In this document: positions 1 to 64,000 of the stretch, piece by piece
How the letters are laid out: the number at the start of each line of letters is the position of its first letter
How positions within the stretch are numbered: position 1 is the first letter of the stretch
Assembly: GCA_964466575.1 (NCBI GenBank)
Contig: CAYXNP010000002.1
Location: 30,913 to 94,912 of the forward strand
Length of the DNA: 64,000 nucleotides
From: Candidatus Woesearchaeota archaeon
Lineage (GTDB): Archaea > Nanobdellota > Nanobdellia > Pacearchaeales > GW2011-AR1
Direction: 5' to 3'
Position numbers and translations under genes: made by a program
Notes under the pieces: generated by a model
What the model saw: the letters and a program-made list of their open reading frames with translations, nothing else
What the model was told of the DNA's origin: nothing
Databases searched by the model: none

Positions 1-1332
1 TTGGTTCCCATCGCCATGGAGCAAGATAAATACTTGCGAATGCTTCGTTTTGGATGCTGATTAAATCTTCAGGTGTTAAGTCTCCAACAGTCAATACAGC
101 AGCATTATATCGTCGGTATTGTGAAAAATCTTCTGTCATTAATTTCAATCCCTTTTCGCCTTTTTTTGCCATTTCAAAAAGCTCTGTCCCTGGATATGGA
201 ACTGCAATGCTAATATTTGCTTGTTTAATTTCTTTTGATTTTCTTAAAAAGGCAAGTGTCTTTCTTACTGTTTCTTCTGTCTCGCCAGGAAGACCAATCA
301 TACATGAGTTTAATGTTTCTATATTATATTTATTGGTTAATTTGTTTGCAGTTTCATAACTTTCTAAAGGAACTAATTTTTTCATTGTGATTCTAATAGT
401 CTCATCAACAGATTCTAAACCAAACGAAAGCCTGATTAAACCAGCTTCTGCCATTTTAGCAATTAGTTCTTCGTCGACTAAATTTGAACGAGTGCTTCCT
501 TCCCACGTAATTCCTAAATTTTCTTTTATTATCAGGTCGCATATTTTCATTGTATGTTCTCTGCTTAATGTTAAGGTGTCGTCTAAAAACATAAAATGTT
601 CTGTGCCGTATTTTTCAATACATTCTTTCATTTCTTCAATAACTAATTCTGGGTCTTTTTTTCTTGTATCTTTTCCAAAAACTTTTGTGCTGCAAAATAT
701 GCAGTTAAATGGGCAACCACGCATTGTCATTATTGTTGTGAATTTTTTTATTCCTTGAATTGTTCCTAAATTGTATAATTCTGATTTAAGTAAATGTCTT
801 GAGGGTATTGGAATTGAATTGACGTCATGAACCGGCAAAGCCATTCCGGTAAATTTGATTTCGTTATTATCTCTATATATTATACCTTTAACTTGTGAAA
901 TGTCTTCCTTGTTTTCATATTTTTTTAAGAAATCTGGCCAAGAGTTGTCGCCTTCACCAATAAATGCATAATCAAAACAAGGTTCAAAAACTTTTTCTCT
1001 CAAGACAGTAATGTGTGGTCCGCCAATTGCAATAGGAACTGACGGCAATTCTTTTTTTAATTCATTTCCAAGTTCAACACAAATATGATAAAATGGTGTT
1101 GTGCCGGTAATTCCAATAACATTTGGAGCAAATTCTTTTGTTCTCTGAACTATCTCGTTAATTGAAATTCCTTCTGCTTCTCCGTCGATAATCTTGACTT
1201 CGTGTCCTTGTTTTTCAGCAATTGCTGCAAGATAAGCCAAGTTTAATGGCGGCCATTTACCTGCTTTTTTTGCGAAGTGAGCGATTTTTCCGTATGCTGA
1301 AGTCCATAATGGATACAAGAGCATTATTTTCA
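1..1332 (-). CDS. Cobalamin-binding-domain (class B) radical SAM enzyme. The C-terminus is truncated at the window edge.
   Basis: Manual translation of the minus strand from the ATG at 1332 gives MKIMLLYPLWTSAYGKIAHFAKKAGKWPPLNLAYLAAIAEKQGHEVKIIDGEAE...IGGPHITVL...MRGCPFNCIFCSTK...FLDDT. This is a Rossmann-like B12-binding N-domain followed by a CxxxCxxC cluster. It is missing from the ORF track because there is no stop codon inside the window, and the plus-strand ORFs at 54-359 and 387-758 are antisense artefacts. Confidence 0.8.
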
Positions 1333-1392
1333 TATTTTTAAGAAATTTGTTTTGTTTTTAAAAGTTGTTAAGTTGTGATATATTATATATAT

Positions 1393-1402
1393 CTTTATAA
1401 AT
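1393..1402 (+). promoter_or_regulatory. TATA-like box (ctttataaat) about 24 nt upstream of the ATG at 1422, in a divergent intergenic region. Likely an archaeal leaderless promoter.
   Basis: The sequence tttataaa is centred about 24 nt before the start codon and no SD-like motif lies between them. Archaeal TATA boxes sit about -26 from the TSS. Confidence 0.3.
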
Positions 1403-1421
1403 TATTATTCAACTAATTTTT

Positions 1422-2189
1422 ATGCCAGAAGAAAAAAGAATCATTGAAGCACAGCCCTCACTTGTAATAGCTTACTGTGAAAAAGGAAACAAGGTTCTTA
1501 CTTCTGTTTATGATGCTGGATATAGAAAAGGGAAAAGCCCATATGTTTTGACTCCAAATATTATTGGAGGAAATCCTGATTTAAAATATGTTAAAAATGG
1601 GCCATTAGAAGTTCTCGTTAGAGAGATTAATGAAGAATTTGATCCAGAATTTCAAATAGAACATCCAGATACAAATCAATTTAGACAGAGAGTTGCATGG
1701 GCAACACCAGAAGATATTGGTGTTGTTAGAAATGCTTTGTTTGAAGGTATAGAACCTTATCAGGATTTTTTTGTTGATGCTCAATCATTTAGAGAAGGAA
1801 CTGCAACTTACAAAGCGATTTATAGTTATTTCTTTTCAAACATATCTCCAGAAGTAATTGATGTTGTTGAGTCAAATCTTAGAAGACAAAAATCATTAAG
1901 TCCAGAAGGGCTTGTTGGAGTTTTTACATTAGAAGAATTGGAAAAAGACCCACGAGGAATGTTTGGCACGGCGCACATAACTGCTCCTGCATTAAATCAT
2001 TGTTTTGAAACAAATATTCCATACCCAGAAGAATACTTGAGGGTTTCTGTTGAAGGAATTCCAAGAGAATCTTATACAGGTTATCTTCTTGATTTTGAAT
2101 ATTCTAAAGTTAGAAAACCAAACCATAATGATCCTTCAAAAGAGGATCCAAGTTTTCATGAAGTTATTTTTGGTGTTGAAAAGGAATAA
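1422..2189 (+). CDS. Hypothetical protein, 255 aa, with no domain I can recognise.
   Basis: A clean ORF with an upstream TATA-like box. No diagnostic motif was identified. Confidence 0.4.
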   Translation: MPEEKRIIEAQPSLVIAYCEKGNKVLTSVYDAGYRKGKSPYVLTPNIIGGNPDLKYVKNGPLEVLVREINEEFDPEFQIEHPDTNQFRQRVAWATPEDIGVVRNALFEGIEPYQDFFVDAQSFREGTATYKAIYSYFFSNISPEVIDVVESNLRRQKSLSPEGLVGVFTLEELEKDPRGMFGTAHITAPALNHCFETNIPYPEEYLRVSVEGIPRESYTGYLLDFEYSKVRKPNHNDPSKEDPSFHEVIFGVEKE

Positions 2190-2281
2190 TTTTAATTTGA
2201 AAAATAGTTGCTTCGCAATAATTTAAGTTGATATAATTTGAGTTAACATTGTTTAAAAATGGTTTCGCAAAGGCGAGAAGT

Positions 2282-3595
2282 TTAAGGAAAATCTATACAC
2301 ATTGGATCTTCATCTAAAGAGCCCATTGCGATTTCTTCGATTTGTCGAGCGTATTCACCATAAGTGCATCTTCCGCATTCTGCATTAACACTTATTCCCT
2401 TAAGTAATTCTCTATGTTTATCTGTTCCCCAAAATTCAAGAATTTTTTCTGGATTTGGAAAATGAGAAGTTAGCTTAAATCGTTGTTCAATTCTGTGGTC
2501 AGCACAGACATAAACGTGGCCGTCAGCACATGCTTGCAACATTAATGGTGCGCATACACAATTTTTGAAAGTGTGTATTACTCTAAATTCAGGGTCGTAT
2601 TTGTGCATTATTGTAAATACTCTAAAGTTTTCACCGTCGCCGAGGTCATGGCACTTTTCAAATAGTTCGTGTATTTTTTCAATATTATAATTTAATTCCA
2701 TTGCGTTTTTGAAGTCTTTTCTTTCCAAATCTGCCGGTCTTGCATGAAAATCCCTAACACCAATATCTTTTGCAAGTTTGGCGGCTTCATAGACGTCATG
2801 CCAGTTGTCTGGACGAATTAGGAATTTAAATGCAATGTCAATTTTACTTCCTGTTTCTTGTTTTTTTCTCATTAATAGGCGGAGGTTTTCAATAACTCTT
2901 TTGTATGTGTTTCCATTTCCATTTTCGTCCCCCATTTCTCGTTTGAATAATTCTCTAATTTTGTTAAATATTATTTCATTATTAACGTCGACGCCATGCA
3001 CTTTTTCGTAACATTCTTTTACTTTGTCAAAAGTTATATCACTTTCACCAAATCCATGAACTTTGTCGAATACTTCTTTTGAACCAGAATCAACTGAAAC
3101 ACCCACCCAACGACAATGCATCATTTGATTTGCTATTTCTTCATTGATGATGCTCCCATTTGTTGCAAATGAACATTGCATTCCTTTGCTCTTAATATAT
3201 TCTGGAAGTTTCCAAACATTTCTATTCATTAAAGGTTCTCCGCCGCCACCTAAACAAACTCCTTTAACTCCCCACTTTGCCGCGAAATCGATTAAATTTT
3301 TCAGATGTTGTTCTGTCATTAATTTCATATCTTTTGGAACTTGCTCTGGATTTAATGTAAGGTATCGTTGAGCATTGCAATGCTCGCATTTATAATTACA
3401 AATATGTGCGGGGTCTAAAGAAAGTTCTATTGGCGGAGGTAACTGTACTCCTGGAACTCCTTTTAACCATTGGGCAATTGGTTTATAGTGCGTGTGATAA
3501 TAAATTAAACCCTTATAAGAATTAAATGAATTATACTTGCTTTTATCGTTCCACTCGCGCTCTTTTTTTCTTATGTCTATCATTTGATTTTTCAA
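2282..3595 (-). CDS. Radical SAM enzyme with a C-terminal SPASM-like Cys-rich domain.
   Basis: CNYKCEHCNAQ is a CxxxCxxC motif near residue 70 and GGGEPL is the glycine-rich SAM motif. The C-terminal cysteines (CVCAPLMLQACADGHVYVCADH...ECGRCTYGE) look like the auxiliary Fe-S cluster region of a SPASM or twitch domain. Confidence 0.75.
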   Translation of the reverse strand: MKNQMIDIRKKEREWNDKSKYNSFNSYKGLIYYHTHYKPIAQWLKGVPGVQLPPPIELSLDPAHICNYKCEHCNAQRYLTLNPEQVPKDMKLMTEQHLKNLIDFAAKWGVKGVCLGGGGEPLMNRNVWKLPEYIKSKGMQCSFATNGSIINEEIANQMMHCRWVGVSVDSGSKEVFDKVHGFGESDITFDKVKECYEKVHGVDVNNEIIFNKIRELFKREMGDENGNGNTYKRVIENLRLLMRKKQETGSKIDIAFKFLIRPDNWHDVYEAAKLAKDIGVRDFHARPADLERKDFKNAMELNYNIEKIHELFEKCHDLGDGENFRVFTIMHKYDPEFRVIHTFKNCVCAPLMLQACADGHVYVCADHRIEQRFKLTSHFPNPEKILEFWGTDKHRELLKGISVNAECGRCTYGEYARQIEEIAMGSLDEDPMCIDFP

Positions 3596-3694
3596 AAAAA
3601 TGAAATTTGGTTATAAACATTGTTGTTTTTAGATATATAGTTGTCCTACATTTAATTTGAAAAAATTTATAAGGAAAGCAATTTAATAAAAATT

Positions 3695-4198
3695 ATGATT
3701 ATAAACTTTGAAGATTTGTCAAAGATTAGAAATGAAAATATTAATAAAAAAATAGTTTTTTGTTCTGGAAGTTTTGATATTACTCATGTTGGGCATATTA
3801 TTTTTTTTGAAGAGTGTAATAAATATGGAAACATTCTTATTGTCGGTGTGGGAAGTGATAAAATGTTAAGATATCATAAGGGCGGCAATAGACCTATTTT
3901 AAATGAACATATACGATTGAAAACAATTGATAGCTTTAAGTGTGTTGATTATTCTTTTATTGATTCTGTATCTACGCCTGATGAACCTTTAATATTATTG
4001 AGATGTGTATTTGAGAGTTTAAAGCCAGATTTTTATTTAATTAACGATGATGCATTTGATATCCCCTATAGAGAAAGGGTTTGTGAGGAATTTAAAGTTA
4101 AATTGATTATATTAAAAAGGTGGTGCCCTCCTGAATTCGAAGATATTTCTACATCAAAAATAATAGAAAAAATAAAAAATTTAGATAAGAGTAATTAA
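3695..4198 (+). CDS. Cytidylyltransferase-like nucleotidyltransferase, resembling RfaE domain II or TagD with an HxGH motif.
   Basis: FCSGSFDITHVGH places the HxGH motif after a Gly-rich turn. The 167-aa size fits glycerol-3-P cytidylyltransferase or heptose-1-P adenylyltransferase domains. Confidence 0.65.
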   Translation: MIINFEDLSKIRNENINKKIVFCSGSFDITHVGHIIFFEECNKYGNILIVGVGSDKMLRYHKGGNRPILNEHIRLKTIDSFKCVDYSFIDSVSTPDEPLILLRCVFESLKPDFYLINDDAFDIPYRERVCEEFKVKLIILKRWCPPEFEDISTSKIIEKIKNLDKSN

Positions 4199-4238
4199 AC
4201 TAAATAATATTTAAAAAGAGATTTTTATTGGGAATTAA

Positions 4239-5705
4239 ATGGAGAAAATGTTGGATGTTCTTTTAGTTAATGCTGGAGGAATGAGAAAAAGAGTTTATCA
4301 GGAATTGAGCAGGGATTATTCTGCGATTGAGCCGCCATTTTGGGCTGCGTTGACTGCGGGTTTTGTTAGAAAAAAAGGATTTAGTGTTAAAATTCTCGAC
4401 GCTAATGCAGAAAATATTGATATTAAAGAAACAGTAGAGATAATAAAAGAACTTAATCCTAGATTTGTGAACATTATAGTTTATGGGCAACACCCTTCAG
4501 CATCAACCCAATTAATGGTTAGTGTTGGGAATTTATGCCGAGAAATAAAAAACAATGAACCCTTAAGAAAGATTTTATTGATAGGTTTGCATCCGTCTGC
4601 TTTGCCTGAAAAAACAATGAAGGAAGAAGTTTGTGATTATGTTTCGCAAGGAGAAGGATTTTATACAATTCTTGGATTATTGGAAAATAAAAACTTAAAT
4701 GAAATTCCTGGTTTGTGGTATAGGGAAAATAATTTAATAAAATCAAACGCGCCTGCTCCTTTAATTCAAGATTTAACAACTGAACTAAGTGATGTCGCTT
4801 GGGATTTACTGCCAATGGATAAATACAAAGCTCACAATTGGCATTGTTTGCATGATTTAGAATCGCGGGGAAGTTATGCTTCTTTATCAACAAGCTTGGG
4901 TTGCCCTTATAATTGTATTTTTTGCTGTATTAATTCGCCGTTTGGAAAATCTGGATATAGATGCTGGAGCCCTGAATGGGTATTGAAACAGCTTGATATT
5001 TTAGTTAAAGAATATAGTGTTAAAAATGTAAAGTTAATAGATGAACTGTTTGTTTTGAATCCGAAGCATTTTATGGAAATTTGCGACGGTGTTATTCAAA
5101 GAGGATATAAATTAAATTTTTGGGCTTATGCGAGGATTGATACTGTCAAGGAAGAACATTTAAGAAAAATGAAGCAAGCAGGAATTAATTGGCTTGCGTT
5201 AGGAATTGAATCTGCAAGTGAAGAAGTTAGGCAGGGTGCTGAGAAAGGCAGGTTTAATGAAACAGATATTGTAAATATTGTGAAAATGATTAAAGATGTT
5301 GATATTAATATTATTGGAAATTATATGTTCGGTTTGCCTGAAGATGATTTTCAATCAATGCAAGAAACATTAAAACTTTCTCTTGATTTAAATTGCGAGT
5401 TTGGGAATTTTTATTGTGCTTCTGCTTATCCTGGTTCAAAATTATATACTTGGGCAGTTGAAAATAATATTCAATTGCCAGAATCATGGGAAGGTTATGC
5501 TCAGCATAATTACAACTTTCTTTCTCTTCCAACAAAAACTTTGTCTCCCAAGGAGGTTCTTGAATATAGAGACTATGCTTTTGATGTTTATTTTAAGAAT
5601 CCAATATATTTGAAAATGATTGAAGAGCGATTTGGAATTGTTGCAAGAAAACATATTGAAGAAATGACAAAAATAAAATTGAAGAGAAAGTTGTTGGGCG
5701 ATTGA
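4239..5705 (+). CDS. Class B (B12-binding domain) radical SAM enzyme.
   Basis: The N-terminal segment VLLVNAGG...EPPFWAALTAGF...KILD resembles a cobalamin-binding fold. LGCPYNCIFCCIN is the CxxxCxxC motif, and the downstream region is a TIM-barrel-like domain of 488 aa. Confidence 0.85.
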   Translation: MEKMLDVLLVNAGGMRKRVYQELSRDYSAIEPPFWAALTAGFVRKKGFSVKILDANAENIDIKETVEIIKELNPRFVNIIVYGQHPSASTQLMVSVGNLCREIKNNEPLRKILLIGLHPSALPEKTMKEEVCDYVSQGEGFYTILGLLENKNLNEIPGLWYRENNLIKSNAPAPLIQDLTTELSDVAWDLLPMDKYKAHNWHCLHDLESRGSYASLSTSLGCPYNCIFCCINSPFGKSGYRCWSPEWVLKQLDILVKEYSVKNVKLIDELFVLNPKHFMEICDGVIQRGYKLNFWAYARIDTVKEEHLRKMKQAGINWLALGIESASEEVRQGAEKGRFNETDIVNIVKMIKDVDINIIGNYMFGLPEDDFQSMQETLKLSLDLNCEFGNFYCASAYPGSKLYTWAVENNIQLPESWEGYAQHNYNFLSLPTKTLSPKEVLEYRDYAFDVYFKNPIYLKMIEERFGIVARKHIEEMTKIKLKRKLLGD

Positions 5706-5759
5706 GATAAATATTATTACTACATAAATCTTTAAAAACAAATTGGAATTTTATGAAAT

Positions 5760-6473
5760 ATGGATTTTATTGAATATAATCAATTTGGAGAAGTTAAAAA
5801 AGAGATAAATGATCTGAAAATTAAAATGGATGAAATGAAATTAGTTCTTGAAAGAAATTTAAATAGTAATGGAAATGGTTTAACAAATCTGACAGCAGAG
5901 GATTTAATTGCTTTTGAAAATGACATTATTGAGATTTATGAAGCTGGAAAAATTAAGGCGCCTGTTCATTTTTGTAAAGGCAATGAAGAGCAACTTATTG
6001 AGATTTTTAAGAAAGTAGGAAAAGATGATTGGATTTTCTCGACGCATAGAAGTCATTATCATGCGTTATTAAAAGGTGTTGACCCATTGTGGTTGAAAAG
6101 AGAAATACTTGAAAAAAGAAGTATTCATATTAACAATAAAGAATATAAAACATTTACTTCTGCGATTGTCGGAGGAATTCTTCCTATTGCGCTTGGAGTT
6201 GCGCTTGCAATAAAACTAAAAAAAACAAACGAGAGAGTTTGGGCATTTGTCGGAGATATGTGTGCTGAAATGGGTGTTTTTCATGAATGTACAAAATATG
6301 CAAAAAGGCATAATTTGCCAATAACTTTTGTTGTAGAAGACAACAATTTAAGTGTTAACACTCCAACGCAAAAAGTTTGGGGTGAAAATGATTTTGGTAA
6401 TGCAAATATTATCAGATATAAATACAAAAGAATTTGTCCCCATCATGGTTCTGGAAAATGGGTGACTTTTTAA
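5760..6473 (+). CDS. Thiamine-diphosphate-dependent E1 alpha-like subunit (dehydrogenase E1 component family), minimal form.
   Basis: The TPP motif GDG-x26-NN reads VGDMCAEMGVFHECTKYAKRHNLPITFVVEDNN. HRSHYHAL resembles E1 alpha sequences. Confidence 0.7.
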   Translation: MDFIEYNQFGEVKKEINDLKIKMDEMKLVLERNLNSNGNGLTNLTAEDLIAFENDIIEIYEAGKIKAPVHFCKGNEEQLIEIFKKVGKDDWIFSTHRSHYHALLKGVDPLWLKREILEKRSIHINNKEYKTFTSAIVGGILPIALGVALAIKLKKTNERVWAFVGDMCAEMGVFHECTKYAKRHNLPITFVVEDNNLSVNTPTQKVWGENDFGNANIIRYKYKRICPHHGSGKWVTF

Positions 6474-6474
6474 A

Positions 6475-7035
6475 ATGAGTTACAAAGATGAAATAAAAAA
6501 AGCAATGACGATGTTAGGACAGCATCCGAAAACAATTTTTCTTGGACAAACAGTAGAATATTCTGGAAGTTGTATTTATGGGAGTTTAGAAGATGTTCCT
6601 AATGAAAAAAGAATTGAACTTCCAATTATCGAAGATACTCAAATGGGAATGTCTATTGGTTTAAGTTTGGAAGGATTTATTCCAATATCTATTTTTCCCA
6701 GGTTTGATTTTTTTATATGCGCTACTAATCAATTAGTAAATCACTTGGATAAAACTAGAGAGATGAGTAATGGGCGGTTTACTCCAAAAGTTATACTTAG
6801 AACAATGATAGGAGGTACAAATCCGCTTTATCCAGGAGTACAGCATTGTTCAGATTATACTGAAGCAATGAAACATTTTTTAAAAGATGTTGATGTTGTG
6901 AGTTTAACAAAAGAAGAAGATGTTATGTCTGTTTATAAAAGAGCTTTAGAAAGCGATAGGTCAACTTTAATTATTGAAGTAGCAGATTTATATAACGATG
7001 ATATTATTAGTGGTGAGAGAATAGGGAAGGATTAA
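6475..7035 (+). CDS. E1 beta-like / transketolase pyrimidine-binding-domain subunit, partner of 5760-6473.
   Basis: It starts 1 nt after the upstream stop. The size (186 aa) and sequence (IFLGQTVEYSGSCIYGS...PIIEDTQMGMSIGLS) fit a Transket_pyr-like domain. Confidence 0.6.
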   Translation: MSYKDEIKKAMTMLGQHPKTIFLGQTVEYSGSCIYGSLEDVPNEKRIELPIIEDTQMGMSIGLSLEGFIPISIFPRFDFFICATNQLVNHLDKTREMSNGRFTPKVILRTMIGGTNPLYPGVQHCSDYTEAMKHFLKDVDVVSLTKEEDVMSVYKRALESDRSTLIIEVADLYNDDIISGERIGKD

Positions 7036-7041
7036 ATTAAA

Positions 7042-7668
7042 ATGTTTAATGGAAAATTTGTTTGGTTGAAGGGTGCAATAAAAAAGTGGTTTTTGTTATT
7101 TGGTTATGAAATAGTTAAAGATAATAACGGCAATCATTTGAAGAAAATTTATTCTTCTAAATCTGCAATTCAGTTTATGAAAGAAAATTACAATAAAAAA
7201 GATTTAATTGTTGCTGAAATTGGGGTGTGGAAAGGTCACACTACAGAACATATAATAAAAACATTACCGATAAAAAGAATTTATGCAATTGATTCTTGGG
7301 CCCCTTGGAGTTCAAGTGAACATAACGAAGAAATAATTCAAACTGCAATGAAAGAAGCTAAAAAGAAGTTATCAAAATATGGCAATAAAGTCATCATCAT
7401 AAAAAAATATTCAAAAGACGCAGTTAAAGATATTAAAGAAAAATTAGATTTTGTTTATATTGATGGCGACCATGATTATGAATTTGTTAAAGACGACATT
7501 GAACAATATTATAAACTTTTAAAAAAAGGAGGGGTTTTGTCTGGTGATGATATTGAAAATAGAAGATTACCTAATGGAGTTTTCAAAGCATTATCTGAAT
7601 TTTCAGTTAAGAATAAATTAGATGTCAAAATTGAAGGGAATAATTGGTGGTTGATAAAACCGGATTAG
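7042..7668 (+). CDS. Class I SAM-dependent methyltransferase, in the O-methyltransferase or Methyltransf_24 family (TylF/MycF-like).
   Basis: The SAM-binding region LIVAEIGVWKGHTT and the DGDHDYEFVKDD motif are typical of this family. Confidence 0.65.
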   Translation: MFNGKFVWLKGAIKKWFLLFGYEIVKDNNGNHLKKIYSSKSAIQFMKENYNKKDLIVAEIGVWKGHTTEHIIKTLPIKRIYAIDSWAPWSSSEHNEEIIQTAMKEAKKKLSKYGNKVIIIKKYSKDAVKDIKEKLDFVYIDGDHDYEFVKDDIEQYYKLLKKGGVLSGDDIENRRLPNGVFKALSEFSVKNKLDVKIEGNNWWLIKPD

Positions 7669-9692
7669 AAATATTTCCATTTCTTAAATGAATCAATAAT
7701 CGGGCGAGTGAATAAAATATCTTTTAGGTCGTGTCCCATTGCTGAAGAGACATTGCAAATATGGGTGCAATCGCATTTATGATTTTTAATTTGATTAAAT
7801 AATTTTCTAGCTGGTTGTGATTTTAATAATTGCTCTGGAGAATTTTCTTTAAGGTTTCCAATTTTTGGCTGAAGTTCGCAGATTCTTAATGAACCATCGC
7901 TTTCTAAGATTAAATCATTTGTTCCTGCATTGCATTTGAAGGGCCATTTTTTACCTTCGAGAACTTCCATTTGAGAAATTATTATATGTCTATCTCGAAT
8001 ATTAGTGTAAATTCTTTTCAATAAACTTTTATGTTTTTTGGCATTATAATATTTTCTTGCATTATATCTTAAATTATTAATTTTATTAAAATCTTTTTTG
8101 TTTGGAAGAGTCAATAAACCTTTATGTTCTCCTCTAAGTAAATCAAAAAAGTGGTCTGATAAATCAAGTTTTTTTACTAATTCAATTAATGCTGGAAGGT
8201 CATTGATGTTTTCATTTGTGATAACTGTATTCACTGTAAGATACTTGAGGTTTGGATGTATTTTTCTTAATTCATTCATTTTTTTTATGAACTGGATTGA
8301 TTTCTTAAAATTTCCCTTTATTCCTCGAAGAAAATCGTGGCGCGCTTCTAATCCATCTAAAGAACAATCAATTGCAAAATCAACATGTGGATATTTCTTT
8401 AAGACTTTTTCCATGTCAGTTACAACTTTATTTTCCATTAAACAATTAGTTGGTATGCTGATTAAATTTGGATTAGTATATTTTATAATTAAATCTATAA
8501 TTTCTGGGAAGTCTTTTCTTATGAATGGTTCGCCCCCAGAAAGCAAAACCTCTGAAAGGTTGTAAAATTTTGATAATATTTCTTCGATTTCCTTGAGAGA
8601 TAAATCATTATTTTTGTTTAAATCTTTCCAATAAAAACAATGTTTGCATTTTGAATTGCATTTTGTTGTTATGAAAAAAGTGACGCCGCTTAACTTCTTT
8701 TTGTTTACATTTTTAATAAAACCCAAGTATTTCTTTTCTATATTTCTTGTTCTTACTAAAAATGGAAATTCTATTGTGTCAAACATTTCAGAATCAGAAA
8801 TTTTTCTTTTGTCTTGAATGTATTTGCGTTTTTTAAGAGTTTGGTTTAATTTTTTTAAATTGTATAAATATGCTCTAAAGACTTCAATACCATGTTTTTT
8901 GAGTAATAATGTCTGAAAAAAGTCAGTTAATAAAAAAGGAGTATTTAGAATAATTGTTTTTGATTCGAAATTTTTTAATAGTGTTGTTAGTTTATTCCGT
9001 TTGTCTCTGTATGTTTCTTTTTTCATTGGCGCGTTTTTCATTGTATGGTGGCTTAAATGAAATGAAACTAAGTCAGAATTATAGACAACTTTCCAACCAG
9101 CAATGTTTGCTCTTAAACCTAAATCAGAGTCTTCAACACCATAATAATAATCAGAATCAAAACCGCCAATTTCTTGTACCATTTTTTTCCTAATTATTAA
9201 TGAGGCGCTTTTCAAATAACCAACTCTTCTAAAAGAATTGTATTGTCCGATATCTTTTTCTCCAAAACCAATGTCTGTTCCTCCCCCATTTCTTGCAAGA
9301 ATTCCTCCAGCAGCGTCTATTAAACCATCTGCTCTAATTATTTTTCCATTACACAAACCGACATCTAAATGAGAATCCATATATTTGACTGCATTTTTAA
9401 TCCACTCTTTTGTTAATTTTGCATCACTGTCCATGACTACAAAATACTCTGAATTTGACATTGACATGCCAATATTTCTTTTTTTGGAAGGACCTTCATT
9501 TGGTACATCTACAAAATTTATAGAAGAATAATTTTTTTTAATAAATTCTTTTGTATTGTCTGTTGAATCGTTGTCTAATAAATAAATTTTAATTTTCTTA
9601 TAAGTTTGATTATTTATTGAGTCTATACAATCTCCTAAAATGTTTTTATTATTATGTGAAACAATTATAACATCAACATTTGATTCTTTCAT
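7665..9692 (-). CDS. Fusion protein with an N-terminal GT2 glycosyltransferase and a C-terminal radical SAM/SPASM domain.
   Basis: The N-terminus reads VDVIIVSHNN...LLDNDSTDNT...VVMDSDAKL...YGVEDSDLGLR, a GT-A fold with DxD-like elements. Residue ~335 onward reads FFITTKCNSKCKHCFYW, a CxxxCxxC motif, followed by LSGGEPF, and the protein ends with Cys-rich CNAG...CELQ...CDCTHIC. The continuous ORF is 675 aa. Confidence 0.8.
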   Translation of the reverse strand: MKESNVDVIIVSHNNKNILGDCIDSINNQTYKKIKIYLLDNDSTDNTKEFIKKNYSSINFVDVPNEGPSKKRNIGMSMSNSEYFVVMDSDAKLTKEWIKNAVKYMDSHLDVGLCNGKIIRADGLIDAAGGILARNGGGTDIGFGEKDIGQYNSFRRVGYLKSASLIIRKKMVQEIGGFDSDYYYGVEDSDLGLRANIAGWKVVYNSDLVSFHLSHHTMKNAPMKKETYRDKRNKLTTLLKNFESKTIILNTPFLLTDFFQTLLLKKHGIEVFRAYLYNLKKLNQTLKKRKYIQDKRKISDSEMFDTIEFPFLVRTRNIEKKYLGFIKNVNKKKLSGVTFFITTKCNSKCKHCFYWKDLNKNNDLSLKEIEEILSKFYNLSEVLLSGGEPFIRKDFPEIIDLIIKYTNPNLISIPTNCLMENKVVTDMEKVLKKYPHVDFAIDCSLDGLEARHDFLRGIKGNFKKSIQFIKKMNELRKIHPNLKYLTVNTVITNENINDLPALIELVKKLDLSDHFFDLLRGEHKGLLTLPNKKDFNKINNLRYNARKYYNAKKHKSLLKRIYTNIRDRHIIISQMEVLEGKKWPFKCNAGTNDLILESDGSLRICELQPKIGNLKENSPEQLLKSQPARKLFNQIKNHKCDCTHICNVSSAMGHDLKDILFTRPIIDSFKKWKYF

Positions 9693-9810
9693 TTTTGTAT
9701 AGTTATGGAATCCTTTTTAAGCTTTATTTAGAAATGTTAACTAAATTGTATATTTTGAATATCATATTTTAGATAGATAAACCTTAAAAAACGCCTGACT
9801 TTCTGTCGTT

Positions 9811-11196
9811 ATGGCAAAAGTTCTACTTGTTCAGCCTCATAATAATTTAAAAGAGAAGACAAATATTGTTGCTCCTCCGTCGAGTTTGATTATAGTAGCT
9901 ACATCAATACAGCACAAACATCCTGTTAAAATTTATGATAGAAATGTAGAACTGGGAGATGAGCGATTTTTTAAGATGCTTAAAGAATATAATCCTGATA
10001 TAATTGGATTTACAACAATGACTTCTACAATGTTATATGATATTGTTCATTTGGGTCCAAAAATTAAAGAGATTATGCCTAAGAAAATTATTATAATTGG
10101 AGGGGTGCATCCCAGTATTGAACCTGATTCTGTTTTGAATGAATCATATGTTGACTATATAATGAGAGGAGAAGGGGAAGAGGCTTTTTTGGAATTCTGT
10201 GATACTTTTGATAAAAATCCCAAGAAGTTGGGAACATTAAAAAATATTAATAAAAACCCTTTGAGACCATTTATGGATTTAAATATGGTTAAGTTTCCAA
10301 ATTATGATTTAGTTGATGTCAAGAAATATAGGCAGTTTTTTATTTTTACAAGCAGGGGATGCCCTGGAAGATGCACTTTTTGCTATAATATTGGTATGTG
10401 GGGAAAAGATGGAAATCCCTGTGTTAGGGTTTATGATACTGAGAAAACAAAAGCTTTGTTTAAAGAAGCAATTGAAAAATATAGTATAGTTGATTTTACA
10501 ATCAGCGACGAGAATTTTATGACATTTAAAAAAAGGAGTATTGAAGTTGGAGAGTTTCTTGCAAGAAATTACAAAGGAAAAATTAATTTCTTTATTTTTG
10601 GAAGGGCCGATTTTATGAAGAAAAATGAAGATGCGATTAAAGTCTTAAAAAAAGCCGGGCTTCATACAATTCAGATTGGTTCTGAAACAGGAAGTCAAAG
10701 AGTTCTAGATTTTCTTAATAAAAATATAAGTGTTGAAGTTCAAGCAGAGGCAATTGATATTTGCAGAAGAAACGGAGTTTTTAGTGATGCAAGTTTTATG
10801 ATTGGAATTCCGACAGAAACAATTGAAGAATTAAGAATGACTGAGAGATTTATTAGAACAACAAAACCAGACATCATGGATATTAAAATATTTAATCCAA
10901 TTCCTGGAACAAAAGTTTTTGATGATTTGGTTGAAGATGGAACAATAAAAAAGCCCAAAAATTTATTGGAATGGGCTGATTGGACTGGAAATTGGAGAGA
11001 TATGAAACATAATTTTAGTAAAATTCCTGATGCAGTATTATGGAAAATGGCAGAAAAATTTTGGGGGTATAATTACTATCGTTCTAGAATTAAAAAAGCG
11101 ATTTTTTGGATTCGAAAAGGCAGAATCAAATATGTCACAACAAAGATTAGACAGGGTTTAATTAAAGGTTATAATAAAGAGGGTCTAGAATTATAA
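9811..11196 (+). CDS. Class B (B12-binding domain) radical SAM enzyme.
   Basis: The N-domain reads VLLVQPHNN...PPSSLIIVAT...IIGGVHPS. SRGCPGRCTFCYN is the CxxxCxxC motif. Confidence 0.85.
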   Translation: MAKVLLVQPHNNLKEKTNIVAPPSSLIIVATSIQHKHPVKIYDRNVELGDERFFKMLKEYNPDIIGFTTMTSTMLYDIVHLGPKIKEIMPKKIIIIGGVHPSIEPDSVLNESYVDYIMRGEGEEAFLEFCDTFDKNPKKLGTLKNINKNPLRPFMDLNMVKFPNYDLVDVKKYRQFFIFTSRGCPGRCTFCYNIGMWGKDGNPCVRVYDTEKTKALFKEAIEKYSIVDFTISDENFMTFKKRSIEVGEFLARNYKGKINFFIFGRADFMKKNEDAIKVLKKAGLHTIQIGSETGSQRVLDFLNKNISVEVQAEAIDICRRNGVFSDASFMIGIPTETIEELRMTERFIRTTKPDIMDIKIFNPIPGTKVFDDLVEDGTIKKPKNLLEWADWTGNWRDMKHNFSKIPDAVLWKMAEKFWGYNYYRSRIKKAIFWIRKGRIKYVTTKIRQGLIKGYNKEGLEL

Positions 11197-12273
11197 AACT
11201 TTATCAATTTCTTTTTTAATATCTTCGACGCTAATATCTTTCATTTCCTTGTAAATCACTATTGATTTTTTCCCTAAAGGGCCAATATGTTTTAAATTAT
11301 ATTCTTTTGGAATTAATGCAATTAGGTTTATATTGGCAATCCATGCTAAATGCATTGGTGCTCCGTCAGGAGCAATCACAAGAGAGCTATTCTTATATAA
11401 TAAATAATTAAATCTAAGATTCTTTTTTATCAAAGGAATTGTTGAGAAATTTTTCTTTGATAAATATCTTATTTTCTTAGAATCTGAACCGACAAGAATT
11501 ATTTTGTAAAGAGGATATTTTTGTTTAATATATTTAATAACTGCATCAAATTTATTTAAAGAAAGTTGTTTTTCTTTAAAACTTGCATCTGGCACTATAC
11601 AAACATATTTTTTTAATTTAAATTCATTAAGGAAATTTGTTAGCTCTAATTTATCATTTTCATCTACAAAGATTTCTTGATGTTCATTAATGGATTTAAT
11701 AGAGAGATTCTTTTTTACTAATTCTAATTCAGAAATGCTTGCGTGAATTTCTTTTTTGTATCTTACTGGATTTGTTAAAAGGGGTTTTCCACCATTAAAA
11801 CTATAGTATCCTGAACGCATTTTTATCTTAGAAAAATACATAAAAATCATATTAATCAACATTGTTCCTGCTTCAATTCCAAGGTCATATTCGTCCCCTT
11901 TAATTTTCTTGAAAGTTTTAATATAATTACGCAAAGTTGAAATTGGTTTTTTTCTCCATGAAAAATCCAATTTAATAATCTCGTCTATGTTTGGATTTTT
12001 TTCAATTATTTGTGAATTTAGTTTTGATGCAATAACTGTTAATTTTGAGTTAGGAAAGTTTTTTTTGATTTCTCTGAAAACATTCGTTGTTAAAACCATG
12101 TCCCCAATTTTACAATTACGGATTATTAGTATTTTTTTTGGGTTAGAAATTTTGATTGGTTTAGACTTGAAGAAAAGCCCTATTAATTTATCTAAGAAAT
12201 ATAATTTTATGGCGTTTTGTTTTGAATTTTTTCTTACACAATATTCTTGATAGAATTTATTCATTAAAATCAT
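11191..12273 (-). CDS. GT9-family glycosyltransferase, ADP-heptose:LPS heptosyltransferase-like.
   Basis: KKILIIRNCKIGDMVLTTNVFREIKKNFPNSKLTVIASK matches the GT9 N-terminal signature and IAPDGAPMHLAWIAN matches the C-terminal one. Confidence 0.75.
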   Translation of the reverse strand: MILMNKFYQEYCVRKNSKQNAIKLYFLDKLIGLFFKSKPIKISNPKKILIIRNCKIGDMVLTTNVFREIKKNFPNSKLTVIASKLNSQIIEKNPNIDEIIKLDFSWRKKPISTLRNYIKTFKKIKGDEYDLGIEAGTMLINMIFMYFSKIKMRSGYYSFNGGKPLLTNPVRYKKEIHASISELELVKKNLSIKSINEHQEIFVDENDKLELTNFLNEFKLKKYVCIVPDASFKEKQLSLNKFDAVIKYIKQKYPLYKIILVGSDSKKIRYLSKKNFSTIPLIKKNLRFNYLLYKNSSLVIAPDGAPMHLAWIANINLIALIPKEYNLKHIGPLGKKSIVIYKEMKDISVEDIKKEIDKVL

Positions 12274-12310
12274 GGATTGGGTGCATATTTAATATTTATG
12301 TATGTGTAGA

Positions 12311-13021
12311 TTATATTTTGTGGTTAATCTTCTGAAAATAATAATCTACATTAAACGTTCTTTTTATAGTGTAATACAATCTTTTGTGTTTTCTTAGACG
12401 TGGTTTTAGTATGTTGATTATTTTCCTTATTCTTGGATATGTGCTCTGAATAGTAATTCCTTTTTTTCTATCTTTGTAACTTTCATTTAATCTCTTGTCA
12501 ACATGATAAGGGGTGAATTCTTTGACGCCGAGAAATTTGAATAATTTGTTTAATTCACCTTGTTTATTTTGATTGTCCATATTAAAAATAAAAACATTTT
12601 TGCCAAACTCTTTTTTCCATGGTTCAATGAGTTCTTTTTGATTAAATTTTGGTTTCTTTGTCGGAAGAAGATCATGATATTTTGAAACATTATAATATGA
12701 TTTTGCCCTATCTTCTTCATTTCTTTCGTAGATTATTATTTTAGTGTTGGGAAATAATTTTTTTAATAATTTAGCAGAACGTTTTTTATCGATTATTAGT
12801 GTGCTTATTTCTCCAACTACTTTACTGAAGTCGCAATTTTTAAATTTTTTATAATAGTTTTTTAAGCCCATAATTTCATACTCTTCAGGGAAATAATTAA
12901 TTTCAGTAAGAAGATTAAATTTAGGTATGCTTATTTGAGGATGTTCATATAAGCAATTAACCAGCCAATTTGAACCTGTTCTTCCAAATCCGACACCAAT
13001 GAAATCTATTCTTAATTTCAT
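12311..13021 (-). CDS. Sulfotransferase-family protein.
   Basis: The 5'-PSB-like motif is GFGRTGSNWL and the 3'-PB-like motif is YERNEEDRAKSYY (RxxxxRxxS). Confidence 0.6.
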   Translation of the reverse strand: MKLRIDFIGVGFGRTGSNWLVNCLYEHPQISIPKFNLLTEINYFPEEYEIMGLKNYYKKFKNCDFSKVVGEISTLIIDKKRSAKLLKKLFPNTKIIIYERNEEDRAKSYYNVSKYHDLLPTKKPKFNQKELIEPWKKEFGKNVFIFNMDNQNKQGELNKLFKFLGVKEFTPYHVDKRLNESYKDRKKGITIQSTYPRIRKIINILKPRLRKHKRLYYTIKRTFNVDYYFQKINHKI

Positions 13022-13105
13022 AATTTAATCTGTTCTTGGTAATTTTTAAAGTTATATAGTTTTAAGTTACATAAAGTATTTAAATAAAATTTTGGGTAAG
13101 ATTTC

Positions 13106-14170
13106 ATGAATAAAAGGGTAAAGATTATTTGTACAATCGGACCGTCTTCTTCTAATTCAGATATATTGAATAAATTCAAAGAAAGGGGAGTTGATTATTT
13201 TAGAATAAATCTTTCTCATACTAATACGGAAGATATTGAAACTAAGATATTGGAATTAAAAAAATATGGGGTTCCAATAATCTTAGATACTGAAGGTCCC
13301 CAAGTTAGGACAGGAAATGTTGACGAAATACTCTTTAGAGAAGGAGATAGTGTGAGAGTTTACTCGAAAGAGGTTATGTGTGACTCAGAAAATTTATTTT
13401 TAACACCCCAAAGGATTGTAAATAGTTTTGAAGTTGGGGATGAAATTTCTCTTGCATTTGGTTCTGCAACTTTTGTGGTTGAAGATACTTCAAATCTTGA
13501 GAGTGACGGATTTATAATTTGTAAAGTATTGTTGGGTGGAGAGATTGGAAGAAAAAAAGCAGTGCATATCGACGGCCCGAATTTTCTTTTGCATGATTTT
13601 AGTGAGAAAGATATGTATGCAATTGAACTTGCTAAAAGACAAAGTATAAAATACTTTACTCTTTCATTTATGGAAAGTGCTGATTCTGTTCAAAAGATAA
13701 GGGACTTTTATCCAGATGCAATTCTTTATTCCAAAATAGAATCTAGGAAGGGATTGGTTAATTTTGATAGTATCCTTGAAACTTCAGATGGGATTTTAAT
13801 TGATAGGGGTGATTTGAGTAGCCATATCCCGATTCATAAAATTCCAGTGATACAAAAGCATTTGATTGAAAAATGTAGAAATAAGGGCAAGGACTTATTT
13901 GTAGCCACTGATACTCTTCAGAATATGTTTTCAAATCACAGACCGAATGCTGCAGATGCAAATGACATTGTAAATACTCTTTTAGACGGTGCAACAGGAA
14001 TAGCACTAACTAAAGAGACTGCAGTTGGTAAATATCCAATACAGACTGTAGAAATGATGAATAAGATCATTGATTATATAGAATATATCTCGGGTTTTGA
14101 CAGCCTTCACCACCCAGACATCTTGAAAAGTATTCTTGAAGAAAGTAAACCTAAGTCTTTAAAGAATTAA
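13106..14170 (+). CDS. Pyruvate-kinase-like barrel-domain protein that lacks the C-terminal alpha/beta domain. A divergent PK paralog.
   Basis: KIICTIGPSS, LDTEGPQVRTG and SKIESRKG (K-x-E) are conserved. LIDRGDLSSHIP replaces the canonical MVARGDLGVEIP. At 354 aa it is about 120 aa shorter than a genuine PK. Confidence 0.65.
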   Translation: MNKRVKIICTIGPSSSNSDILNKFKERGVDYFRINLSHTNTEDIETKILELKKYGVPIILDTEGPQVRTGNVDEILFREGDSVRVYSKEVMCDSENLFLTPQRIVNSFEVGDEISLAFGSATFVVEDTSNLESDGFIICKVLLGGEIGRKKAVHIDGPNFLLHDFSEKDMYAIELAKRQSIKYFTLSFMESADSVQKIRDFYPDAILYSKIESRKGLVNFDSILETSDGILIDRGDLSSHIPIHKIPVIQKHLIEKCRNKGKDLFVATDTLQNMFSNHRPNAADANDIVNTLLDGATGIALTKETAVGKYPIQTVEMMNKIIDYIEYISGFDSLHHPDILKSILEESKPKSLKN

Positions 14171-15460
14171 TTTTCTAAAAACATAATGAGGATGAAATTT
14201 ATTTGTTACGTTTGGAATTACCTCTACGAGGTTCATTCCACTGATTTCATTCATTAATTGTTTTTGTTTTTTTGGAGAAGCATAGTAAGTGAATAAATCT
14301 CCAAAGTCTTGTTTTTCATATTTATATTGTGAGAATAAAGTTCCTTTAAATAAATTTCTTAAAATAAATTTTGGCCTTATCTGAGAAAATAATGCCAATG
14401 GATTATGGGAGCTGTATATGAATAATCCGTTTGGTTTTAAGACTCTTTTAATTTCCCGTATGGCTTTTTTTCTTTTTGATTCTGGATGAATATAATCTAG
14501 CCCATTATATGAAAAAAATACTAAATCAAAAGTGTTAGGATTAAATTTTAAATTGCACGCATCTCCTAATTCAAACTTAATATGCGGGTTATTTTTTTGG
14601 GCTCTTTTTATCATATCTTCAACAATATCGACGCCAATTACATCAAAACCTAAATCATGTAATTCTTTTGTCGTTCTTCCGCAACCGCAACCCAAATCCA
14701 ATATTTTTCCTTTGAAATATTTATCAATTATTAATTTCTCTGATTGAAATAAGCCTTTTAGCCCTAAATCAAAATGGTCAACAGAACTTTTTGTTTCATA
14801 TGATTTTTTATTAATCGCATTTTTGTCTTTTCTTGGTATTGGGCGTCTTTTGATTCTATCCCATATCCATCTTGCAATACTTGAATTTCTAATTGCTTTT
14901 CTTCCTAAAATGTACAAAGGATTTTTACTATAGATGTAATAATAAACTATTTTTCCGCCCCATTTTTCTTTGAAAGTGTTTATTCCAACTAAATGCCCCC
15001 GTGCTTTTATTTGATAACCCCCCAAATCCACTTTTGTTTTTCCTTTTGATTTTGCATACTTGATTGAATTCCAATATTGAAAATCATTTATCCTTAAATC
15101 CTGATATTCTATTAATGAAGCAAATGCGCGAAAGACTATTCTATCATCGAATTCTTCAAAAACACTGCCTCCCAAAAGTTTTTTGTCTTTTTTAGTTAAG
15201 AATAATTTGTGATTTGGTTTTCTAAATATTTCTAATTTTTGAGGATCTATCCCTCCTTCTTTCCAAACCTTGCAATAAATTTTATACCAATTATTCCACT
15301 CATCGTCTGTTTTTCCCTCGACAAAAGTTAGATTTTCTCTGCTGGCCTTATTAATATTCTTTCGTCTGCTTCTATCAATGTTTTTTAAAATTTCTTCTTC
15401 TGGTTTGTCAATATCAATTATGATTGTCGCTTGTATGTCTTTAAATCCTTTCCAAGTCAT
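14159..15460 (-). CDS. Fusion of an N-terminal FemAB-like/Acetyltransf_6 (BioF2-like GNAT) domain with a C-terminal class I SAM methyltransferase.
   Basis: The C-terminal half reads ILDLGCGCGRTTKELHDLGFDVIGVDI...FDLVFFSYNGLDYI, the Methyltransf_11/25 motifs I-III. The N-terminal 230 aa resemble FemAB or GNAT_6 aminoacyl/acyl transferases. This domain assignment is tentative. Confidence 0.55.
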   Translation of the reverse strand: MTWKGFKDIQATIIIDIDKPEEEILKNIDRSRRKNINKASRENLTFVEGKTDDEWNNWYKIYCKVWKEGGIDPQKLEIFRKPNHKLFLTKKDKKLLGGSVFEEFDDRIVFRAFASLIEYQDLRINDFQYWNSIKYAKSKGKTKVDLGGYQIKARGHLVGINTFKEKWGGKIVYYYIYSKNPLYILGRKAIRNSSIARWIWDRIKRRPIPRKDKNAINKKSYETKSSVDHFDLGLKGLFQSEKLIIDKYFKGKILDLGCGCGRTTKELHDLGFDVIGVDIVEDMIKRAQKNNPHIKFELGDACNLKFNPNTFDLVFFSYNGLDYIHPESKRKKAIREIKRVLKPNGLFIYSSHNPLALFSQIRPKFILRNLFKGTLFSQYKYEKQDFGDLFTYYASPKKQKQLMNEISGMNLVEVIPNVTNKFHPHYVFRKLIL

Positions 15461-15461
15461 T

Positions 15462-16481
15462 TTAGTTGTATTTGAAATAATTTAAAAAATTCAATTGTTT
15501 TTTTAATATTAAATTAAAGGGATATAATCTGCTTGGTTGAAATCCTTCTCTTTCTCTGCAATTTTTACAGATGTGGTTTTTTGGAAATGAATTTTCAATA
15601 TTTTGTTTTCTGAATTCTTGCATTTTCTTGCTGTTCCATATTTCTTTTAATGTTTGCTTGTTTAAATCTCCAAGAACTAATTTTGCATCGTAATCAAAAC
15701 AACAGGGCACAACTTTTCCGTCCCACAAAACAGTTAATTTTCCCCAAGGCCAAAAACAAGGGTAATAATATTTTCTTTTGAATTTATGCGAGTATTCGTC
15801 GGCTAATTTAGTTATGTTATCCATACTACCATCCCACGTGATAAAATCTTTGACTTCAACATGCTCTATTCCTTTTTTGTTAGACCATTTTTTCTTAAAT
15901 GAGTTAATTTCATTTTTAGTTTCTTTCATCCTTATTATTGCGATTGTTGTTTCTGGTAATTTTGATTTTCTTTTATTTTTTTCTTTTAAAAAATTATCAA
16001 TATTCTTAAGAGCGATATCATAATCCGCTAACCCTTTTCTTATCTTTTCATAAGTTTCTTTTGTAGCACCATCCAATGAAATATGCAAGAAGTCTAATTT
16101 TGAATCTAAAATTTCGTTGATTTTGTCTTTTGTTAAACTTGAGGGATTTGTCGAAAAAGATGCTTGAATTTTATATTTGTGGCATATTTTTATCATTTCC
16201 CCTATTTTTGGATGTAATAACGGATCTCCAAAATGATGCAAAACAATTCTAGAGTTATATTTCATTTGTTTTATTATTTTTTCAAATAATTTTATGTCCA
16301 TATATCCGATTTCTCGTTTCATGTAATTTCTTGGACACATGATACATTTCATTCCGCAAGCATTGGTTGGTTCAATATTGCTTATTGAAGGAAATGCTTT
16401 GACTATGAGTTTCTTATGAGAATAATCGTATCCTTTTTTCCATAGGTTGATTAATTTATTAAAAGTATTAACCATTTTCAT
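15462..16481 (-). CDS. Radical SAM/SPASM-domain enzyme.
   Basis: NACGMKCIMCPRN is a CxxxCxxC motif near the N-terminus. The C-terminal cysteines read VPCCFDYD...HICKNCRERE. Confidence 0.75.
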   Translation of the reverse strand: MKMVNTFNKLINLWKKGYDYSHKKLIVKAFPSISNIEPTNACGMKCIMCPRNYMKREIGYMDIKLFEKIIKQMKYNSRIVLHHFGDPLLHPKIGEMIKICHKYKIQASFSTNPSSLTKDKINEILDSKLDFLHISLDGATKETYEKIRKGLADYDIALKNIDNFLKEKNKRKSKLPETTIAIIRMKETKNEINSFKKKWSNKKGIEHVEVKDFITWDGSMDNITKLADEYSHKFKRKYYYPCFWPWGKLTVLWDGKVVPCCFDYDAKLVLGDLNKQTLKEIWNSKKMQEFRKQNIENSFPKNHICKNCREREGFQPSRLYPFNLILKKQLNFLNYFKYN

Positions 16482-16540
16482 TGTAGAATATCACTAATAC
16501 ACCTCAATAAGCTTTTTAATTGTTATGAAGCTGAAATTCT

Positions 16541-17320
16541 ATGGTTGTTTCGTTAACTATTGATACTGAAGAAGACCTTCATTCAAAAACGTATGTAAGT
16601 CTGAATTATGGCATTCCAAAGATATTAAAAATTTGTGATAGGTTTGAGATTAAACTGACGTTTTTTGTTCCAGCTATGCTTCTAGAAAAGTTTCCTGTTC
16701 TTTTCAAAGATTTAAGAAATAAAGGGCACGAGATTGCGTTGCATGGTTATGAACATGAGAGATTTGATGAACTTTCTTTTAATGAAAAAGAAAAACGAAT
16801 TATAAAATCAATTTTAGTATATAGAGAGATATTTAATGAAAATCCAAAGGGGTTTAGGGCGCCGCAACACTCTATTGATAATGAAACTTTAGGTTTGTTG
16901 AGCAAATATGGTTTTTCTTATGACTCGTCATATACACCGTTTAATTTATTGCAGTTACTTTTTTTCCCAAAGAAAATCAAGTTATTTATTGAAGGTTTCT
17001 TTAAACCTAGAAAGATTTTCTTTATTAAAAAAAACTTATATGAAATTCCGGTGTCTGGATTTCTTATTGCTTTTGTATCACTTCCTTTAAGAATTTTTCC
17101 TAAGCCGATTTTAAGATTATATTTATCAATTCTGAAATTAACAAATAAAGATTTAGTTTTTTATGCACATTCATGGGATTTTATTAAATTGCCTAATAGC
17201 AGAATAGATAAAATATTTAGCCATAAAAAATTGATGAAAAATCTTGAACTGATGATAAAATATTTGGTTAAAAAAAATAAATTTTTAACAATGGAGCAAA
17301 TTGCAAATGAAAATTCTTGA
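16541..17320 (+). CDS. Polysaccharide deacetylase of the CE4/NodB-like family.
   Basis: SLTIDTEED, ALHGYEHERF (HxxH) and FRAPQHS (similar to RPPYG) are the NodB motifs. Confidence 0.6.
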   Translation: MVVSLTIDTEEDLHSKTYVSLNYGIPKILKICDRFEIKLTFFVPAMLLEKFPVLFKDLRNKGHEIALHGYEHERFDELSFNEKEKRIIKSILVYREIFNENPKGFRAPQHSIDNETLGLLSKYGFSYDSSYTPFNLLQLLFFPKKIKLFIEGFFKPRKIFFIKKNLYEIPVSGFLIAFVSLPLRIFPKPILRLYLSILKLTNKDLVFYAHSWDFIKLPNSRIDKIFSHKKLMKNLELMIKYLVKKNKFLTMEQIANENS

Positions 17321-18452
17321 AGTGACTGCTTTCTCGTCGGGGTTTTGTGGATTGTGGGCCAGAGTTAAAAAAGAATCAGAATTATTAATTGAAAAAGGGC
17401 ACGAAGTAGTTGTTTTTTCATCTAATATTCATAGGGGTTCTGGAAAAATAGAATTTGCTAAAGAATTTGAGAAAATTGGAAAACTTAAAGTTCATAGATT
17501 TAAAACAAAGGGAAATTTTGGCGAGAACACTTTTTTTTGGGATTATGAGAAAGAAGCTTTTAGATTTAAGCCAGATATTATTATTTGCCATGCATATAGA
17601 CAATATTATTCTACAAAAGCTGTTAAGATTGCCAAAAAATTAGGTGTTCCGTGCATTCTTGTAACACATGCTCCTTTTCTTGAAAAGAAACTTAGAGGCT
17701 GGAAATTAAATGCAATGGTTTGGTTTTATGACAATTTTATTGGAAGAAGAATTTTAAATAAATATTCAAGAATTTTCATAATAACAAAATGGGAAACCCC
17801 TTATCTGATTGAATTAGATGTGAAAAAAGAAAAGATTGTTTATATGCCGAATGGTGTTCCTGAAGAGTTTTTTAATATTAAAATTCCTAAACCAAAAAAT
17901 AAGAAAAACAAGGAAATCTTATTCTTGGGAAGAATTGCTCCGATTAAAGATGTAGAAACTTTAATTCGTGCATTTAGTTTAGTTTTGGAAAAAGAAAAAA
18001 GTGTTGTTATAAATTTTGTTGGGCCGATTGAAGAAGAATATGGTTTGAAAATTAAAGATTTGATAAAAAAATTAAAATTAGATAAAAAAATTAATTTTTT
18101 AGGGCCTGTTTTTGATTTGAAAAAGAAAATGAATTTAATCGATAGTTCTGATGTTTTTGTTCTCTCCAGCAAAAGAGAAGGGATGCCTCAGTCGCTTGTT
18201 GAAGTAATGGCGCGAGAGAAAATCGTGATTTCTTCGGATATTCAGGCAGGAAAAGAAGTAATTGAAGATGGAAATAATGGTTATTTGTTTAAAGTTGGAA
18301 ATGAGAATAAGTTGGCTGAAAAAATTTTGAGGGGATTAAAAAATAGCGAAGAAAATAAGAAGATTAGGAAAAATGCAAGAAAGGCGGTTGAAAAGTTTTC
18401 TTGGAATAAATTGATTGATGAGATTGATGAAATCTTAAAATCACTTATATAA
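17301..18452 (+). CDS. GT4-family glycosyltransferase.
   Basis: The C-terminal signature reads EGMPQSLVEVMAREKIVISSDIQAGKEVIEDGNNGYLF, the E-x7-E motif. Confidence 0.85.
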   Translation: MQMKILEVTAFSSGFCGLWARVKKESELLIEKGHEVVVFSSNIHRGSGKIEFAKEFEKIGKLKVHRFKTKGNFGENTFFWDYEKEAFRFKPDIIICHAYRQYYSTKAVKIAKKLGVPCILVTHAPFLEKKLRGWKLNAMVWFYDNFIGRRILNKYSRIFIITKWETPYLIELDVKKEKIVYMPNGVPEEFFNIKIPKPKNKKNKEILFLGRIAPIKDVETLIRAFSLVLEKEKSVVINFVGPIEEEYGLKIKDLIKKLKLDKKINFLGPVFDLKKKMNLIDSSDVFVLSSKREGMPQSLVEVMAREKIVISSDIQAGKEVIEDGNNGYLFKVGNENKLAEKILRGLKNSEENKKIRKNARKAVEKFSWNKLIDEIDEILKSLI

Positions 18453-18496
18453 CACTCCTCAACAATGCTTATAAAATAAAACTCTTCTTTTGAATT

Positions 18497-20041
18497 ATGA
18501 GAATAATTCTTATATCGGCTGCGACGTTTCCGTCTGACCAAGGAATCAGAACTATTTCGGCAATTTTGAAAAAAGCTGGACACGACGTGAAAATCGTTTT
18601 TATGGCTTATTCAGAAGATTATTCCAAATTTTATCATAATAGGGAATTAAATCAATTAGTAAATATCTGCAAAAATGCAGATTTGATTGGAGTTAATTGT
18701 TATGTTTCGACTATGCCCCGAGCGATTCAAATTACAGGATTTTTGAAAAAGAAATTAAAAAAAGAAATTCCGATTGTTTGGGGTGGAATTCATCCGACGC
18801 TTTTTCCTCAAGATTGCATTAAATATGCAGACATTGTTTGCGTTGGCGACGGCGAAGATGCTGTTTTAGATTTGGCGAAGGCCATTGAAAATAAAAAACC
18901 AATTGATAAAATTCAAAACTTGTGGGTTAAAGATAAAAATGGTGAGATAGTAAAAAATCCTGTCCGTCCATTTATTGATAATCTTGATACTCTGCCTTTT
19001 GTGGATTACGATATAGAAGACCATTACATTTTGGAAAATCACAATTTGAGAAAATTTAAAGAAGAAGATTTGAATGGCCAAATATTCTTTTTGACAGGAA
19101 GGGGCTGTCCTTATGGCTGTACTTATTGCAGCAATAATCTTTTGAATGAGTTGTATAAAGGCAAATGCAAATCAATTGTAAGGTGGCACAGTGTCGACTA
19201 TATTATTGAGCATGTTTTATATTTAAAAAAACGATTTAAAACTTTGAGTTACTTTGATATTAGGGATGATACTTTTTCTTTGAGACCATTGAGCCAGATT
19301 CAGGAATTTTGTGAAAAGTATAAGGAAAAAGTTAATATGCGGTTCAAATGTCTTGGTGACCCGAAGACAATCTCTGAAGATAAAATTAAAGTTCTTGTCG
19401 ACGCTGGATGCACTGATATCATTATTGGAATCCAAGGCAATGAAAAAACTAACAGAGATATTTACAAAAGAGGGCAGACGAATGAACAAGTTTTGAAAGC
19501 CGGAAAAATTTTGAGTAAATACAAAAATAAATTGGCAGTGATGTATGATGTGATAACGTGCAATCCTTTTGAAGATGCGAAGGATGTAATTGACCTTATT
19601 CGACTTTTACAAATACTTCCTAAACCATATTATGTTTCTGTGAATAATCTGGTTTTTTTTCCTGGAACCGGCATTTATGAACGCGCCAAGATGAATCCTA
19701 AACTAAAAAAGATTGTTGAAGAAAGTTCTAAGTTAAATTATTGGGATAGGAATAAGCATATTTTATTGAAAAGGAAAGATATGTATCTTGTTTTGATTTT
19801 GAATTTAATGAGAGGTTCTGTGACTGAGAACAGATTTGGTTTAATGCCGAATAAATTAATTAATTATTTGTTAAAACCGTCGAGAATAAAATACAATTTA
19901 AATAATCCTGCTTTGACTTACATTGGATTGTCTTTTGTTAGTGTGATGGATTTAACGCGAGAAAGAATTGCGAAGCCGTTGTATCGTTCAACGCCGGTAA
20001 ATTTTAAAGTTTGGTATGATAAGATTCGTTATAGAGTTTAA
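18497..20041 (+). CDS. Class B (B12-binding domain) radical SAM enzyme.
   Basis: The N-domain reads IILISAATFPSDQG...VWGGIHPTLFP. GRGCPYGCTYCSNN is the CxxxCxxC motif. Confidence 0.85.
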   Translation: MRIILISAATFPSDQGIRTISAILKKAGHDVKIVFMAYSEDYSKFYHNRELNQLVNICKNADLIGVNCYVSTMPRAIQITGFLKKKLKKEIPIVWGGIHPTLFPQDCIKYADIVCVGDGEDAVLDLAKAIENKKPIDKIQNLWVKDKNGEIVKNPVRPFIDNLDTLPFVDYDIEDHYILENHNLRKFKEEDLNGQIFFLTGRGCPYGCTYCSNNLLNELYKGKCKSIVRWHSVDYIIEHVLYLKKRFKTLSYFDIRDDTFSLRPLSQIQEFCEKYKEKVNMRFKCLGDPKTISEDKIKVLVDAGCTDIIIGIQGNEKTNRDIYKRGQTNEQVLKAGKILSKYKNKLAVMYDVITCNPFEDAKDVIDLIRLLQILPKPYYVSVNNLVFFPGTGIYERAKMNPKLKKIVEESSKLNYWDRNKHILLKRKDMYLVLILNLMRGSVTENRFGLMPNKLINYLLKPSRIKYNLNNPALTYIGLSFVSVMDLTRERIAKPLYRSTPVNFKVWYDKIRYRV

Positions 20042-20045
20042 CACG

Positions 20046-20951
20046 ATGAGAACATTGATAATAAAACTTGGTGCAATAGGCGATGTAGTTAGAACGACGG
20101 TTCTTTTAAGAGAGCTCGAAGGAGAAATATATTGGTTAACCAAAAAACACTCCAAAGATTTTTTAAATTCTGACAGAATTTCTCAAATTTACTTTATGGA
20201 GGATGAAAATAATCTTAATGAATTAAAGAATAAAGAATTTGATTTAGTTATTAATTTAGAGGAGGATATGGGGGTTTTAAAATTATTGAAACAAATTAAG
20301 ATGAGGAGGATGATTGGTGTATTTTTAGATGAAGAAAATAAGATTGATTATTCGCCTGAAAGCAAATATTGGTTTGATATGTCCAGGATAAGCAAATTCG
20401 GTTTATTAGACGCTGATCAATTAAAAAAAGAAAATAAAAAATCTGTTCCGCAAATTTATATTGAAATGATTGGGAAAGAATTTCATGGACAGGAATATGA
20501 TGTTGGTATTGAGCCGAAGCCAATCGATGAAGTTAAGGGAAAAATTGGATTGATTAATGTTACAACTAGTTTTTGGAAAAACAAATATTGGAATGGCTAT
20601 GATGAACTGGATTATGTTCTTAAAGAGAAAGGTTATGATGTTAATTTTTTAGAAATGCGAGACACATTGAAAGAGCATATAAATGATATTAATAATTGTG
20701 AGGTTGTTGTTTGCGGAGACACATTTGGAATGCATGCTGCGTTGGCTTTGAAAAAGAAAGTTGTTGCTATATTTAATTGCACACCGCCTGATGAAATTTA
20801 TCCCTATGATAGGATGATTAAAATTAAAAGTCCCATGTATGATAAATATTTTTTAAAAAAAGAACCGAGCATGAAAGCAATGTCAGCTGTTTCTGTAGAA
20901 GAAGTATATAGTGCAGTTGAGGAAATTTTAAAAGGTTCTGAAAAAAAGTAA
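20046..20951 (+). CDS. GT9-like (heptosyltransferase-family) glycosyltransferase.
   Basis: MRTLIIKLGAIGDVVRTTVLLREL matches the GT9 N-terminus and VVCGDTFGMHAALAL matches the C-terminal motif. The start was moved to the internal ATG at 20046 to avoid a 26-nt overlap with the upstream gene. Confidence 0.6.
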   Translation: MRTLIIKLGAIGDVVRTTVLLRELEGEIYWLTKKHSKDFLNSDRISQIYFMEDENNLNELKNKEFDLVINLEEDMGVLKLLKQIKMRRMIGVFLDEENKIDYSPESKYWFDMSRISKFGLLDADQLKKENKKSVPQIYIEMIGKEFHGQEYDVGIEPKPIDEVKGKIGLINVTTSFWKNKYWNGYDELDYVLKEKGYDVNFLEMRDTLKEHINDINNCEVVVCGDTFGMHAALALKKKVVAIFNCTPPDEIYPYDRMIKIKSPMYDKYFLKKEPSMKAMSAVSVEEVYSAVEEILKGSEKK

Positions 20952-20953
20952 TT

Positions 20954-22141
20954 TTATACTACTTCAAAAATTAATTCTGCTGGGCCTTTTTGATAAAGTG
21001 TTTCGTCTACCATTTCTTTGTTTGCTTCTGGATTCATAGCTCCTTTATTTTTAATTCTTATAGTAGGATCTTTTGTTACATAACCAATTTGTTTTGCATC
21101 AATTCCATGAACTTTTGCAACACCAATAACTGCTTCTGGCTTTGGCGTGACGATTATCATTCCTTGTCCCATATTCCATGTTTTATATGCTTCTTCATCA
21201 GCTACATTTCCTAATGCTTGAGTATATAACATAAAGTCTGAAGGTTCAAAAGGTTCATCTATCACAGCCCCTAATCCAGAAGGTCTTAACACTCTTCCAA
21301 GTTTTCCTGGAACTCCTCCTCCTGTAATATGAGCAACTCCATGAATTTCAACTTTTGGTTCTCTGTCATATCCACCAAACATATCAACAACTGCAGCCGT
21401 ATAAATTTTCGAGGGAGTTAATGCTAAATCTGCTAAAGAATCATTACCAACTTTCCAAGAAACCTGATGCCAATTTTCTCCATGAGTATTTTTCATTATT
21501 CTTCTAACTAAAGATAATCCATTAGATCTGAATCCTTTTTCTCTTAATCCTACAAGCGAATCTCCTTCTTTAATTTCTCTTCCAGTAAACATTCTATCTT
21601 TTTTAGCAAACCAAATAACTGCTGCTCCCCAATTATAATTAAAATTTCCATAACCACTAACCCTATTCCCTAATTCTGCTACTTCTCCATTAACAATCGC
21701 AACATTTGCTGCTTTTGCAGCACCAATATATCCTTCTGCTAATTGTTTTACTTGCTCAATATAAATTTCATCTCCCCTTCCTAAAGAATTAACATCTAAT
21801 ATACTTCCAATTAAAACTGGCTCTGCGCCCCTAACAACAGCATCATCACATACCATTGCAAATAAGTCGTAAGCAATAGTTTTGTGGTTATTAACTCTTT
21901 CAGCTAATTCCATTTTAGTTCCAACGCCGTCAAATCCAATATTCATTAAAGTTCCAGCAGGTAAATTAGAAACATCAATAGCTCTAACTCCTGAAAAATC
22001 ATCAAAAGGAACAACCAATTCTCCTAATCTTCCTCTCCGATTATTCCATGTTTGTTTTGCAGCATTATATAAAATTTTAGAAACATCATCACCTAGCTCA
22101 ATATTAACTCCTGCTTCTGCATAAGTTGATTGTGTTGGCAT
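20954..22141 (-). CDS. purM: Phosphoribosylformylglycinamidine cyclo-ligase (AIR synthase).
   Basis: YAEAGVNIELGDD and GFDGVGTKMELAERVNNHKTIAYDLFAMVCDDAVVRGAEP align closely with E. coli PurM (DAGVDIDAGN...GTDGVGTKL...GIDLVAMCVNDLVVQGAEP). Confidence 0.85.
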   Translation of the reverse strand: MPTQSTYAEAGVNIELGDDVSKILYNAAKQTWNNRRGRLGELVVPFDDFSGVRAIDVSNLPAGTLMNIGFDGVGTKMELAERVNNHKTIAYDLFAMVCDDAVVRGAEPVLIGSILDVNSLGRGDEIYIEQVKQLAEGYIGAAKAANVAIVNGEVAELGNRVSGYGNFNYNWGAAVIWFAKKDRMFTGREIKEGDSLVGLREKGFRSNGLSLVRRIMKNTHGENWHQVSWKVGNDSLADLALTPSKIYTAAVVDMFGGYDREPKVEIHGVAHITGGGVPGKLGRVLRPSGLGAVIDEPFEPSDFMLYTQALGNVADEEAYKTWNMGQGMIIVTPKPEAVIGVAKVHGIDAKQIGYVTKDPTIRIKNKGAMNPEANKEMVDETLYQKGPAELIFEVV

Positions 22142-22272
22142 TTTACTTAATTAGAAAATACATTTATAAATTTACCGTCGGAAGATTCATTAAATCATAG
22201 TAATAAAAAATAATCACAACAATATACTTCTCCTTCATAAATCTTTAAATATCACTTAACGAAATCTAATTC

Positions 22273-23160
22273 ATGATTTCAATAGTCATAACTTCTTTTA
22301 AAGAGCCAAAAACAATAGGCAAGGCAATTGAATCTTTTTTGAATCAGGAAATTAGGGAGGAATATGAATTATATGTTGCTGCGCCTGATGAAGAGACTTT
22401 GAATGTTGCGCGAAGTTATCAGAATAAGAATAAAAATCTGAAATTATTTACTGACCCTGGAAAAGGAAAAAGTTATGCGATGAATTTAATTCTTCCTAAA
22501 TTAAAAGGAGATATTTTCATTTTTAGCGACGGTGATGCTTATGTTTCTGAAAATTCGGTTAATGAACTTGTTAGGTTTTTTGATGATGATAATGTTGGTT
22601 GTGTTTCAGGAAGACCGGTTTCTCAAAATTCCAGAATAGATTTATTTGGATATTGGAGCCATATGTTATGTTATGCTGCTCACAAATTAAGAGAAAAAAG
22701 AAATGAGCAAGATAGGTTTCTTGAATGTTCTGGTTATTTATGGGCGTTTAGAAAAGGCGTGATTAAAAAATTTCCAGTCCATATTGCCGAGGACACGATT
22801 GTTCCAATTTTCTTTTGGTTGAATGGATATAAAATTAAGTATGCATCAAAAGCTTTAGTTTATGTTAAGTTTCCTGTTAATATGAAAGATTTTTTGAAAC
22901 AAAAACGTAGAGCTGCTGCATCTCATGGAACAATTTATCGGTATGTTAATCCGAAAAAAATTCCGCGAATGAAAACCCTGTCAAACGAGATTATTGAATC
23001 ATATCATGTTTTTGAATATCCTGAAAATTTGAAAGAATTTTTTTATACTATGCAATTATTTCCATTGAGACTTTACATTTGGCTTAATCTTGCGTTTAAT
23101 GAAAAGATTAGAAATAGGTATTATACTGATGCATGGAAGAGGGTGGGAAGTACGAAATAA
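22273..23160 (+). CDS. GT2-family glycosyltransferase.
   Basis: MISIVITSFKEPKTIGKAIESFLNQ and FSDGDAYV (a DxD motif) are typical of the family. Confidence 0.75.
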   Translation: MISIVITSFKEPKTIGKAIESFLNQEIREEYELYVAAPDEETLNVARSYQNKNKNLKLFTDPGKGKSYAMNLILPKLKGDIFIFSDGDAYVSENSVNELVRFFDDDNVGCVSGRPVSQNSRIDLFGYWSHMLCYAAHKLREKRNEQDRFLECSGYLWAFRKGVIKKFPVHIAEDTIVPIFFWLNGYKIKYASKALVYVKFPVNMKDFLKQKRRAAASHGTIYRYVNPKKIPRMKTLSNEIIESYHVFEYPENLKEFFYTMQLFPLRLYIWLNLAFNEKIRNRYYTDAWKRVGSTK

Positions 23161-23188
23161 ATATAAAGATAGTTTTTTATAATAAAAG

Positions 23189-24775
23189 ATGGATGAGGTA
23201 AAAGAGATTGTTGAGAAAAAAAGAGATATTAAATTGAAAATTAAGGCTTGGCTTAAAGATTATGAAAATATTGTTTTGCTGGCGGTTTTAATTTTCGCTT
23301 TTGCACTTAGATGGCAATTTTTTATCTTAACAAAAAATCAGCCGTTTTGGTGGGATGAAGCGAGTTATGGGATTATTGCGAAGAGTTTTATTTCGAACAC
23401 ATTTGATTCAAATACGTTAGTTATTAATGAGATAATTATTAGGCCATTATTGCTTTCAATTATGTGGGCGGGTTTGATGTTAATGGAAATGCCTGAACAT
23501 TGGAGCAAATTTATTCTTGAGTTTATACCTTCGATTTTGTCTGTTTTTTTTGTGTATTTGGTTGGAAAGGAGATTTACAATAAAAGGGTCGGGATTATTT
23601 CAGCGTTTATTTTTTCTGTAATATGGATTCATCTTTTTTATACGATGAGGTTTTTGACAGATGTCCCTCAATTAGTTTTTTTATTCTCAAGTATTTACTA
23701 TTTTATTCTTGCTACAAAAAAAGAATTTGATTATAAATATTTCTCAATTTCATTATTCCTGCTTTCTTTAGGTACATTAATGAAGTATCCCAATGGAATG
23801 GTTTTTGTGATTTATTTTATTATATTGTTATTTGGAAAGCAGCTTTATTTAAATAAGAAAAAGTTTTGGTATTGTGGAATTGCAGGAGTTTCGCCGATGT
23901 TGCTCGCAGTGTTACTTAATTATTTTTTAAGTGGTGATTTTATTTCCAGGTTTATTGGAGCGAATTTTGGAAATGCGTCGGAACAAGTTGCCAGACCAAT
24001 TGCATACAATCTTTTGAATTACATCTCCATATATCTGCAAAATATTTTCTTTCTTCTTTTTTTGATTGGTTGTGCAATACTTTTATTTGAAGCTTTTATT
24101 AGATATAATTATATTTTTAAAAATAAGAAATTAAGAGATTCTTTACTTTTGGCTTTGATTATGATAGCTTTCTTCTCGTTTTTTATTTTTTATTTGAGAA
24201 GTGCTGATGATAGGTATTTCTTGCCGACGACAATTACGATGAGCATTTTTGCAGGTTTTGGTTTGGGTTATATATATGATCTTTTGAGAAAGTATCATCA
24301 AATTTTTGCGATTCTTGTTATTGTAGTGATTTTGTTTTTTGGAGCAAAAGCGCAAATAAAACAAGCAGATGATATAATTAAATTAAGAAGCGAAAGTTTT
24401 TTACAAATAAAACAAGGAATGTTATGGTTGAAAGCGAATGCTCCTGCTGGAAGCGAGATTGTTGGAATTGGTTTGGACCCGTATGCTATTTATTATGGTG
24501 ATATTAATATGACGTCGGATATTACAGAAAATGATTCTGTTAGAATTAATAATGCAGATTATTTAATTGTTCATGTTTTTCCGCCCGAGAATTTTTTAAT
24601 GCAATATGTCCAGGATAATCAGGATGTGTGGCAACCGATTAATGGCTTTTTCTTGGATAAGGAAAATACACAGGCGGGTTTAATAATTTATAAGAATACT
24701 GGGAAGAAGATTGATGCTGGTGAAGAATTAATTTCTAGTGAGGAAAATACTCTGCTCACAAGTTCGCAAGAATAA
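23189..24775 (+). CDS. Polytopic GT-C fold membrane glycosyltransferase, PMT/ArnT-like (GT39/GT83).
   Basis: At least ten predicted TM helices. The first extracytoplasmic loop carries FWWDEASYG, the acidic DE motif typical of PMT/ArnT enzymes. Confidence 0.55.
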   Translation: MDEVKEIVEKKRDIKLKIKAWLKDYENIVLLAVLIFAFALRWQFFILTKNQPFWWDEASYGIIAKSFISNTFDSNTLVINEIIIRPLLLSIMWAGLMLMEMPEHWSKFILEFIPSILSVFFVYLVGKEIYNKRVGIISAFIFSVIWIHLFYTMRFLTDVPQLVFLFSSIYYFILATKKEFDYKYFSISLFLLSLGTLMKYPNGMVFVIYFIILLFGKQLYLNKKKFWYCGIAGVSPMLLAVLLNYFLSGDFISRFIGANFGNASEQVARPIAYNLLNYISIYLQNIFFLLFLIGCAILLFEAFIRYNYIFKNKKLRDSLLLALIMIAFFSFFIFYLRSADDRYFLPTTITMSIFAGFGLGYIYDLLRKYHQIFAILVIVVILFFGAKAQIKQADDIIKLRSESFLQIKQGMLWLKANAPAGSEIVGIGLDPYAIYYGDINMTSDITENDSVRINNADYLIVHVFPPENFLMQYVQDNQDVWQPINGFFLDKENTQAGLIIYKNTGKKIDAGEELISSEENTLLTSSQE

Positions 24776-24994
24776 TGTGGATTTTTCCAGAGCAAGATTC
24801 TACAAAGAAATATTGTTAATACTTAATATCTAAAAAGCATTGTTACTCAGTACTTTAACTTAAAATTTTATTAATAACGCGAATGAAATGAGCGCTAATT
24901 TAATATAAAATAATTTTAGATTATAAAATAAAATAGATAAGTAAAGATAATAATGTTCATAATATGCGAATATATAATCATCCTCAATAATCCT

Positions 24995-25004
24995 TATAAA
25001 ATAT
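24995..25004 (+). promoter_or_regulatory. TATA-like box (ttataaaata) about 21 nt upstream of the ATG at 25021, inside a 245-bp AT-rich intergenic region.
   Basis: Position and sequence fit an archaeal leaderless promoter. No SD motif is present. Confidence 0.3.
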
Positions 25005-25020
25005 AGTTAGAAGTAATTTT

Positions 25021-26481
25021 ATGAAAAGAAAGATTTATTTGGTTTATCCGCATGAAAAAACGCATTTTGTGCGGCTGTCTTTGTCTTTACTTAGTGTTGC
25101 GTCGACATTAGAGCCGGCTGGGTATGATGTTAAAATAATTGACATGAGATTTCAAGATCACTTGAAGGTTAATTTTTCAGATGCTCTTTTTGTTGGTTTG
25201 ACGAGTTTTACTGGAAGTAACTTGAAATCTGGATTAGAATTCTCAAGATATATCAAGAAAAAATATCCGAAGGTGCCGATTGTTTGGGGGGGTGTTCATG
25301 CTTCGATTTTGTCAATTCAGACAATTAGGAATGAGAATGTAGATATTATTGTTCGTGGCGAGGGCGACGTAACTGTTGTAGAGCTTGCTGATGCTTTATC
25401 TAAGGGAAAACCATTGAATAAAATAAATGGACTGACATTTAAAGATAAAGACGGCAAGATTGTTAATACGCCTGAAAGGGAATTTATTGATATGAATAAA
25501 CTGCCGAAGCCAGCATATCATCTTGTTGATTTGACTAAGGCTGAGACAACTCTTGGGCATTTTCCTTATAATGGGAGCCGAGGTTGTCCGCACAGATGCA
25601 AGTTTTGTTTTAATGTTAATTTTCATAAACGAAAATGGAGGGGAGTTACTGCTGAGAGAACTTTGGATGATATAGAGGATATAATTAGAGTTTCCGGAGC
25701 AAAGGGAATTGAATTTACAGAAGATAATTTTTTTACGAATAAGGAAAGGATTAGACAAATTGCGCAGGGTTTGATTGACAGGAAAATAAAAATTACTTGG
25801 GGGGCGGCTTGTCGAATGGATTATTTTGCTAAGTATGAAATTGAGTTTCTTAAGATGTTGAAGAGAAGTGGATTGGATTTAATGTCTGGCGGCGCAGAAT
25901 CAGGAAGTCAAAGAATTCTTGATTTGGTTGATAAGGATATAAAAGTTGAGGATACGATTGTTGCTGTTGCTAAGGCGAAAGAAGCGGGAATTATTCCGTG
26001 CTTGAGTTTTATTTATGGTGTTCCTAGTGAAACAAAAGAAGATGTTTTCAAGACGCTGAATTTGATTGATAAGTTAAAGAAAATAAATCCTGACACGCAG
26101 GTTAATGGAATTTTTGCGTTTACGATTTATCCTGGAGATCCGCTTGTTGAAGATTGTAAGAAGTTGGGATATAAAGAACCAAAGTCGTTGGAAGGTTGGG
26201 CGAATCATAATCTTTCTGATTTTAATACGCAGGTTTGGTTGAATAAAAAAGAGATTGCTTGGCTTGAGACGATTGGCGACATAATTCGGTTTGATTATTT
26301 TAATCAGACTGGAAGAGTTTATGATAATCTGAATGTGAAGTGGCATTATATTCCTTATTTGATTATGAGAGCTGTTTATACTGTTTCTGCGAGATTGAGA
26401 TGGAGACTAAGATATTTTCATCATGCATATGAATGGAGACTTTGGAGTTGGGTTAAGGAAAAGTATCTGGGGCATTTTTAG
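25021..26481 (+). CDS. Class B (B12-binding domain) radical SAM enzyme.
   Basis: The N-domain reads IYLVYPHEKT...VWGGVHASI. SRGCPHRCKFCFN is the CxxxCxxC motif. Confidence 0.85.
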   Translation: MKRKIYLVYPHEKTHFVRLSLSLLSVASTLEPAGYDVKIIDMRFQDHLKVNFSDALFVGLTSFTGSNLKSGLEFSRYIKKKYPKVPIVWGGVHASILSIQTIRNENVDIIVRGEGDVTVVELADALSKGKPLNKINGLTFKDKDGKIVNTPEREFIDMNKLPKPAYHLVDLTKAETTLGHFPYNGSRGCPHRCKFCFNVNFHKRKWRGVTAERTLDDIEDIIRVSGAKGIEFTEDNFFTNKERIRQIAQGLIDRKIKITWGAACRMDYFAKYEIEFLKMLKRSGLDLMSGGAESGSQRILDLVDKDIKVEDTIVAVAKAKEAGIIPCLSFIYGVPSETKEDVFKTLNLIDKLKKINPDTQVNGIFAFTIYPGDPLVEDCKKLGYKEPKSLEGWANHNLSDFNTQVWLNKKEIAWLETIGDIIRFDYFNQTGRVYDNLNVKWHYIPYLIMRAVYTVSARLRWRLRYFHHAYEWRLWSWVKEKYLGHF

Positions 26482-26544
26482 TTCAACCAAGTAGTGAATT
26501 CTCGACGAGGAAAGTTTTAAAAAGTATTTATTTAGAGTAATGAC

Positions 26545-28317
26545 ATGGGAAAAACTTTGGATAAAATTATTTCTAAATGGTTGATTATAGCTACAGGTTT
26601 GACAATGGGATTGAGTTCTGCGAGAAGTGAAAGTTATACTGTTCCTTTGGATTTACCAACAGGTGCAAGAACATTGAATATGGTTAGAATTCCTGCTGGT
26701 TCTTATTGGATGGGAAATATTGGAACTCTAAGAGATGGTTCTTTTCCTGATGAATTACCTCAACATGAAGTTACGATTACAAAAGATTTTTATATTGGAG
26801 AAACAGAAATTACACAAGCACAATACTTTTCTGTTGTTGGTGTTCAACCAGCAAATAGTTATGGGGTTGGAGATAATTATCCTGTTTATTATGTTTCTTG
26901 GAATGATACTCAAAATTTTATAAATGATTTAAATGAATTAAGTCAAGATAATTTTAGATTACCTACTGAGGCTGAATGGGAATATGCTTGTCGGGGAAGC
27001 GAATCAAATCCAGAAAGATATAATCTTTTTTCATTTGGCGATGATACATCTTATGATCTTGTTAATGGGAGTTTTAATAATCTTTTTAATCAATTTATGG
27101 TTTGGAATGGAAATAATAATATTCACGCAGAACAGGTTGCATCTAGACTTCCAAATGATTATGGTTTATATGATATGCATGGAAACATGTGGGAATGGAT
27201 TCAAGATTTTTATCGGGAAGATTTTTATAGTCAACCAGAAGCGATTTTACCTAATCCAATAAATACCTTACCTGGTAATTCTCTTATGAGAGGTGGTAGT
27301 TGGACACATAATGCTAATGGCTGTCGAACAGCTGAAAGAGGAAATGTTGTAGCAAGTACATCTCATAATGTGAGTGGCTTTAGAATAGCAATTGATGCTT
27401 CTGAGATTGACACTCCAACGCCGACTGAGACTGAAACTTCAACTCCGACTGAAACACCAACATTAACTCCATATCCAACTTACACTTTTTATCCAACTTA
27501 CACTTTTTATCCAACTTCAACGCCTTATTTTACTAACACTCCTCGGCCGACATATACACCAAATCATAGAGCCGATTTAATAATTAATGGAATGAGATTA
27601 ACAACTGAATTTAATGATTGTAATTCTAGAGATTTAGGTTTGGAAGTTGAGGTTGAAAATGTTGGGAATAATTATGCTGGACCTTTCACTGTTAAAATTA
27701 ATGATGATTTTAAGGATTTTGTATATGGATTAGCGGTTGGAACAACAGGTACGGTGTGGTCTGGAAGTGATGAAATTAATCTTAATTATACTCAAGCAGA
27801 TTTTTATAATCAAGTTTTAGAAAGTAATGAAGGTAACAACAGCTCATTTGAAGTCTTCCATAATTTTCCAACGCCACGAGCAACTTGCACTCCGACGATA
27901 ACTGAAACATTAACACGAACAAACACCCCTGTTGATACACAAACTCCTTATCCGACCTATACAGAAAGGCCACAACTAGTAACACAAACACCTTATAATA
28001 CTAACACGCCTTATCCGACTTACACTTTTTATCCAACATGGACTGAAATTCCAAGTGCGACGCCGACAGAAACTTTTACTATGACGCCGACATTTACTGA
28101 AAGTAATACACCAACATTTACATTTTCTTATACACCAACTTACACGACAACGCCTAGTCCAACAGAAACCAATACTTTAATACCAACGTTGACAAACACT
28201 CCAATTTGGAATTATGCTGATCTTGATGGTAATGGGGTTGTTAATTCAAATGATGTTTTAATGCTTCTTCAAGAATGGCATAAGCATCGTGATGATGGGC
28301 CTGTGTTGTTGGAATAG
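26545..28317 (+). CDS. Secreted FGE/SUMF1-domain (formylglycine-generating-enzyme-like) protein with a Pro/Thr-rich repetitive linker and a C-terminal dockerin-like Ca-binding repeat.
   Basis: The N-terminus is signal-peptide-like. The FGE domain reads MVRIPAGSYWMGN...RLPTEAEWEYACRG...YGLYDMHGNMWEWIQD...RGGSW. The linker (TPTPTETETSTPTETPTLTPYPTYTFYPTYTFYPT) reappears later in the protein. The C-terminus ADLDGNGVVNSNDVLMLLQEW is dockerin-like. Confidence 0.7.
   Translation: MGKTLDKIISKWLIIATGLTMGLSSARSESYTVPLDLPTGARTLNMVRIPAGSYWMGNIGTLRDGSFPDELPQHEVTITKDFYIGETEITQAQYFSVVGVQPANSYGVGDNYPVYYVSWNDTQNFINDLNELSQDNFRLPTEAEWEYACRGSESNPERYNLFSFGDDTSYDLVNGSFNNLFNQFMVWNGNNNIHAEQVASRLPNDYGLYDMHGNMWEWIQDFYREDFYSQPEAILPNPINTLPGNSLMRGGSWTHNANGCRTAERGNVVASTSHNVSGFRIAIDASEIDTPTPTETETSTPTETPTLTPYPTYTFYPTYTFYPTSTPYFTNTPRPTYTPNHRADLIINGMRLTTEFNDCNSRDLGLEVEVENVGNNYAGPFTVKINDDFKDFVYGLAVGTTGTVWSGSDEINLNYTQADFYNQVLESNEGNNSSFEVFHNFPTPRATCTPTITETLTRTNTPVDTQTPYPTYTERPQLVTQTPYNTNTPYPTYTFYPTWTEIPSATPTETFTMTPTFTESNTPTFTFSYTPTYTTTPSPTETNTLIPTLTNTPIWNYADLDGNGVVNSNDVLMLLQEWHKHRDDGPVLLE
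27470..27530 (+). repeat. In-frame tandem nucleotide repeat (tccaacttacacttttta x2 plus a partial copy) encoding YPTYTF units of the PT linker.
   Basis: Direct reading of the sequence. A diverged copy is at about 28010-28040. Confidence 0.7.
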
Positions 28318-28340
28318 ATAGAAATATATAAATAATTCTG

Positions 28341-28577
28341 GTGCTTTATTTTTTTATGGGATTAGAAAATACAACTAATGATGAATCTGGAAAAAAGAAG
28401 CTTAGAATGAAAGATGTTGTTGATGCCGAGGCTTCGACTTTTGGGAATAATCCTCAATATTGGGAAACACACGAGGAAGTAGATGTTGGATATTATGCAA
28501 GAAAGTTTGTTTTTAGAGCAGCTTTGGGTGCAGGAATTCTTTATGGAGTTTTTTATTTGGCGAAGGAAGTTTGGTGA
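28341..28577 (+). CDS. Small hypothetical protein with a C-terminal hydrophobic helix.
   Basis: The ORF alone. The C-terminus reads AALGAGILYGVFYLA. Confidence 0.3.
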   Translation: MLYFFMGLENTTNDESGKKKLRMKDVVDAEASTFGNNPQYWETHEEVDVGYYARKFVFRAALGAGILYGVFYLAKEVW

Positions 28578-28616
28578 GATAGAAACACCTAAAAACTCTC
28601 CATATCTCTTTTTATC

Positions 28617-29264
28617 ATGGCATATAAGTTTTCACCATCTGGATTGAATTTATTTAAAGAATGCCCTCGCTGTTTTTGGCTGACGCATCATAAAATTTGG
28701 AAAAGACCACAAGGAATTTTTCCGAGCTTGCCGAGTGGCATGGACAAGATATTGAAAGTTCATTTTGATAAGTTCAGGGAGAAAGGAGAACTTCCTCCGG
28801 AATTAAAAAAGAATGGAGATTGTAAGAACATGAAACTTTTTGATAATCATGAACTTCTTGCGATATGGAGAAGCAACTTCAAAGGAATTTCTTACTCTGA
28901 TAAAGAGGGCAACATTCTCAAAGGTGCTGTAGATAATATCCTAATGAAAGGAAAGAAACTAATTGTTCTAGATTACAAAACACGAGGTTATGATTTGAAG
29001 GAAGATACACATGAACATTACCAAGACCAGCTTGATATATACAATTTCTTATTGAGAAAAAATGGATATCAAACTGAAGACTTTGCGTTTCTTTTGTTTT
29101 ACGTTCCAAAAGAGGTTTTGCCGACGGGAGAAGTTATATTTGACACCACTTTAAAGAAGATGAAGATTAATATAAAGAACGCTGAGAAAGTTTGGAGAAA
29201 TGCGTTGGAGATGTTGAAGGGAGAGTGTCCGGAAAGGGGATGTGAGTGGTGTGGGAAAGTATAA
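28617..29264 (+). CDS. Cas4-like / RecB-family PD-(D/E)xK nuclease with a 4-Cys cluster.
   Basis: One N-terminal Cys sits in ECPRCFW and three C-terminal Cys in CPERGCEWCGK. The core nuclease motif is ILMKGKKLIVLDYKT (D...DYK). The Cys layout matches Cas4/DUF83. Confidence 0.7.
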   Translation: MAYKFSPSGLNLFKECPRCFWLTHHKIWKRPQGIFPSLPSGMDKILKVHFDKFREKGELPPELKKNGDCKNMKLFDNHELLAIWRSNFKGISYSDKEGNILKGAVDNILMKGKKLIVLDYKTRGYDLKEDTHEHYQDQLDIYNFLLRKNGYQTEDFAFLLFYVPKEVLPTGEVIFDTTLKKMKINIKNAEKVWRNALEMLKGECPERGCEWCGKV

Positions 29265-29355
29265 AAGATTTTAGAAGGGGTTGTAGGAATTGTTCTTTTA
29301 GAATCGAAAAATTTATAAAGATGTAAGTACATGTAAGAACATAAAGATAAGGAAA

Positions 29356-29556
29356 ATGGGAAAAGACAGAAAACACATGAAAAAATTAAGAAAGAAGAGA
29401 ATAACATCAGTTAAAGAAAATATAGAGGAACATGAAGAAAAGATTCAAAAAGAAAAAGGCAGAAAAGATACGACTAAAGATTATTGGAGAAAGGAAATAG
29501 ATGAAAAATTTTTAAAACAAGTAAATGAAGACGAAGAGTATTTGGAGGAAAAATAA
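29356..29556 (+). CDS. Small, highly charged (K/E-rich) hypothetical protein of 66 aa.
   Basis: It lies 3 nt upstream of the next gene and is probably co-transcribed with it. No motif was found. Confidence 0.3.
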   Translation: MGKDRKHMKKLRKKRITSVKENIEEHEEKIQKEKGRKDTTKDYWRKEIDEKFLKQVNEDEEYLEEK

Positions 29557-29559
29557 AAA

Positions 29560-30342
29560 ATGGATGTACAAATAAAAAAAACAATTAAGGCAGGAAATTC
29601 TTCGGCAGTTGTGCTTCCAAGAGCATGGTTGAACAAGGAAGTAAGAATTGAGTTGGTAAAAAAAACACCAGAAATAATATTATATGATGTGCTTGAAATC
29701 TTAAAAAAGAACATTGATTTAGCATCAGTTATAGGCGTGTATTTAGTTGGAAGTTATGCAAGAGGAGAAGAAAACGAAAATAGCGACATAGATGTTTTAG
29801 TTATAACAAAAGCTATTGATAAAGAGATGATTAGCGAAGGAATATATAATTTATTAATAATCTCTCAGGAATTATTGCTTCAGAAATTAAACCATGACTT
29901 GTTTCCAATTGGACAGATGATAAAGGAGGCCGAGCCGCTCTTAAATTCCAACTATCTAAGCAGCATAGATGTTAAAGTAACTCAAAAAAATGTAAAATGG
30001 TATTTAGATACAACTAAAGAAAAATTAGAAATAATTCAGAAATATATTGAAGAGGCTAAAAGAAAAAATAAGAAATACCTTGAGGATAAAATTGCATATA
30101 CTCTTATCTTGAGAATACGGACACTTGAAATAATAAAAAATCTGGCAAAAAACAAGGATTACTCCAACAAAGATTTTTTGAGATTAATAAAAAGAATTTC
30201 AAATGGAAAGAACGTTTATGAAAGATATTTGGTTGTTAAAAACAACATGGAAGAAAAGAATGGAATAAGTATAGAAGAAGCTGAAAAATTATATGAATAT
30301 CTAAAAAAAGATTTGATTAAGGTTATTGGGATGGTGAGGTGA
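29560..30342 (+). CDS. Fusion of an AbrB/MazE-type swapped-hairpin DNA-binding domain, a minimal nucleotidyltransferase (MNT) and a helical C-terminal region.
   Basis: The N-terminus IKAGNSSAVVLPRAWL is the SpoVT/AbrB antitoxin signature. GVYLVGSYARGEENENSDIDVLVI is the GS-x9-DxD polymerase-beta-like NTase motif. Confidence 0.65.
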   Translation: MDVQIKKTIKAGNSSAVVLPRAWLNKEVRIELVKKTPEIILYDVLEILKKNIDLASVIGVYLVGSYARGEENENSDIDVLVITKAIDKEMISEGIYNLLIISQELLLQKLNHDLFPIGQMIKEAEPLLNSNYLSSIDVKVTQKNVKWYLDTTKEKLEIIQKYIEEAKRKNKKYLEDKIAYTLILRIRTLEIIKNLAKNKDYSNKDFLRLIKRISNGKNVYERYLVVKNNMEEKNGISIEEAEKLYEYLKKDLIKVIGMVR

Positions 30343-30411
30343 AAAGGGGGAGTGAAAATTGTCTTTGGGAGGAATAGAAAACCCTAAAAACTCTTTAAAC
30401 CCTTATAATCT

Positions 30412-31461
30412 ATGAGTAAAAGATATAAAATAGTTAAAAAAGAACAAGAAGGATTTAGACATAAAATCCCTATAGCTGGTGAAATGATCGAAGTATTAAG
30501 AGATGATTTAGATATCGACAAGATAAACTTAGACCCAGAAAATCCCCGTATTGGTTATTGGTCAGATAATCAGATCAAAAAAGAATTTTCACAAGATGAA
30601 ATAGCCTTTGCACTAAGGGAAAAATCAGATGATGTAAACCGATTGAAACTAAGTATAGAAATACATGAAGGAATAATGAATCCTATATGGATCTATAAAA
30701 AAGAGGGAAAATTTTTAGTGATAGATGGAAATACTCGTTTAGAAATCTTTAAGGATCTTAGAAGAAAATATCCTAATAAAGATAATTACAAGAAGATACC
30801 TTGTGAGATTCTTCCTGAGAATGTTGGAGAAAAGGTTAAAAATTTTATAAGACTTATGCAACATTTAAGGGGAGTTAATGATTGGGAAGTTTATGAAAGG
30901 GCAAGAATGTTATATATTTTATGGGACAAAAGAGGCTATACTGAAGAGGAATTGCAAAGCCAAACAAAACTTAATAAAAGTCAAATTAGGAGATGGATAG
31001 AGGCTTATAAAAATATGACTGAACAATTCCTTCCAGAATATGGATCACAAAATGATGCTTTGAGTAAATTTTCTTATTTTGTTGAATATGAAAATCCAAA
31101 AATTAAACAAGGTATGGAAGAAATTAAATTATCGATAAAAGATTTTTGTAAGTGGGTTGGTCTATCAGAAATTAAACGGGCACAAGATGTAAGAAATATC
31201 AAAAAAATATTCGAAGATAAAAAATCAACAGAAATATTAGTTAGAAGGGGATATAAATGTGCAATTGAAGAACTAAGTGTAGTAAAACCCGAAATTTCTT
31301 CTAAACTCTTTGAAGCAATAGAAGAGGTTTTAGATGGATTAAAAGAGATGACTCGAATGGAGGAGGAGGAAATAACCGATGGGGATTCTCCCCAAAAAAG
31401 AATTTTAATTAAGAATCTTTCTTTAGAACTTGAGAAAATGATAAATAAGTTCAAAGAGTAA
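30412..31461 (+). CDS. ParB/Sulfiredoxin-superfamily (ParB-like nuclease / DUF262-like) domain protein.
   Basis: INLDPENPRIGYW...IHEGIMNPIWIY...LVIDGNTRLEIF. The DGNTR motif occupies the position of DGQQR in DUF262, DGQHR in DndB and GERRxRA in ParB. The C-terminal 200 aa are unassigned. Confidence 0.6.
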   Translation: MSKRYKIVKKEQEGFRHKIPIAGEMIEVLRDDLDIDKINLDPENPRIGYWSDNQIKKEFSQDEIAFALREKSDDVNRLKLSIEIHEGIMNPIWIYKKEGKFLVIDGNTRLEIFKDLRRKYPNKDNYKKIPCEILPENVGEKVKNFIRLMQHLRGVNDWEVYERARMLYILWDKRGYTEEELQSQTKLNKSQIRRWIEAYKNMTEQFLPEYGSQNDALSKFSYFVEYENPKIKQGMEEIKLSIKDFCKWVGLSEIKRAQDVRNIKKIFEDKKSTEILVRRGYKCAIEELSVVKPEISSKLFEAIEEVLDGLKEMTRMEEEEITDGDSPQKRILIKNLSLELEKMINKFKE

Positions 31462-31462
31462 A

Positions 31463-31894
31463 ATGGCAACATCTAACTCCCATCAATTAATTCTTGGTTT
31501 AATAGCAAGAAGAATGAGAGAAAAGGGATATCTTGTTATTAGTTTTGATGGTCATGAATCTTTGATTGGAGATTTGTCATTAAATGCTCCAAAAAAAATA
31601 AAGAGACATAAGCCAGATTTGATCGGTATAAACTTGGAAGACAAAAGAATTTGTATTGGTGAGGCCAAAACTTCTTCCGATTTAAATTCAAAGAGAACTA
31701 AAGAACAATTCTTAGACTTTTCTTGTTTAATGACTAAATCTCAAAGATTATGTGAATTAATCATCGGAATCCCAAAATCATCAGAAAAGGAATTATTATA
31801 TCTGCTACAAAACTTAAAACTTTTAAATAAATCCAATATTTCCTATATCTGGATGCCTGATGATTTATTAGTTGAGGAAGAGAATGGAATTTAA
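31463..31894 (+). CDS. Small PD-(D/E)xK-fold nuclease-like protein.
   Basis: HKPDLIGINLEDKRICIGEAKT gives the PD...(E)xK arrangement. It is translationally coupled to its neighbours (2-nt gap upstream, 23-nt overlap downstream). Confidence 0.4.
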   Translation: MATSNSHQLILGLIARRMREKGYLVISFDGHESLIGDLSLNAPKKIKRHKPDLIGINLEDKRICIGEAKTSSDLNSKRTKEQFLDFSCLMTKSQRLCELIIGIPKSSEKELLYLLQNLKLLNKSNISYIWMPDDLLVEEENGI

Positions 31895-33311
31895 TTTTTC
31901 TTCAAAGACTTTAGCCATGCCCCATCAAATAGAAGCAATAGAATTTATTAAAGGTAATAAAAGCCTAGCGTTGTTTGATGAACAGGGTTTAGGTAAGAGC
32001 AAGATTGTTATATCTGCTCTTTGTGAAGACTTAAAGAATAAGATTATTGATTCGGTTTTGATTTTATGTAAAAAAACATTAGTGAAAACTTGGAAAAACG
32101 AGTTGCTAAAACATTCTTATCTAAAAACAAATGTTATTGTAGGGTCTAAGCAAAATAGGGGGAGATCTTTTATGCATTTTTCTCATTTTCATATTATAAA
32201 CTATGATTCTTTTGTTCAGGAGTTAGATAAAATTAAGCTTTTTTTAGGATTATATAAATTTGCAATTATTCTTGATGAATCACAAGTAATTAAAAATCCA
32301 TCGTCAAGAATAACAAAATCAGTTTTAGATATTAAGGATCTAGGGGTCAAAAGAATAATTATTACAGGTACTCCTATTGCAAACAAGCCAGAGGATTTGT
32401 GGTCTCAGTTTTATTTTTTGGATAACGGGGAAACACTAGGGAAAGATTTTAAGGAGTTTCAGAAAAAGTTTCGAATACAATTAAAAGGTGAAACTTCTTT
32501 AAAAAAATATGAAAACATTTTAGATTCAATTAAGCAAAAGATAAACAAAATATCAATTAGAAGAACAAAAAATGTCCTAGAATTACCAGAAAAATTATAT
32601 CGTGAAGTTTTTGTAGTTCTTGAGAAAGAACAAAAAAGAATGTATGAAAAATTAAGGGGGGAATTATACTTAGAACTTAAAGATATTGATGACAATTTAA
32701 TATTAGAAAAAATAGATAATTACCTAGTTAAATTATTGAGATTAACTCAAATAGCAAGTAACCCTTCACTTTTAGAAGAAGGATATAAAGATACGCCTGC
32801 AAAATTTAAAGAACTAGACAAATTAATAAAAGATATTCTAGATAAAAATGAAAAAGTCATAATTTGGACAAGTTTTAGAGGAAATATAAGAACTCTAAGA
32901 AAAAGGTATCAGGATTATGGAGCTCTTATGCTCTTTGGAGAAATTCCAATGGCTGAAAGAGATGATATCATAGAAAAGTTTATGCAAAATCTAGAAATTA
33001 AGATATTAATAGCTAATCCATCTGCCGCAAAAGACGGGTTGACTCTTACATCAGCGAATAATGTCATATATCTTGATAGAAGTTTTAAAATGGACGATTA
33101 TCTTCAATCGCAAGATCGCATACATAGGATAGGTCAACAAAAAAAGTGTCAGATTATTAAATTAATAGCAAAAGATACTATCGACGAATATACTGATGAA
33201 ATACTTGAAAAGAAACATTTATTAGCACAATTTGCTCTTGGAGATACAGATCATATTCATGAAAGAAATAAATTTTTAACTAAGGACGAGCTACTAAAGA
33301 TTTTAGGATAA
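31872..33311 (+). CDS. Compact SNF2-family (SWI2/SNF2) helicase/translocase.
   Basis: The Q-region is AMPHQIEAI, motif I is DEQGLGKSK, motif II is ILDESQVIKN and motif VI is QSQDRIHRIGQQKKCQIIKL. At 479 aa it carries both RecA-like lobes. Confidence 0.8.
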   Translation: MRKRMEFNFSSKTLAMPHQIEAIEFIKGNKSLALFDEQGLGKSKIVISALCEDLKNKIIDSVLILCKKTLVKTWKNELLKHSYLKTNVIVGSKQNRGRSFMHFSHFHIINYDSFVQELDKIKLFLGLYKFAIILDESQVIKNPSSRITKSVLDIKDLGVKRIIITGTPIANKPEDLWSQFYFLDNGETLGKDFKEFQKKFRIQLKGETSLKKYENILDSIKQKINKISIRRTKNVLELPEKLYREVFVVLEKEQKRMYEKLRGELYLELKDIDDNLILEKIDNYLVKLLRLTQIASNPSLLEEGYKDTPAKFKELDKLIKDILDKNEKVIIWTSFRGNIRTLRKRYQDYGALMLFGEIPMAERDDIIEKFMQNLEIKILIANPSAAKDGLTLTSANNVIYLDRSFKMDDYLQSQDRIHRIGQQKKCQIIKLIAKDTIDEYTDEILEKKHLLAQFALGDTDHIHERNKFLTKDELLKILG

Positions 33312-33315
33312 GAAT

Positions 33316-34431
33316 ATGGAAGAAAAAAATTATATTAATCTAGGAGGAGAAAAAATTCTCGTAAAGACTGAAATGATAGATATTTTTAAATTGAAGTATT
33401 ATCCAGAGAATCCGAGAATACTATCTATTATAAAACAAAATCCAGAAATCAAAAAGGACGAAAAGCTAATAGAAGAAAAGTTGTGGGATGATGATGATAC
33501 CCATAAATTATTTCGAAGTATAGAACACCATGGCGGATTAATAAATCCAATAATAGTGCATGATAATTATGTTCTTGAAGGGAATACTAGATTGTGTTGT
33601 TTTAGAAGATTATATGCGCAAAATAAAGAAGATAAGTGGAAATTTATTAGATGTGAGGTTTTATTAATAAAAAAATTACCAAAAGAAAAAATAGATATAT
33701 TATTAGGAAATGAGCATATAATAGGCAAAATAGAATGGAATACTTATGAAAAGGGGTGTTGGATGACAAAGATGTTGAAAGAAGATGATTATGGTATAGA
33801 TAAGATCAAGGAAATAGTTGGTAATTCTGAAATATGGATCAAACAGCAGATCTCAGCTTATGAAATTATGGTAAAAGAAAAAATAAATGATAATAAAAAG
33901 TTTAGCCACCTCGTTCAATTAGTCTCAAATGATCAGATTAGACAAATAGAAAAAAATAAAGACCCTAAAATAAAAGAGAAGATCATTAAGGCTATTAAAA
34001 ATGACCAATTTAAAACTGCGCATGATATACGTAAAATTCCCGTAGTTTATGAAGACAAGGAATCCAGAAAAAGGCTTTTTGAATATGGTGAATCTATTGA
34101 GCAGATATTTTATGACTTAAAATCTGAACATCCAACTCGTGGTTCTCCATTTATTCGTGTAGTTGAAGATTTAACGCAAAGAGCTAGCGAATTAACTAGA
34201 AAAGAAAGAGCAGAAATAGCAGAAGATATAGCACAAAAGGATAAAATAAAAAGATTAGCATGCGAATTAAAGAAACTCTGTTCAGAATTAAAAAAAGAGG
34301 GTTTATCTAAAATAGATGAGAAAATAAGAGGGATAAAAATACTAAAAATTGTTGGAAAAGCTAAAGAAGAGGATTTAAAAAAATTGGAAAGAGAAAAAGA
34401 AAATTTGGAAAAAGAAGAGTTTTTGGAATAG
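33316..34431 (+). CDS. Second ParB-like (DUF262-like) domain protein, paralogous to 30412-31461.
   Basis: LKYYPENPRIL...HHGGLINPIIVHDNYVLEGNTRLCCF has the same motif order as the first copy. The C-terminus is a K/E-rich coiled coil. Confidence 0.6.
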   Translation: MEEKNYINLGGEKILVKTEMIDIFKLKYYPENPRILSIIKQNPEIKKDEKLIEEKLWDDDDTHKLFRSIEHHGGLINPIIVHDNYVLEGNTRLCCFRRLYAQNKEDKWKFIRCEVLLIKKLPKEKIDILLGNEHIIGKIEWNTYEKGCWMTKMLKEDDYGIDKIKEIVGNSEIWIKQQISAYEIMVKEKINDNKKFSHLVQLVSNDQIRQIEKNKDPKIKEKIIKAIKNDQFKTAHDIRKIPVVYEDKESRKRLFEYGESIEQIFYDLKSEHPTRGSPFIRVVEDLTQRASELTRKERAEIAEDIAQKDKIKRLACELKKLCSELKKEGLSKIDEKIRGIKILKIVGKAKEEDLKKLEREKENLEKEEFLE

Positions 34432-34501
34432 GATTCTTGTTTAATTAATCACCCTAAAGTGATCAGAGATCTTTAAAAAGATCACTTTCTTTATACTTTT
34501 A

Positions 34502-35842
34502 ATGAAAAAAAGAGTATTACTTGTTGAGCCAGACTTTCCTTATCCTAATAGATCTAAAAATAGGGCAAATGATATTCATAAAAATTTTGTTCCAATTGGA
34601 TTATTAAAATTAGGTTCATTAAACAAGGCGAAGGGCAATTCAGTCAAACTAGTGAGGGGAAAAGTAAAGAAAGAAGAAATTGGTTTTATTCCAGATGAAA
34701 TTTTAATTACATCAATGTTTACTTATTGGTCAAATTATGTATGGGGGTGTGTTGAACATTATAGAAATTTATTTCCAAAAAAAAATATTTGGATTGGAGG
34801 GATTTATGTTACATTACACCATAACCAAGAAAAATTTAAGGATTTAACAAAAAGAAATAAAGTTAAATTTTTTGTAGGGGTTCATAATGAAGCAGAGAAT
34901 TTTTTACCTGATTATAGTTTAATTCCTCCCGTAGAATATCATGCAACCCATATTATGAGGGGATGTATAAGAAAATGTGATTTTTGTGGTGTTTGGAAGT
35001 TAGAACCAAAACTTAGTTTTAAAACATTAGAACAACTAAAAAAAGAATTAGATGGTGTTGGCAAGAATAATGTAATCTTTTTTGATAATAATTTCTTTGC
35101 AAATCCAAAGATTAAGGATATTCTAAAAAATCTAGCAGAGATAAGAATAAATGGTAAGCCAGTAACTTTTGAATCACAAAGTGGATTTGATGGTAGATTA
35201 CTAGAAAAAGATCCAGAACTCGCCATCCTGTTGAAGAAAGCAAGATTCAATAATGTGAGGATTGCATGGGATAATAGTGTTAAAGATAAAAAATCAATTA
35301 AAAAGCAAATTGATTTACTTAAGAGTGCGGAATATCCTTTAAAAGATATTTCTATTTTCATGATATATAATTTTGATGTTCCCTATGAAGAAATGATTAA
35401 AAAGTTAAATTTATGTAAAAAATGGGGTGTGCAAATAATAGATTGCAGATATAGGCCATTAGATTTAGATTATGATAATTATAGCCCCCACATGAGAAAA
35501 GGTCAACCAGAAGGAAGTTTTTACATTCACAAAAAAGCTGGCTGGACTGATAAAAAAATTAGGGATTTTAGAAGAAAGGTCCGGCAACAAAATATGGAAA
35601 TTAGATATGCTAATGGGGGAAAATATGATAAAAATATGGAAAAATGGAGTGCGATTCATAATACTTATAAATTTTTTAAATTAGGTCCACCACCCCTTTT
35701 AGAAAAAATTGATAAAAGTGACAAATTAAAAAAAAGGATCTTAATGTTAAACAAATTAAAGAATGATTATAAAAAGAAAGGAATTGGGAAAAAAGATTTA
35801 AGCAAGCTTTCTAAAAAAGAATTGGATGAATTTATTGGTTGA
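34502..35842 (+). CDS. Radical SAM enzyme with an N-terminal B12-binding-like Rossmann domain.
   Basis: VLLVEPDFPYPN...IGLLKLGS...IWIGGIYVTLH is the B12-domain-like region. HIMRGCIRKCDFCGVW is a CxxxCxxC motif near residue 155. The motif position makes QueE or viperin unlikely. Confidence 0.7.
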   Translation: MKKRVLLVEPDFPYPNRSKNRANDIHKNFVPIGLLKLGSLNKAKGNSVKLVRGKVKKEEIGFIPDEILITSMFTYWSNYVWGCVEHYRNLFPKKNIWIGGIYVTLHHNQEKFKDLTKRNKVKFFVGVHNEAENFLPDYSLIPPVEYHATHIMRGCIRKCDFCGVWKLEPKLSFKTLEQLKKELDGVGKNNVIFFDNNFFANPKIKDILKNLAEIRINGKPVTFESQSGFDGRLLEKDPELAILLKKARFNNVRIAWDNSVKDKKSIKKQIDLLKSAEYPLKDISIFMIYNFDVPYEEMIKKLNLCKKWGVQIIDCRYRPLDLDYDNYSPHMRKGQPEGSFYIHKKAGWTDKKIRDFRRKVRQQNMEIRYANGGKYDKNMEKWSAIHNTYKFFKLGPPPLLEKIDKSDKLKKRILMLNKLKNDYKKKGIGKKDLSKLSKKELDEFIG

Positions 35843-35908
35843 TTTTGGGAAGCGATAAGACTCCCTAAGAAGATCTAAGCAATTTCAACAATTCTTTCTA
35901 AAATTTAA

Positions 35909-36064
35909 TCAAATAAAATATCTAGCAAGCCATCCAACTTGTAACAGGACTCCTAAAAACAAAAGCATACCTGCTCCTGCAATTCCCAATAACCAACCAA
36001 TGCCTCCAAATGCAAGCAAAATTGATGGTGGATTTTTTGCAATTATATAAATTAATGTATTCAT
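35909..36064 (-). CDS. Unannotated 51-aa hydrophobic glycine-zipper membrane peptide.
   Basis: Manual minus-strand translation gives MNTLIYIIAKNPPSILLAFGGIGWLLGIAGAGMLLFLGVLLQVGWLARYFI. A strong SD (aaggaggt) lies 8-10 nt upstream of the ATG. It falls below the ORF-track length cut-off. Confidence 0.45.
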   Translation of the reverse strand: MNTLIYIIAKNPPSILLAFGGIGWLLGIAGAGMLLFLGVLLQVGWLARYFI

Positions 36065-36255
36065 CTTATTCTAAACCTCCTTATACCTATCTACTCTTCT
36101 CAAGAATTCTCGAGTTTCGACCGAGTAAGCCGACCCCTTTTTTATTGAACAAAAACAAACAAATAAAAATTTCTAGACCTTCAGAAATTAATACATACAA
36201 ATAATTTGCATAGGAATGTTATATGTTCCCCAATCCTTTCCCCAACCCCCACACC

Positions 36256-36285
36256 CACTCAACTCCTCCCCAACCTATAACTTCC
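36256..36285. repeat. Direct repeat copy 1 (cactcaactcctccccaacctataacttcc), 30 bp.
   Basis: An exact 30-nt match to 37104-37133, found by eye. Confidence 0.8.
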
Positions 36286-36356
36286 ATCCTTCGGCAAATC
36301 TTTTATTTTCATCCTCTTCTCAAGAACTCTTCAATTATTAATATTTCTATATCCAA

Positions 36357-36725
36357 TCACTCACTAGAAAGTATCAAAGGACTGACGTATTCAGATTTTC
36401 TTAATGGTGGCATCGGTTGAACGAATTGCTTGCCTTTAGATTTCAGATTAACTAAAATTATCCATTGATTTCTAAATGATTTATAATCTAACCAAGCTTC
36501 ATCAAGTTGAGAAAGAAATTCCCTATCTATTTCTGAATTGAACGCTCCTAAAAACTCACTGGCATCCATAATTTCTATTCCATTAACTCTTTCATCTTTA
36601 TCTAAATCCAAAACAATATTCTCTGATACCTCTACACTTTCTTCCACACCTCTGTCAGAATTATAAATAGCTAAAATATCGTACTCATCATCATATAAAA
36701 ATTTGTATACCATAATTTTATTCAA
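36357..36725 (-). CDS. DUF2283-like small protein, a putative antitoxin partner.
   Basis: YDDEYDILAIY resembles the YDxEADxLYI signature of DUF2283. It lies 7 nt downstream of the 36732-37058 ORF on the same strand. Confidence 0.5.
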   Translation of the reverse strand: MNKIMVYKFLYDDEYDILAIYNSDRGVEESVEVSENIVLDLDKDERVNGIEIMDASEFLGAFNSEIDREFLSQLDEAWLDYKSFRNQWIILVNLKSKGKQFVQPMPPLRKSEYVSPLILSSE

Positions 36726-36731
36726 TATTCT

Positions 36732-37058
36732 TTAATTTATAAATCTTTTTTTCTTGTATTTTAATAAAGTTTTTCTTCCCAAAGGATAGGCAGTTATAAT
36801 CCTTATCTTATCTAAGAAAGTAATAGCATATACACGACCTTTCTTTTTTGAGTAAGCATAAAACAAAGCATATCTTATTTCATTAGTTTTATATTGCTTT
36901 TCTGTAAATATCAAGTCTTTATTAAGAAATAAATCCTCTATAATCTCTTCTTTGGTTGCACTTATTCTCTCTAAAAGGTAATTCTCATCCTTGCCAAAAA
37001 TAACCTCTTTATCAGAATATTTTTTGAGCAATTCTTTAACCTCTTTAGTGTAGTCCAT
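36732..37058 (-). CDS. Putative toxin, BrnT/DUF4258-like, paired with the DUF2283-like gene.
   Basis: RVYAITFLDKIRIITAYPLGRK resembles the C-terminal ...IRIISARkA motif of BrnT-type RNase toxins. The assignment is tentative. Confidence 0.35.
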   Translation of the reverse strand: MDYTKEVKELLKKYSDKEVIFGKDENYLLERISATKEEIIEDLFLNKDLIFTEKQYKTNEIRYALFYAYSKKKGRVYAITFLDKIRIITAYPLGRKTLLKYKKKRFIN

Positions 37059-37103
37059 TAATGAATGTGTTTATTAATATATTAAAGTCTTTTCCTCTAT
37101 CAC

Positions 37104-37133
37104 CACTCAACTCCTCCCCAACCTATAACTTCC
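37104..37133. repeat. Direct repeat copy 2, overlapping the 3' end of the minus-strand ORF 37107-37316.
   Basis: An exact 30-nt match to 36256-36285. Confidence 0.8.
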
Positions 37134-37316
37134 TTCTTCTTTCTCCTCCCTATAACCCGGATCTTGAACTTCCCTCATATGTTGTATCTTTTCACTTCCG
37201 CAGATGCTGCATTTGTAAATGTCGAAGACTTTAATGCCGTCTTGTAAAGCAGGCTCGACATATTCATGGAGTGTTTGCTTCCGATATGTTATGCAAAATA
37301 ATTCTTCTAGATTCAT
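37107..37316 (-). CDS. Small Cys-containing (Zn-ribbon-like, CSICGSEK) hypothetical protein. Its last nine codons are supplied by repeat copy 2.
   Basis: The ORF alone. The motifs are C-x28-CxxC. This may not be a real gene. Confidence 0.25.
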   Translation of the reverse strand: MNLEELFCITYRKQTLHEYVEPALQDGIKVFDIYKCSICGSEKIQHMREVQDPGYREEKEEGSYRLGRS

Positions 37317-37398
37317 TTTATTATAGTAAAATCAAAACTTTAAGAAATTATTGCTTATTTTAAGATTATTATCAGTCTCAATGTTGAGTTTAAATTAA

Positions 37399-38862
37399 CT
37401 AATATTTTCGTCTTGGTTTCTGGCTAAAATTATTTTGCCTTGAATTTCCTCTTCCTTGAAAATTTCCCCTCGATGGTCCCTGATTAGATTGATTACTTCC
37501 TTGATATCCTTTACTAGATTGGTTTCCTCTTGAATATCCACCAGATGATTGATTACTTCTTGGTGCCCTTGAATATCCTCTGCTGCTTCCAGAATTTCCT
37601 CGTGACTGAAAGTTTCCTCTCGATTGTCCTCTGCTATTTCCTCTAAATTGAAAATTTCCTCTCGACTGATTTCCCCTTTGAGAAAAACCCCTTCCTTTTC
37701 TTATTAATTCTGTATTAACTCTAATCATATCGAATTTGTGAAGCTTGACTTCTTTTATTTTAATATGTTCGTCTTCGAGGATTTTGTTGAAGTTGTCGTA
37801 ATCGCGGTTTGATAAAAGACTTATTGCTATTCCTTCTTCGCCTGCTCTTGCTGTTCTGCCTATTCTGTGAATGTATTCGTCGCTTGTTTTTGGCAAATCG
37901 TAATTGTAAACATGGCTCACGCCTTTTATGTCGAGTCCTCTTGCAGCGACGTCTGTGCAAACCAAAACTGTTACACCCTTTCCGTGGAATTCACTTAAAA
38001 CTCTTAATCGCTTTTTTTGCTCCATTCCGCCGTGAATTGCCTTCGCTGTTATTCTATTTAGATTTAAATTATTTGCGACGAAATCAGCGTTGTTTCTTGT
38101 GCTGCAAAAAACCATTACTAAATCTGAAACTTCTTCTCTCAATAAATGAACTAATAAAGAAAATTTCATGTGGCTCTCGACGTTGTAAAAAATTTGTTTT
38201 AGCTTTGCCGGGTCAACGTGCGATTTGACTGCGACTTCAGCTGGATTTTTTGTGTGCTTTTTTGCTAAATGGTCGATGTTCGGAGAAATTGTAGCAGAGA
38301 ACATCATAGTTTGTCTTTTTTGCGGGCATTGCGAAATTATTTTTTCCACGTCTTTATGGAATCCCATGTCAAACATTCTGTCTACTTCGTCTAATACTAA
38401 AAATTTAACATTGCTTAAATTTAAACTGCCTCTTTGCATATGGTCTAATATTCTTCCAGGAGTTCCGACAATGACATCTGTTTGAGGGATTCTTCTTGTT
38501 TGATTTTGCATGTCGACGCCGCCATAAATTGCCAAGAAATTCAGAGGTTTATTTTTAGAGAATTGTTTTATTGAAGCTAAAACTTGTTCGGCGAGTTCTC
38601 TAGTTGGAGTTAAGATTAGCGCTTGAACTTTATTGTTTGGTTTTAGGTTCTCAATTATCGGAACCGAGAATACTAAAGTTTTTCCGCTTCCCGTCGCTGA
38701 ACCGCCAATTATATCTTTTCCAGCTAGCGCTAAGGGAATGGCTTTTTCCTGAATCTCGGTTGGTTCATCAAATCCAAGACTCTGCAAGACATCCAAAATA
38801 TTCTTACTTAATCCAAGTTCCTTAAAGTTTTTCATTTCAAGAAATAAATTCCTGAGCTGCAA
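37399..38862 (-). CDS. DEAD-box ATP-dependent RNA helicase with a roughly 100-aa C-terminal RGG/SRGN low-complexity tail.
   Basis: Motif I is GSATGSGKT, Ia is PTRELA, II is DEVD (a DEAD variant), III is SAT and VI is HRIGRTARAG. The C-terminus carries RGNQSRGNFQFRGNSRGQSRGNFQSRGNS repeats. Confidence 0.9.
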   Translation of the reverse strand: MQLRNLFLEMKNFKELGLSKNILDVLQSLGFDEPTEIQEKAIPLALAGKDIIGGSATGSGKTLVFSVPIIENLKPNNKVQALILTPTRELAEQVLASIKQFSKNKPLNFLAIYGGVDMQNQTRRIPQTDVIVGTPGRILDHMQRGSLNLSNVKFLVLDEVDRMFDMGFHKDVEKIISQCPQKRQTMMFSATISPNIDHLAKKHTKNPAEVAVKSHVDPAKLKQIFYNVESHMKFSLLVHLLREEVSDLVMVFCSTRNNADFVANNLNLNRITAKAIHGGMEQKKRLRVLSEFHGKGVTVLVCTDVAARGLDIKGVSHVYNYDLPKTSDEYIHRIGRTARAGEEGIAISLLSNRDYDNFNKILEDEHIKIKEVKLHKFDMIRVNTELIRKGRGFSQRGNQSRGNFQFRGNSRGQSRGNFQSRGNSGSSRGYSRAPRSNQSSGGYSRGNQSSKGYQGSNQSNQGPSRGNFQGRGNSRQNNFSQKPRRKY

Positions 38863-39082
38863 GTCTTTTGAACATATAGCTCAAGACTTAAACTATAATT
38901 AAATCATATTTTTAGTTTATAAAAGTTTGTATTAAGATTGACAGATAGAAATACATGCTGTAGTAAACTGAAAATTAGTTCGCTCATTTCATTCGCTCAA
39001 ATCCAATTACATTAATCCAGATTTATCAATTATAGCCATTATCAAGATTGAATCCAATTAACTTTTGGTTCTTGATTATGAA

Positions 39083-40201
39083 TTATATCTCTTTAATCAA
39101 CTCTTCCATTATTTTATCTTCGTTGAATTTCTCAACTGTCTTCGCAACTTGAATTTTATTCCACTTCTTCTTTATTGCTTGTTCAATTTTAAATGCGAGG
39201 TCGCTGATATCATAGGGTTTTGCGAGATAGCCATTTTTATCTTCGACAATTATTTCTTCTGGGCCACCGCCATCTTTCCAAGATATTCCGGGAGTTCCAC
39301 AAGCAATTGACTCGACAAGAGAAAGACCAAATCCTTCTTTAGGGCAGAGTGAGATTGTTGCTTTTGCAGTATTGTATAACCTGATTAATTCTTGTTTATC
39401 TACTAATCCTAAAAACGAGAGGTTAACATTAAGTTTTTTAGCGAGTTCTGTGAATTCTGATTTTAATGATTGTTCGCATTCACCTGCGATTACTAATTTT
39501 GGTTTGTTTTTTATTTTACTTAATGCTTGAATTAACCAATCCAATCTTTTTTGTTTAACAACTCTGCCTGAACTTAAAACAAAGTTTGATTTTTCGTTGT
39601 ATTTTTTTATTTTGAATTCGGCGTTTAATGGTGGGTAAATAACTTTAGAATCAATATGATAAACTTCCTTAATATCTTTTTGAACTGATTTACTCGCTGT
39701 AAAATATTTGTTTGCGTTTTTTATACATTTTTGGTCTAATTTTTTGAAGGGTTTATTAAATATTTTTTTAACTATAAAATATGCAATTAGTCTTTTGAAA
39801 TCGTTTTTAGCCCAATTTAGGTCTGCATTGTAAATGAATTTTGGAAGATGGTGTAAATGAAGAATATATGGAATTTTGAACTTTTTTTTAATTCTGTAAG
39901 CTACATACGATGATGGAAATGAGTGACATATTATTAAATCGAAATTTTTGAACTGGTTTATTATCCTGTTTCGGAAAATTGTTGAAGAAATTTGAACTGC
40001 TTCTAGTTTTATTGGGAGTTTTCCATATTCTATTACATTATATTTTGATAGTTTTTCTTTTTTTAATTTCTCGTCGACAAATGCGAATGCGAATGTTACA
40101 TTACAACCTTTTGCTTTTAATGTCTTTGCTTGAAAAAGCATGACTTTTTCTAGACCGCCATGTTCTGAAAAAAAATCATACATTATTACTATTCTTTTCA
40201 T
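39083..40201 (-). CDS. GT4-family glycosyltransferase.
   Basis: EGFGLSLVESIACGTPGISWKDGGGPEEIIVEDKNGYL is the GT4 C-terminal signature. Confidence 0.85.
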   Translation of the reverse strand: MKRIVIMYDFFSEHGGLEKVMLFQAKTLKAKGCNVTFAFAFVDEKLKKEKLSKYNVIEYGKLPIKLEAVQISSTIFRNRIINQFKNFDLIICHSFPSSYVAYRIKKKFKIPYILHLHHLPKFIYNADLNWAKNDFKRLIAYFIVKKIFNKPFKKLDQKCIKNANKYFTASKSVQKDIKEVYHIDSKVIYPPLNAEFKIKKYNEKSNFVLSSGRVVKQKRLDWLIQALSKIKNKPKLVIAGECEQSLKSEFTELAKKLNVNLSFLGLVDKQELIRLYNTAKATISLCPKEGFGLSLVESIACGTPGISWKDGGGPEEIIVEDKNGYLAKPYDISDLAFKIEQAIKKKWNKIQVAKTVEKFNEDKIMEELIKEI

Positions 40202-40911
40202 TTTTTAACTAAACCAATTCTGTGCTTTAATATTAATCCAATCATGCTCAATCCAATAACAAAAGTTCGTTTGAAGTCGCCTGTTGCAGAAGACACTCCG
40301 ACTCTTCTGAGATAATTTACAGGAATTTCAATAAAAGGAATTCTGTTTCTAATAATTTGGAGCATCATGTCTGGGTTGAATTCCATTCCAGTTATTATGA
40401 ATTTGTATTTGATTTTTTCGTATGCTTTTCTATTGATTAGCCTATAAGAACATCCGACATCAGATAAGAAACTCGTACCGAAAAGAATCTCAACAAATTT
40501 TGCGACTGCAAAATTTCCCCATTTTAAAAACCAGCCCATGTTTGCGCCAGAGCCAATCATTATTGACGTTGTTCTTGTGCCGAAGACTACGTCGAAATTG
40601 TCAGAGTATGCTAAGAATTTTACAACGTCATTTGGGTCAAAGGTGCCGTCTGGTTCTGACATTATAATTAAGTCGCCCTTTGATTCGTGTAATGCTCTGC
40701 GATAACCCCAACCAAAGCCCTGTTTTGACTCGAGAAAGTATTTGGCTTTTGTTTTAAGGATTTCTTCTTTTGTTCCTTTAGCAGCATTATTATCTACGGC
40801 AATTACTTCATCAACATAGCCTGTTTTAAATAAACCATCGATGAATTCTTTTATAGAATCTTTTTCATTATATGTTGAGAACACAACTGAAACTTTCTTT
40901 TTTTTCCACAT
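40198..40911 (-). CDS. GT2 glycosyltransferase, dolichyl-phosphate hexose synthase-like (AglJ/AglD/DPM1-like).
   Basis: VSVVFSTYNEKDSI...VIAVDNNAAKGT...MSEPDGTF matches a short DPM1-like GT2. Confidence 0.75.
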   Translation of the reverse strand: MWKKKKVSVVFSTYNEKDSIKEFIDGLFKTGYVDEVIAVDNNAAKGTKEEILKTKAKYFLESKQGFGWGYRRALHESKGDLIIMSEPDGTFDPNDVVKFLAYSDNFDVVFGTRTTSIMIGSGANMGWFLKWGNFAVAKFVEILFGTSFLSDVGCSYRLINRKAYEKIKYKFIITGMEFNPDMMLQIIRNRIPFIEIPVNYLRRVGVSSATGDFKRTFVIGLSMIGLILKHRIGLVKK

Positions 40912-41117
40912 ATAATTGCCTCATTTTAACAATTTATATAATTAATTATGATGGAAATATATTGGCTACGAATCGGGCTTAGCCACTATTCTTCGCTAAG
41001 GAATATTTAAGGAAGAATACCTGATAAATTTGTGATGAGTATAAGTGCAGTAATTGGATAGTTTAGAGATTGTGGTGGGAGTACATATCAAAAGTGAGAG
41101 TGTGGTTAAGTATTTAT

Positions 41118-42797
41118 TTAACTTCTATGGTAAATGTAAAACTCGCCGATTATTTTTTCTAATTCAAAACCCTGTAATTCGTCTTTGTTAACTTCATAGT
41201 ATTTTACAACATAATCAACTTTTTCTAAATCTTGTTCAGAGACTGAAGGAGAGTATAATCCGGAATAAATTCCGGCTGGCCAGAAAAAGTTATCATTCAT
41301 TTCACGATTTTGCAGGCTCTTAGTGAAGTATTTGTTTAAGTATGAAACAGAAAAATCTAATTTTGGTTTATTATTATCATTGTTATAGAATTTCCTTTGA
41401 GTGTAATGCCCCATTGCATTTGGCAGCATTACAACTGAATCAGCGTCGGTGTTATCGTAAATGTATAATCCTGTTTCTTTTATATGAGCTTTGTGTGTTA
41501 GAAATTTTATGTCGAAATAAAGATTGTAACTTAATAAGAGCGCAATTAAGATTATAATTAATATTCTTCTTGATTTTTTGTAAAAGAATACGAAAAGTAT
41601 TGGTACTGATGCGAGTATATTAAATAAAAAGTCTGGAAGATTTGTAGCTTGAATTAAGCCCTTGCTGTTGTAAATTGTTAGCTGTGGATTAAGAAGTAAT
41701 AAAATAATTATTGAAATAAGAAAACTGATTATAAAGAGGAAAACTTCTTTTTTTGTAAATTTGCTTGGTGATAGATTTTCATAGATTAAAATTCCTATTA
41801 AAATGGAAATCCCTGGAGAAATAGTTAAGAAATACCTTGGATAACCAAACGCCGGACGTGGAAGGAATAAAAAGAAAATTAAGATAACTAAAATGTAAAT
41901 TGAAAGAATTTTAATTATTTTGCTTTTCTTAGGAAGAAGAAAGAAAGATAGTATTATGAGGATTGTTGCGGGAAAAGTGAATAACCTTATGAATTGCGAG
42001 ATGTTTAGTAAAAAACTAGGAATGTAAATTGATAAATTTGAGATTTGTTCGCTGCCTAGGCTTGCGTTATGCGAGAAGAAATAAAAAAATGTTCCAGGTT
42101 CAATAAGAGAGCTGTAAATAAACCATGTTACAAAAAAACAAATTCCTGAAATTACACCGACGATAAAATAATTCTTGAAATCTTTTCGTAAATCTTTGTT
42201 AACTAAAAAATAAACTCCAATTCCAATGAAAACTAAAAATGCCATAGGATAACGGTTCCATATTGCGAAAAATAGTGAAATTGTGCTAATGACAAGAAAT
42301 ATATTTTTGTGAGATTTGGTGTATTTTAATATTGAATAAATGAATAAAAATATGAAAAAAGTTGAGAGCATGTCAATGTCAATAAGTATTGATGAAGACA
42401 AAATATAATAATTTATTAAAAAGAAGATAGAAGATATAATCCCAATTGTTTTTCCTTTTTTGTTTCCTATTAAATCTTTGCAAAATAAATAAATTAAGAA
42501 TGTTGTTAGAAATGAGAAAATTACATTAATTAATCTTGCAGAAATCTCATTTTCAGCAATCAAAAACATGAATGCAATTAAATAAATATACATTGGAGGG
42601 TGCCAAAGACCTAATTTATTAGGGTGTTGTTCTGATTGATAAAATATTGGGTGGCCGGTATTTTTAATTGCCGACGCTGAACGTGTAAATTCTGTCTCTT
42701 CTGCAGTATAATCATTGTTCAATGAAATAATTCTTGCGAAAATCCCGAATAAGATTAAAACTACGATTAATATAAAAAATATTTTCTTTTGATTCAT
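41118..42797 (-). CDS. Polytopic GT-C membrane glycosyltransferase, Dol-P-mannose mannosyltransferase/ArnT-like (AglS-like).
   Basis: About 12 TM helices plus a C-terminal soluble domain, and the position in the agl cluster. Confidence 0.5.
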   Translation of the reverse strand: MNQKKIFFILIVVLILFGIFARIISLNNDYTAEETEFTRSASAIKNTGHPIFYQSEQHPNKLGLWHPPMYIYLIAFMFLIAENEISARLINVIFSFLTTFLIYLFCKDLIGNKKGKTIGIISSIFFLINYYILSSSILIDIDMLSTFFIFLFIYSILKYTKSHKNIFLVISTISLFFAIWNRYPMAFLVFIGIGVYFLVNKDLRKDFKNYFIVGVISGICFFVTWFIYSSLIEPGTFFYFFSHNASLGSEQISNLSIYIPSFLLNISQFIRLFTFPATILIILSFFLLPKKSKIIKILSIYILVILIFFLFLPRPAFGYPRYFLTISPGISILIGILIYENLSPSKFTKKEVFLFIISFLISIIILLLLNPQLTIYNSKGLIQATNLPDFLFNILASVPILFVFFYKKSRRILIIILIALLLSYNLYFDIKFLTHKAHIKETGLYIYDNTDADSVVMLPNAMGHYTQRKFYNNDNNKPKLDFSVSYLNKYFTKSLQNREMNDNFFWPAGIYSGLYSPSVSEQDLEKVDYVVKYYEVNKDELQGFELEKIIGEFYIYHRS

Positions 42798-43339
42798 TTT
42801 AAAACCTCTAACTCAATATAAATCTCATAGATTGGAAAAACCCAACAAAAAAACCGTTCATATATTTTTTGATTTATATTTACTAAACTATTAAGTATAT
42901 TGTTTACTGAAATTAAAACTGGCTTAAATCTTCCCTTTAAAAATTGCCGCCCGATAAAATTTGGTTCTCTTTTTAAAATTTTAAATTGCGGGAGCTGATA
43001 AAAACTTTTTTCAGTAAAATAATCAAAGGTAAATAGACTAAATCCTCTGTGTTTGTGGGTTGGATCCCTATATGCATTCCCGCAGGAAAAATGGGGTAAA
43101 ATTATTTTTAACCGCGCATTGTTTTTACAAATTCTTCTTAATTCGGTCATAACTTTTACTAAATCGGTCAAATGTTCCAGTGTATGCGAAGTATAAACCT
43201 CGTCGAAAGTATTGTCTTTAAAAGGCCAGGGGAATTTTTCTAAATCATGAATTACATCGACGCCATCTAATTTCATTGCATCTAAATTAACATAGTCTTT
43301 CAGTATATTTTGTCCGCATCCTAAATTCAATTTTTTCAT
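42794..43339 (-). CDS. Class I SAM-dependent methyltransferase (AglP-like).
   Basis: LNLGCGQNILKDYVNLD is motif I. FDEVYTSHTLEHL is also present. Confidence 0.65.
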   Translation of the reverse strand: MKKLNLGCGQNILKDYVNLDAMKLDGVDVIHDLEKFPWPFKDNTFDEVYTSHTLEHLTDLVKVMTELRRICKNNARLKIILPHFSCGNAYRDPTHKHRGFSLFTFDYFTEKSFYQLPQFKILKREPNFIGRQFLKGRFKPVLISVNNILNSLVNINQKIYERFFCWVFPIYEIYIELEVLK

Positions 43340-44148
43340 TTTTTTCTTAATATTTTATCTGCAATTTTTAAAATAAATTTCAACGGCCTTAAAACTGGTT
43401 CAAATGGAGAATAAACTAATCTTAATCTAAGAATACCTGAAAACATTTGAATTGGAACTTTTGTTAAATTTACTTTTGAATCTTGTTTGTCTTCCCAGAT
43501 TGTTGGAAATTCTTTTATTTTTAAATTAAATCTTCTTGCAAGATATAACAAATTAACATCAAAAGCCCATTCTGTTAATCTTAATTCAGGAGTTATCTTT
43601 TCAATTACTCTTTTTTTGAATAATTTGGCGCCGCATTGTGTGTCTCTGTAATTGAAAAAGAACATTGTTCTAACAAGAATATTAAACCCTCTGCTAACAA
43701 ATCTTCTTAAAAGAGTTTGTTTTGTTTTGATAACACTTTGTTTTAACCATCTGCTTGCGATTATTCCATCATAATGCTTAATGTTTTTTACTAAATCAAA
43801 AAAAGCATTTGGGGGAGTTGCCATATCAGCGTCAACAAATCCTATTAAATGTTTATCTGATTTTGATTTTTCTAATATATTTTTGAATCCTTCTGTAATT
43901 GCGAATCCTTTTCCACCAGGTCTTAAATCCATAATAACTATTTCACTATATTTCTTCTTTACTTGTTTGGTTATTTCTAAAGTTCTATCGGTTGTGTTAT
44001 TCAAAACAACAACAATTTCAAAATCTGAGATTTCTTTTGTTTTAACTTTTAGTTTGAAAAAACTGCAATAGGATTCTAATGTGCCTCTAATTCTTTTTTC
44101 TTCGTTGTATGCAGGTATTACTATACTCAATTTATCGAAAGTAATCAT
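43336..44148 (-). CDS. GT2-family glycosyltransferase.
   Basis: LSIVIPAYNEEKRI...VVVLNNTTDRT...FVDADMATPP gives the DxD and acceptor motifs. Confidence 0.8.
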   Translation of the reverse strand: MITFDKLSIVIPAYNEEKRIRGTLESYCSFFKLKVKTKEISDFEIVVVLNNTTDRTLEITKQVKKKYSEIVIMDLRPGGKGFAITEGFKNILEKSKSDKHLIGFVDADMATPPNAFFDLVKNIKHYDGIIASRWLKQSVIKTKQTLLRRFVSRGFNILVRTMFFFNYRDTQCGAKLFKKRVIEKITPELRLTEWAFDVNLLYLARRFNLKIKEFPTIWEDKQDSKVNLTKVPIQMFSGILRLRLVYSPFEPVLRPLKFILKIADKILRKK

Positions 44149-45374
44149 CGTTTTAAGAAAAAATAGCTGCCTATAAACATTATTATGTTAGAAACCATAA
44201 ATGAGGTAATATATTGTAAAATAGTGTCATGGAATAAAGAAAGTAAAACGACTTCAATTACAACAAAGATAAATAGAAACCGGGTTTTTCTGAGTTTGTC
44301 TGTTGATAGTCCATAAATTAATACTAAATTGGTTAATGATAAAAAGCTTAGAGCGATTGCAGAGTAAACTAAATAGGGAGCCATTTCTAAATAAACACTT
44401 CCAAATAAAATGCTAATTATTAATTTAGGAAACATTGCGTAAACTAAAACTGAAATAACACATATTATAATTATTAAAATTAATGATTTATAGAATAGAC
44501 CAGATGAATTTTGATTAGTTTCTTTTCTCTCCGAGGTTAATGGAAACATTGCTTTGCTAATTCCAAAAGTGCCGAGATAAATCATTTTTCCCAGCATTGA
44601 TAACACGGCGTATTTTCCTGCTAATTCTGGCGCGAAGAATCTTTTCGCGAGGATTATATCTAAACTAAATACCAATAAAATTGCAAGCATAACCAAGAAA
44701 TATGGTATGCCCATCGAATAGGCTTTTGGAAAAGAAACTTTTTTTTCTTTTTCTGAAAGAATATCTCTGCTAAAATATAGGGAAAAAATAAATCCTGCAA
44801 AAACACCTAATAAAACCCCAATCATTGCTCCAAAAACTTTGAATCCAAAGAGAACCAAAGAAATTGCAAAAAATAATTTTAAACACGATTCAATAATCAT
44901 GCTGTTTCCCAACGAAATGAACTTTTTTCTTCCTTGTAATACTCCTCTTGCAACAGGGCTTGAGAAAGAAATGAAAACTATTAAGTTTGTTAATAAAATT
45001 AACCAAAAGTTAATTCTTAAAAAGTATGATAAGAAAATTGAAATGATTATTGAAAAAAGGAAGATTATTATTGCAATTTTAAATCCTTTTTTTAATGATT
45101 TATTTATTAAGAATTTTATCTTTTTATTCTCATGTTTAACATTAAGTTTAGAAGTCAGTTTAGTTATTATATTTTGAATTGCTTCTGTTGGGATGCCATA
45201 AATGTAAATTATTGACATTAAAACCGCCAGGGTGCCGTATCCTTCAGGACCTAACATCCACTCGCGCGCCATAGCAAAATGGAAAAGATAATTCAGAACA
45301 TTAAAAATATTCATTGTGACAAATAAAATTATTGCGCCTTTTCCCAGTTCACTTGATAAATATTTTTTAAACAT
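44145..45374 (-). CDS. Polysaccharide-biosynthesis (MOP/Wzx-like) flippase, AglR-like.
   Basis: About 12 TM helices and the cluster context. Confidence 0.55.
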   Translation of the reverse strand: MFKKYLSSELGKGAIILFVTMNIFNVLNYLFHFAMAREWMLGPEGYGTLAVLMSIIYIYGIPTEAIQNIITKLTSKLNVKHENKKIKFLINKSLKKGFKIAIIIFLFSIIISIFLSYFLRINFWLILLTNLIVFISFSSPVARGVLQGRKKFISLGNSMIIESCLKLFFAISLVLFGFKVFGAMIGVLLGVFAGFIFSLYFSRDILSEKEKKVSFPKAYSMGIPYFLVMLAILLVFSLDIILAKRFFAPELAGKYAVLSMLGKMIYLGTFGISKAMFPLTSERKETNQNSSGLFYKSLILIIIICVISVLVYAMFPKLIISILFGSVYLEMAPYLVYSAIALSFLSLTNLVLIYGLSTDKLRKTRFLFIFVVIEVVLLSLFHDTILQYITSFMVSNIIMFIGSYFFLKR

Positions 45375-45375
45375 G

Positions 45376-46389
45376 TTAAGTGTAAATAAATTGTTTGAAT
45401 AGTAATAATGAAAGCAAAATAATAATTATCTGGAATAGGTTAATTAAATAGACAACATCTTTTTCGTAAACTTTATTTTTGAATTTTTTTAGAATTAATA
45501 TTGAAAGGTGTGTCAGGCTGTAGATTTTTTTATAAGGAAGCTCTAAACTGCCGTCAGGATTTGGAATTGCAAAAGAATGTTTTTTTAATCCTCCTCGGAG
45601 TTTTAATCCGGTTTCAATTATATATGGAATAAAAACAAATGCAGCGATTTTCTCGAAGTTTCCAAGAATTGCCATAATTGCGATAAAACCGCCAATTGGG
45701 TAGGTTAAAACATCTCCTGGAAAAACTAATGCTGGAAATTTATTGAAGATATAAAATCCTAAAAGTGCTGCAACCATACATAAACCAACAACTGCCAGCC
45801 ACGCTGTGCCTGTAATATATGAGATATAAGACAAAAATCCAATAATTAATATTCCTTGGCTTGTTTCCAAACCATTAAAACCTGCTAAAAAATTATACGT
45901 TGCTGTGGCGCCCATAATTCCTAATGGGATTAAAAATAAAGGGTACCAAATTCCCAAGTCTATGTTGCCTAATATAGGGAGATTAATTTTATGAACTCCT
46001 GCATTTATTACTACTAATGGAATTGATGCAAATAATATTAAAAATAATCTGAATCGTTTTGATAAGCCGTTATTTTTCCATCCAAGCAAATCGTCTGTTA
46101 ATCCAATTATTCCTAAAATTAAAATTGAAGTTAATAATGAGAAAATTTCTAAATTTGATTCAATGTTTTGAAATATAAAAGTCCTAAATGAAACATATAA
46201 TAAAACACCCAGGACAAATGAGATTATAACCATTATTCCGCCTGATGATGCAACGTTTTTAGGATGTGAAAATTTATTCATATCTTCCCATAACAATCCT
46301 GTAAAGTGGCATTTCTTAATCCATTTTGGAAGGAAAAAAATCACTAAAATCAAACTAATAAAAACAGGTATTAAAAGTATTAAATCCAT
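45376..46389 (-). CDS. aglH: UDP-GlcNAc:dolichyl-phosphate GlcNAc-1-phosphate transferase (Alg7/AglH, MraY/WecA superfamily).
   Basis: GLTDDLLGW is the DDxxD motif. YNFLAGFNGLETSQG matches the eukaryotic/archaeal GPT motif (N..AG.NGLE.GQ) rather than the bacterial NxxNxxDGIDGL. Confidence 0.75.
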   Translation of the reverse strand: MDLILLIPVFISLILVIFFLPKWIKKCHFTGLLWEDMNKFSHPKNVASSGGIMVIISFVLGVLLYVSFRTFIFQNIESNLEIFSLLTSILILGIIGLTDDLLGWKNNGLSKRFRLFLILFASIPLVVINAGVHKINLPILGNIDLGIWYPLFLIPLGIMGATATYNFLAGFNGLETSQGILIIGFLSYISYITGTAWLAVVGLCMVAALLGFYIFNKFPALVFPGDVLTYPIGGFIAIMAILGNFEKIAAFVFIPYIIETGLKLRGGLKKHSFAIPNPDGSLELPYKKIYSLTHLSILILKKFKNKVYEKDVVYLINLFQIIIILLSLLLFKQFIYT

Positions 46390-46398
46390 TTTCTGAAA

Positions 46399-49311
46399 CT
46401 ATAACTGCCAATTTAGATATTTATTTGGATCTTTGTCTAAATATTCTTGTTTAACTTCTTCGTCGCCAGTATATTCAATTTCCCATATTTTTATTGGGCC
46501 CTGAATTCCCTGGAAATAAACAAAATCTGGAAGATCTAATCCTTGTGACTCTAAGCCTTCAATTAAAAGACTTTGTTGTGTGTGGGCTAATTTGAAATTA
46601 GGAAATTTTTTAAGGGGGTCATTTAAGATATAAATTTGAGACATCATTCCCCTCATTAGCCTTGGAGTTATAAACATTGCAACACCAATTCTGTTAACGC
46701 TAATTCCCTGACCTTGTTGAGATAGTGATGGAAAGATATATGCTGTTGCTTCAATTCCTGAACCAAAATCGAAAAACTTTTCTTCAACAATTATATATCT
46801 TAACTTAACATTATGCTGAACTCCTTGATAAATCATTATCACATAAGGTTGTTGGAGTGTTGTATTATTTCCATCTATTGAATAAGGCAGCATAATTGCA
46901 CCAACACTAGTTTGGCCTGCTGGCAACATAATTTCTTTTCCATTTTCTTCAATAACTAAATCTTCGTCTAAACCATATCCTCCTATATAAGGACGAATTG
47001 TTGTATTTTGTGTTTCTTGAATTTGTTTTTCATCTAAAAAGTAAGTTCCAATATATGAAAGTCTATCAAAATTCTCGTCGCTGCCGATTTGTGCATAAGC
47101 GCCGTATTTACCTATGTCAGAAGAATCTATTAGTAAATGGGTTGAATTATGGTTGTATAGAAATTCTAATGCGTCATGCTGATTATCTCCTGTTAAAACC
47201 AATCTTCCCATATAATAATTCCAAAACGTGATTGCGTTTCCTCCGTCGAGAACAGTTGCTCTTTTTCCAATACTTTGGACCCAATAACCATAGTCCCACC
47301 AATGAGCGAAGACCGCGTCTTCAGGAGTTTCTTCCCTAACCCATTGCATTGCTTTTTGCCATTGTTGATTATATGATGAAGGAACAAAACTAAATGCCTC
47401 ACTGGTTATTTGCTGATAAAATCCAGGATATTTTTGCGTATTAAAAGGCATTCCATAAAAGATATAAATTGTTAGGAAAATCACAACTACCACAATTCCT
47501 AAATATATTAGTTTCAAGTTTTTGTCTTCGGCTTTTCTGTATTTTTCTACTGACTCGACAACTAAATAACCAATGAAGATTGGAGCGATTGGCGCTAAAA
47601 CCATAATTAGTCTTACTGCGCCTCTCGACGTAAATACAGTTAAAATTAATAATGAAAGCAAAACTAAATAATCATATCTAATTTTTTCAAAACTTTTATC
47701 GTCTCGTTTATAATATTCTAAATAAATTTTTATTAATATAAAAGCGAATAATAAAAATGCACAGTAATAAACCGCTTTACTAATAAAATTATCTCCGTTG
47801 AAAACGCTCGCTGAAGAATATCTTGAGAAAATTATTGATAATAAAAGAATTACATATGCTCCTGTTAAAATCCATGCGTCTTTGTTTCTTAATTTGTTTA
47901 ACATATTCCTAAATAACACGACTGAACCAATTACGAAAAGCCAAAACATGATTGGAATATTTTGAGAGCCCAATTTTAGGAATGGGCCAAAACTTCCCCG
48001 CCATTCTGTGAAAAATGGCTGCCGGTTTTCTGCAACTGTCGTGTTCCATCTTCCTATAACTGGCCTGAATATCATTTGATGAATTGCCTTGGCTTTATCA
48101 ACAACAAATGATGGGCCAATAAGAATTGAAGCAAAAACTATAACTAAAATAATTGAGATAATTATTGAAACAATGTTTTTTGGTAATTTTAAGTTAGATA
48201 AATACCTGTTGTTAGATAATTTTGTATTCCATAAAACTAAATGAACCACGAATGTAATGAAAACTAAAAATGCCAGGCCTGATGCTAACGAAGTAAGCAT
48301 TGTGATTAGATTTGTTTTATTTGAGAAATATACTGATATTGAAATAGCTAAAATTATCCATTCGCCGTAGATTATTACTTCTTTTAATTTTACTTTGTTT
48401 AATATTAATGCTGCTAAACTTGCGACTGCGATTGGAATGTAAATATAAAGGACACCGCCCCATATCAACCCCATTATTGCTGTTGTTATTCCTGCTAAAG
48501 CTCCATATATATAAGCTGTTACTAATTTTTCTGATTTCCATGCTTTTAAGAAAAAGAAATATGCTAAGAACATAAAGAAAAATGCGGCCGATTCTTTTTC
48601 GGGAATTCCTGCTACTGTCCTTGATAAAAATATTGGGACAACAATCATCAGGAAAGTTGAGATTAAGGCGATTGCATTTGCATTGATTTTGCTCTCTTTT
48701 GATTTTTCAACAAACACTTCTCGCACAAATAAGAAGAATGAAATTATTGTTAAAACAAACATTAAGACAGGAAATAATACGCCTGCAAATTCAGGATTTG
48801 TTCCGGAATAAAAGAAATTAGATAGGTGATAAGTCCAATCAATCATTAATGGAAGAAGCATTGTTTCGCCGGAATTGTCAAAACCAAGGGGAACATTTCT
48901 CATCATGTCGATTTTTGGAAATGAGCCAGTTTTTATCACAGATTCTGCTGTTCTTAAAAAAAGCCATGGATCTAAATCTGGGCCGAGTGTCCAATTTTGG
49001 GTTGTTATATCCCATAAACCAGGGGTGCCGCCAAACGCTTTTCCAGGATTTAATAAAAAACCAGAAAAAGAAACAGGCCCTTGAGTATGGTCTTGCATTG
49101 GCAATGTTCTAATATAAATTCCTAAAAGAATTGCAATAATCAAGAAAAATGCAACCCAAACTTTTGGTTGTATTAAAAAATTAATTATTTTCTTCTTTCT
49201 GATTTCTATTACTTTATCATCATGAAAAACATTCATTTCCGCGGACTTGTCTCCAATAATTTCATTTTCTCTTTTAATTAAATCATCCATGTTTTTTTGA
49301 GAGATTGGCAA
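46399..49311 (-). CDS. aglB: Oligosaccharyltransferase, STT3/AglB family.
   Basis: AHWWDYGYWVQS is the WWDYG motif. The protein has a 13-TM N-domain and a large C-terminal soluble domain, 970 aa in all. Confidence 0.9.
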   Translation of the reverse strand: MPISQKNMDDLIKRENEIIGDKSAEMNVFHDDKVIEIRKKKIINFLIQPKVWVAFFLIIAILLGIYIRTLPMQDHTQGPVSFSGFLLNPGKAFGGTPGLWDITTQNWTLGPDLDPWLFLRTAESVIKTGSFPKIDMMRNVPLGFDNSGETMLLPLMIDWTYHLSNFFYSGTNPEFAGVLFPVLMFVLTIISFFLFVREVFVEKSKESKINANAIALISTFLMIVVPIFLSRTVAGIPEKESAAFFFMFLAYFFFLKAWKSEKLVTAYIYGALAGITTAIMGLIWGGVLYIYIPIAVASLAALILNKVKLKEVIIYGEWIILAISISVYFSNKTNLITMLTSLASGLAFLVFITFVVHLVLWNTKLSNNRYLSNLKLPKNIVSIIISIILVIVFASILIGPSFVVDKAKAIHQMIFRPVIGRWNTTVAENRQPFFTEWRGSFGPFLKLGSQNIPIMFWLFVIGSVVLFRNMLNKLRNKDAWILTGAYVILLLSIIFSRYSSASVFNGDNFISKAVYYCAFLLFAFILIKIYLEYYKRDDKSFEKIRYDYLVLLSLLILTVFTSRGAVRLIMVLAPIAPIFIGYLVVESVEKYRKAEDKNLKLIYLGIVVVVIFLTIYIFYGMPFNTQKYPGFYQQITSEAFSFVPSSYNQQWQKAMQWVREETPEDAVFAHWWDYGYWVQSIGKRATVLDGGNAITFWNYYMGRLVLTGDNQHDALEFLYNHNSTHLLIDSSDIGKYGAYAQIGSDENFDRLSYIGTYFLDEKQIQETQNTTIRPYIGGYGLDEDLVIEENGKEIMLPAGQTSVGAIMLPYSIDGNNTTLQQPYVIMIYQGVQHNVKLRYIIVEEKFFDFGSGIEATAYIFPSLSQQGQGISVNRIGVAMFITPRLMRGMMSQIYILNDPLKKFPNFKLAHTQQSLLIEGLESQGLDLPDFVYFQGIQGPIKIWEIEYTGDEEVKQEYLDKDPNKYLNWQL

Positions 49312-49398
49312 TATATAAAGATTTCTTAGTTTTTGTATATTGGATAATAAAAAACATTTTTATACTCAATTCTCCTTAATTTATTATAAAAGAGGAAA

Positions 49399-51144
49399 AT
49401 GGCGATTGAAGGAATATTTTTGCAGTTTGCAGTGATTTTGCTAGTTGCGTTTATAGTGTCTTACATAATCCGGTTGTTTAATCAGCCGATTATTGTTGGT
49501 TATATTATTGCGGGCGTGATAATAAGTCCGTTTATCCTCGATTTCGGTAATACTTCCACGGAAATAATTGATGTTTTTTCCAAGTTTGGAATTGCGTTTT
49601 TGTTGTTTATAGTTGGTTTGCATTTGAATCCAAAAGTCATTAAAGAAATTGGTTTGCCTTCATTGGTTATTGGATTAATCCAAATGGCTTTGACTTTTGG
49701 TTTGGGTTTTGTTATTGCATTGTATGTTGTCGGCTGGGATGTTGTGGCTTCGGCATATGTTGGTGCGGCGTTGATGTTCTCTTCTACAATTATTGTTATG
49801 AAATTATTGTCAGATAGGTCTGAATTGGATTCTCTTCATGGGAAAATTGCGATTGGAATTTTGATTATTCAGGATTTGGCTGCGATTGGAATTTTGATTT
49901 TTGTTTCATCTACCGGAATGATTGATGGTTCAACTTCTTGGGGAATGTTTGCGCTGCAGAGTTTGTTAATTGGCGGTGGATTGCTTTTTGCGACTTTAAT
50001 TGTTGGGTTTTTTATTTTGCCGTTTGTTTTGAAGTCGGTTGCAAAATCGCAGGAATTATTGTTTTTGTTTTCGATTACGTGGTGTTTTTTAATTGCTGCT
50101 CTTTTCAGTTTTTTTAATTTTTCTATTGAAATTGGCGCCTTACTTGCTGGAGTTGTTTTATCAATAAGCCCTTACAGCACCGAGATAAGTGCGAAGATAA
50201 GGCCGTTAAGGGATTTCTTTTTAGTGTTGTTTTTTATAATCTTGGGATTGCGAATTCAATTAGATAACATCGGGAATATTTTGGTTAATGCGGTGCTTTT
50301 CTCTTTGGTTGCTTTAATTTTTAAGCCAATAATTTTGAGTGTTTTGATGGCAATGTTTGGACATGCAAAAAGGAACAACTTCATTGTTGGAACAACGCTT
50401 GCGCAAATTTCCGAGTTTTCTCTGATATTGCTGACATTAGGTTTGAGTGTTGGACATTTGTCAAAATATGGAATAGAAAATAATGAAGTTATCTCGACTA
50501 TAACGCTAACTGCTGTGATTACAATTACTTTATCGACTTATATGATAATTTATTCAAAGAAAATTTATAATAAAATATCTTCGACATTTCTTGTGTTTGA
50601 AAAAAAATCTGCTCAAAGGAAAAACGAAAAGAAGAAAAAATATGACGCGATTTTGTTTGGTTATAATAGGATTGGTTATGGAATTTTAAGGAGTTTGAAA
50701 AAAATTAAGAAAAATTATGTTGTGGTTGATTTTAACCCAGAGACAATTGAGAACTTGTCGAAGCTGAGAATTCCTGCGCTGTATGGAGATGCTTATGATT
50801 CTGATTTGATAAATGAGCTGCCGTTGAATGATGTGAAGTTGGTTGTTTCGACGATTCCAGATTTTGAGACTAATTTGCTGCTTGTTGAAAATATTAGAAT
50901 GATAAATAAATCTGCGATTGTAATTTTGAGAGCGCATTCTGTTAAAGACGCTCTTGATTTGTATGATAAAGGCGCTTCTTATGTTTTGACTCCGCACTTT
51001 TTGGGGGGACAATATATTTCAAAAATGATTGAAAATTCAGAAGTTAGAGCTGCTGAATATAAAGAAGAGAAAGAGAGACATATTGAACATTTAAAGAGCA
51101 TGATTGAAAGAGGAATTGAACATCCAGAGGTTGAGAAAAACTAA
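49399..51144 (+). CDS. CPA2 monovalent cation:proton antiporter with a C-terminal TrkA-N/RCK domain (KefB-like).
   Basis: Twelve TM helices. The Rossmann motif AILFGYNRIGYGILRSL lies in the C-terminal third. Confidence 0.8.
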   Translation: MAIEGIFLQFAVILLVAFIVSYIIRLFNQPIIVGYIIAGVIISPFILDFGNTSTEIIDVFSKFGIAFLLFIVGLHLNPKVIKEIGLPSLVIGLIQMALTFGLGFVIALYVVGWDVVASAYVGAALMFSSTIIVMKLLSDRSELDSLHGKIAIGILIIQDLAAIGILIFVSSTGMIDGSTSWGMFALQSLLIGGGLLFATLIVGFFILPFVLKSVAKSQELLFLFSITWCFLIAALFSFFNFSIEIGALLAGVVLSISPYSTEISAKIRPLRDFFLVLFFIILGLRIQLDNIGNILVNAVLFSLVALIFKPIILSVLMAMFGHAKRNNFIVGTTLAQISEFSLILLTLGLSVGHLSKYGIENNEVISTITLTAVITITLSTYMIIYSKKIYNKISSTFLVFEKKSAQRKNEKKKKYDAILFGYNRIGYGILRSLKKIKKNYVVVDFNPETIENLSKLRIPALYGDAYDSDLINELPLNDVKLVVSTIPDFETNLLLVENIRMINKSAIVILRAHSVKDALDLYDKGASYVLTPHFLGGQYISKMIENSEVRAAEYKEEKERHIEHLKSMIERGIEHPEVEKN

Positions 51145-51145
51145 A

Positions 51146-52258
51146 ATGAAAATTAATTCAAAACTTTTATTGAAACCTGAAGATTTTAGACCTTCAGTTA
51201 AGAATTGGATTGTCAAGGGCATTCTTAATCCTGGCGCTATGAGACTGCCTGACAATAAAATTATGCTTTATGTCCGGGTTGCCGAATCTGCGGGAATCGA
51301 GCATGAACAACTGAAAAAATGCCCGATGATTACCTCGTCGAGAAAATCAAAATTTAAATATATTGATGTTGACGGAAAAAATCCGCTGAAGATAAAAGAA
51401 AATAAAATTGTGCTGGTGAAAGATGTCTGTGATGTTAAGTTGTCGCATATTTCGCATTTCCGAAGAGTAATTTTAGGTAGGAACGGATTTAATATTGAAA
51501 AAATTGAGCAAAAGCCGATTTTTAGCGGAACGCCGATTAGCAGCAACCTCGGTGTTGAAGATCCCCGCATTGTAAAAATGGAAAACAGATATTTTATGAC
51601 TTATGTCGGAGTTTCATTGAAAAATGGAATCTCGTCTTATATGGCGACTTCTAAAGATTTGAAAAATTGGGAGAAAAAATGGATGATTTTTTCTGAGCAG
51701 GACAAAGATGTTGTTTTGTTTCCAGAAAAAATAAATGACAAGTATATCGTAATGCATCGTCCTGAAACTTCGTTCAGCAATTACAAGCCGGGCATTTGGC
51801 TGTCTTATTCGCCAGATTTAATTCATTGGGGAGAAGACAAGATTTTAATGCGTCCTCGAAAAAACAGCTGGGAACAGGAACGAATAGGCGCTGGACCGCC
51901 GCCGATAAAAACAGACAAGGGATGGCTTTGCATTTATCATGGAGTGAAAATCAAGAAAAAAATTAACGAGATTAATGGAAAAGAAGAAGAGTATAGTATT
52001 TACAGCGCTGGTGCTGTTTTACTGGATTTGAAAAAACCAGAAAAAATTTTAGCTATTTCACCAAAAGACAAGCCATTGTTTGAGCCTTCGCATGAGTTTG
52101 AGAAAGTTGGGTTTATGAATAATGTAATTTTTCCGACAGGAATTGTTGAAACTTTGGATAAAAAATCAGTCCTGTTATATTGCGGCGGAGCTGATACAGT
52201 TACAGTTGTAAAGAAAATTTCTTTTAAGGATATTTTTGAAAGTATGGAGTGGAGATAA
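51146..52258 (+). CDS. GH130-family glycoside phosphorylase/glycosidase (PH1107-related).
   Basis: ILNPGAMRL and VEDPRIVKM are GH130 signatures. The start was moved to the ATG 1 nt after the antiporter stop instead of the overlapping 51104. Confidence 0.65.
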   Translation: MKINSKLLLKPEDFRPSVKNWIVKGILNPGAMRLPDNKIMLYVRVAESAGIEHEQLKKCPMITSSRKSKFKYIDVDGKNPLKIKENKIVLVKDVCDVKLSHISHFRRVILGRNGFNIEKIEQKPIFSGTPISSNLGVEDPRIVKMENRYFMTYVGVSLKNGISSYMATSKDLKNWEKKWMIFSEQDKDVVLFPEKINDKYIVMHRPETSFSNYKPGIWLSYSPDLIHWGEDKILMRPRKNSWEQERIGAGPPPIKTDKGWLCIYHGVKIKKKINEINGKEEEYSIYSAGAVLLDLKKPEKILAISPKDKPLFEPSHEFEKVGFMNNVIFPTGIVETLDKKSVLLYCGGADTVTVVKKISFKDIFESMEWR

Positions 52259-52553
52259 AATTAGCTCGCTGACGCGAGGATAATTGTTCAGTGCCTGACT
52301 TCATCAAGGCACTTCGTAGAAAAAAAGATAATGCATAATTTCTCAAAGTTAGATGTTTGTTATAAGATTGAATTTTTATCAGTTACTAAAACTCAATGTT
52401 GAATCTGAGTTAATTTTATATTAATCCACGAGCTTACGAGTGCTAACTTTTCTAAAAAACCTTAAAAACCTTTCCTATTATTACATTATTATTCGCTAGC
52501 TTCTGAATAGCCATAATAGATAATTTTTTAAGCAGGGGTTTCTTCTGTATTTT

Positions 52554-52790
52554 ATGGAAAAGAATATACTTGATTTCACTATAATTATTGAGCAAGATGA
52601 AGATGGGGTTTATGTAGCAAAAGTTCCAGAAATTGATGGTTGTTATACCCAAGGGAAAACATTGAATGAAGTTTTAGAAAGGATTAAAGAAGCAATTGAA
52701 TTATGCCTTGAAGCAGATAACGAAGAGGTCAATCCTTTGAAATTTATAGGTATTCAAAAAATTCAGATTGAAAAAAAGCCAGTCATGTAA
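52554..52790 (+). CDS. hicB: HicB-family antitoxin (UPF0150).
   Basis: FTIIIEQDEDGVYVAKVPEIDGCYTQGKTLNEVLERIKEAIELCLE is the hallmark of the family. Confidence 0.7.
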   Translation: MEKNILDFTIIIEQDEDGVYVAKVPEIDGCYTQGKTLNEVLERIKEAIELCLEADNEEVNPLKFIGIQKIQIEKKPVM

Positions 52791-52791
52791 A

Positions 52792-53025
52792 ATGACAAAG
52801 TTAATTATTATTTCTGGAAAAAAGTTTTGCAAAATTCTTGAAATGCTGGGTTTTGAAAAAGTTCAAGGAAAGGGCAGTCATGTAAGATACAAGCATGAAG
52901 ATGGACGAAGAACTGTTATTCCAATTCACGGAAACGAAGATTTGGGAAAGGGTTTATTGAGGGAAATACTAAAACAAATAAATATAAGTAAAGAAGAATA
53001 TGAAGAATTAAGAAAAGAGGTATAA
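52792..53025 (+). CDS. hicA: HicA-family mRNA interferase toxin.
   Basis: FEKVQGKGSHVRYKHEDGRRTVIPIHGNEDLGKGLLREILKQINI is the family signature. The ATG at 52792 is preferred over the TTG at 52768 used by the ORF track. Confidence 0.7.
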   Translation: MTKLIIISGKKFCKILEMLGFEKVQGKGSHVRYKHEDGRRTVIPIHGNEDLGKGLLREILKQINISKEEYEELRKEV

Positions 53026-53652
53026 ATGAAACTATTAATTGTTAAAAACAAAAAAGAAGTTGCTAAGAAAGCTTCGGAAATAATTGCTAAACAAATTAAA
53101 AAGAAACCTAATTCAGTTCTTGGTTTAGCCACAGGAAAAACAATGATTCCATTGTATAAAGAATTAGTTAAGAGCAAGGTTGATTTTTCTAAGGTTAAGA
53201 CTTTTAATTTAGATGATTATTCAAATAAGAAATATCAAAAGTATATGGATAAACATTTATTCAATAAAATAAATATTCCAAGAAAAAATATTAATTTTCC
53301 ATCATCTTCAAATGTTTCAAAATATGATTTTTTAATAAAAAAAGCAAAAGGAATTGATTTGCAGATTTTAGGAATTGGAAAAAATAGCCACATTGCATTT
53401 AATGAACCTGGCTCGTCGTTTAAGAGCAAGACGCGAAAAGTTAATATTAAAGGCAAGACTGCTTACAGCGTCGGCATTGCGACAATTATGAAATCGCGAA
53501 AGATAATTTTGTTGGCGTTTGGTAGGGAGAAGGCTAAGGCGATTTTCAATACTCTTAAAGGGAAAATTTCTGAAGATGTTCCTGCTTCTATTTTAAGAAA
53601 ACATAAAAATGTGATTGTTGTGGTTGATAAGAAGGCGGGGAGGAAGTTATAG
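53026..53652 (+). CDS. nagB: Glucosamine-6-phosphate deaminase (NagB/6-phosphogluconolactonase family, short form).
   Basis: VLGLATGKTMIPLYKEL and NSHIAFNEPGSSF match the conserved HIAFNEPGSS of NagB. Confidence 0.7.
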   Translation: MKLLIVKNKKEVAKKASEIIAKQIKKKPNSVLGLATGKTMIPLYKELVKSKVDFSKVKTFNLDDYSNKKYQKYMDKHLFNKINIPRKNINFPSSSNVSKYDFLIKKAKGIDLQILGIGKNSHIAFNEPGSSFKSKTRKVNIKGKTAYSVGIATIMKSRKIILLAFGREKAKAIFNTLKGKISEDVPASILRKHKNVIVVVDKKAGRKL

Positions 53653-53657
53653 AATTA

Positions 53658-54269
53658 TTAACCAATATACATTTTATCTTTAATCAATCTTGGAAAATGC
53701 TTTTTAAGATCTCTTTGAGCAATACTTGAGAAAAATGTAAGAAATTTTATTTTAAATTTAACTTTAAAAAATTCAGAAAGGAATAACGTAAGGTCGTAAA
53801 CCATGTCTTCCGTTATTCCTTTTATTAGGAGTGCACTATAAAATCTAATTTCCTCACCATTTTTTTTCATTAAAGTTAAGCTTACATCAGTGGGATCAGG
53901 TATAATTGAAATTTCTAAATAATCAATTTCATTAAAATCTTTTTCTTTAATTATATTTCTTTTTGGAAATATATAAGAATGTATTTCTTTAAATTTCCTT
54001 CTTTGTTTATTGAATTCATAGGATACTGAAGAATTTAATCCTGGTAATGATACTACAATAAAAAATAATCCCAATATAAAAAGAATGATAGAAAAGATTT
54101 TAACAATTAACTCATTTGTATCTTGAAAAAATAGAGACATTAGCATTATTCCAATGATAACCCCAATTAAACCCCATAACTTTGATTGTGGAAAAAGATA
54201 GAGTGTATTACTTTTTTCGTCATATTTAATCTTTCTATATCTTTTCAGAAAAGAATATTTTTCTTTCAT
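53658..54269 (-). CDS. Hypothetical membrane protein with two TM helices.
   Basis: The ORF and its hydrophobic segments only. Confidence 0.3.
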   Translation of the reverse strand: MKEKYSFLKRYRKIKYDEKSNTLYLFPQSKLWGLIGVIIGIMLMSLFFQDTNELIVKIFSIILFILGLFFIVVSLPGLNSSVSYEFNKQRRKFKEIHSYIFPKRNIIKEKDFNEIDYLEISIIPDPTDVSLTLMKKNGEEIRFYSALLIKGITEDMVYDLTLFLSEFFKVKFKIKFLTFFSSIAQRDLKKHFPRLIKDKMYIG

Positions 54270-54350
54270 CTTTTTTTAAGTAAATTTAAATTAATAAACC
54301 TTATGTTTAAAATTAAATAAACTTTAATACCCTATTCACTTCTATCTTTC

Positions 54351-54938
54351 ATGAAATCCTTAGTAATTATCGCTCATCCTGACGATGAAACAATTTGGAT
54401 GGGTGGGACTATTTTACAAAATACGTCTGAAGATTGGACAATAATTTCTTTATGCAGAAAACACGACGAGGATAGACAGCCAAAGTTTATGAAAGTGTGT
54501 GAGGCTTTGAATGCTAAAGGAATTATTTCTGATTTAGATGATGAGGAGTTGAAGCCGATTGAAATTGTAAAAGTAATTGAAGAAATAATTTCTCTTTTAC
54601 CTTCTAAAGAATATGATGTTATTTATACTCATGGAAAAAACGGCGAGTATGGACATATAAGACATAAGGAAATTCACGACAGCGTCGCGAAAATGGTTGA
54701 AGTTGGTTATTTGAAATGCAAGATGTTGAAGTTTTTTTCTTATATCAAAGGAAATGAAATTCCGCCAGTTAATCCTGAATTGAAAGTTATGATTGCGAAT
54801 CCGAATGCAAAAGAACATATAGGGTTGAGTGAAGAAATCCTTAAAAGGAAAAAAGAGCTTGTTCGTGACATGTATGGATTTCAAGAAGGAGGGTTTGAAG
54901 TAATGAGCGCTGGAAAAATTGAAGCATTTGATTTTTGA
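54351..54938 (+). CDS. PIG-L/LmbE-family N-acetylglucosaminyl deacetylase.
   Basis: VIIAHPDDETIWMGG is the family signature. Confidence 0.75.
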   Translation: MKSLVIIAHPDDETIWMGGTILQNTSEDWTIISLCRKHDEDRQPKFMKVCEALNAKGIISDLDDEELKPIEIVKVIEEIISLLPSKEYDVIYTHGKNGEYGHIRHKEIHDSVAKMVEVGYLKCKMLKFFSYIKGNEIPPVNPELKVMIANPNAKEHIGLSEEILKRKKELVRDMYGFQEGGFEVMSAGKIEAFDF

Positions 54939-55084
54939 TTTTAAAATGTATAAAAAATTTTGTTAACGCAAAGAATTGATAAGATGATAAATAAAAATAA
55001 TCCCAAGAATATAATTGATACTGGTTTGGTTATTAATAATTTTATTAAATCTGCCGAAGGCAGTAAATTATTATGGAGTAATGA

Positions 55085-56230
55085 ATGAAAATTCTTTTAT
55101 TATATCCTTATCCTTTAGAGATGGACGGGCAGAGTTTACAAGGACATTATTTAGCAAAGGGTTTAAGAGAATTGGGTGTTGAAGTTATGGAATGCAGCAG
55201 GAATAATAATTTACAAAAATTGTGGACTTACAAATCATTTAATCCTGATGCAGTTATTGGAATTGGTTTTTGGGGGGACTCGCCTGATGTTTTGTATTCT
55301 CCTTTGAATCATGGTTTAAAGGCTGTGCCGTGGTTTAATGCCGACGGGTGGGTTGCGAATTATCATGATACATTTAACAACTTGCCTTTGATGTGCGTGA
55401 CAAGCAACTGGGTTAAACAGACTTACATTCGAGATGGATTGCATGGAAATAATATTCATGTTTGTCCGATTGGTTATGATCCAGATGTGTTTAAACCTAT
55501 TCCAATACACGACAAGAAAGTGCAGAAATTGAGAGAGCTGCTTGGAATTCAGCCAGACGAGAAAATGATTTTCACTGCCGGCGGCGACGTAACTAGCAAA
55601 GGTGCGCAGGAGATGATGCAGGCGATTGCTAAATTTCAAGATAAATTTCCAAATTGGAAATATGTTTTAAAAGTTAATGAAGGTTTTTCTGCAGAAGACC
55701 ATGGAATCGAAGAAGATAAATTAATTGAAAAACTTGGTTTTGACAGGAATCGTATTACGTATCTTAGCGGGGAATATTCTCCAGGGTTTATGGCAATGCT
55801 GCTTAATGCGTGCGATGTTTATGCTGCGCCGTCGAGACTAGAAGGTTTTGGAATGATTCAATTAGAGGCGCAGGCTTGCGGCAAACCGGTTGTTTCTATT
55901 AATGTTGGAGGACCGAAAGATGTTATTAAACATAATGAAACCGGATTTCTTGTTGATGTCAGCCATGAAATTAAATTAGATAGAGAGTGGGCTTATCCTT
56001 GGATGGGGTTTGAAGAAAAGCACCAGATTACTTTTCCTGAACCAAAAACTTTTGCGTACAGAGCAGATATTAATCAACTTGCAGAATGCACTTTAAGGCT
56101 GCTTCAAGACGATAACCTTCGAAAACAAATGGGCGAAGCTGCTGCAAGACATGCTTTTGAAAATTTTCATTACAAAGTTTCTGCGAAGATAATGCTGGAT
56201 TTGTTGAAAGAGAATTTAATTAATACTTAA
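55085..56230 (+). CDS. GT4-family glycosyltransferase.
   Basis: EGFGMIQLEAQACGKPVVSINVGGPKDVIKHNETGFLV is the GT4 C-terminal signature. Confidence 0.8.
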   Translation: MKILLLYPYPLEMDGQSLQGHYLAKGLRELGVEVMECSRNNNLQKLWTYKSFNPDAVIGIGFWGDSPDVLYSPLNHGLKAVPWFNADGWVANYHDTFNNLPLMCVTSNWVKQTYIRDGLHGNNIHVCPIGYDPDVFKPIPIHDKKVQKLRELLGIQPDEKMIFTAGGDVTSKGAQEMMQAIAKFQDKFPNWKYVLKVNEGFSAEDHGIEEDKLIEKLGFDRNRITYLSGEYSPGFMAMLLNACDVYAAPSRLEGFGMIQLEAQACGKPVVSINVGGPKDVIKHNETGFLVDVSHEIKLDREWAYPWMGFEEKHQITFPEPKTFAYRADINQLAECTLRLLQDDNLRKQMGEAAARHAFENFHYKVSAKIMLDLLKENLINT

Positions 56231-56231
56231 A

Positions 56232-58118
56232 TTAATTTTTGTATTTTCTAAGATAAATAAGTAAGAAGATAATTCCAAAAATACTTAATAAAATTCCAAT
56301 CATTTCTTCAATAGTCTTGCTTTGGTAAAAAATTATCCCTTTTGAATCTGAAGGCGGATTGATATACATGAATCCAAGATTAGTTTTATGAATTTCAAGA
56401 TTTTTCCCAGATTCTAAATCTTTTGCTTTCCATGTTTTATGATAAAATTCCTTAAATAAAACTGCATCGTTTTCATCAACAGAATCGTATTTTACTATAA
56501 CTTTGTCTGGATTTTCTCTTTCCCATTCGAAAGCTTTTTCTTTTCCAAATAAATCATCGTCGAGATAATCCACTAAAGAAATAATTTGTTTTGCTTCTAA
56601 ATATTCAAATAAAGTGAAGGCGTAACCATTTAAAGAAAACTTAAGTATAATTTTAAATCTTGCATCATTCTCAAATTTACCCATAGAGTCACTAGTTGTT
56701 CCTTCAAAATATTTTATTCCAAACCAGTCTAAATAATAAATAGATTTATTGATATCTTCTGAATTCCAAATAGCATCAAGAAAATCGCGATGAGTTTGTA
56801 AATTCAACATCCCTGCATCTTGATAACCAAAATTATGTGATACATGGGGCATGAAATAATTAATTGTTTCTCCAAAAACATATCTTGAAGTCCCAAACCT
56901 ATAATTTGAAAACTCGTTTTGCAAAGGAAAATTTTTGTCATTTATTACCTCTTGTATAATTTCGTATCTACTGTTTTCCCCATAATAAGAAAAACTCTCA
57001 AAATTCTTATTTATTATTGTAAAATTCCATAATAATCCAATAAACAAAATCAAAAATAATCCTACGAGCAAATATTTATTTTCAAATAATTTTGTTTTGT
57101 AGATTGTTAATCCTAAAAATATTGATAAAAAAATAGAAAATGGCAAAACAAATCTAACTGGGTCAACTCCGAAAGGATAATGGTTTCCTAATTTTCCTAA
57201 AAGCAAAAATCCGAGGATAAAGACAGCTAATAAAGAGAATAATATTAATTTATTATTCCAACATTTTTTAAAAGATAAAATAAATAAAGCAGGAATAAAT
57301 AAAAATGCCAACACTCCAATTCCGCCTGCTTGCAGCCCCCAACAACACTCGCCAAACCCAAATAAGAATGAAAAATCTGGAGCATAGCCCTCATACCCTG
57401 CCGATGAGTTAGAGTAAAACAAAAAAGGAATAAACCAAAATGAAGAGAGTAAAATTGGAATAGCGCCGTATAAAAATATTTTCTTAATATTAATCCAATT
57501 TATACCTTCAAAAAGAAATCTTAAGAACATTAGAACGCCGATTAAAAATCCGACGATAAAATGTATAAGAATTCCGGCTGTAAAGATTAAACAAAAAAAG
57601 ACAAAATCAATTCTTTTATTCTCTTTTATAGATTTTTCAAGAAAATATAATGAAAAGGGAATTGTCCATAACGCAAAAAAATAAGGCAGGTTGCCTGTGC
57701 TTATCCAATAATATGAAATGCTCAAAACAGTTAGATAACTAAGCCCGCTAAACAAAGATACTTTTTCGTCTTGGGTTTTATATCTAATAAAAAAATAAAT
57801 TCCTATCGATGTTAGGTATATGCTCAAGAAACTGAGAAAGTTTGCTGCAAAAAAAGTGTTTGGGAATAGGGCAGTTAAATAATAAAATAAAGGAGGATAT
57901 AATTTTAAGAATAAAGTTCCAGAATACCACGACATGTCCCAGTCAGCAAATGGGTAGAGTTTGAGGTAAGAAACTTTGCTTAAATGCCCTAACGTATCCA
58001 ATCCTAATGGCTGGTTGCTCAACAAAGGTTTGTAAAATAAAAATAAAGACACAAATAATATTATTAAAATCGAAAATAATTTTTTATTCATCTTTAAATG
58101 TCCATAATTTATTTCCAA
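56232..58118 (-). CDS. Large polytopic membrane protein, possibly a GT-C/YfhO-like glycan transferase or polymerase.
   Basis: About 14 TM helices and a C-terminal soluble domain. No WWDYG motif is present. Confidence 0.35.
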   Translation of the reverse strand: MEINYGHLKMNKKLFSILIILFVSLFLFYKPLLSNQPLGLDTLGHLSKVSYLKLYPFADWDMSWYSGTLFLKLYPPLFYYLTALFPNTFFAANFLSFLSIYLTSIGIYFFIRYKTQDEKVSLFSGLSYLTVLSISYYWISTGNLPYFFALWTIPFSLYFLEKSIKENKRIDFVFFCLIFTAGILIHFIVGFLIGVLMFLRFLFEGINWINIKKIFLYGAIPILLSSFWFIPFLFYSNSSAGYEGYAPDFSFLFGFGECCWGLQAGGIGVLAFLFIPALFILSFKKCWNNKLILFSLLAVFILGFLLLGKLGNHYPFGVDPVRFVLPFSIFLSIFLGLTIYKTKLFENKYLLVGLFLILFIGLLWNFTIINKNFESFSYYGENSRYEIIQEVINDKNFPLQNEFSNYRFGTSRYVFGETINYFMPHVSHNFGYQDAGMLNLQTHRDFLDAIWNSEDINKSIYYLDWFGIKYFEGTTSDSMGKFENDARFKIILKFSLNGYAFTLFEYLEAKQIISLVDYLDDDLFGKEKAFEWERENPDKVIVKYDSVDENDAVLFKEFYHKTWKAKDLESGKNLEIHKTNLGFMYINPPSDSKGIIFYQSKTIEEMIGILLSIFGIIFLLIYLRKYKN

Positions 58119-58488
58119 TGAAATTTATCATTAAAGTTATTGCTATCGCTATAAGTTGAGATATCATATACCATAATCCAATAAATTCTGTAAAAACATA
58201 TAAGAAAAATAAATTTGAAATCGCGGCCGTAATACTAACAATAAAAAATTTAGAATATTTCTTGGTAGTTTTATACCTTATATCTTTTCTAAATGTCCAT
58301 AGGGTATTTAGAATAAAACTATTTGTAACTGCAACTAAGAATGCAAATAAGGAAGATAAAATATACCAAATAGAAAAAAATTCTGTAAGAACATAAAGAA
58401 CCAGTAAATGAATAATAGTGTTCATAGCTCCAACCACAGAGAATTTAAGGAATTCTTGGGTTATTCTGAAATTTGGTATTTTTATCAT
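58084..58488 (-). CDS. GtrA-family small membrane protein.
   Basis: FLKFSVVGAMNTIIHLLVLYVL...NTLWTF, four TM helices and 134 aa. Confidence 0.7.
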   Translation of the reverse strand: MIKIPNFRITQEFLKFSVVGAMNTIIHLLVLYVLTEFFSIWYILSSLFAFLVAVTNSFILNTLWTFRKDIRYKTTKKYSKFFIVSITAAISNLFFLYVFTEFIGLWYMISQLIAIAITLMINFIGNKLWTFKDE

Positions 58489-58612
58489 TATAATACATTA
58501 ACAATTTATACTTATTAACTTTATCTAATTTAGTCTTTAATAAAATCAAAAAGTTAAAATACTATATATATTTATAAAAAATTGTAAAGAAATAAAGATA
58601 TTTTAAAATAAA

Positions 58613-59695
58613 ATGATTCAAATAAAAAAAGAGGATTTAGTGGGAATATTATTTATTGGAATAGTCATCTTTTTATTGGGCTTTTATTATTTTAGTTTTT
58701 ATAGAATAGACCAAGAGATTTCCCGAATGAATAATGAGAATATTTTAATTGAAGGAAATAAAGTTGATTTAGATTCCATGACTTTGAGACAAAAAATTGC
58801 GCAGATGATAATGGTGAGAGGGGATGAAAAAGATTTAAGATTTAATAATTTAAATGTTGGAGGAATTTTTTTAGACAGGCAAGGAACAGAAGAGAGATAT
58901 AAAAAATTAATTAATGATTATCAAAGTAATTCTAAAATTAAACTTCTTGTTGCAACTGATTTGGAAGGGGCTTGGTCGCCTTTTTATAATTCTCCAGAAA
59001 GTCAATTGTCTCCTTATTTTTCAGAGGTTGAAACTATTCAAGAAGCGAATGAAATAGGAATAGAGCACGGAGAAATATTAAAGGAAATTGGATTTAACTT
59101 GAATTTTGCTCCTGTTTCTGAATTGAAAGATGATGTTTATGGAGGAAGAACTTTTGCTGGAACAAATGAAGAAATTGAAAATAAGATTGAAGCATATATT
59201 GGCGGTTTGCAGAAAAATGTTCTGGGAACATGCAAGCATTATCCTGGAAAAGCGCTGGAGGAAAATTTGCATTATCAGAAAGACACAGTAACAATAACAA
59301 AAGAAGATCTTGATTTGTTTGATATTTGTTTAGAAAATAATATTTCTGCAATAATGATTAGTCATCAAATCGCTGAGGGAGAATTAAATTCTAATGGAAA
59401 ACCTTCGAGTGTTTCAAAAGAAGTAATTTCGAGTATTGATGAGCCTGTTTTAATTGTTGCTGATGAGATTAATATGAGGGCATTGAAGGATTTTTACCCT
59501 GAGAGAAAAATAATGTATATTGATTTAATTAACGCTGGAGAGAATTTGATTCTTGATTTTCAATTAAGTTCATTTGAAACTTATAGATTGATTAAAAATA
59601 TTGAGAAAGAAGTTGATAAGGGAAGTATTGATGAAAAACTAATTGATGAAAGTGTTAGGAGAGTTTTAATTGCGAAGGGCTATGAAGTGGGGTGA
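58613..59695 (+). CDS. GH3 N-terminal-domain beta-N-acetylhexosaminidase (NagZ-like) with an N-terminal TM anchor.
   Basis: LRQKIAQMIMV, VATDLEG and KHYPG (KHFPGHG in NagZ) are the conserved elements. Confidence 0.65.
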   Translation: MIQIKKEDLVGILFIGIVIFLLGFYYFSFYRIDQEISRMNNENILIEGNKVDLDSMTLRQKIAQMIMVRGDEKDLRFNNLNVGGIFLDRQGTEERYKKLINDYQSNSKIKLLVATDLEGAWSPFYNSPESQLSPYFSEVETIQEANEIGIEHGEILKEIGFNLNFAPVSELKDDVYGGRTFAGTNEEIENKIEAYIGGLQKNVLGTCKHYPGKALEENLHYQKDTVTITKEDLDLFDICLENNISAIMISHQIAEGELNSNGKPSSVSKEVISSIDEPVLIVADEINMRALKDFYPERKIMYIDLINAGENLILDFQLSSFETYRLIKNIEKEVDKGSIDEKLIDESVRRVLIAKGYEVG

Positions 59696-59764
59696 GAAAA
59701 AGTTGAAGTTGGAAAATGAAAACTAAACCGACAGATCTAAAAATATTGTATTCTAATTTAGCGT

Positions 59765-60187
59765 ATGAATAACAAGGAATTAGGAAATATGGGAGAAAAA
59801 GAAATCGTTAGTTTAGTTGCTTGTCCTAATTGTAAAAACAAACTCATGCGACTTCCTCTTAATTATCCCCTTGTAGATATTCAATGTAGCGCTTGTTATT
59901 TTAGGGCACAAGTAAAGACAGTGAATTCTTCTCCAAAAAATATCTCTTTTGGTGCTGGATGGGAAATAATGAATAAAGTTTTGAAATCTGGGTATATGGT
60001 TCCGCCGACTTTTTTTAATTTTAAATGGAATGATGGAAAAAGTCAAGAAATAAGGTTTTATCCATTCATACCAAGAATTAATTTAAGAAAATATCAACTT
60101 TCAAAAAAAGCAAGAAGAGCCAATTACAAAATGTTTCATTATATAGGTTTAGATGACTTACCATTTTTTATAGTTTTCGAGAAATAA
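59765..60187 (+). CDS. Hypothetical protein with a Zn-ribbon (CPNC...CSAC).
   Basis: The ORF and its four-Cys motif. Confidence 0.3.
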   Translation: MNNKELGNMGEKEIVSLVACPNCKNKLMRLPLNYPLVDIQCSACYFRAQVKTVNSSPKNISFGAGWEIMNKVLKSGYMVPPTFFNFKWNDGKSQEIRFYPFIPRINLRKYQLSKKARRANYKMFHYIGLDDLPFFIVFEK

Positions 60188-60272
60188 TCACAACAGCACT
60201 CCCTATTCATCTTTTCGTCAATACATTTTTAAATATCATAATCTTTAAATAATAAGAAAAGAGGGAAGCATC

Positions 60273-60524
60273 ATGGAACAAAATTTACAAGAAATGTCTG
60301 TTTTGAGAAACTTTGAAAAAGATAGTGAATGGTTCCATAAAAATATAAATAAATTGAGGGAAGAGGGTTTTGAAGGGAAATTTGTGGCTGTAAAGAATTC
60401 TAAAACTCTTGCTTCTGATAAAAACGTGGATTTATTAATTAATGAAATAGAAAAAAAGGGAGAGAATCCCTCTTATGTCTTTATAGAATTTGTACATCCA
60501 GAAGGCTTCACTTTAATTCTTTAA
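60273..60524 (+). CDS. Small hypothetical protein, probably the partner of the downstream protease.
   Basis: It lies 1 nt upstream of the next gene. Confidence 0.35.
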   Translation: MEQNLQEMSVLRNFEKDSEWFHKNINKLREEGFEGKFVAVKNSKTLASDKNVDLLINEIEKKGENPSYVFIEFVHPEGFTLIL

Positions 60525-60525
60525 A

Positions 60526-60960
60526 ATGAAAAGAATTCCATTGGAAGTTTATGAATTTGCAGGAGATTTAAGAGTAATGGCTCATTTTATTCTAAGAGTG
60601 AAAGAGCTTTCAAGATTTGTTCCGATAAATGCTATTGTTGATACTGGCAGTCCGATAACTCTTATCGGTCCTTTAGATACGAAGAAGATGAGAATTTCTA
60701 AAATACAACTTAAAAAATTAGATGGAAGACACAAACCTGTTAACATTGGCGGTGAAAAAATACAAACTAAAATAATTGAAAAATCAAAATTAAAGTTTGG
60801 AAATGAATTTGAAGTAGAAATGCCTGTAGAAATTCCAATAGAAGATGATGATAATCCAACTCAACCAAGTCTTTTAGGTGTTGATTTTATGTTGAAAACT
60901 AAAGCAAAATTATTTTTTGATCCAGATAAAAGAGAAGCTTATTTTGAAATAGGAGATTAA
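60526..60960 (+). CDS. Retropepsin-like (clan AA) aspartyl protease.
   Basis: INAIVDTGSPITLIG is the DTGS catalytic motif. The protein is 144 aa. Confidence 0.6.
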   Translation: MKRIPLEVYEFAGDLRVMAHFILRVKELSRFVPINAIVDTGSPITLIGPLDTKKMRISKIQLKKLDGRHKPVNIGGEKIQTKIIEKSKLKFGNEFEVEMPVEIPIEDDDNPTQPSLLGVDFMLKTKAKLFFDPDKREAYFEIGD

Positions 60961-62088
60961 TCACAACAGCACTCTTCCTTTCAATAAACTTTCGTAAGCG
61001 AGAATATACATTCCTGCGTTCCAAGCTTGATTGCCTTCCTGGCTGCCGGCATGGGACTTTCCTGGTCTTCCTGTTTTTCCATTAAGCCATTCACCGAAAT
61101 TTGATTTTATGTTTGCTTTTGCAAGCTGTTCCAATTGCTTTTCTGCTTCTTTGATGTTATTGTTTTTTATTAAACACAAAATGTAAAATCCGCCGATAAA
61201 AGTCCAGATTCCCGCGTTGCTGTAATGAAAGGGTTTACCTGCTTCTGAATCCAAAAAATAATCCTGCCAGTCTTTGCTTTTAGGAATTATTGGGGGAAAA
61301 ATTGCTTTTACCGGATATGGTTTATCAATTCTTTTTTCTTTAACATGAGATAAAATTCTTTTTGTTTGTGATTCATCAGCTAAACCAAATAATATTGCTA
61401 AGAAATTTCCCAACGATTCAAACCATTCACCTTTTTCGTGGTAAGTATTATGATTTTTCCAACGCCAAGGTAAATAGTAACCTTTGCTTGCGTCCCACAA
61501 ACCATCGTCTTTGTCTTCGTTGACCATCGCTTTTAGTTTTTGAGACTTGGATGTTTGTCCTGTAATTTTTAAAACATAATAGTAAAGTGCGTTTGTGTTT
61601 ATTGTATGCCCATAACGATGCGGAAATGCGTCAAACCAATCTGATGTCGGCAGCTGCTCAAGCATTCCATCTTCACCCATATCTTGATAACTAAGCCATG
61701 TCAATGCTTTTTTTATTTCAGCAGAATATTTTCTTTCCATAGAACCATCGTTGAATCTTTTTTTGTAAATGTAATGCCCTATTATGAACCATAAAGTTGA
61801 ATCAATTGACTTAAAATCTACATGGGGTTTTCGTTTTGAGAATTTGTCAACAGCGTTGGGAATCTGCCCGTTTTCTGATTGATTAGAAGAAAGAGTTATC
61901 AATGATTGCTTAAATGTTTCCTGGAAATTTTTGTCAAGAAGACTTGCTCCTAATGAAGTTATCATTGAATCCCTGCTCCAGACAGCGTCGTAACCTGGAT
62001 GAGCTGCGAAAAATCCGTTTTTAGTTTTGCATAATTCCAGTACTTCGTTTGCTTTCGCATACGCATCTTCAATTACTTCTTTCTTCAT
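60961..62088 (-). CDS. (alpha/alpha)6-barrel glycoside hydrolase, in the GH15/GH63/amylo-1,6-glucosidase-like group.
   Basis: GFFAAHPGYDAVWSRDSMIT resembles the substrate-binding region of six-hairpin glycosidases. The assignment is tentative. Confidence 0.45.
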   Translation of the reverse strand: MKKEVIEDAYAKANEVLELCKTKNGFFAAHPGYDAVWSRDSMITSLGASLLDKNFQETFKQSLITLSSNQSENGQIPNAVDKFSKRKPHVDFKSIDSTLWFIIGHYIYKKRFNDGSMERKYSAEIKKALTWLSYQDMGEDGMLEQLPTSDWFDAFPHRYGHTINTNALYYYVLKITGQTSKSQKLKAMVNEDKDDGLWDASKGYYLPWRWKNHNTYHEKGEWFESLGNFLAILFGLADESQTKRILSHVKEKRIDKPYPVKAIFPPIIPKSKDWQDYFLDSEAGKPFHYSNAGIWTFIGGFYILCLIKNNNIKEAEKQLEQLAKANIKSNFGEWLNGKTGRPGKSHAGSQEGNQAWNAGMYILAYESLLKGRVLL

Positions 62089-62344
62089 TATTTAAGGAAA
62101 GAGAGAGTGTATTAAAATGTTTTGTTAGTGTGTTAAAACAAACTGATGATGTAATCTTAATATAAATATTGCACATCTCGCGTCCATGTTTTGCTATTAA
62201 TGTTCAAGATTGTCAAAACATAAACACTCGTCCAAAGTTGTGTTATTAACTATTAATTAATCTGCGACTGGAAGAGCAACAAATTATAAGATTAAGAAAA
62301 ATATTTATAAAATTATTTATTTGAAATAATGTAAATAATAAATG

Positions 62345-62791
62345 TTAAATCTTTATCCTCTCATCTTTTATAGTTTTTAGAATTAAAGCTGTGACTGTTC
62401 TTTGAACGAAGTCGTATGTCTGCATTCTTTTTATGAAAATATCTAATTCTCTTCGGCTTTTGAATCGCGCAATTACTAAAACATCGAATTCTCCAGTCGT
62501 GTCATATATAGCCATAACATTAGAATCACTTTTTAATCTGTTTTCCACTTCAGACTCCTGACCCTTGGAAACCCTAATCATAATCAACACGTGAATGTCA
62601 TATCCAAGTTTGTCATAATCGACTCTTGTCGTGAATTGGTTTATGATTTTTTCTTTTTTGAATTGCTTCAATCTTTTTGCGATTGTTACTATGCTGACTT
62701 TTGTATTCTTTGCTAAACTTCTATAGGACTGCCTGGAATTTTCTATCAACTCGTTAAGAATTCTCCTTCCGGTTTCGTCCATTTCATACAT
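62345..62791 (-). CDS. Lrp/AsnC-family transcriptional regulator.
   Basis: The N-terminal HTH (RQSYRSLAKNTKVSIVTIAKRL) is followed by a RAM domain, 148 aa in all. Confidence 0.8.
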   Translation of the reverse strand: MYEMDETGRRILNELIENSRQSYRSLAKNTKVSIVTIAKRLKQFKKEKIINQFTTRVDYDKLGYDIHVLIMIRVSKGQESEVENRLKSDSNVMAIYDTTGEFDVLVIARFKSRRELDIFIKRMQTYDFVQRTVTALILKTIKDERIKI

Positions 62792-62911
62792 ATTAATATA
62801 ACTAAATAAATGTTTTCATTAAAAAGGTTAACAAGTATTTAATATTTTCTATTTTCGTTATCATTCGTTAACTAAAAGACAAGCAAAGTATATATAGTAT
62901 TAAGTGCGTTA

Positions 62912-63223
62912 TTGGGTATGGTGGCTGCAGCATTAAAAACTGAAGAAGATTACCGAAATATTTCTAGAAGCCGTTTGGAAAGATATGAGGCATTTATTCC
63001 TGATTATAGAGAAGTTCCTGAAGATATGCAGGAGCCAATTCATAGGCTGACTTATTTTATAATCAATGGGAGTTTTCATTCTGCATTGGAAATTGCGTTA
63101 GAAAATAATTTCAGCCATGACTTAATAACTAAATTAAAAAGAGAGTGCAGTTTTTCTCCCGATATAGAAAGAAAAGAAAGAAGAAGTATTTGGAGAAGAG
63201 GAGGACATGATGCCATTGAATGA
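62912..63223 (+). CDS. Hypothetical protein.
   Basis: The ORF only. Confidence 0.3.
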   Translation: MGMVAAALKTEEDYRNISRSRLERYEAFIPDYREVPEDMQEPIHRLTYFIINGSFHSALEIALENNFSHDLITKLKRECSFSPDIERKERRSIWRRGGHDAIE

Positions 63224-63482
63224 AAGACAAAGGGTGGAAAGAATAAAGAAAAGAATAGAAAGTGGTGGGTTAAAGTTAAGACAGCTTGAAGATTCAGGAC
63301 ATTCAAATTATGGAGAGTACCACATAGCAAAAAGGGAATTTGATGACGCAAGAAAAGATATGGAAAGATTTCTTAGAACTGTAAAAAGCAGCGACATAAG
63401 AGCAGAATATTCAAAATATACACCAAGAAAATTCGCAGCGAGAATTTTGCATACAACATTAGAAACTATAGGGTTGTATTAA
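63207..63482 (+). CDS. Hypothetical protein.
   Basis: The ORF only. Confidence 0.3.
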   Translation: MMPLNERQRVERIKKRIESGGLKLRQLEDSGHSNYGEYHIAKREFDDARKDMERFLRTVKSSDIRAEYSKYTPRKFAARILHTTLETIGLY

Positions 63483-63529
63483 AAAGTGATACTATTTTGA
63501 AGTTTATTCGTTTTTAAAGAATATTGTTG

Positions 63530-64000
63530 TTAATTAAACTTAATCAATTTATAATCATCAAATTCAACATCCATGAAGTCTGTTCTTATTCCAGTATAAC
63601 CGCTTGATAAAATTGGATACCCTTGACTTTTTTTGTAATCTCTTGCTTCCAGAATCAAAATCCAATTATTATTTTTATTTTCATCCATATAAAGTTTAAT
63701 AATTGATTCTCCATTAACGTTTTTAACTTCGCTCCGAATGCCAATCCATTTATCTTTTGGAAGTAAATTAGGATTTAAGCCTCTGTCATAAACTCCAGGA
63801 AATATCTTTTTTGAAGATAAAGTATAATACGTTCCAAAATATTTCTTTTTTATTATAGCTGTTCCATCAGTTCGGACTCCAGCATAATAAAAATTATTTC
63901 CATCTAAGTAGCGGCTCATTAAAAGAATTCCATTATATCCGTCGCGATTTGGGCTTAAGCTTAATTGATCCCTATTAATTTTAAAATAAACTGTCTGTTG
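63530..64000 (-). CDS. Hypothetical beta-rich (LamG/DUF1080-like?) protein whose N-terminus is truncated at the window edge.
   Basis: The minus-strand reading frame stays open upstream of the annotated Met all the way to position 64000. Confidence 0.35.
   Translation of the reverse strand, partial: QQTVYFKINRDQLSLSPNRDGYNGILLMSRYLDGNNFYYAGVRTDGTAIIKKKYFGTYYTLSSKKIFPGVYDRGLNPNLLPKDKWIGIRSEVKNVNGESIIKLYMDENKNNNWILILEARDYKKSQGYPILSSGYTGIRTDFMDVEFDDYKLIKFN

Follow-up and report, generated by a model that had tools for sequence, protein, structure and literature searches.

Why should an uncultured groundwater archaeon of the DPANN type carry so many radical SAM enzymes among genes for glycan synthesis, and what would they act on? 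In the stretch of DNA analysed here (the window, 64,000 nucleotides), 24 genes fill positions 1-28.3 kb at 96% coding density, and eight of them encode intact radical SAM enzymes, designated R1 to R8 by position; the remaining 36 kb has one more. Among these genes lie, according to Pfam, a GT2, a GT4 and two GT9 glycosyltransferases, a PMT_2 protein, a CTP_transf_like nucleotidyltransferase, methyltransferases, a sulfotransferase and a polysaccharide deacetylase, which bears out the interleaving described in an earlier sequence-only reading. With a probability of about 0.72, we consider this island a surface-glycan biosynthesis locus in which radical SAM enzymes, present in unusual number, modify sugar intermediates at carbon, and the archaeon probably makes unusual carbon-modified surface sugars. 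The support for sugar tailoring comes from genomic context, not chemistry.

The island continues beyond the left window edge, where same-genome contigs with identical genes carry a class B radical SAM enzyme (511 aa) and a glycosyltransferase; R0, located there on contig L086, is a paralogue of R7 (49% identical). Related archaeal contigs retain the synteny of R1, R2, R3, the short subunits E1α and E1β, a methyltransferase, R4, R5, a GT9 gene and the sulfotransferase. A conserved 255-aa protein without Pfam or NCBIfam match (1422..2189, +) likewise has homologues in the related loci L001-L003 and L010 (32-45% identity). At the right border stands a gene for an FGE-sulfatase (SUMF1-like) domain protein (26545..28317, +; PF03781, 141 bits), whose membership in the island is uncertain.

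Incidental clustering, in which a compact genome happens to bring unrelated genes together, would agree with the presence of PurM-like and pyruvate-kinase-like genes within the island and with a ninth radical SAM gene that is unrelated. However, eight radical SAM genes in 24 correspond to a binomial tail of ~1e-8 under an assumed background rate of 2%, the synteny is kept in relatives at 60-85% protein identity, and fusions join TPP and GT2 domains to the radical SAM domain. Synteny and fusions largely refute this explanation, which we find scarcely credible.

Both possibly housekeeping genes are also a point against the sugar-tailoring reading. The PurM-like protein of the AIR-synthase family (20954..22141, -; TIGR00878, 207.7 bits against a cut-off of 236) may be a housekeeping enzyme, and its island membership is uncertain. 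The same uncertainty attaches to the second, a pyruvate kinase barrel that lacks the C-terminal domain (13106..14170, +; PF00224, 227.6 bits; TIGR01064, 273 bits against a cut-off of 306), a homologue of which adjoins the sulfotransferase gene in L006.

All nine radical SAM ORFs previously proposed were recovered at their positions, the first as 2-1333 on the reverse strand, one base off the earlier 1-1332. Each has one CxxxCxxC motif, is uninterrupted and matches Pfam Radical_SAM (E 7e-12 to 3e-27), which speaks against the concern that many might be pseudogenes. Eight indeed lie within 1-26.5 kb; the ninth (34502-35842), formerly counted in the same glycan island, sits at 34.5 kb in a phage/mobile-like insert (28.6-35.8 kb). 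It has no Pfam match to a B12-binding domain, aligns to the R3 family within the radical SAM core only (residues 151-360), and is outside the glycan island and unrelated to glycans.

A B12-binding Pfam domain above threshold accompanies the Radical_SAM domain in five of the nine: R1 (2..1333, -), R3 (4239..5705, +), R5 (9811..11196, +), R7 (18497..20041, +) and R8 (25021..26481, +). Six class B enzymes had been claimed; by Pfam there are five in the window and a sixth just to its left. A B12-binding match is not proof of cobalamin use, which in a DPANN archaeon would require cobalamin import. The five are mutually 23-32% identical and, being such distant paralogues, probably have distinct functions rather than being decaying copies. 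R2 (2282..3595, -), R4 (7665..9692, -) and R6 (15462..16481, -) are of the SPASM/twitch type.

Comparison with curated families yielded partial matches only: none of the radical SAM enzymes reached an NCBIfam cut-off, and therefore no reaction can be assigned to them. The nearest solved structures, AprD4, OxsB and BtrN, belong to enzymes with sugar or cyclitol substrates, at identities of merely 13-20% in structure-based alignments. Among the best partial matches are HpnJ, HpnR and a ladderane-lipid B12 radical SAM family, as would be expected if the enzymes tailored membrane lipids (tetraether rings or bridges, calditol-like or hopanoid-like head groups) and not glycans, and glycosyltransferases are needed for lipid-linked head-group sugars too. 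Yet these scores fall 3- to 5-fold below cut-off, and HpnJ modifies a sugar head group, which makes likeness to it compatible with sugar chemistry. Moreover, the structure of the tetraether synthase GDGT-MAS is in the PDB, and its name appears in none of the PDB matches at E <= 0.001. Orthologues of R1 and R3 occur in NDP-sugar operons of bacteria without archaeal lipids, and lipid synthesis is generally lacking in DPANN archaea, which also counts against lipid tailoring. The sequence-only reading had named such enzymes as the alternative to sugar-modifying ones; with no match to a solved tetraether lipid synthase, and with hopanoid and ladderane cut-offs not reached, we judge this highly improbable.

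R3 is linked to sugars by its genomic setting, a sugar-nucleotide cassette conserved across both domains, of which it forms the core. More than 7000 homologues were found, some fused to an E1α-like domain (P0004, P0005, P0008, P0064), and at least 590 archaeal and bacterial species genomes hold a family member with 50% identity or more. Bacterial members reside in operons that would make GDP-heptose-like sugars, together with a GHMP kinase, an NTP-transferase, an SDR, a DegT protein and a PDH-E1-like TPP pair. Across 50 R3 loci of at least 15 kb, SDR genes were present in 44, GHMP kinase and NTP-transferase genes in 38 each, DegT in 35 and E1β in 26, mostly co-directional with the R3 homologue. 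The Floridaenema operon encodes GmhA, GmhB (above its curated cut-off), HddA-like, HddC-like, Fcl-like, RfbH-like and PDH-E1α/β-like proteins.

R1, whose C-terminus is lost at the window edge (480 aa when whole, on L086), shares this context. Its family is 61-82% identical in DPANN archaea, Methanoregula, Methanoperedens, Kiritimatiellia and Omnitrophota, and its orthologues adjoin those of R3 in NDP-sugar cassettes of the NDP-heptose type, in Methanoregula together with SIS, HAD, GHMP kinase, NTP-transferase and DegT genes, and in Kiritimatiellia with DegT and a split transketolase. R1 and R3 appear to be part of an uncharacterised pathway for sugar nucleotides that is widespread and common to many bacteria. 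GmhA, HddA, GmhB and DegT, which accompany them in other organisms, are absent from the window, and the substrate here may therefore differ.

For both enzymes the best solved sequence match is AprD4 (E 6e-26 for R1, 1.5e-13 for R3), which is also the top fold match (TM 0.73-0.78) of the R3 AF2 model (pLDDT 90.4). AprD4 is a non-methylating diol dehydratase, and the C-methylation suggested as a possibility earlier is not borne out specifically; the broader proposal of modified surface sugars is supported in part, at least four of the radical SAM enzymes (R1, R3, R4 and R6) being independently linked to carbohydrate chemistry by their contexts and matches.

R4 joins a GT2 glycosyltransferase and a radical SAM/SPASM domain in one protein, an architecture that recurs in ~40 protein clusters at identities as low as 25%; among relatives of its radical SAM part there are fusions with UDP-galactopyranose mutase. 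The structure nearest to that part is SkfB, and partial NCBIfam matches to ApyD, rSAM_ocin_1 and SPASM peptide maturases, together with a 59-63 aa ORF upstream of R1 orthologues in L090 and L091, could suggest that the enzymes mature a RiPP or modify a protein and that the glycosyltransferases glycosylate this product. But the matches are far under cut-off (e.g. ApyD, 177 bits against 750), the sole gap in the island longer than 200 bp has no credible small ORF, and the interleaving of glycan genes at 96% coding density leaves no room for precursor peptides. The Pfam search returned no RiPP-typical protease or transporter, and dozens of genomes hold R1/R3 orthologues inside sugar-nucleotide operons. 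Maturation of a peptide or modification of a protein is accordingly very improbable.

R6, with a SPASM/twitch domain (77 bits), is nearest to BtrN (E 6e-18) and weakly similar to BlsE. R2 has a Cys-rich C-terminus of the auxiliary-cluster type (Cys residues 346, 348, 356, 364, 407, 410 and 433); in L004, L005, L007, L008, L010, L011 and L012 its homologues (59-63% identity) lie a few kb from an R3 homologue, and in several of these loci immediately beside it. R5, R7 and R8 are placed in sugar tailoring by association alone: R5, weakly similar to MgmA (9ccb) and TokK, stays beside R4 in L001-L003 and L006 (74-85% identity); R7, with a 63% identical homologue in L007, shares 26 nt at its 3' end with the start of the second GT9 gene; and R8 is nearest to OxsB (E 1e-16).

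The remaining genes cover sugar activation, transfer and decoration. The nucleotidyltransferase (3695..4198, +; PF01467, 57.6 bits) had been called a cytidylyltransferase; it is better described as RfaE-domain-II-like, resembling a heptose-1-phosphate adenylyltransferase for sugar-1-phosphate activation, although its TIGR02199 (rfaE_dom_II) score of 77.8 bits does not reach the cut-off of 181.5. After R3 follow a short PDH-E1α-like TPP-binding subunit (PP domain; 5760..6473, +; PF00676, 60.7 bits; TIGR03182, 95.5 bits, under cut-off), with a TPP-type motif GD..(x)..EDNN, and a short PDH-E1β-like subunit (Pyr domain; 6475..7035, +; NF006667, 54.6 bits; Transket_pyr, 24.7 bits, slightly below cut-off), kept adjacent in relatives. 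Further genes encode a class I SAM methyltransferase (Methyltransf_24, TylF-like; 7042..7668, +) and a GT9 enzyme of the heptosyltransferase family (11191..12273, -; PF01075), both syntenic in L001-L003, a sulfotransferase (12311..13021, -; PF00685, 33 bits; syntenic in L001 and L006), a FemAB-like N-terminal region joined to a class I SAM methyltransferase (14159..15460, -; pepcterm_femAB 33 bits, Methyltransf_25 85 bits), a polysaccharide deacetylase (16541..17320, +; PF01522), a GT4 enzyme (17301..18452, +; PF00534, 119.7 bits), the second GT9 enzyme (20016..20951, +; PF01075), a GT2 enzyme (22273..23160, +) and a PMT_2 membrane glycosyltransferase of the GT-C (ArnT/PMT-like) type using lipid-linked sugar donors (23189..24775, +; PF13231, 60 bits).

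A canonical N-glycosylation (agl) cluster (39083..49359, -), linked to the island only by proximity, lies 11-21 kb downstream and comprises GT4, GT2, PMT_2, methyltransferase, GT2, flippase, AglH-like GT and AglB/STT3 genes. AglB/STT3 (46402-49359) has WWDYG at residue 687, in agreement with the archaeal host named in the earlier reading. This neighbourhood bears on whether the product, instead of a surface glycan, could be a glycosylated secondary metabolite that diffuses away, resembling an aminoglycoside or a nucleoside. Antibiotic pathways supply the nearest solved structures (AprD4, BtrN, OxsB, TokK, CysS), and those of avilamycin and paulomycin have PDH-E1-like branching enzymes (PMC4425429). 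Against this stand the GT-C PMT_2 and GT9 genes, the flippase and AglB, the GT2, GT4, PMT_2 and polysaccharide genes that flank bacterial cassettes, a search that found no aglycone or aminocyclitol genes, and the spread of the cassette over hundreds of unrelated lineages, typical of cell-surface loci. We regard a diffusible product as unlikely.

For the surface glycan that we favour, we infer the following route. The RfaE-II-like nucleotidyltransferase would activate a heptose-like sugar-1-phosphate, and oxidation, for which R6 is a candidate, would yield a keto-sugar. The short E1α/β enzyme could then decarboxylate pyruvate, possibly provided by the adjacent pyruvate-kinase-like protein, and add a two-carbon unit, as proposed for AviB1/AviB2 and Pau11/Pau12. 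R3, which would physically contact the E1α-like subunit, and R1 may modify this intermediate by a radical mechanism: C-methylation dependent on cobalamin, or a deoxygenation or rearrangement of the AprD4 kind. GT9, GT4, GT2 and PMT_2 enzymes would assemble the lipid-linked glycan, with R4 coupling transfer to radical modification; methyltransferases, sulfotransferase, deacetylase and the FemAB-like enzyme would decorate it, and the nearby AglB machinery or a GT-C enzyme might attach it to surface proteins or lipids.

How does this arrangement compare with what is already known? Among the sugar-tailoring enzymes of antibiotic pathways are class B (cobalamin-dependent) radical SAM enzymes such as GenK, GenD1, Fom3 and MoeK5. 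Like these, the class B enzymes of the island combine an N-terminal Rossmann B12-binding domain with a CxxxCxxC radical SAM core and are set among sugar-activating and sugar-transferring genes. They differ in residing in surface-glycan loci, not antibiotic clusters, and in numbering up to six per locus; R1 and R3 form highly conserved cross-domain families of their own, and at the sequence level none of the island's enzymes could be placed among the antibiotic ones. AprD4, the radical SAM 1,2-diol dehydratase of apramycin biosynthesis (PDB 6fd2), acts on an aminosugar and reportedly has the B12-domain fold without the cobalamin cofactor. R3, however, is only ~18% identical to it in structural alignment, R1 and R3 score 115 and 76 bits on the NCBIfam AprD4 model against a cut-off of 500, and no AprD3-like partner reductase was identified. 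R6 shares a radical SAM core plus twitch/SPASM domain with carbohydrate enzymes of the BtrN, HygY and DesII type, its match to BtrN mostly spanning the auxiliary-cluster domain.

The nearby AglB with WWDYG, AglH-like GT, flippase, GT2/GT4 enzymes and methyltransferase resemble the archaeal Agl pathways of Haloferax, Methanococcus and Sulfolobus; no described Agl pathway is known to include radical SAM enzymes. Within the literature library searched, no paper combined radical SAM with AglB, N-glycosylation or archaeal glycosylation, in line with the earlier view that this is not a described agl pathway.

The TPP enzymes have a closer counterpart in the PDH-E1-like pairs AviB1/AviB2 and Pau11/Pau12, which put two-carbon branches on 4-keto sugars (PMC4425429, PMC4753412). 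As there, the island has adjacent α (PP) and β (Pyr) subunits amid a sugar pathway, and bacterial R3 cassettes hold an RfbH-like DegT protein of the 3-dehydrase type, as in the yersiniose route of YerE (PMC4425429, PMC4753412). In contrast to these pairs, both subunits in the archaeon are shortened, lacking their C-terminal parts (237 and 186 aa), and E1-like subunits are coupled, sometimes by fusion, to class B radical SAM enzymes, for which there is no described precedent; the scaffold here, moreover, appears to be heptose-like and not a 6-deoxyhexose.

In a six-frame ORF listing the CxxxCxxC motif occurs exactly once in each of the nine radical SAM ORFs of the window, and in all nine it lies within a PF04055 Radical_SAM core above the gathering score (46 to 96 bits, cut-off 29.5; E-values from 7e-12 to 3e-27), so that the nine uninterrupted ORFs of the sequence-only reading are reproduced as members of the superfamily. 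A B12-binding domain (PF02310, 50 to 76 bits, cut-off 32.1) accompanies the Radical_SAM domain in R1 (2-1333, minus strand, C-terminus truncated by the window edge), R3 (4239-5705), R5 (9811-11196), R7 (18497-20041) and R8 (25021-26481). Pfam gave no PF02310 match in R2 (2282-3595, a radical SAM protein with a Cys-rich C-terminus), R4 (7665-9692, an N-terminal GT2 fused to a radical SAM half with SPASM/twitch), R6 (15462-16481, radical SAM with SPASM/twitch) or R9 (34502-35842, radical SAM core only). Class B enzymes are present, but by domain content the window holds only five of the six that had been claimed. The SPASM domain PF13186 scored 77 bits in R6 and 22.1 bits in R4 (cut-off 21.5), while R2 has seven C-terminal Cys residues and no Pfam SPASM match.

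Contigs carrying identical genes (L086-L089; run SRR1658343, 'ANAN16-1' assemblies, whose sample names lead us to infer Rifle aquifer groundwater as the source) give a full length of 480 aa for R1. Beyond R1, to the left of window position 1, contig L086 encodes a further B12-binding radical SAM protein of 511 aa (L086:19830-21365), which also passes the PF02310 cut-off, is a paralogue of R7 (49% identity) and is followed by a Glyco_trans_1_2 glycosyltransferase. Because these contigs continue past the left edge of the window, the real island spans ~30 kb and has nine radical SAM genes, of which six show the class B architecture.

The ninth gene of the window, R9, had been counted with the island and does not belong to it, as its neighbors are phage- or mobile-like. 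The insert at 28617-35842 stands out by a positive AT skew (+0.16 to +0.20) and encodes a Cas4-like PD-(D/E)XK nuclease (phrog_31195, 134 bits), a nucleotidyltransferase, two ParB-like paralogues (30412-31461 and 33316-34431), a ZorD-like SNF2 helicase (phrog_62, 347 bits) and R9 itself, which matches phrog_9298; no close R9 relatives were found in the viral contig collection. Aligned by profile to the R3 family, R9 matches over residues 151-360 but not in its N-terminus. Between the insert and a DEAD-box helicase, the minus strand at 36357-37058 encodes a DUF2283 protein next to an ORF of 108 aa; the two may constitute a small toxin-antitoxin-like pair.

The window has ~31% G+C and contains neither tRNA nor rRNA genes; the coding density of the island is 96%. 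Pfam and NCBIfam bore out the interleaving of radical SAM genes with glycosyltransferase, nucleotidyltransferase, methyltransferase, sulfotransferase and deacetylase genes: two GT9, a GT4, a GT2 and a PMT_2 GT-C transferase, an RfaE-domain-II-like nucleotidyltransferase, two class I methyltransferases (FemAB-like at the N-terminus in one of them), a sulfotransferase, a polysaccharide deacetylase, an FGE-domain protein and two short TPP subunits resembling PDH-E1α and PDH-E1β (E1α, 5760-6473; E1β, 6475-7035). A pyruvate kinase lacking the C-terminal domain (13106-14170) and a PurM-like protein slightly below its equivalog cut-off (20954-22141) may be housekeeping or recruited. The closest named homologues come from Pacearchaeota, Woesearchaeota and 'Nanoarchaeota' MAGs, which suggests a DPANN archaeon. 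Related archaeal contigs keep the order R1, R2, R3, E1α, E1β, methyltransferase, R4, R5, GT9, sulfotransferase at 60-85% protein identity. Eight of the 24 island genes encode radical SAM enzymes (binomial tail ~1e-8 at an assumed background rate of 2%); that these genes came together by chance is refuted by synteny and by gene fusions. Nor are they decaying paralogues: the motifs are intact as first read, no ORF is interrupted, and the five class B proteins are divergent (pairwise identity 23-32%), each with closer orthologues elsewhere. In variants of this island from the population, R5 is split in two ORFs on L087:8465-9882 and R6 on L088:1092-2119, reflecting either strain-level inactivation or assembly error.

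None of the nine proteins reached a curated NCBIfam cut-off, and R9 had no match at all. The best sub-threshold scores were 189 bits for BchE (cut-off 481), 168 for HpnJ (578) and 125 for the ladderane family (360); R1, R3 and R8 scored 115, 76 and 44 bits against the AprD4 family NF033070, all under the cut-off of 500. No NCBIfam cut-off was passed for the HpnJ, BchE, HpnR, ladderane-lipid B12 radical SAM, PhpK, TsrM, MgmA or BzaD equivalogs, and no GenK or Fom3 model was among the NCBIfam matches listed. With respect to solved proteins, AprD4 is the best match of both R1 (E 6e-26) and R3 (E 1.5e-13), and also the best structural match of the R3 AlphaFold model (pLDDT 90.4; TM 0.73-0.78), followed by MgmA, TsrM, OxsB, CysS and TokK. 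R8 is closest to OxsB (E 1e-16) and R6 to BtrN (E 6e-18), a radical SAM dehydrogenase acting on an aminocyclitol, with BlsE as a weak match. Only weak matches were obtained for R5 and R7 (MgmA and TokK) and for R2 (MoaA), and those to methylases with solved structures (TokK, CysS and TsrM) were weak generally. Cobalamin use by the class B set is predicted from the domain match, which alone is no proof of it because AprD4, the best structural neighbor of R3, reportedly has the B12-binding type of fold but does not bind the cofactor.

The R3 family is large, with more than 7000 homologues (the best 120 at 58% identity or higher) and, with each species represented by one genome, at least 590 relatives (the best 80 at 48% or higher). 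Their hosts include a few DPANN archaea and many bacteria, ranging from Nitrospirota, Planctomycetota (including Ca. Brocadia and Scalindua), Cyanobacteria, Verrucomicrobiota and Omnitrophota to Proteobacteria such as Azospirillum cavernae, among others. Across 50 loci, each 15 kb or longer, mostly co-directional companions of the R3 homologue were an SDR epimerase/dehydratase (44 loci), a GHMP kinase and an NTP-transferase (38 each), a DegT-family enzyme (35), an E1β-like gene (26) and an E1α-like gene (20). The operon of Floridaenema fluviatile encodes an SDR, an HddC-like NTP-transferase, GmhB (passing its curated cut-off), GmhA, a Nudix protein and an HddA-like kinase, and then an Fcl-like SDR, E1α, E1β, an RfbH-like DegT, R3 and a GT; this content reproduces the GDP-glycero-manno-heptose logic, with tailoring steps after it. 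Natural R3-E1α-like fusions occur among the homologues (P0004, P0005, P0008, P0064), and at locus L004 such a fusion is flanked by a polysaccharide flippase and an E1β-like gene. Since several bacterial loci hold 3-7 radical SAM genes around R3, multi-radical-SAM sugar loci recur outside this archaeon as well.

R1 is similarly conserved, with its best 120 matches at 61-82% identity and including Methanoregula, Methanoperedens, Kiritimatiellia, Omnitrophota and Margulisiibacteriota. Orthologues of R3 and R1 (53% and 75%) share a Methanoregula contig with a GHMP kinase, an NTP-transferase, DegT, SIS and HAD proteins and a third class B enzyme, and a Kiritimatiellia contig combines R1 and R3 orthologues (65% and 46%) with GT2, DegT, a split transketolase and PMT_2. 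In both lineages the R1 orthologue is immediately preceded, and overlapped, by a helical ORF of 59-63 aa (L090:3697-3876 and L091:7813-8004). The two small ORFs have an 'AEYE.L' motif in common; no counterpart was found in the window. The GT2-radical SAM/SPASM architecture of R4 is shared by ~40 protein clusters, with identities as low as 25%, and relatives of its radical SAM half are also fused to UDP-galactopyranose mutase.

These contexts bear on what the enzymes act upon. Lipid tailoring is disfavored, as R1 and R3 are found in bacteria within NDP-sugar operons and, among solved structures, no PDB match at E ≤ 0.001 carried a tetraether-synthase name. Maturation of a RiPP is disfavored likewise: a search of the island found no credible precursor ORF and no space for one, the NCBIfam family matches are sub-threshold, and the operon contexts are those of sugars. 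The TPP pair keeps a TPP-type motif, and relatives carry full-length E1 pairs within NDP-sugar operons. That the trio of nucleotidyltransferase, radical SAM and TPP genes serves a phosphonate (Fom3/Ppd-like) route was considered and rejected, since the TPP subunits are PDH-E1-like and not Ppd-like, PEP mutase is lacking and the relatives lie within heptose-type sugar operons. It is also unlikely that the TPP enzyme is a housekeeping transketolase supplying sedoheptulose: bacteria with the R3 cassette, assumed to possess their own housekeeping transketolase, keep a dedicated copy, fused to R3 in some genomes.

The minus strand at 39083-49359 carries an agl cluster in which GT4, GT2, PMT_2, methyltransferase and GT2 genes accompany a Polysacc_synt flippase (44148-45425), an AglH-like Glycos_transf_4 transferase (45379-46398) and AglB/STT3 (46402-49359, WWDYG at residue 687), thus combining the oligosaccharyltransferase, lipid-carrier priming transferase and flippase of Agl N-glycosylation. 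This cluster marks the DNA of the window as archaeal. Proximity (11 kb, with the mobile insert between) makes the radical SAM island a candidate feeder of the AglB-transferred glycan; a secreted glycoside as the product is possible, at low probability. A further glycan-processing run (51104-62091) encodes a GH130 phosphorylase, a glucosamine-6-P-isomerase-like protein, a GT4, a PMT_2/PTPS-related membrane protein, a GH3 and a GH100/GDE-like glycosidase.

The observed gene content, conservation, fusions and operon contexts would accommodate the following scheme. An NDP-activated heptose-like sugar would be oxidized to a keto-sugar, to which the E1-like TPP pair would add a two-carbon unit; R3, complexed with E1α, and R1 would carry out radical C-methylation, or an AprD4-like deoxygenation or rearrangement, the type of radical reaction being beyond what sequence can tell. 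Glycosyltransferases would build the glycan on a lipid carrier, with R4 modifying it during transfer, and methyl, sulfate and amino-acyl groups and deacetylation would be later decorations. At a probability of roughly one in three, we tentatively propose a pathway widespread in Archaea and Bacteria, in which a TPP two-carbon transferase complexed with R3, together with R1, would convert NDP-heptose-type precursors to as yet undescribed C-branched, C-methylated or deoxygenated higher-carbon sugars, and which DPANN archaea would have developed into a surface-glycan factory of nine radical enzymes, with a GT-radical SAM fusion modifying the glycan during transfer.

Sugar tailoring by class B and twitch radical SAM enzymes is of a known kind, as is PDH-E1-like branching. 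Their combination, by contrast, appears to be undescribed, and so do the fusions of R3 with TPP and of GT2 with radical SAM domains, the cross-domain conservation in surface-glycan loci and the density beside an archaeal AglB cluster. To our knowledge, radical SAM sugar tailoring is known almost only from antibiotic pathways, and we know of no described precedent for either the R3-type TPP or the R4-type GT fusion; literature searches pairing radical SAM enzymes with DPANN, O-antigen, AglB or sugar operons turned up no relevant paper. Chemistry of the antibiotic-pathway kind appears here as a conserved trait of surface-glycan loci, across hundreds of lineages without cultures and a few with them, in Archaea and Bacteria alike. 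As highly conserved and clearly delimited families, R1 and R3 are targets for enzymologists, with Azospirillum cavernae, the Floridaenema cyanobacterium and Methanoregula as tractable hosts. For DPANN archaea, reliant on cell-cell contact with hosts, this outlay on surface-sugar chemistry likely matters for attachment or virus evasion.

Environmental S-layer and EPS glycans are reported to contain 'methylated' or branched sugars of unidentified structure, for which the pathway may also account. The R3 cassette is present in anammox loci of Scalindua (L043) and Ca. Brocadia pituitae (L054). The S-layer O-glycan of Kuenenia contains an unidentified 'dimethylated deoxyhexose' and a methylated HexNAc, for which no gene link was made (PMC5088730), and a connection to the cassette is a possible lead. 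PDH-E1-like steps in sugar pathways have precedents in AviB1/AviB2 and Pau11/Pau12 (PMC4425429, PMC4753412), two-carbon transfer to a keto-sugar being a proposed activity even in the case of AviB1/AviB2 (PMC4425429). Like AviB1/AviB2, the PDH-E1-like α (PP) and β (Pyr) genes of the window adjoin inside a sugar-nucleotide pathway and, like the yersiniose route, the Floridaenema cassette pairs a 3-dehydrase with a two-carbon branching enzyme.

Follow-up and report, generated by a model that had tools for sequence, protein, structure and literature searches.

Two adjacent forward-strand genes in the 64-kb stretch of DNA analyzed here (the window), an N-glycosylation island (AglB/STT3) with many radical SAM genes, most likely of a DPANN archaeon, encode what appears to be the smallest ThDP enzyme of the E1 lineage. 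The first gene (alpha, positions 5760 to 6473, 237 amino acids) encodes a minimal E1-alpha-like subunit with the ThDP diphosphate-binding (PP) domain, and the second (beta, 6475 to 7035, 186 amino acids) encodes a minimal E1-beta-like subunit with the pyrimidine-binding (Pyr) domain only. These coordinates and lengths agree with a first-pass annotation of this DNA, and its description of a split E1 alpha/beta-like ThDP pair within a glycan cluster was borne out. By sequence, the pair is a member of a large, strongly conserved, cross-domain family, a point that the first-pass annotation had missed. Based on observed domain content, catalytic motifs, loss of E2 coupling, gene context, fusions, and distribution, we favor, with modest confidence, a stand-alone ThDP carboligase that would attach two carbons from pyruvate to a sugar nucleotide, with radical SAM chemistry as the next step.

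The genes are separated by a single base (alpha TAA at 6471 to 6473, beta ATG at 6475), and each product is about half as long as a canonical E1 subunit. Alpha matched Pfam E1_dh (1.4e-16) over profile positions 8 to 171 of 300 only, as well as TPP_enzyme_C (3.6e-08) and the NCBIfam model PDH_E1_alph_y (2.8e-27, well under the model cutoff). Beta matched Pfam Transket_pyr (2e-05, under the gathering score) and NCBIfam E1-beta PRK09212 (7.7e-15, positions 5 to 178 of 327). These homology E values rule out a match by chance, and identical copies are present on at least 23 metagenome contigs. The Transketolase_C/E2-binding domain is absent from beta, while alpha is missing the last third of a canonical E1-alpha chain, its alignment to the human protein stopping at about residue 217 to 224 of 365. 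The first ~40 residues of alpha form an N-terminal helical extension confined to the closest relatives, the family norm being ~195 amino acids for alpha and ~178 for beta.

Judged from its conserved residues, the catalytic core of the pair is intact. The ThDP motif of alpha was initially reported as GDG-x26-NN; the sequence instead reads G165-D166-M167 followed by E193-D194-N195-N196, i.e., GDM...EDN(N), and of the two asparagines N195 alone is invariant across the family alignment. Also invariant in alpha among 24 family members are GDM, E193, the R97/H99 motif, and C-terminal P227-H228, and both GDM...EDN and R97/H99 align to human E1-alpha. An invariant YPH(H)GxGxWVxF ends alpha in place of the canonical C-terminal region. 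In beta, E53 is invariant and falls at the position of the cofactor-activating Glu, and H124 corresponds to E1-beta His128. An AlphaFold model of alpha (pLDDT 82) matched human PDH E1-alpha (3EXE_A) at 5e-11 in Foldseek, covering less than half of the target (TM-score normalized to target length, 0.37 to 0.45). For the beta model (pLDDT 86), superposition on E1-beta was limited to the N-terminal Pyr domain, with a TM-score against 3EXE_B of 0.82 when normalized to the query and 0.48 when normalized to the target (177 columns); across E1-beta structures the target-normalized score was 0.46 to 0.48, i.e., half of the target was covered.

The nearest sequences and folds are the E1 components of PDH, BCKDH, and acetoin dehydrogenase, with which the pair shares the ThDP motif, the activating Glu, and the beta His. 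PDH E1 provides the best PDB and NCBIfam matches, and annotations such as "pyruvate dehydrogenase E1 component alpha subunit" and "TPP-dependent pyruvate/acetoin dehydrogenase" would fit a degenerate catabolic pyruvate or acetoin dehydrogenase E1 leading to acetyl-CoA. Unlike heterotetrameric E1, however, the pair has neither the E2-binding domain nor the alpha C-terminal region, and it has no E2/E3 genes: Pfam scans of all large ORFs found no E2 or E3 in the 64-kb window, as first noted from the sequence, and neither was present in the recurrent neighbor clusters of 80 related loci, of which the commonest were annotated. The missing alpha region is the site of the His used for reductive acylation of lipoyl-E2 in human BCKDH (His291-alpha), of which His263 is the human PDH counterpart. 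Because the parts that couple E1 to the complex are lost, acyl hand-over to lipoyl-E2 is impossible. Scores also fall far under family cutoffs (95 versus 394 bits), the alpha core is only 33 to 37% identical to its best canonical matches, plasmid-borne E1-alpha proteins, and the context throughout archaea, bacteria, and phages is glycan biosynthesis. A catabolic role was rejected as having next to no probability, since the absence of the E2-docking domain and of E2/E3 genes effectively refutes it.

Thousands of family sequences were found, in 454 species genomes and in marine cyanophages, and the bacterial subfamily alone accounted for more than 7,900 of 8,000 candidate proteins taken. Carriers include DPANN archaea, CPR, SAR11, Nitrospira, Verrucomicrobia, Burkholderiales, and cyanophages; Massilia sp. 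LXY-6 and Herbaspirillum sp. DW155 are carriers that can be cultured. Databases list these proteins as "pyruvate dehydrogenase E1," "transketolase central region," or "thiamine pyrophosphate-dependent enzyme," and literature searches on a minimal E1, on a ThDP enzyme with heptose, and on the phage S-SM2 gene found no published characterization. Co-occurrence was counted over 72 to 73 loci, with an ORF-overlap filter that lost alpha in ~10 high-GC loci. Alpha and beta were adjacent in 59 of 73 loci and were occasionally fused in the order alpha then beta (L028, L036, P0247, P0337, P0351, and SSM2_198 of phage S-SM2); this adjacency and these fusions indicate that the two subunits make up a single enzyme.

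In the window, the pair lies in a co-directional run on the forward strand (3695 to 7668). The run opens with a small nucleotidyltransferase gene (3695 to 4198) similar to RfaE domain II, the heptose-1-phosphate adenylyltransferase type (TIGR02199, 6.9e-22; CTP_transf_like, 2.1e-15), homologs of which occur near alpha/beta in L018, L050, and L052; a gene of the phage S-SM2 cluster is annotated as heptose kinase/adenylyltransferase, and two GT9 "heptosyltransferase"-family genes also accompany the pair in the window. It closes with a class I SAM methyltransferase gene (7042 to 7668; Methyltransf_24, 2.8e-17). This gene had been labeled an O-methyltransferase; the methyltransferase assignment held, and the O-specificity has as its sole basis a sub-threshold TylF match (2.2e-4). 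None of the 80 related loci contained a homolog of this methyltransferase, which from sequence comparison is probably a lineage-specific tailoring step. Further upstream, a 255-amino-acid protein without a Pfam family (1422 to 2189, forward strand) accompanies the module in some loci from archaea, with a 60% identical homolog directly upstream of alpha in L010 and a 32% identical homolog in L050. Scans of the window for tRNA and Rfam families were empty.

Within the run, the gene upstream of the pair encodes a B12-binding radical SAM enzyme (4239 to 5705, forward strand), the flanking class B radical SAM protein recognized at first pass. Orthologs with 36 to 70% identity were located 1 to 6 genes from alpha/beta in ~30 loci from DPANN, CPR, SAR11, Verrucomicrobia, Nitrospirales, and others, identifying it as a conserved partner of the pair, a role that the first pass had missed; the other B12-binding radical SAM proteins of the window are only ~23 to 24% identical to it. 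In L010, an archaeon, the ortholog is fused C-terminally to beta. Its best profiles were HpnJ (151 bits) and BchE, both far under cutoffs, and its best PDB match was AprD4 (1.5e-13). A second radical SAM enzyme (2282 to 3595, reverse strand, 437 amino acids) is a member of the module in DPANN-type loci, where orthologs of 54 to 63% identity lie near alpha/beta (L006, L009, L010, L011, and L025); its best NCBIfam match was prokaryotic viperin (67 bits, sub-threshold).

Relatives of the pair adjoin genes for GDP-heptose/hexose metabolism, Gmd-like and fucose-synthase-like enzymes, ColD-type 3-dehydratases, and RmlC-like proteins. Of 33 well-flanked loci, defined by at least 6 kb of sequence to either side, 25 contain an NDP-sugar SDR and 26 contain a GHMP kinase/nucleotidyltransferase. 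The immediate flanks include Gmd-like, GDP-fucose-synthase-like (456 bits), HddA-like, and HddC-like genes, which point to GDP-linked sugars. An adjacent DegT-like gene in relatives has the motif FSFYxxH, in which the PLP lysine is replaced by His, and its best match was ColD (2GMS, 1.4e-50). A ColD-type 3-dehydratase yields the kind of 3,6-dideoxy-4-keto sugar that is branched by YerE (PMC12247030). The ColD-like gene and the radical SAM partner were each present in only ~40% of well-flanked loci. The earlier idea of two-carbon sugar branching is thus the best-supported reading, as the Gmd-like, fucose-synthase-like, and ColD-type genes of relatives make YerE-type acceptors.

No SDR, ColD, GmhA, or HddA gene occurs anywhere in the window, and when the SDR, ColD, GHMP, SIS, RmlC, ALS, and transketolase neighbor families from the 80 loci were compared to it by tblastn, alpha alone matched. 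Because the window contains no keto-sugar-forming SDR or ColD gene, the acceptor in the source organism is deduced from relatives, and it must be supplied by radical SAM chemistry or by genes elsewhere. Among 31 loci, an ortholog of the second radical SAM enzyme (2282 to 3595) and the ColD-like gene were never found together (Fisher P = 0.004, a value confounded by phylogeny). This enzyme could possibly provide a radical route to a keto or deoxy acceptor as a ColD substitute, a lead subject to the same phylogenetic confounding. The conserved partner (4239 to 5705) was also considered as a ColD substitute, in the form of an AprD4-like diol dehydratase. That assignment was not favored: 8 of 33 well-flanked loci have both this enzyme and the ColD-like gene, and the HpnJ and BchE profiles outscored AprD4.

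In the favored carboligase reading, the PP domain comes from alpha and the Pyr domain from beta, in a presumed alpha2beta2 assembly as in E1. We infer pyruvate as the donor, a keto-sugar nucleotide as the acceptor, the order of steps, and the radical SAM role. Pyruvate would be decarboxylated to give hydroxyethylidene-ThDP, and the two-carbon unit would then be joined to the carbonyl of a nucleotide-activated sugar, probably derived from heptose. The product would be a higher sugar with an acetyl or 1-hydroxyethyl C-branch, destined for a surface or N-linked glycan. The radical SAM enzyme at 4239 to 5705 might prepare the substrate or act later, in methylation of the branch or C-C ring closure. 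Donor alternatives to pyruvate are a ketose or another 2-oxo acid.

A transketolase-like ketol transfer or chain extension, in which a C2 unit (glycolaldehyde/hydroxyethyl) would pass to a terminal aldehyde or a sugar phosphate, would instead give a higher-carbon (C8/C9) or 1-deoxy-ketose precursor with no C4 branch. Heptose, split-transketolase, and transaldolase genes are frequent neighbors in relatives, weak matches link alpha to DXP_synthase_N and transketolase models, the Pyr domains of split transketolase and DXS are further structural matches to the beta model, and split transketolases have been proposed as keto-sugar branchers in miharamycin. However, E1 models far outscored TK/DXS models (60.7 versus 25.4 bits in Pfam; 95.5 versus ~30 bits in NCBIfam). 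True split transketolases (Transketolase_N, ~280 amino acids; Transket_pyr plus Transketolase_C, ~315 amino acids) are encoded separately in the same loci, and unlike them the pair has no C domain and scores lower against TK models (29.8 bits). The tight adjacency of ColD, Gmd, and Fcl genes also argues for a ring keto acceptor, making terminal chain extension unlikely.

Another proposal was a non-oxidative 2-oxo-acid decarboxylase, similar to ComDE or phosphonopyruvate decarboxylase, that would generate an aldehyde from which a small decoration is built (a sulfonate, a phosphonate, or the like); the decoration would then be nucleotide activated and methylated as with Fom1/Fom3. The Fom1/Fom3 fosfomycin pathway is a precedent for combining a nucleotidyltransferase with a B12-binding radical SAM enzyme; a cytidylyl/adenylyltransferase and a B12-binding radical SAM enzyme flank the pair, recalling phosphonate pathways, and the island also holds sulfotransferase and FGE-sulfatase genes. 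ComDE, phosphonopyruvate decarboxylase, and AzcB/AzcC likewise divide one PP and one Pyr domain between two chains of ~170 to 190 amino acids, and AzcB/C (9U8Q) was a distant structural match to beta. Yet these decarboxylase-family enzymes belong to a different superfamily with the opposite gene and domain order, Pyr (TPP_enzyme_N) first and PP (TPP_enzyme_C) second, whereas the pair has the E1 fold with PP first and Pyr second. Pfam scans of all large ORFs in the 64 kb found no PEP mutase, other ICL/PEPM-family, or ComDE-type gene, and the context across 80 loci consisted of GDP-sugar enzymes, with no phosphonate or sulfonate genes. The phosphonate/sulfonate alternative raised at first pass is therefore unsupported, and we consider such a decarboxylase very unlikely.

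E1-type pairs with proposed or demonstrated transfer of a pyruvate C2 unit to keto sugars are known from aldgamycin, kibdelomycin (KbDH-alpha/beta), avilamycin (AviB1/AviB2), and paulomycin (Pau11/Pau12). As in these systems, the family described here has adjacent E1-lineage alpha (PP) and beta (Pyr) genes that, in relatives' loci, are sited in deoxy- or keto-sugar pathways away from E2/E3. Length sets it apart: Pau11 and Pau12 have 325 and 345 amino acids, compared to ~195 and ~178 here, so the suggested AviB1/AviB2 relationship is an analogy to full-length pairs and not membership among them. Further differences of the present family are its dedicated radical SAM partner, the loss from beta of the C-terminal domain and from alpha of the C-terminal third, and its location: surface glycan loci, in archaea, in many phyla of bacteria, and in phages, as opposed to actinomycete antibiotic clusters.

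With YerE, of Yersinia yersiniose biosynthesis, the pair would share its reaction logic and a cell-surface glycan role, and relatives' loci encode the same preceding steps, a 4,6-dehydratase and then a His-type PMP 3-dehydratase leading to a 3,6-dideoxy-4-keto sugar nucleotide. YerE itself is different, being a single chain of ~560 to 600 amino acids and a ThDP/FAD carboligase of the decarboxylase/acetolactate synthase family. Some of the relatives' loci also encode YerE-like enzymes, as separate genes (cluster 14; best PDB match 8RPH, 2e-66). In several SAR11 loci, a split transketolase-like pair is present as well as a YerE/ALS-like enzyme, so C4-branching there could be the job of another enzyme.

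A more specific version of the carboligase reading, speculative and in our judgment quite unlikely, is that heptose activation genes, the ColD-type enzyme, alpha/beta, and the HpnJ/BchE-like B12-binding radical SAM enzyme work together toward a caryose-type product, a C9 sugar that is bridged and carbocyclic (4,8-cyclo-3,9-dideoxy-nonose). Alpha/beta would place the pyruvate C2 unit on C4 of a 3-deoxy-4-keto-heptose, and the radical SAM enzyme would close the cyclopentane between C7 and the new carbonyl carbon. This scheme would explain two features of the sugar, the 3-deoxy position and the 9-deoxy methyl, and two of the loci, the heptose genes and the fusion of beta to a radical SAM protein. 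Trinickia caryophylli was not among the best 120 of thousands of matches to a Burkholderiales (Massilia) alpha, an absence that at this depth carries no weight. If true, the scheme would fill in the biosynthesis of caryose-like sugars and imply a wide distribution of such sugars, with SAR11, Nitrospira, DPANN, CPR, and cyanophages among the carriers.

E1-like C2 sugar-branching enzymes have been found mainly in specialized natural products (2025 review), and the family described here is probably their cell-surface counterpart. It is a large family without a dedicated annotation in databases, and some of the genes called "pyruvate dehydrogenase" in DPANN metabolic reconstructions or "transketolase" in phages may be this alpha/beta glycan enzyme. 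If the carboligase role is confirmed, biocatalysis would gain a compact carboligase that accepts ketones, and a partnership between ThDP and radical SAM enzymes would come to light. Some of the most abundant microbes would then be predicted to bear as yet unknown sugars, C-branched or with a higher carbon number, on their surfaces.

The two co-directional genes lie a single base apart: alpha (positions 5760 to 6473, + strand) encodes a 237-amino-acid E1-alpha-like protein with one diphosphate-binding (PP) domain, and beta (6475 to 7035, + strand) encodes a 186-amino-acid E1-beta-like protein with one pyrimidine-binding (Pyr) domain. These coordinates and lengths agree exactly with the first-pass annotation, and its assignment of a split E1 alpha/beta-like pair was borne out by profile and structure comparisons. 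Alpha matched Pfam E1_dh at 1.4e-16, limited to profile positions 8 to 171 of 300, and the NCBIfam PDH E1-alpha model at 95 bits (cutoff, 394), while beta matched E1-beta models only in the N-terminal Pyr half (positions 5 to 178 of 327). AlphaFold models made from family alignments were confident (pLDDT of 82 for alpha and 86 for beta) and superposed on E1-alpha and E1-beta crystal structures, yet covered only about half of each target, with beta reaching a TM-score of 0.82 by its own length and 0.48 by that of human E1-beta. The pair is real, E1-like, and minimal, consisting of one PP and one Pyr domain.

In the family alignment, the Mg/diphosphate motif and an R97/H99 motif are invariant in alpha, and the ThDP motif reads GDM...EDN(N), correcting the GDG...NN initially reported. 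Beta E53 and H124 are also invariant, aligning with the cofactor-activating Glu and with His128 of E1-beta, respectively. Beta has no C-terminal domain, which is the E2 docking site in real complexes. Alpha lacks the C-terminal third containing the histidine for lipoyl-E2 reductive acylation (PDB titles of its structural matches name His291-alpha of BCKDH) and ends instead in another invariant tail, YPH(H)GxGxWVxF. An N-terminal helix of about 40 residues is shared only with the closest relatives. Pfam scans of all sizeable open reading frames in the 64 kb detected no E2, E3, lipoyl, or PEP mutase genes. Because the coupling parts are lost and no E2/E3/lipoyl gene is present in the window, a catabolic dehydrogenase complex was excluded, and we consider a catabolic E1 exceedingly improbable. 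The phosphonate route raised as an alternative by the first-pass annotation gains no support, as these scans showed no PEP mutase gene.

In 59 of 73 loci, beta comes directly after alpha, and alpha-then-beta fusions occur in two related loci (L028 and L036), three individual relatives of alpha (P0247, P0337, and P0351), and phage S-SM2 (SSM2_198), so alpha and beta are one enzyme. Other alphas are interrupted by inteins (P0251, with Intein_splicing and Hint domains, and P0254, with a LAGLIDADG domain), and one is fused to an APH-type kinase (P0314).

Searches for homologues gave 4,338 relatives of alpha and 2,435 of beta; nearly all of the top hits are about 195 (alpha) and 178 (beta) amino acids long and 60 to 77% identical. 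When 1.84 billion representatives were scanned with HMMER, 107 clusters (50% identity) scored below 1e-30, and scanning a single genome for each species identified 454 species as carriers, including DPANN, CPR/Patescibacteria, Chloroflexota, SAR11 Pelagibacter, Verrucomicrobiota, Nitrospirales, Burkholderiales isolates (Massilia), Actinomycetota, and Flavobacteriaceae. Among the matches listed, a bacterial subfamily named by NCBI only as “thiamine pyrophosphate-dependent enzyme” is more than 80% identical across Massilia, Herbaspirillum, and Nitrospira. Alpha-beta fusions that share 38 to 42% identity with alpha of the window, and that bear the annotation “transketolase central region-containing protein,” are carried by cyanophages S-SM2 and P-TIM68 and an uncultured 735-kb phage (LR756501). 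In Synechococcus phage S-SM2 (L087), the fusion (8977 to 10185) neighbors genes annotated as phosphoheptose isomerase, bifunctional heptose kinase/adenylyltransferase, sugar kinase, and sugar epimerases. The best-matching canonical plasmid-borne E1-alphas share just 33 to 37% identity over the core.

The pair sits in a co-directional run with gaps of 1 to 54 bases, beginning with an RfaE domain II-like nucleotidyltransferase (3695 to 4198) and a B12-binding radical SAM protein (4239 to 5705, + strand), the class B flank proposed earlier, and ending after beta with a methyltransferase (7042 to 7668). The glycan setting was also confirmed: about 60 kb around the pair is an island with many glycosyltransferases (two GT9), flippases, and a sulfotransferase. 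It is most likely an N-glycosylation locus, since it encodes a 970-amino-acid AglB/STT3 oligosaccharyltransferase (46399 to 49311, − strand), a GT4-family initiating phospho-sugar transferase (45376 to 46389, − strand), and one of the flippases (44145 to 45374, − strand). The contig was found again in Rifle aquifer metagenomes, and the nearest relatives among genomes, at 63 to 67% identity, belong to Pacearchaeota and Woesearchaeota. Together with the oligosaccharyltransferase locus, this makes a DPANN archaeon the most likely host.

A stretch of about 35 kb within the island (2282 to 35842) contains eight radical SAM genes, four with B12-binding domains (4239 to 5705, 9811 to 11196, 18497 to 20041, and 25021 to 26481) and two with SPASM domains (7665 to 9692 and 15462 to 16481); this abundance suggests that the glycan is heavily tailored by radical chemistry. 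The gene at 7665 to 9692 (− strand) encodes a 675-amino-acid protein in which a GT2 glycosyltransferase and a radical SAM/SPASM domain are fused, to our knowledge an unusual combination, with a 65% identical homologue in a Woesearchaeota locus (L008). Conserved in L008 only are a barrel-only pyruvate kinase (13106 to 14170, + strand; 354 amino acids, full PF00224 match, no C-terminal regulatory domain), which could be a pyruvate source for the ThDP enzyme or housekeeping, and the adjoining sulfotransferase (12311 to 13021, − strand). Among the glycosyltransferases are also an AIR-synthase-family (PurM/SelD/HypE-like) protein (20954 to 22141, − strand) and a 590-amino-acid FGE-sulfatase-domain protein (26545 to 28317, + strand).

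For neighborhood analysis, open reading frames were called in 80 related loci, proteins were clustered, and recurrent clusters were annotated. Among the 33 loci whose sequence extends 6 kb or more to both sides of alpha, neighbors included an NDP-sugar SDR (25 loci), GHMP kinase/nucleotidyltransferase (26), a His-type DegT-like protein (13), an orthologue of the upstream radical SAM partner (13), a GmhA-like SIS protein (12), and an RmlC-like epimerase (11). Genes abutting the pair best matched Gmd, GDP-fucose synthase (up to 456 bits), heptose-7-phosphate kinase HddA, and guanylyltransferase HddC, and are predicted from these matches to belong to GDP-linked heptose/hexose pathways. The DegT-like neighbor carries FSFYxxH, with histidine replacing the PLP lysine, and best matched ColD (2GMS, 1.4e-50), a PMP-dependent GDP-4-keto-6-deoxymannose 3-dehydratase. 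Gmd followed by a ColD-type enzyme yields a 3,6-dideoxy-4-keto sugar nucleotide, the acceptor class branched by the ThDP carboligase YerE in yersiniose biosynthesis (PMC12247030).

On balance, we lean toward the pair being a stand-alone ThDP carboligase that adds a pyruvate-derived C2 unit to a nucleotide-sugar carbonyl. Alpha/beta would decarboxylate pyruvate to hydroxyethylidene-ThDP, the C2 unit would be joined to the carbonyl of a nucleotide sugar, probably heptose derived, and the radical SAM partner would act before or after this addition. The two-carbon branching proposed by the first-pass annotation is partly supported: it fits the keto-sugar context of relatives, but the window has no known keto-sugar-forming gene and the subunits are far shorter than known pairs. 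No SDR, ColD, GmhA, or HddA gene was found in the window, so the acceptor here would have to come from radical SAM chemistry or from genes outside it, which leaves the carboligase argument weakest at this point for this locus. A further caveat is that some SAR11 loci contain several ThDP enzymes. Four single-cell genomes (L069, L071, L073, and L086) encode three systems side by side (about 600 to 6500 in L069): a 566-amino-acid YerE/ALS-like enzyme (best PDB match 8RPH, 2e-66), a 279- plus 305-amino-acid E1/transketolase-like pair that shares 26% identity with alpha, and minimal alpha/beta itself, with the radical SAM partner and a ColD-like gene also present. Foremost among the rivals, and unlikely, is a transketolase-like or chain-end extension reaction; a plain decarboxylase serving a small decoration is improbable and ranks next, ahead of the catabolic E1.

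The radical SAM partner of the putative carboligase belongs to one orthogroup (members 36 to 70% identical) and shares only about 23 to 24% identity with the window's other three B12-radical SAM proteins. Its orthologues lie 1 to 6 genes from alpha/beta in about 30 loci from archaea and many bacterial phyla, and in an archaeal MAG (L010) beta residues 3 to 178 are fused to one, as a 678-amino-acid protein. Its best profiles, with scores far below cutoffs, were HpnJ and BchE, which are C-C bond-forming or cyclizing enzymes, and among proteins of solved structure it best matched AprD4, a sugar diol-dehydratase. A second radical SAM gene (2282 to 3595) also accompanies the module in DPANN-type loci, never together with the ColD-like gene (6 versus 17 of 31 loci; Fisher P = 0.004, confounded by phylogeny).

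One doubtful hypothesis is that the module builds a caryose-type sugar. Caryose is a 4,8-cyclo-3,9-dideoxy-nonose, and a 2022 review described its biosynthetic route as unknown (PMC9092360). Formally it is a 3-deoxyheptose in which a two-carbon unit ending in a methyl group links C4 to C7. Making such a sugar would take the products of heptose genes together with a 3-dehydratase, a ThDP carboligase that uses pyruvate, and a cyclizing radical SAM enzyme; HpnJ-type radical SAM enzymes have been proposed to form cyclopentane carbocycles from sugars (PMC9092360).

Full-length E1-like pairs of aldgamycin, kibdelomycin, avilamycin, and paulomycin biosynthesis use pyruvate as the donor and form C2 branches only, chemistry like that proposed for the minimal pair, but their subunits are 325 and 345 amino acids long rather than about 195 and 178. 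A literature search found no publication describing the minimal family, and a 2025 review places E1-type sugar-branching enzymes mainly in specialized natural products and YerE-like enzymes in cell surface glycans; the minimal family, putatively sugar branching and with its radical SAM partnership, is therefore new in architecture and ecology. Databases label it pyruvate dehydrogenase E1 or transketolase, and Woesearchaeota reconstructions inferring pyruvate dehydrogenase may rest partly on this minimal family.

Follow-up and report, generated by a model that had tools for sequence, protein, structure and literature searches.

Sugar-acting radical SAM enzymes are, to our knowledge, known almost solely from antibiotic pathways (BtrN, DesII, NeoN, AviX12 and BlsE) and from two cases of lipid head-group synthesis, and we know of essentially no exploration of their role in cell-surface glycan assembly. 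BtrN, the 2-deoxy-scyllo-inosamine dehydrogenase, carries one auxiliary [4Fe-4S] cluster with four Cys ligands and acts on a carbohydrate-like ring, where a secondary alcohol is oxidised, and fully Cys-ligated twitch or Aux I clusters have been associated with two-electron oxidations (PMC9012708). NeoN is the radical SAM epimerase of the neomycin pathway, in which a cysteine acts as the H-atom donor (PMC5682303), and AviX12 is, by the account of the work cited in PMC8326336, a radical SAM sugar epimerase of the avilamycin pathway. For calditol (Cds) and for the bacteriohopanetetrol cyclitol ether (HpnI, HpnK and HpnJ), a route has been proposed in which a membrane lipid is glycosylated and the sugar is then ring-contracted to a cyclitol or carbocycle by a radical SAM enzyme (PMC13459092).

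The locus described here, in a Pacearchaeota/Nanoarchaeota-like DPANN archaeon, encodes a GT2 glycosyltransferase and a radical SAM enzyme as a single polypeptide (Table 1). The window, i.e. the whole stretch of DNA that was analysed, is 64,000 nucleotides long. The earlier note had described a continuous reading frame without naming its strand; the frame is indeed unbroken and lies on the minus strand, running from an ATG start through 675 codons to a stop codon at 7665-7667 and encoding 675 amino acids, and the plus strand across the same interval is full of stops. Gene calls on 18 contigs, which come from several independent samples and assemblers, give an identical 675-aa protein, intact even where the adjoining genes are split. 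Nineteen full-length orthologues (44-78% identity) from Pacearchaeota/Nanoarchaeota bins align without a break across the domain junction. The frameshift that might have joined two genes, named in the earlier note as the artefact to be checked, finds no place in these contigs and orthologues. The fusion is genuine and conserved, and both of its halves are under selection.

Table 1. Features of the fusion gene and its upstream region (positions in the window; residue numbers are those of the fusion protein)
Feature	Position	Strand	Basis or remark
GT2 / radical SAM-twitch fusion gene, complete	7665..9692	minus	ORF list and translation
GT2 (GT-A fold) glycosyltransferase domain, residues 1-222	9027..9692	minus	
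DxD motif D88-S-D90 (metal / NDP-sugar binding, predicted)	9423..9431	minus	D88 and D90 invariant in 28 fusions
E187-D188 motif	9129..9134	minus	Invariant in 28 fusions
All-helical linker, residues 223-330, six helices	8703..9026	minus	DSSP of AF2 model
Moderately hydrophobic helix in linker, residues 246-264	8901-8957	minus	Kyte-Doolittle peak 1.33
Radical SAM core (partial TIM barrel), residues 331-580	7953..8702	minus	
CX3CX2C motif C345-N-S-K-C349-K-H-C352, followed by family signature F-Y-W	8637..8660	minus	Predicted SAM-cleaving [4Fe-4S] site
GGEPF motif, residues 386-390 (SAM binding, predicted)	8523..8537	minus	G386, G387, E388 and P389 100% in 192 members
Twitch-type auxiliary Fe-S domain, residues 581-675 (beta-hairpin, helix, CxC)	7668..7952	minus	
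C587-X17-C605 flanking beta-hairpin, with G600-X4-C605	7878..7934	minus	Both Cys 100%, G600 94% (192 members)
C640-D-C642-T-H-I-C646, CxC ligand pair and fifth cysteine	7755..7775	minus	C640 97%, C642 99%, C646 69% across family, but C646 invariant within 28 fusions
AT-rich divergent intergenic region, 118 nt, presumed promoters	9693..9810		Sequence and ORF coordinates
B12-binding radical SAM gene, divergent from fusion gene	9811-11196		

The N-terminal half matches Pfam Glycos_transf_2 (PF00535) over residues 8-110 with an E-value of 2.3e-24 (86.7 bits against a cut-off of 23.3) and Glyco_tranf_2_3 (PF13641) over residues 6-214. The E187-D188 motif is presumably the catalytic base region of an inverting GT2 enzyme, a role that we take from general knowledge of the family. 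The profile score, the DxD motif with its acidic partner and the GT-A fold together place this half in GT2, with its activity predicted, and bear out the N-terminal GT-A domain with DxD-like elements that had been read from the sequence earlier. The predicted structure of this half superimposes best on GlfT2, GalNAc-T1, K4CP and WrtF.

The C-terminal half matches Pfam Radical_SAM (PF04055) over residues 341-506 (E 7.1e-17), and the E-values of the Pfam domain matches are far past chance. The motif FFITTKCNSKCKHC was located at Cys 345/349/352 (CNSKCKHC), and with the GGEPF motif it confirms the two radical SAM signatures noticed earlier in this half; together with the partial TIM barrel they place the protein in the radical SAM superfamily. 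C345, C349 and C352 are 100% conserved in 192 family members, the stretch HCFYW is invariant in 28 fusions, and R392, R456 and R520 are conserved across the family. When the 28 fusions are aligned, the DxD, ED, CX3CX2C and GGEPF motifs and the auxiliary-cluster cysteines are all invariant. The best superpositions of the predicted radical half are with SkfB, BlsE, SuiB, viperin and anSME.

A Cys-rich auxiliary cluster region, which the earlier note had assigned to SPASM, is present at the C-terminus, but its type is different. The canonical SPASM domain has the seven-cysteine motif CX9-15GX4C...CX2CX5CX3C...C, which ligates Aux I and Aux II. SPASM is defined by these two auxiliary clusters (PMC9012708, PMC6231123), and the twitch ligands of SkfB follow the pattern CX33CXC (PMC6231123). 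The CX2CX5CX3C part is absent from the C-terminus of the fusion, in the 28 fusions as in the 192 family members; the Pfam SPASM match (PF13186, residues 587-642) is marginal, at 22.1 bits against a cut-off of 21.5; the C605-X34-CXC spacing matches that of SkfB; and the full pattern, C-X17-C-X34-CXC, is the twitch pattern of SkfB and BtrN. In the 192 members, conservation reaches 97% or more for just four C-terminal cysteines (C587, C605, C640 and C642), and the assignment of a single auxiliary cluster follows from this. In the AF2 model, DSSP places a hairpin at 593-603 and a helix at 626-636, and a HMMER alignment pairs the region of residues 581-675 with the twitch domain of SkfB. A canonical SPASM domain was rejected on the four cysteines, the marginal score and the SkfB-like spacing; on sequence and model, the domain is a twitch domain, with a Cys-flanked hairpin, a helix and two further Cys ligands around a predicted cluster.

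The AF2 model of the fusion is confident as one body (pLDDT 91.1, pTM 0.89). The linker between the two catalytic domains is helical in the DPANN clade and contains two or three hydrophobic helices elsewhere, the single moderate hydropathy peak of this protein (Table 1) comparing with two or three peaks of 1.8-2.6 in distant fusions. A linker HMM matches the close clade and, outside it, a single fusion that is more distant (P0024/L007). As the linkers of different fusion clades are unlike each other, the comparison points to repeated, independent origins of the GT2 / radical SAM fusion.

The proteins retrieved include 83 simple fusions and 13 larger proteins carrying both domains. The architecture is thus common in metagenomes, uncharacterised rather than unseen, and an automatic JGI annotation already reads [quoted passage not shown]. 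No solved structure was found for any protein of this architecture, and it was not met in the literature on GT / radical SAM fusions, on twitch enzymes acting on sugars, on Pacearchaeota, on AglB or on related topics. Among curated NCBIfam families the fusion falls below every cut-off (best scores 55-74 bits against 231-725), missing the equivalogs MftF, NirJ/AhbC/AhbD, MoaA, SbtM, ScmE/F and TIGR04053, and none of ten standalone homologues reaches a cut-off. The earlier statement that no characterised example was known therefore stands for structures, curated families and papers alike.

Hundreds of uncultured microbes have the pairing in their surface-sugar gene clusters, either fused or as neighbouring genes. 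On the tree of the radical SAM domain the fused and unfused forms are intermingled, with at least 23 changes between them. Unfused members of this radical SAM clade often adjoin a GT2 gene, and overlaps between the two genes are frequent; the genes of two standalone homologues (P0028 and P0037) each share an overlap with the 3' end of the GT2 gene that precedes them, which constitutes Rosetta-stone evidence. In 13 of the 80 GTDB loci (L011-L090), the gene just upstream of the radical SAM gene is a GT2 gene with a clear score, in three more it is one with a weak score, and in 7 a GT2 gene with a clear score lies just downstream. In the slightly larger set L005-L090, GT2 heads the Pfam families of the genes next door, upstream (18/80) as well as downstream (11/83). 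Functional coupling of the GT2 and radical SAM activities has strong comparative support; the channelled transfer and modification of one sugar that the earlier note suggested would be a further, hypothetical step. About two thirds of the unfused relatives have no immediately adjoining GT2 gene, which counts against the reading proposed below.

Wherever the context of a fusion, or of one of the closest unfused relatives, is well resolved, it is a glycan cluster, with Wzx flippases, GT4 and GT9 enzymes, sugar epimerases, methyltransferases and phosphonate modules as neighbours. The FNR-fused relatives (P0110-P0120) were set aside as uninformative, the one context examined (P0114) not being a glycan cluster. 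In the window, AglB/STT3, an AglH-like GT and a flippase are also encoded, and seven other radical SAM genes lie within 24 kb; that the fusion gene is monocistronic and AglB 37 kb away counts against the reading proposed below. The fusion gene overlaps its downstream neighbour by 4 nt. An Rfam scan of the window found no RNA families. A Methyltransf_24 gene abuts the fusion and is kept in the nearest clade (the window and L005). Its orientation is convergent, however, and its operon a different one, and a conserved methyltransferase partner was rejected; class I methyltransferases rank second among neighbours across the family, yet make up only about 5-9% of immediate neighbours.

By joining the identities of the domains, their intact motifs, the twitch pattern, the recurrent linkage and the glycan-cluster context, it is possible to suggest a donor, an acceptor, an order of steps and a chemistry for this enzyme. 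We consider it moderately probable that the fusion is a bifunctional enzyme of surface-glycan assembly, in which sugar transfer precedes radical editing. The glycan in question is probably an N-glycan, and the enzyme is probably membrane-associated. The GT2 domain, with its DxD-bound metal and an NDP-sugar, would add one sugar to a growing glycan, which most likely sits on a lipid (dolichyl-phosphate) on the cytoplasmic side of the membrane. The helical linker would anchor the enzyme at the membrane and set the relative position of the two catalytic domains. The radical SAM domain would then reductively cleave SAM at the CX3CX2C [4Fe-4S] cluster, and the resulting 5'-deoxyadenosyl radical would take an H atom from the newly installed sugar or from its neighbour. 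The radical chemistry would most likely be an oxidation or an epimerisation: 1) the single Cys-ligated twitch cluster might accept an electron, giving a keto-sugar by a two-electron oxidation of the BtrN/anSME type; 2) as a second choice, H might be restored on the opposite face to yield an epimer, as in NeoN/AviX12.

The order of the two steps might also be reversed, the radical SAM domain modifying the nucleotide-sugar donor first and the GT2 domain then transferring the unstable or rare product, with the donor channelled between them. Changes of a UDP-hexose or UDP-hexofuranose such as deoxygenation, oxidation, decarboxylation or rearrangement would be examples. The closest sugar-acting structural neighbours, BlsE, viperin and DesII, use nucleoside or nucleotide substrates, and for this reason donor modification before transfer fits equally well. 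The family-wide R392, R456 and R520 could bind a diphosphate; a relative (P0081) located in a polysaccharide cluster is fused to a UDP-galactopyranose-mutase-like flavoenzyme, an enzyme of the NDP-sugar level; the closest resemblance of the GT half is to the galactofuranosyltransferase GlfT2; and in L006 the orthologue has a GLF gene nearby. However, no GLF gene is found among the scanned ORFs of the window, and the hydrophobic or transmembrane linkers of the distant fusions, as well as neighbouring LPG_synthase_TM and flippase genes, point to chemistry at the level of the membrane. None of these points is decisive between the two orders, and we regard modification before transfer as rather unlikely.

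The enzyme might instead act in lipid head-group synthesis by the route proposed for Cds and the Hpn proteins, with the GT2 domain glycosylating a membrane lipid and the radical domain contracting the sugar ring to a cyclitol or carbocycle. The known logic of that route, in which glycosyl transfer, an optional deacetylation and a radical SAM step act on one sugar (PMC13459092), agrees with the hydrophobic linkers and LPG_synthase_TM neighbours of distant fusions and with a CE4 deacetylase that is conserved directly downstream of the fusion in one DPANN subclade (P0013/P0017/P0018). Yet deacetylase co-occurrence is rare family-wide (4/86 loci), and a general triad of GT, deacetylase and radical SAM enzyme, as in Hpn, was rejected since it is seen in that subclade only; the deacetylase of the window (16541-17320) is only a distant paralogue. 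Instead of lipid operons, the contexts are glycan clusters that contain several GTs and Wzx flippases. As far as is known, DPANN archaea are mostly devoid of lipid synthesis, which also counts against a lipid substrate, and we find this explanation decidedly improbable.

A third explanation, that the fusion is a RiPP maturase whose GT2 domain glycosylates a ribosomal peptide (as SunS or ThuS do) and whose radical SAM twitch half cross-links or epimerises it (as in SkfB), draws on SkfB being the best sequence match and a joint-best structural match of the radical half, and on the mycofactocin glycosyltransferase MftF being the best NCBIfam match of the GT half. The MftF score of 73.6 bits, however, lies far under the cut-off of 280. 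Residues 223-335 are purely helical in the DSSP analysis of the AF2 model, lacking a three-stranded sheet, and as the linker helices are accompanied by no beta-strands there is no RRE-type fold. With the 4-nt overlap downstream and the 118-nt spacer upstream, a precursor gene would not fit beside the fusion, and the glycan contexts described above show no protease or transporter. Lacking the RRE and the space for a precursor gene expected of SkfB/SuiB/CteB-type enzymes, and lying in a glycan context, the fusion is very improbable as a maturase, and this explanation was rejected. Finally, a single-base sequencing or assembly error could mimic a fusion, because many genomes have both domains as separate, adjacent or even overlapping genes, but such an artefact is scarcely credible, and was rejected, given the 18 contigs with an identical protein, orthologues equal in length with a conserved and confidently folded linker, and the 83 simple fusions.

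The favoured order, transfer followed by radical editing, would have consequences beyond this locus. More tentatively, the fusions might represent a widespread, undescribed class of radical glycan-editing glycosyltransferases, in which a common sugar is installed and then converted in place by the 5'-deoxyadenosyl radical to a rare one, whether keto, epimeric, deoxy or rearranged; such a class is possible, although we would hesitate to expect it. If it exists, genome-reduced anaerobic symbionts (DPANN) and other uncultured lineages, Omnitrophota among them, would have a means to vary surface or N-linked glycans that needs no dedicated nucleotide-sugar pathways, and the other radical SAM genes clustered here would belong to a largely radical-based glycan tailoring system. 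Post-transfer editing would also be a new route to rare sugars, useful for glycoengineering. The family would help to explain why radical SAM genes are so strikingly dense in the glycan clusters of DPANN archaea. A radical domain bound covalently or genomically to a glycosyltransferase in hundreds of bacterial and archaeal species is a rare handle on substrate identity: because the domain is tied to a glycosyltransferase, its substrate should be the donor or the product of that transferase, and the chemistry is therefore directly testable in vitro.

The known systems resemble the fusion in one half or in pathway logic. GlfT2 (the M. tuberculosis galactofuranosyltransferase, PDB 4FIX), GalNAc-T1, K4CP, WrtF and TarP share 14-19% identity with the GT half, too little for donor specificity to be transferred from them, and none of them has a radical SAM domain. 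MftF and MftC likewise bring a GT2 enzyme and a SPASM-family radical SAM enzyme into one pathway, but they are encoded by separate genes and serve a peptide-derived cofactor, and the fusion, by its score, is not a member of the MftF family. SkfB (the B. subtilis sactisynthase, PDB 6EFN) is a twitch-domain radical SAM enzyme with about 18% identity to the fusion; it has an N-terminal RRE and a peptide substrate, whereas the fusion has a GT2 domain and helices at its N-terminus and a glycan context. BlsE (cytosylglucuronate decarboxylase, PDB 7VOB; 17% identity), a sugar-nucleoside decarboxylase, is among the best superpositions of the radical half, but it is a standalone enzyme of a nucleoside-antibiotic pathway, and the same reaction has no support in the fusion.

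In HpnI/HpnK/HpnJ and Cds, a GT installs a sugar that a radical SAM enzyme then rearranges, with a deacetylase acting in between in Hpn (PMC13459092); the likeness to the fusion is one of pathway logic, since these are separate proteins acting on lipids. NeoN and AviX12, as presented in the cited accounts, are standalone antibiotic-pathway radical SAM enzymes, likened to the fusion by function and not by sequence, that alter the stereochemistry of sugars already within an oligosaccharide. BtrN, whose substrate is sugar-like and which is the archetype of such twitch enzymes, may by analogy serve as the mechanistic model for the chemistry preferred for the fusion.

The open reading frame at 7665..9692 lies on the minus strand, a point on which the earlier note was silent; its translation starts with ATG and comprises 675 codons, and the plus-strand reading of the same interval contains many stops. 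The encoded protein joins a GT2 glycosyltransferase to a radical SAM enzyme, and every motif quoted in the earlier note for such a fusion is present. Across 28 aligned fusion proteins with identity as low as 24%, the invariant residues are D88, D90, E187, D188 and H212 in the GT2 half; C345/349/352 with the signature HCFYW, the GGEPF motif, R392, N416, D446, H452, R456, N495 and R520 in the radical half; and C587, C605, C640, C642 and C646 in the C-terminal domain. At the sequence level, the catalytic machinery of both halves is intact.

Independent runs and assemblers yielded 18 contigs that encode the identical protein, which is unbroken even in assemblies in which neighboring genes are split in two. 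Nineteen full-length orthologs (44-78% identity), several of them carrying the label Candidatus Pacearchaeota or Nanoarchaeota, can be aligned across the domain junction with no break. These copies and orthologs rule out a frameshift or the joining of two genes during assembly, and the continuous reading frame claimed earlier is borne out.

The AlphaFold2 model of the 675-residue chain, computed from the alignment of 28 fusions, has a mean pLDDT of 91.1 and a pTM of 0.89. The high pTM for a chain containing two enzymes suggests that the modelled halves are held in a fixed mutual arrangement. A search of solved structures returned no chain spanning both halves. Helix 246-264 of the linker is moderately hydrophobic; the linkers of distant fusions contain two or three strongly hydrophobic, transmembrane-like helices. 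Apart from the close clade, the linker HMM matches just one fusion, the more distant P0024 (locus L007).

Features of the fusion protein (residues) and of the genomic loci (nucleotides; the window unless a locus is named)
Feature	Position	Strand	Remark
Glycos_transf_2	8-110		Pfam, E 2.3e-24
Glyco_tranf_2_3	6-214		Pfam
Radical_SAM	341-506		Pfam, E 7.1e-17
SPASM	587-642		Pfam, marginal, 22.1 bits vs 21.5 cut-off
GT-A domain	1-222		AlphaFold2 model
Purely helical segment, six helices	223-330		AlphaFold2 model
Partial TIM barrel	331-580		AlphaFold2 model
Beta-hairpin plus helix domain	581-675		AlphaFold2 model
DxD-type motif	D88-S-D90
Radical SAM cluster motif FFITTKCNSKCKHC	Cys 345/349/352
GGEPF motif	386-390
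C-terminal cysteine	587		100% of 192 members
C-terminal cysteine	605		100% of 192 members
C-terminal cysteine	640		97% of 192 members
C-terminal cysteine	642		99% of 192 members
C-terminal cysteine	646		69% of 192 members
Radical SAM gene	2282-3595	-
Radical SAM gene	4239-5705	+
Radical SAM gene (fusion)	7665-9692	-
Radical SAM gene	9811-11196	+
Radical SAM gene	15462-16481	-
Radical SAM gene	18497-20041	+
Radical SAM gene	25021-26481	+
Eighth radical SAM gene, further on	34502-35842	+
Wzx-like flippase	44145-45374	-
AglH-like GT family 4 enzyme	45376-46389	-
STT3/AglB archaeal-type oligosaccharyltransferase	46399-49311	-	970 aa
CE4 polysaccharide deacetylase	L006 10007-10777		65-67% mutual identity among the three copies
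CE4 polysaccharide deacetylase	L093 8048-8824
CE4 polysaccharide deacetylase	L094 8023-8805

The C-terminal domain, assigned to SPASM in the earlier note, is indeed rich in cysteines, but the seven-Cys SPASM motif was not found in the alignment of 192 radical SAM clade members over which cysteine conservation was counted. Judged by its C-X17-(GX4)C-X34-CXC pattern, it is a twitch domain, and HMMER aligns it to the twitch region of SkfB, in which CX33CXC ligates the auxiliary cluster (PMC6231123). A twitch domain binds one auxiliary cluster and a SPASM domain two (PMC9012708); one site is predicted in the fusion protein.

The GT2 domain would first add a sugar to a glycan, probably linked to dolichyl phosphate, and the radical domain would then take a hydrogen from the newly added sugar. 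The favored outcome would be a keto-sugar formed by two-electron oxidation, with the electron passing to the Cys-ligated twitch cluster, a role proposed for the cluster of BtrN and seen directly for Aux I of SuiB (PMC9012708). The second choice is epimerization, with C646 as a candidate H-atom donor, of a sugar already built into the chain, as with NeoN (PMC5682303) and, going by the title of a paper cited in PMC8326336, AviX12. In this superfamily, similarity does not reveal function (PMC6231123). The main rival reverses the order, the radical domain modifying an NDP-sugar donor whose product is then transferred by the glycosyltransferase. It is favored by the closest sugar-acting structural neighbors (BlsE, viperin and DesII), which use nucleoside or nucleotide substrates, by three arginines conserved family-wide, and by one relative fused to a UDP-galactopyranose-mutase-like flavoenzyme. 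A lipid head-group route, like that to calditol or the hopanoid cyclitol ether (PMC13459092), is possible and less likely. A role in RiPP synthesis is unlikely, because no RRE is apparent in the modelled fusion protein and there is no room for a precursor gene beside its gene.

The linkage of GT2 and radical SAM genes is recurrent. Two standalone radical SAM proteins, P0028 and P0037, are encoded by genes whose start lies within the 3' end of a GT2 gene upstream; that GT2 protein, about 300 aa long, is 26-27% identical to the N-domain of the fusion. Among 80 GTDB loci (L011-L090), all from metagenome bins or single-cell assemblies, two carry true fusions; a clear GT2 gene immediately precedes the radical SAM gene on its strand in 13, a weak-scoring one in 3 more, and a clear one lies directly downstream in 7. 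GT2 is the top Pfam family among the immediate neighbors in L005-L090 (upstream 18/80, downstream 11/83), followed by class I methyltransferases and B12-binding radical SAM enzymes. Fused and unfused proteins are intermingled on a rough NJ tree built from the radical domains, which shows at least 23 state changes; some of the 'standalone' entries may be fragments. The overlapping genes, the GT2 neighbors, the intermingled tree and the clade-limited linker HMM indicate a cooperating gene pair that has been repeatedly fused and split. At L008, a distant fusion (P0041) is directly followed by a reverse-order one (10055-12292; B12-binding radical SAM, then GT2; 745 aa), another radical SAM gene and an LPG_synthase_TM-methyltransferase; four tandem NTP_transf_2/HEPN pairs lie upstream (1880-6554).

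Among the best 150 matches of a profile search against 1.84 billion cluster representatives, about 45-50 are full-length single-stretch fusions. Sorted by domain HMMs, all 265 retrieved proteins comprise 83 simple fusions shorter than 800 aa, 89 standalone radical SAM proteins, 13 larger proteins that have both domains (GT2-rSAM-rSAM and giant multi-GT2), 10 radical SAM proteins with another partner (ferredoxin-NADP reductase-like, UDP-galactopyranose-mutase-like or B12-binding) and 70 GT2-only or multi-GT2 proteins. In P0031, P0190 and P0261 (1123-1179 aa), the same radical SAM-twitch module occurs twice in tandem after GT2; the giant multi-GT2 proteins P0168, P0170 and P0262 (1866-2163 aa) end in one or two such modules. 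More distant clade members (P0110-P0120) carry a C-terminal ferredoxin-NADP-reductase-like module, possibly a built-in reductant; the one context examined (P0114, L092 7001-8950) contains Por-secretion-tail proteins and peptidases and no glycan cluster. A scan of GTDB species representatives placed relatives in at least 564 genomes, including, among the matches listed, Planctomycetota, Omnitrophota, Acidobacteriota, Chloroflexota, Myxococcota, Nitrospirota and Elusimicrobiota in the bacteria and Woese-/Nanoarchaeota, Bathyarchaeota and Methanosarcinales in the archaea. The architecture is common in metagenomes, and the automatic annotation of JGI already labels it. The fusion protein reaches the cut-off of no curated equivalog, and neither a solved structure nor a curated family nor a paper on the fusion came out of the structure, family and literature searches, in agreement with the earlier description of it as uncharacterized. 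No great surprise in itself, the family offers a good entry point, open to direct testing, into radical chemistry on cell-surface glycans.

The genomic context of the fusions is glycan synthesis. Every long context of the fusions or their closest unfused relatives is a glycan cluster, with Wzx-type flippases, GT4, GT9, sugar epimerases/dehydratases, methyltransferases, phosphonate modules and sulfotransferases. In the window the fusion gene is monocistronic, divergent from a B12-binding radical SAM gene and convergent on a Methyltransf_24 gene, with a 4 nt overlap. The oligosaccharyltransferase, AglH-like enzyme and flippase are consistent with an archaeal N-glycosylation system; GT4, GT2, PMT_2 and GT2 genes lie alongside them (39083-49311, minus strand). 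A CE4 deacetylase directly downstream of the fusion is conserved in a DPANN subclade (P0013/P0017/P0018) and is not general across the wider family; the window's own deacetylase (16541-17320) is just a distant paralog.

Seven radical SAM genes lie within about 24 kb of this cluster (2282-26481): four with B12-binding domains, one with a strong SPASM, one plain and the fusion. Such a very high density suggests that sugar tailoring here is largely radical-based. The plus-strand operon 3695-7668 and the segment 13106-14170 contain a cytidylyltransferase, a B12-binding radical SAM gene, Methyltransf_24 and a pyruvate-kinase-barrel protein, and a TPP-dependent enzyme is split between 5760-6473 and 6475-7035. 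The orthologous loci L006 (12386-17945) and L093 (11092-14016) hold a phosphonate-decoration module (PEP-mutase-cytidylyltransferase fusion, TPP decarboxylase and Fe-ADH), of which the window may encode a variant. A sulfotransferase (12311-13021, minus strand) and a 590-aa FGE-sulfatase-domain protein (26545-28317, plus strand) hint at sulfated glycans or a formylglycine-type modification. The plus-strand block 28617-35842, perhaps a mobile or defense island breaking into the glycan genes, encodes a PD-(D/E)XK nuclease, an SNF2-family helicase, an NTP_transf_2 protein and a radical SAM protein of 446 aa, together with two ORFs that have no Pfam match.

Beside the ortholog P0005 in a Pacearchaeota bin (L005 945-6954) are genes for a PAP2 phosphatase, an FAD amino-oxidase-like protein, a UbiA prenyltransferase and a pair of SDR epimerases, a set that resembles the mycobacterial decaprenyl-phospho-arabinofuranose (DPA) pathway.
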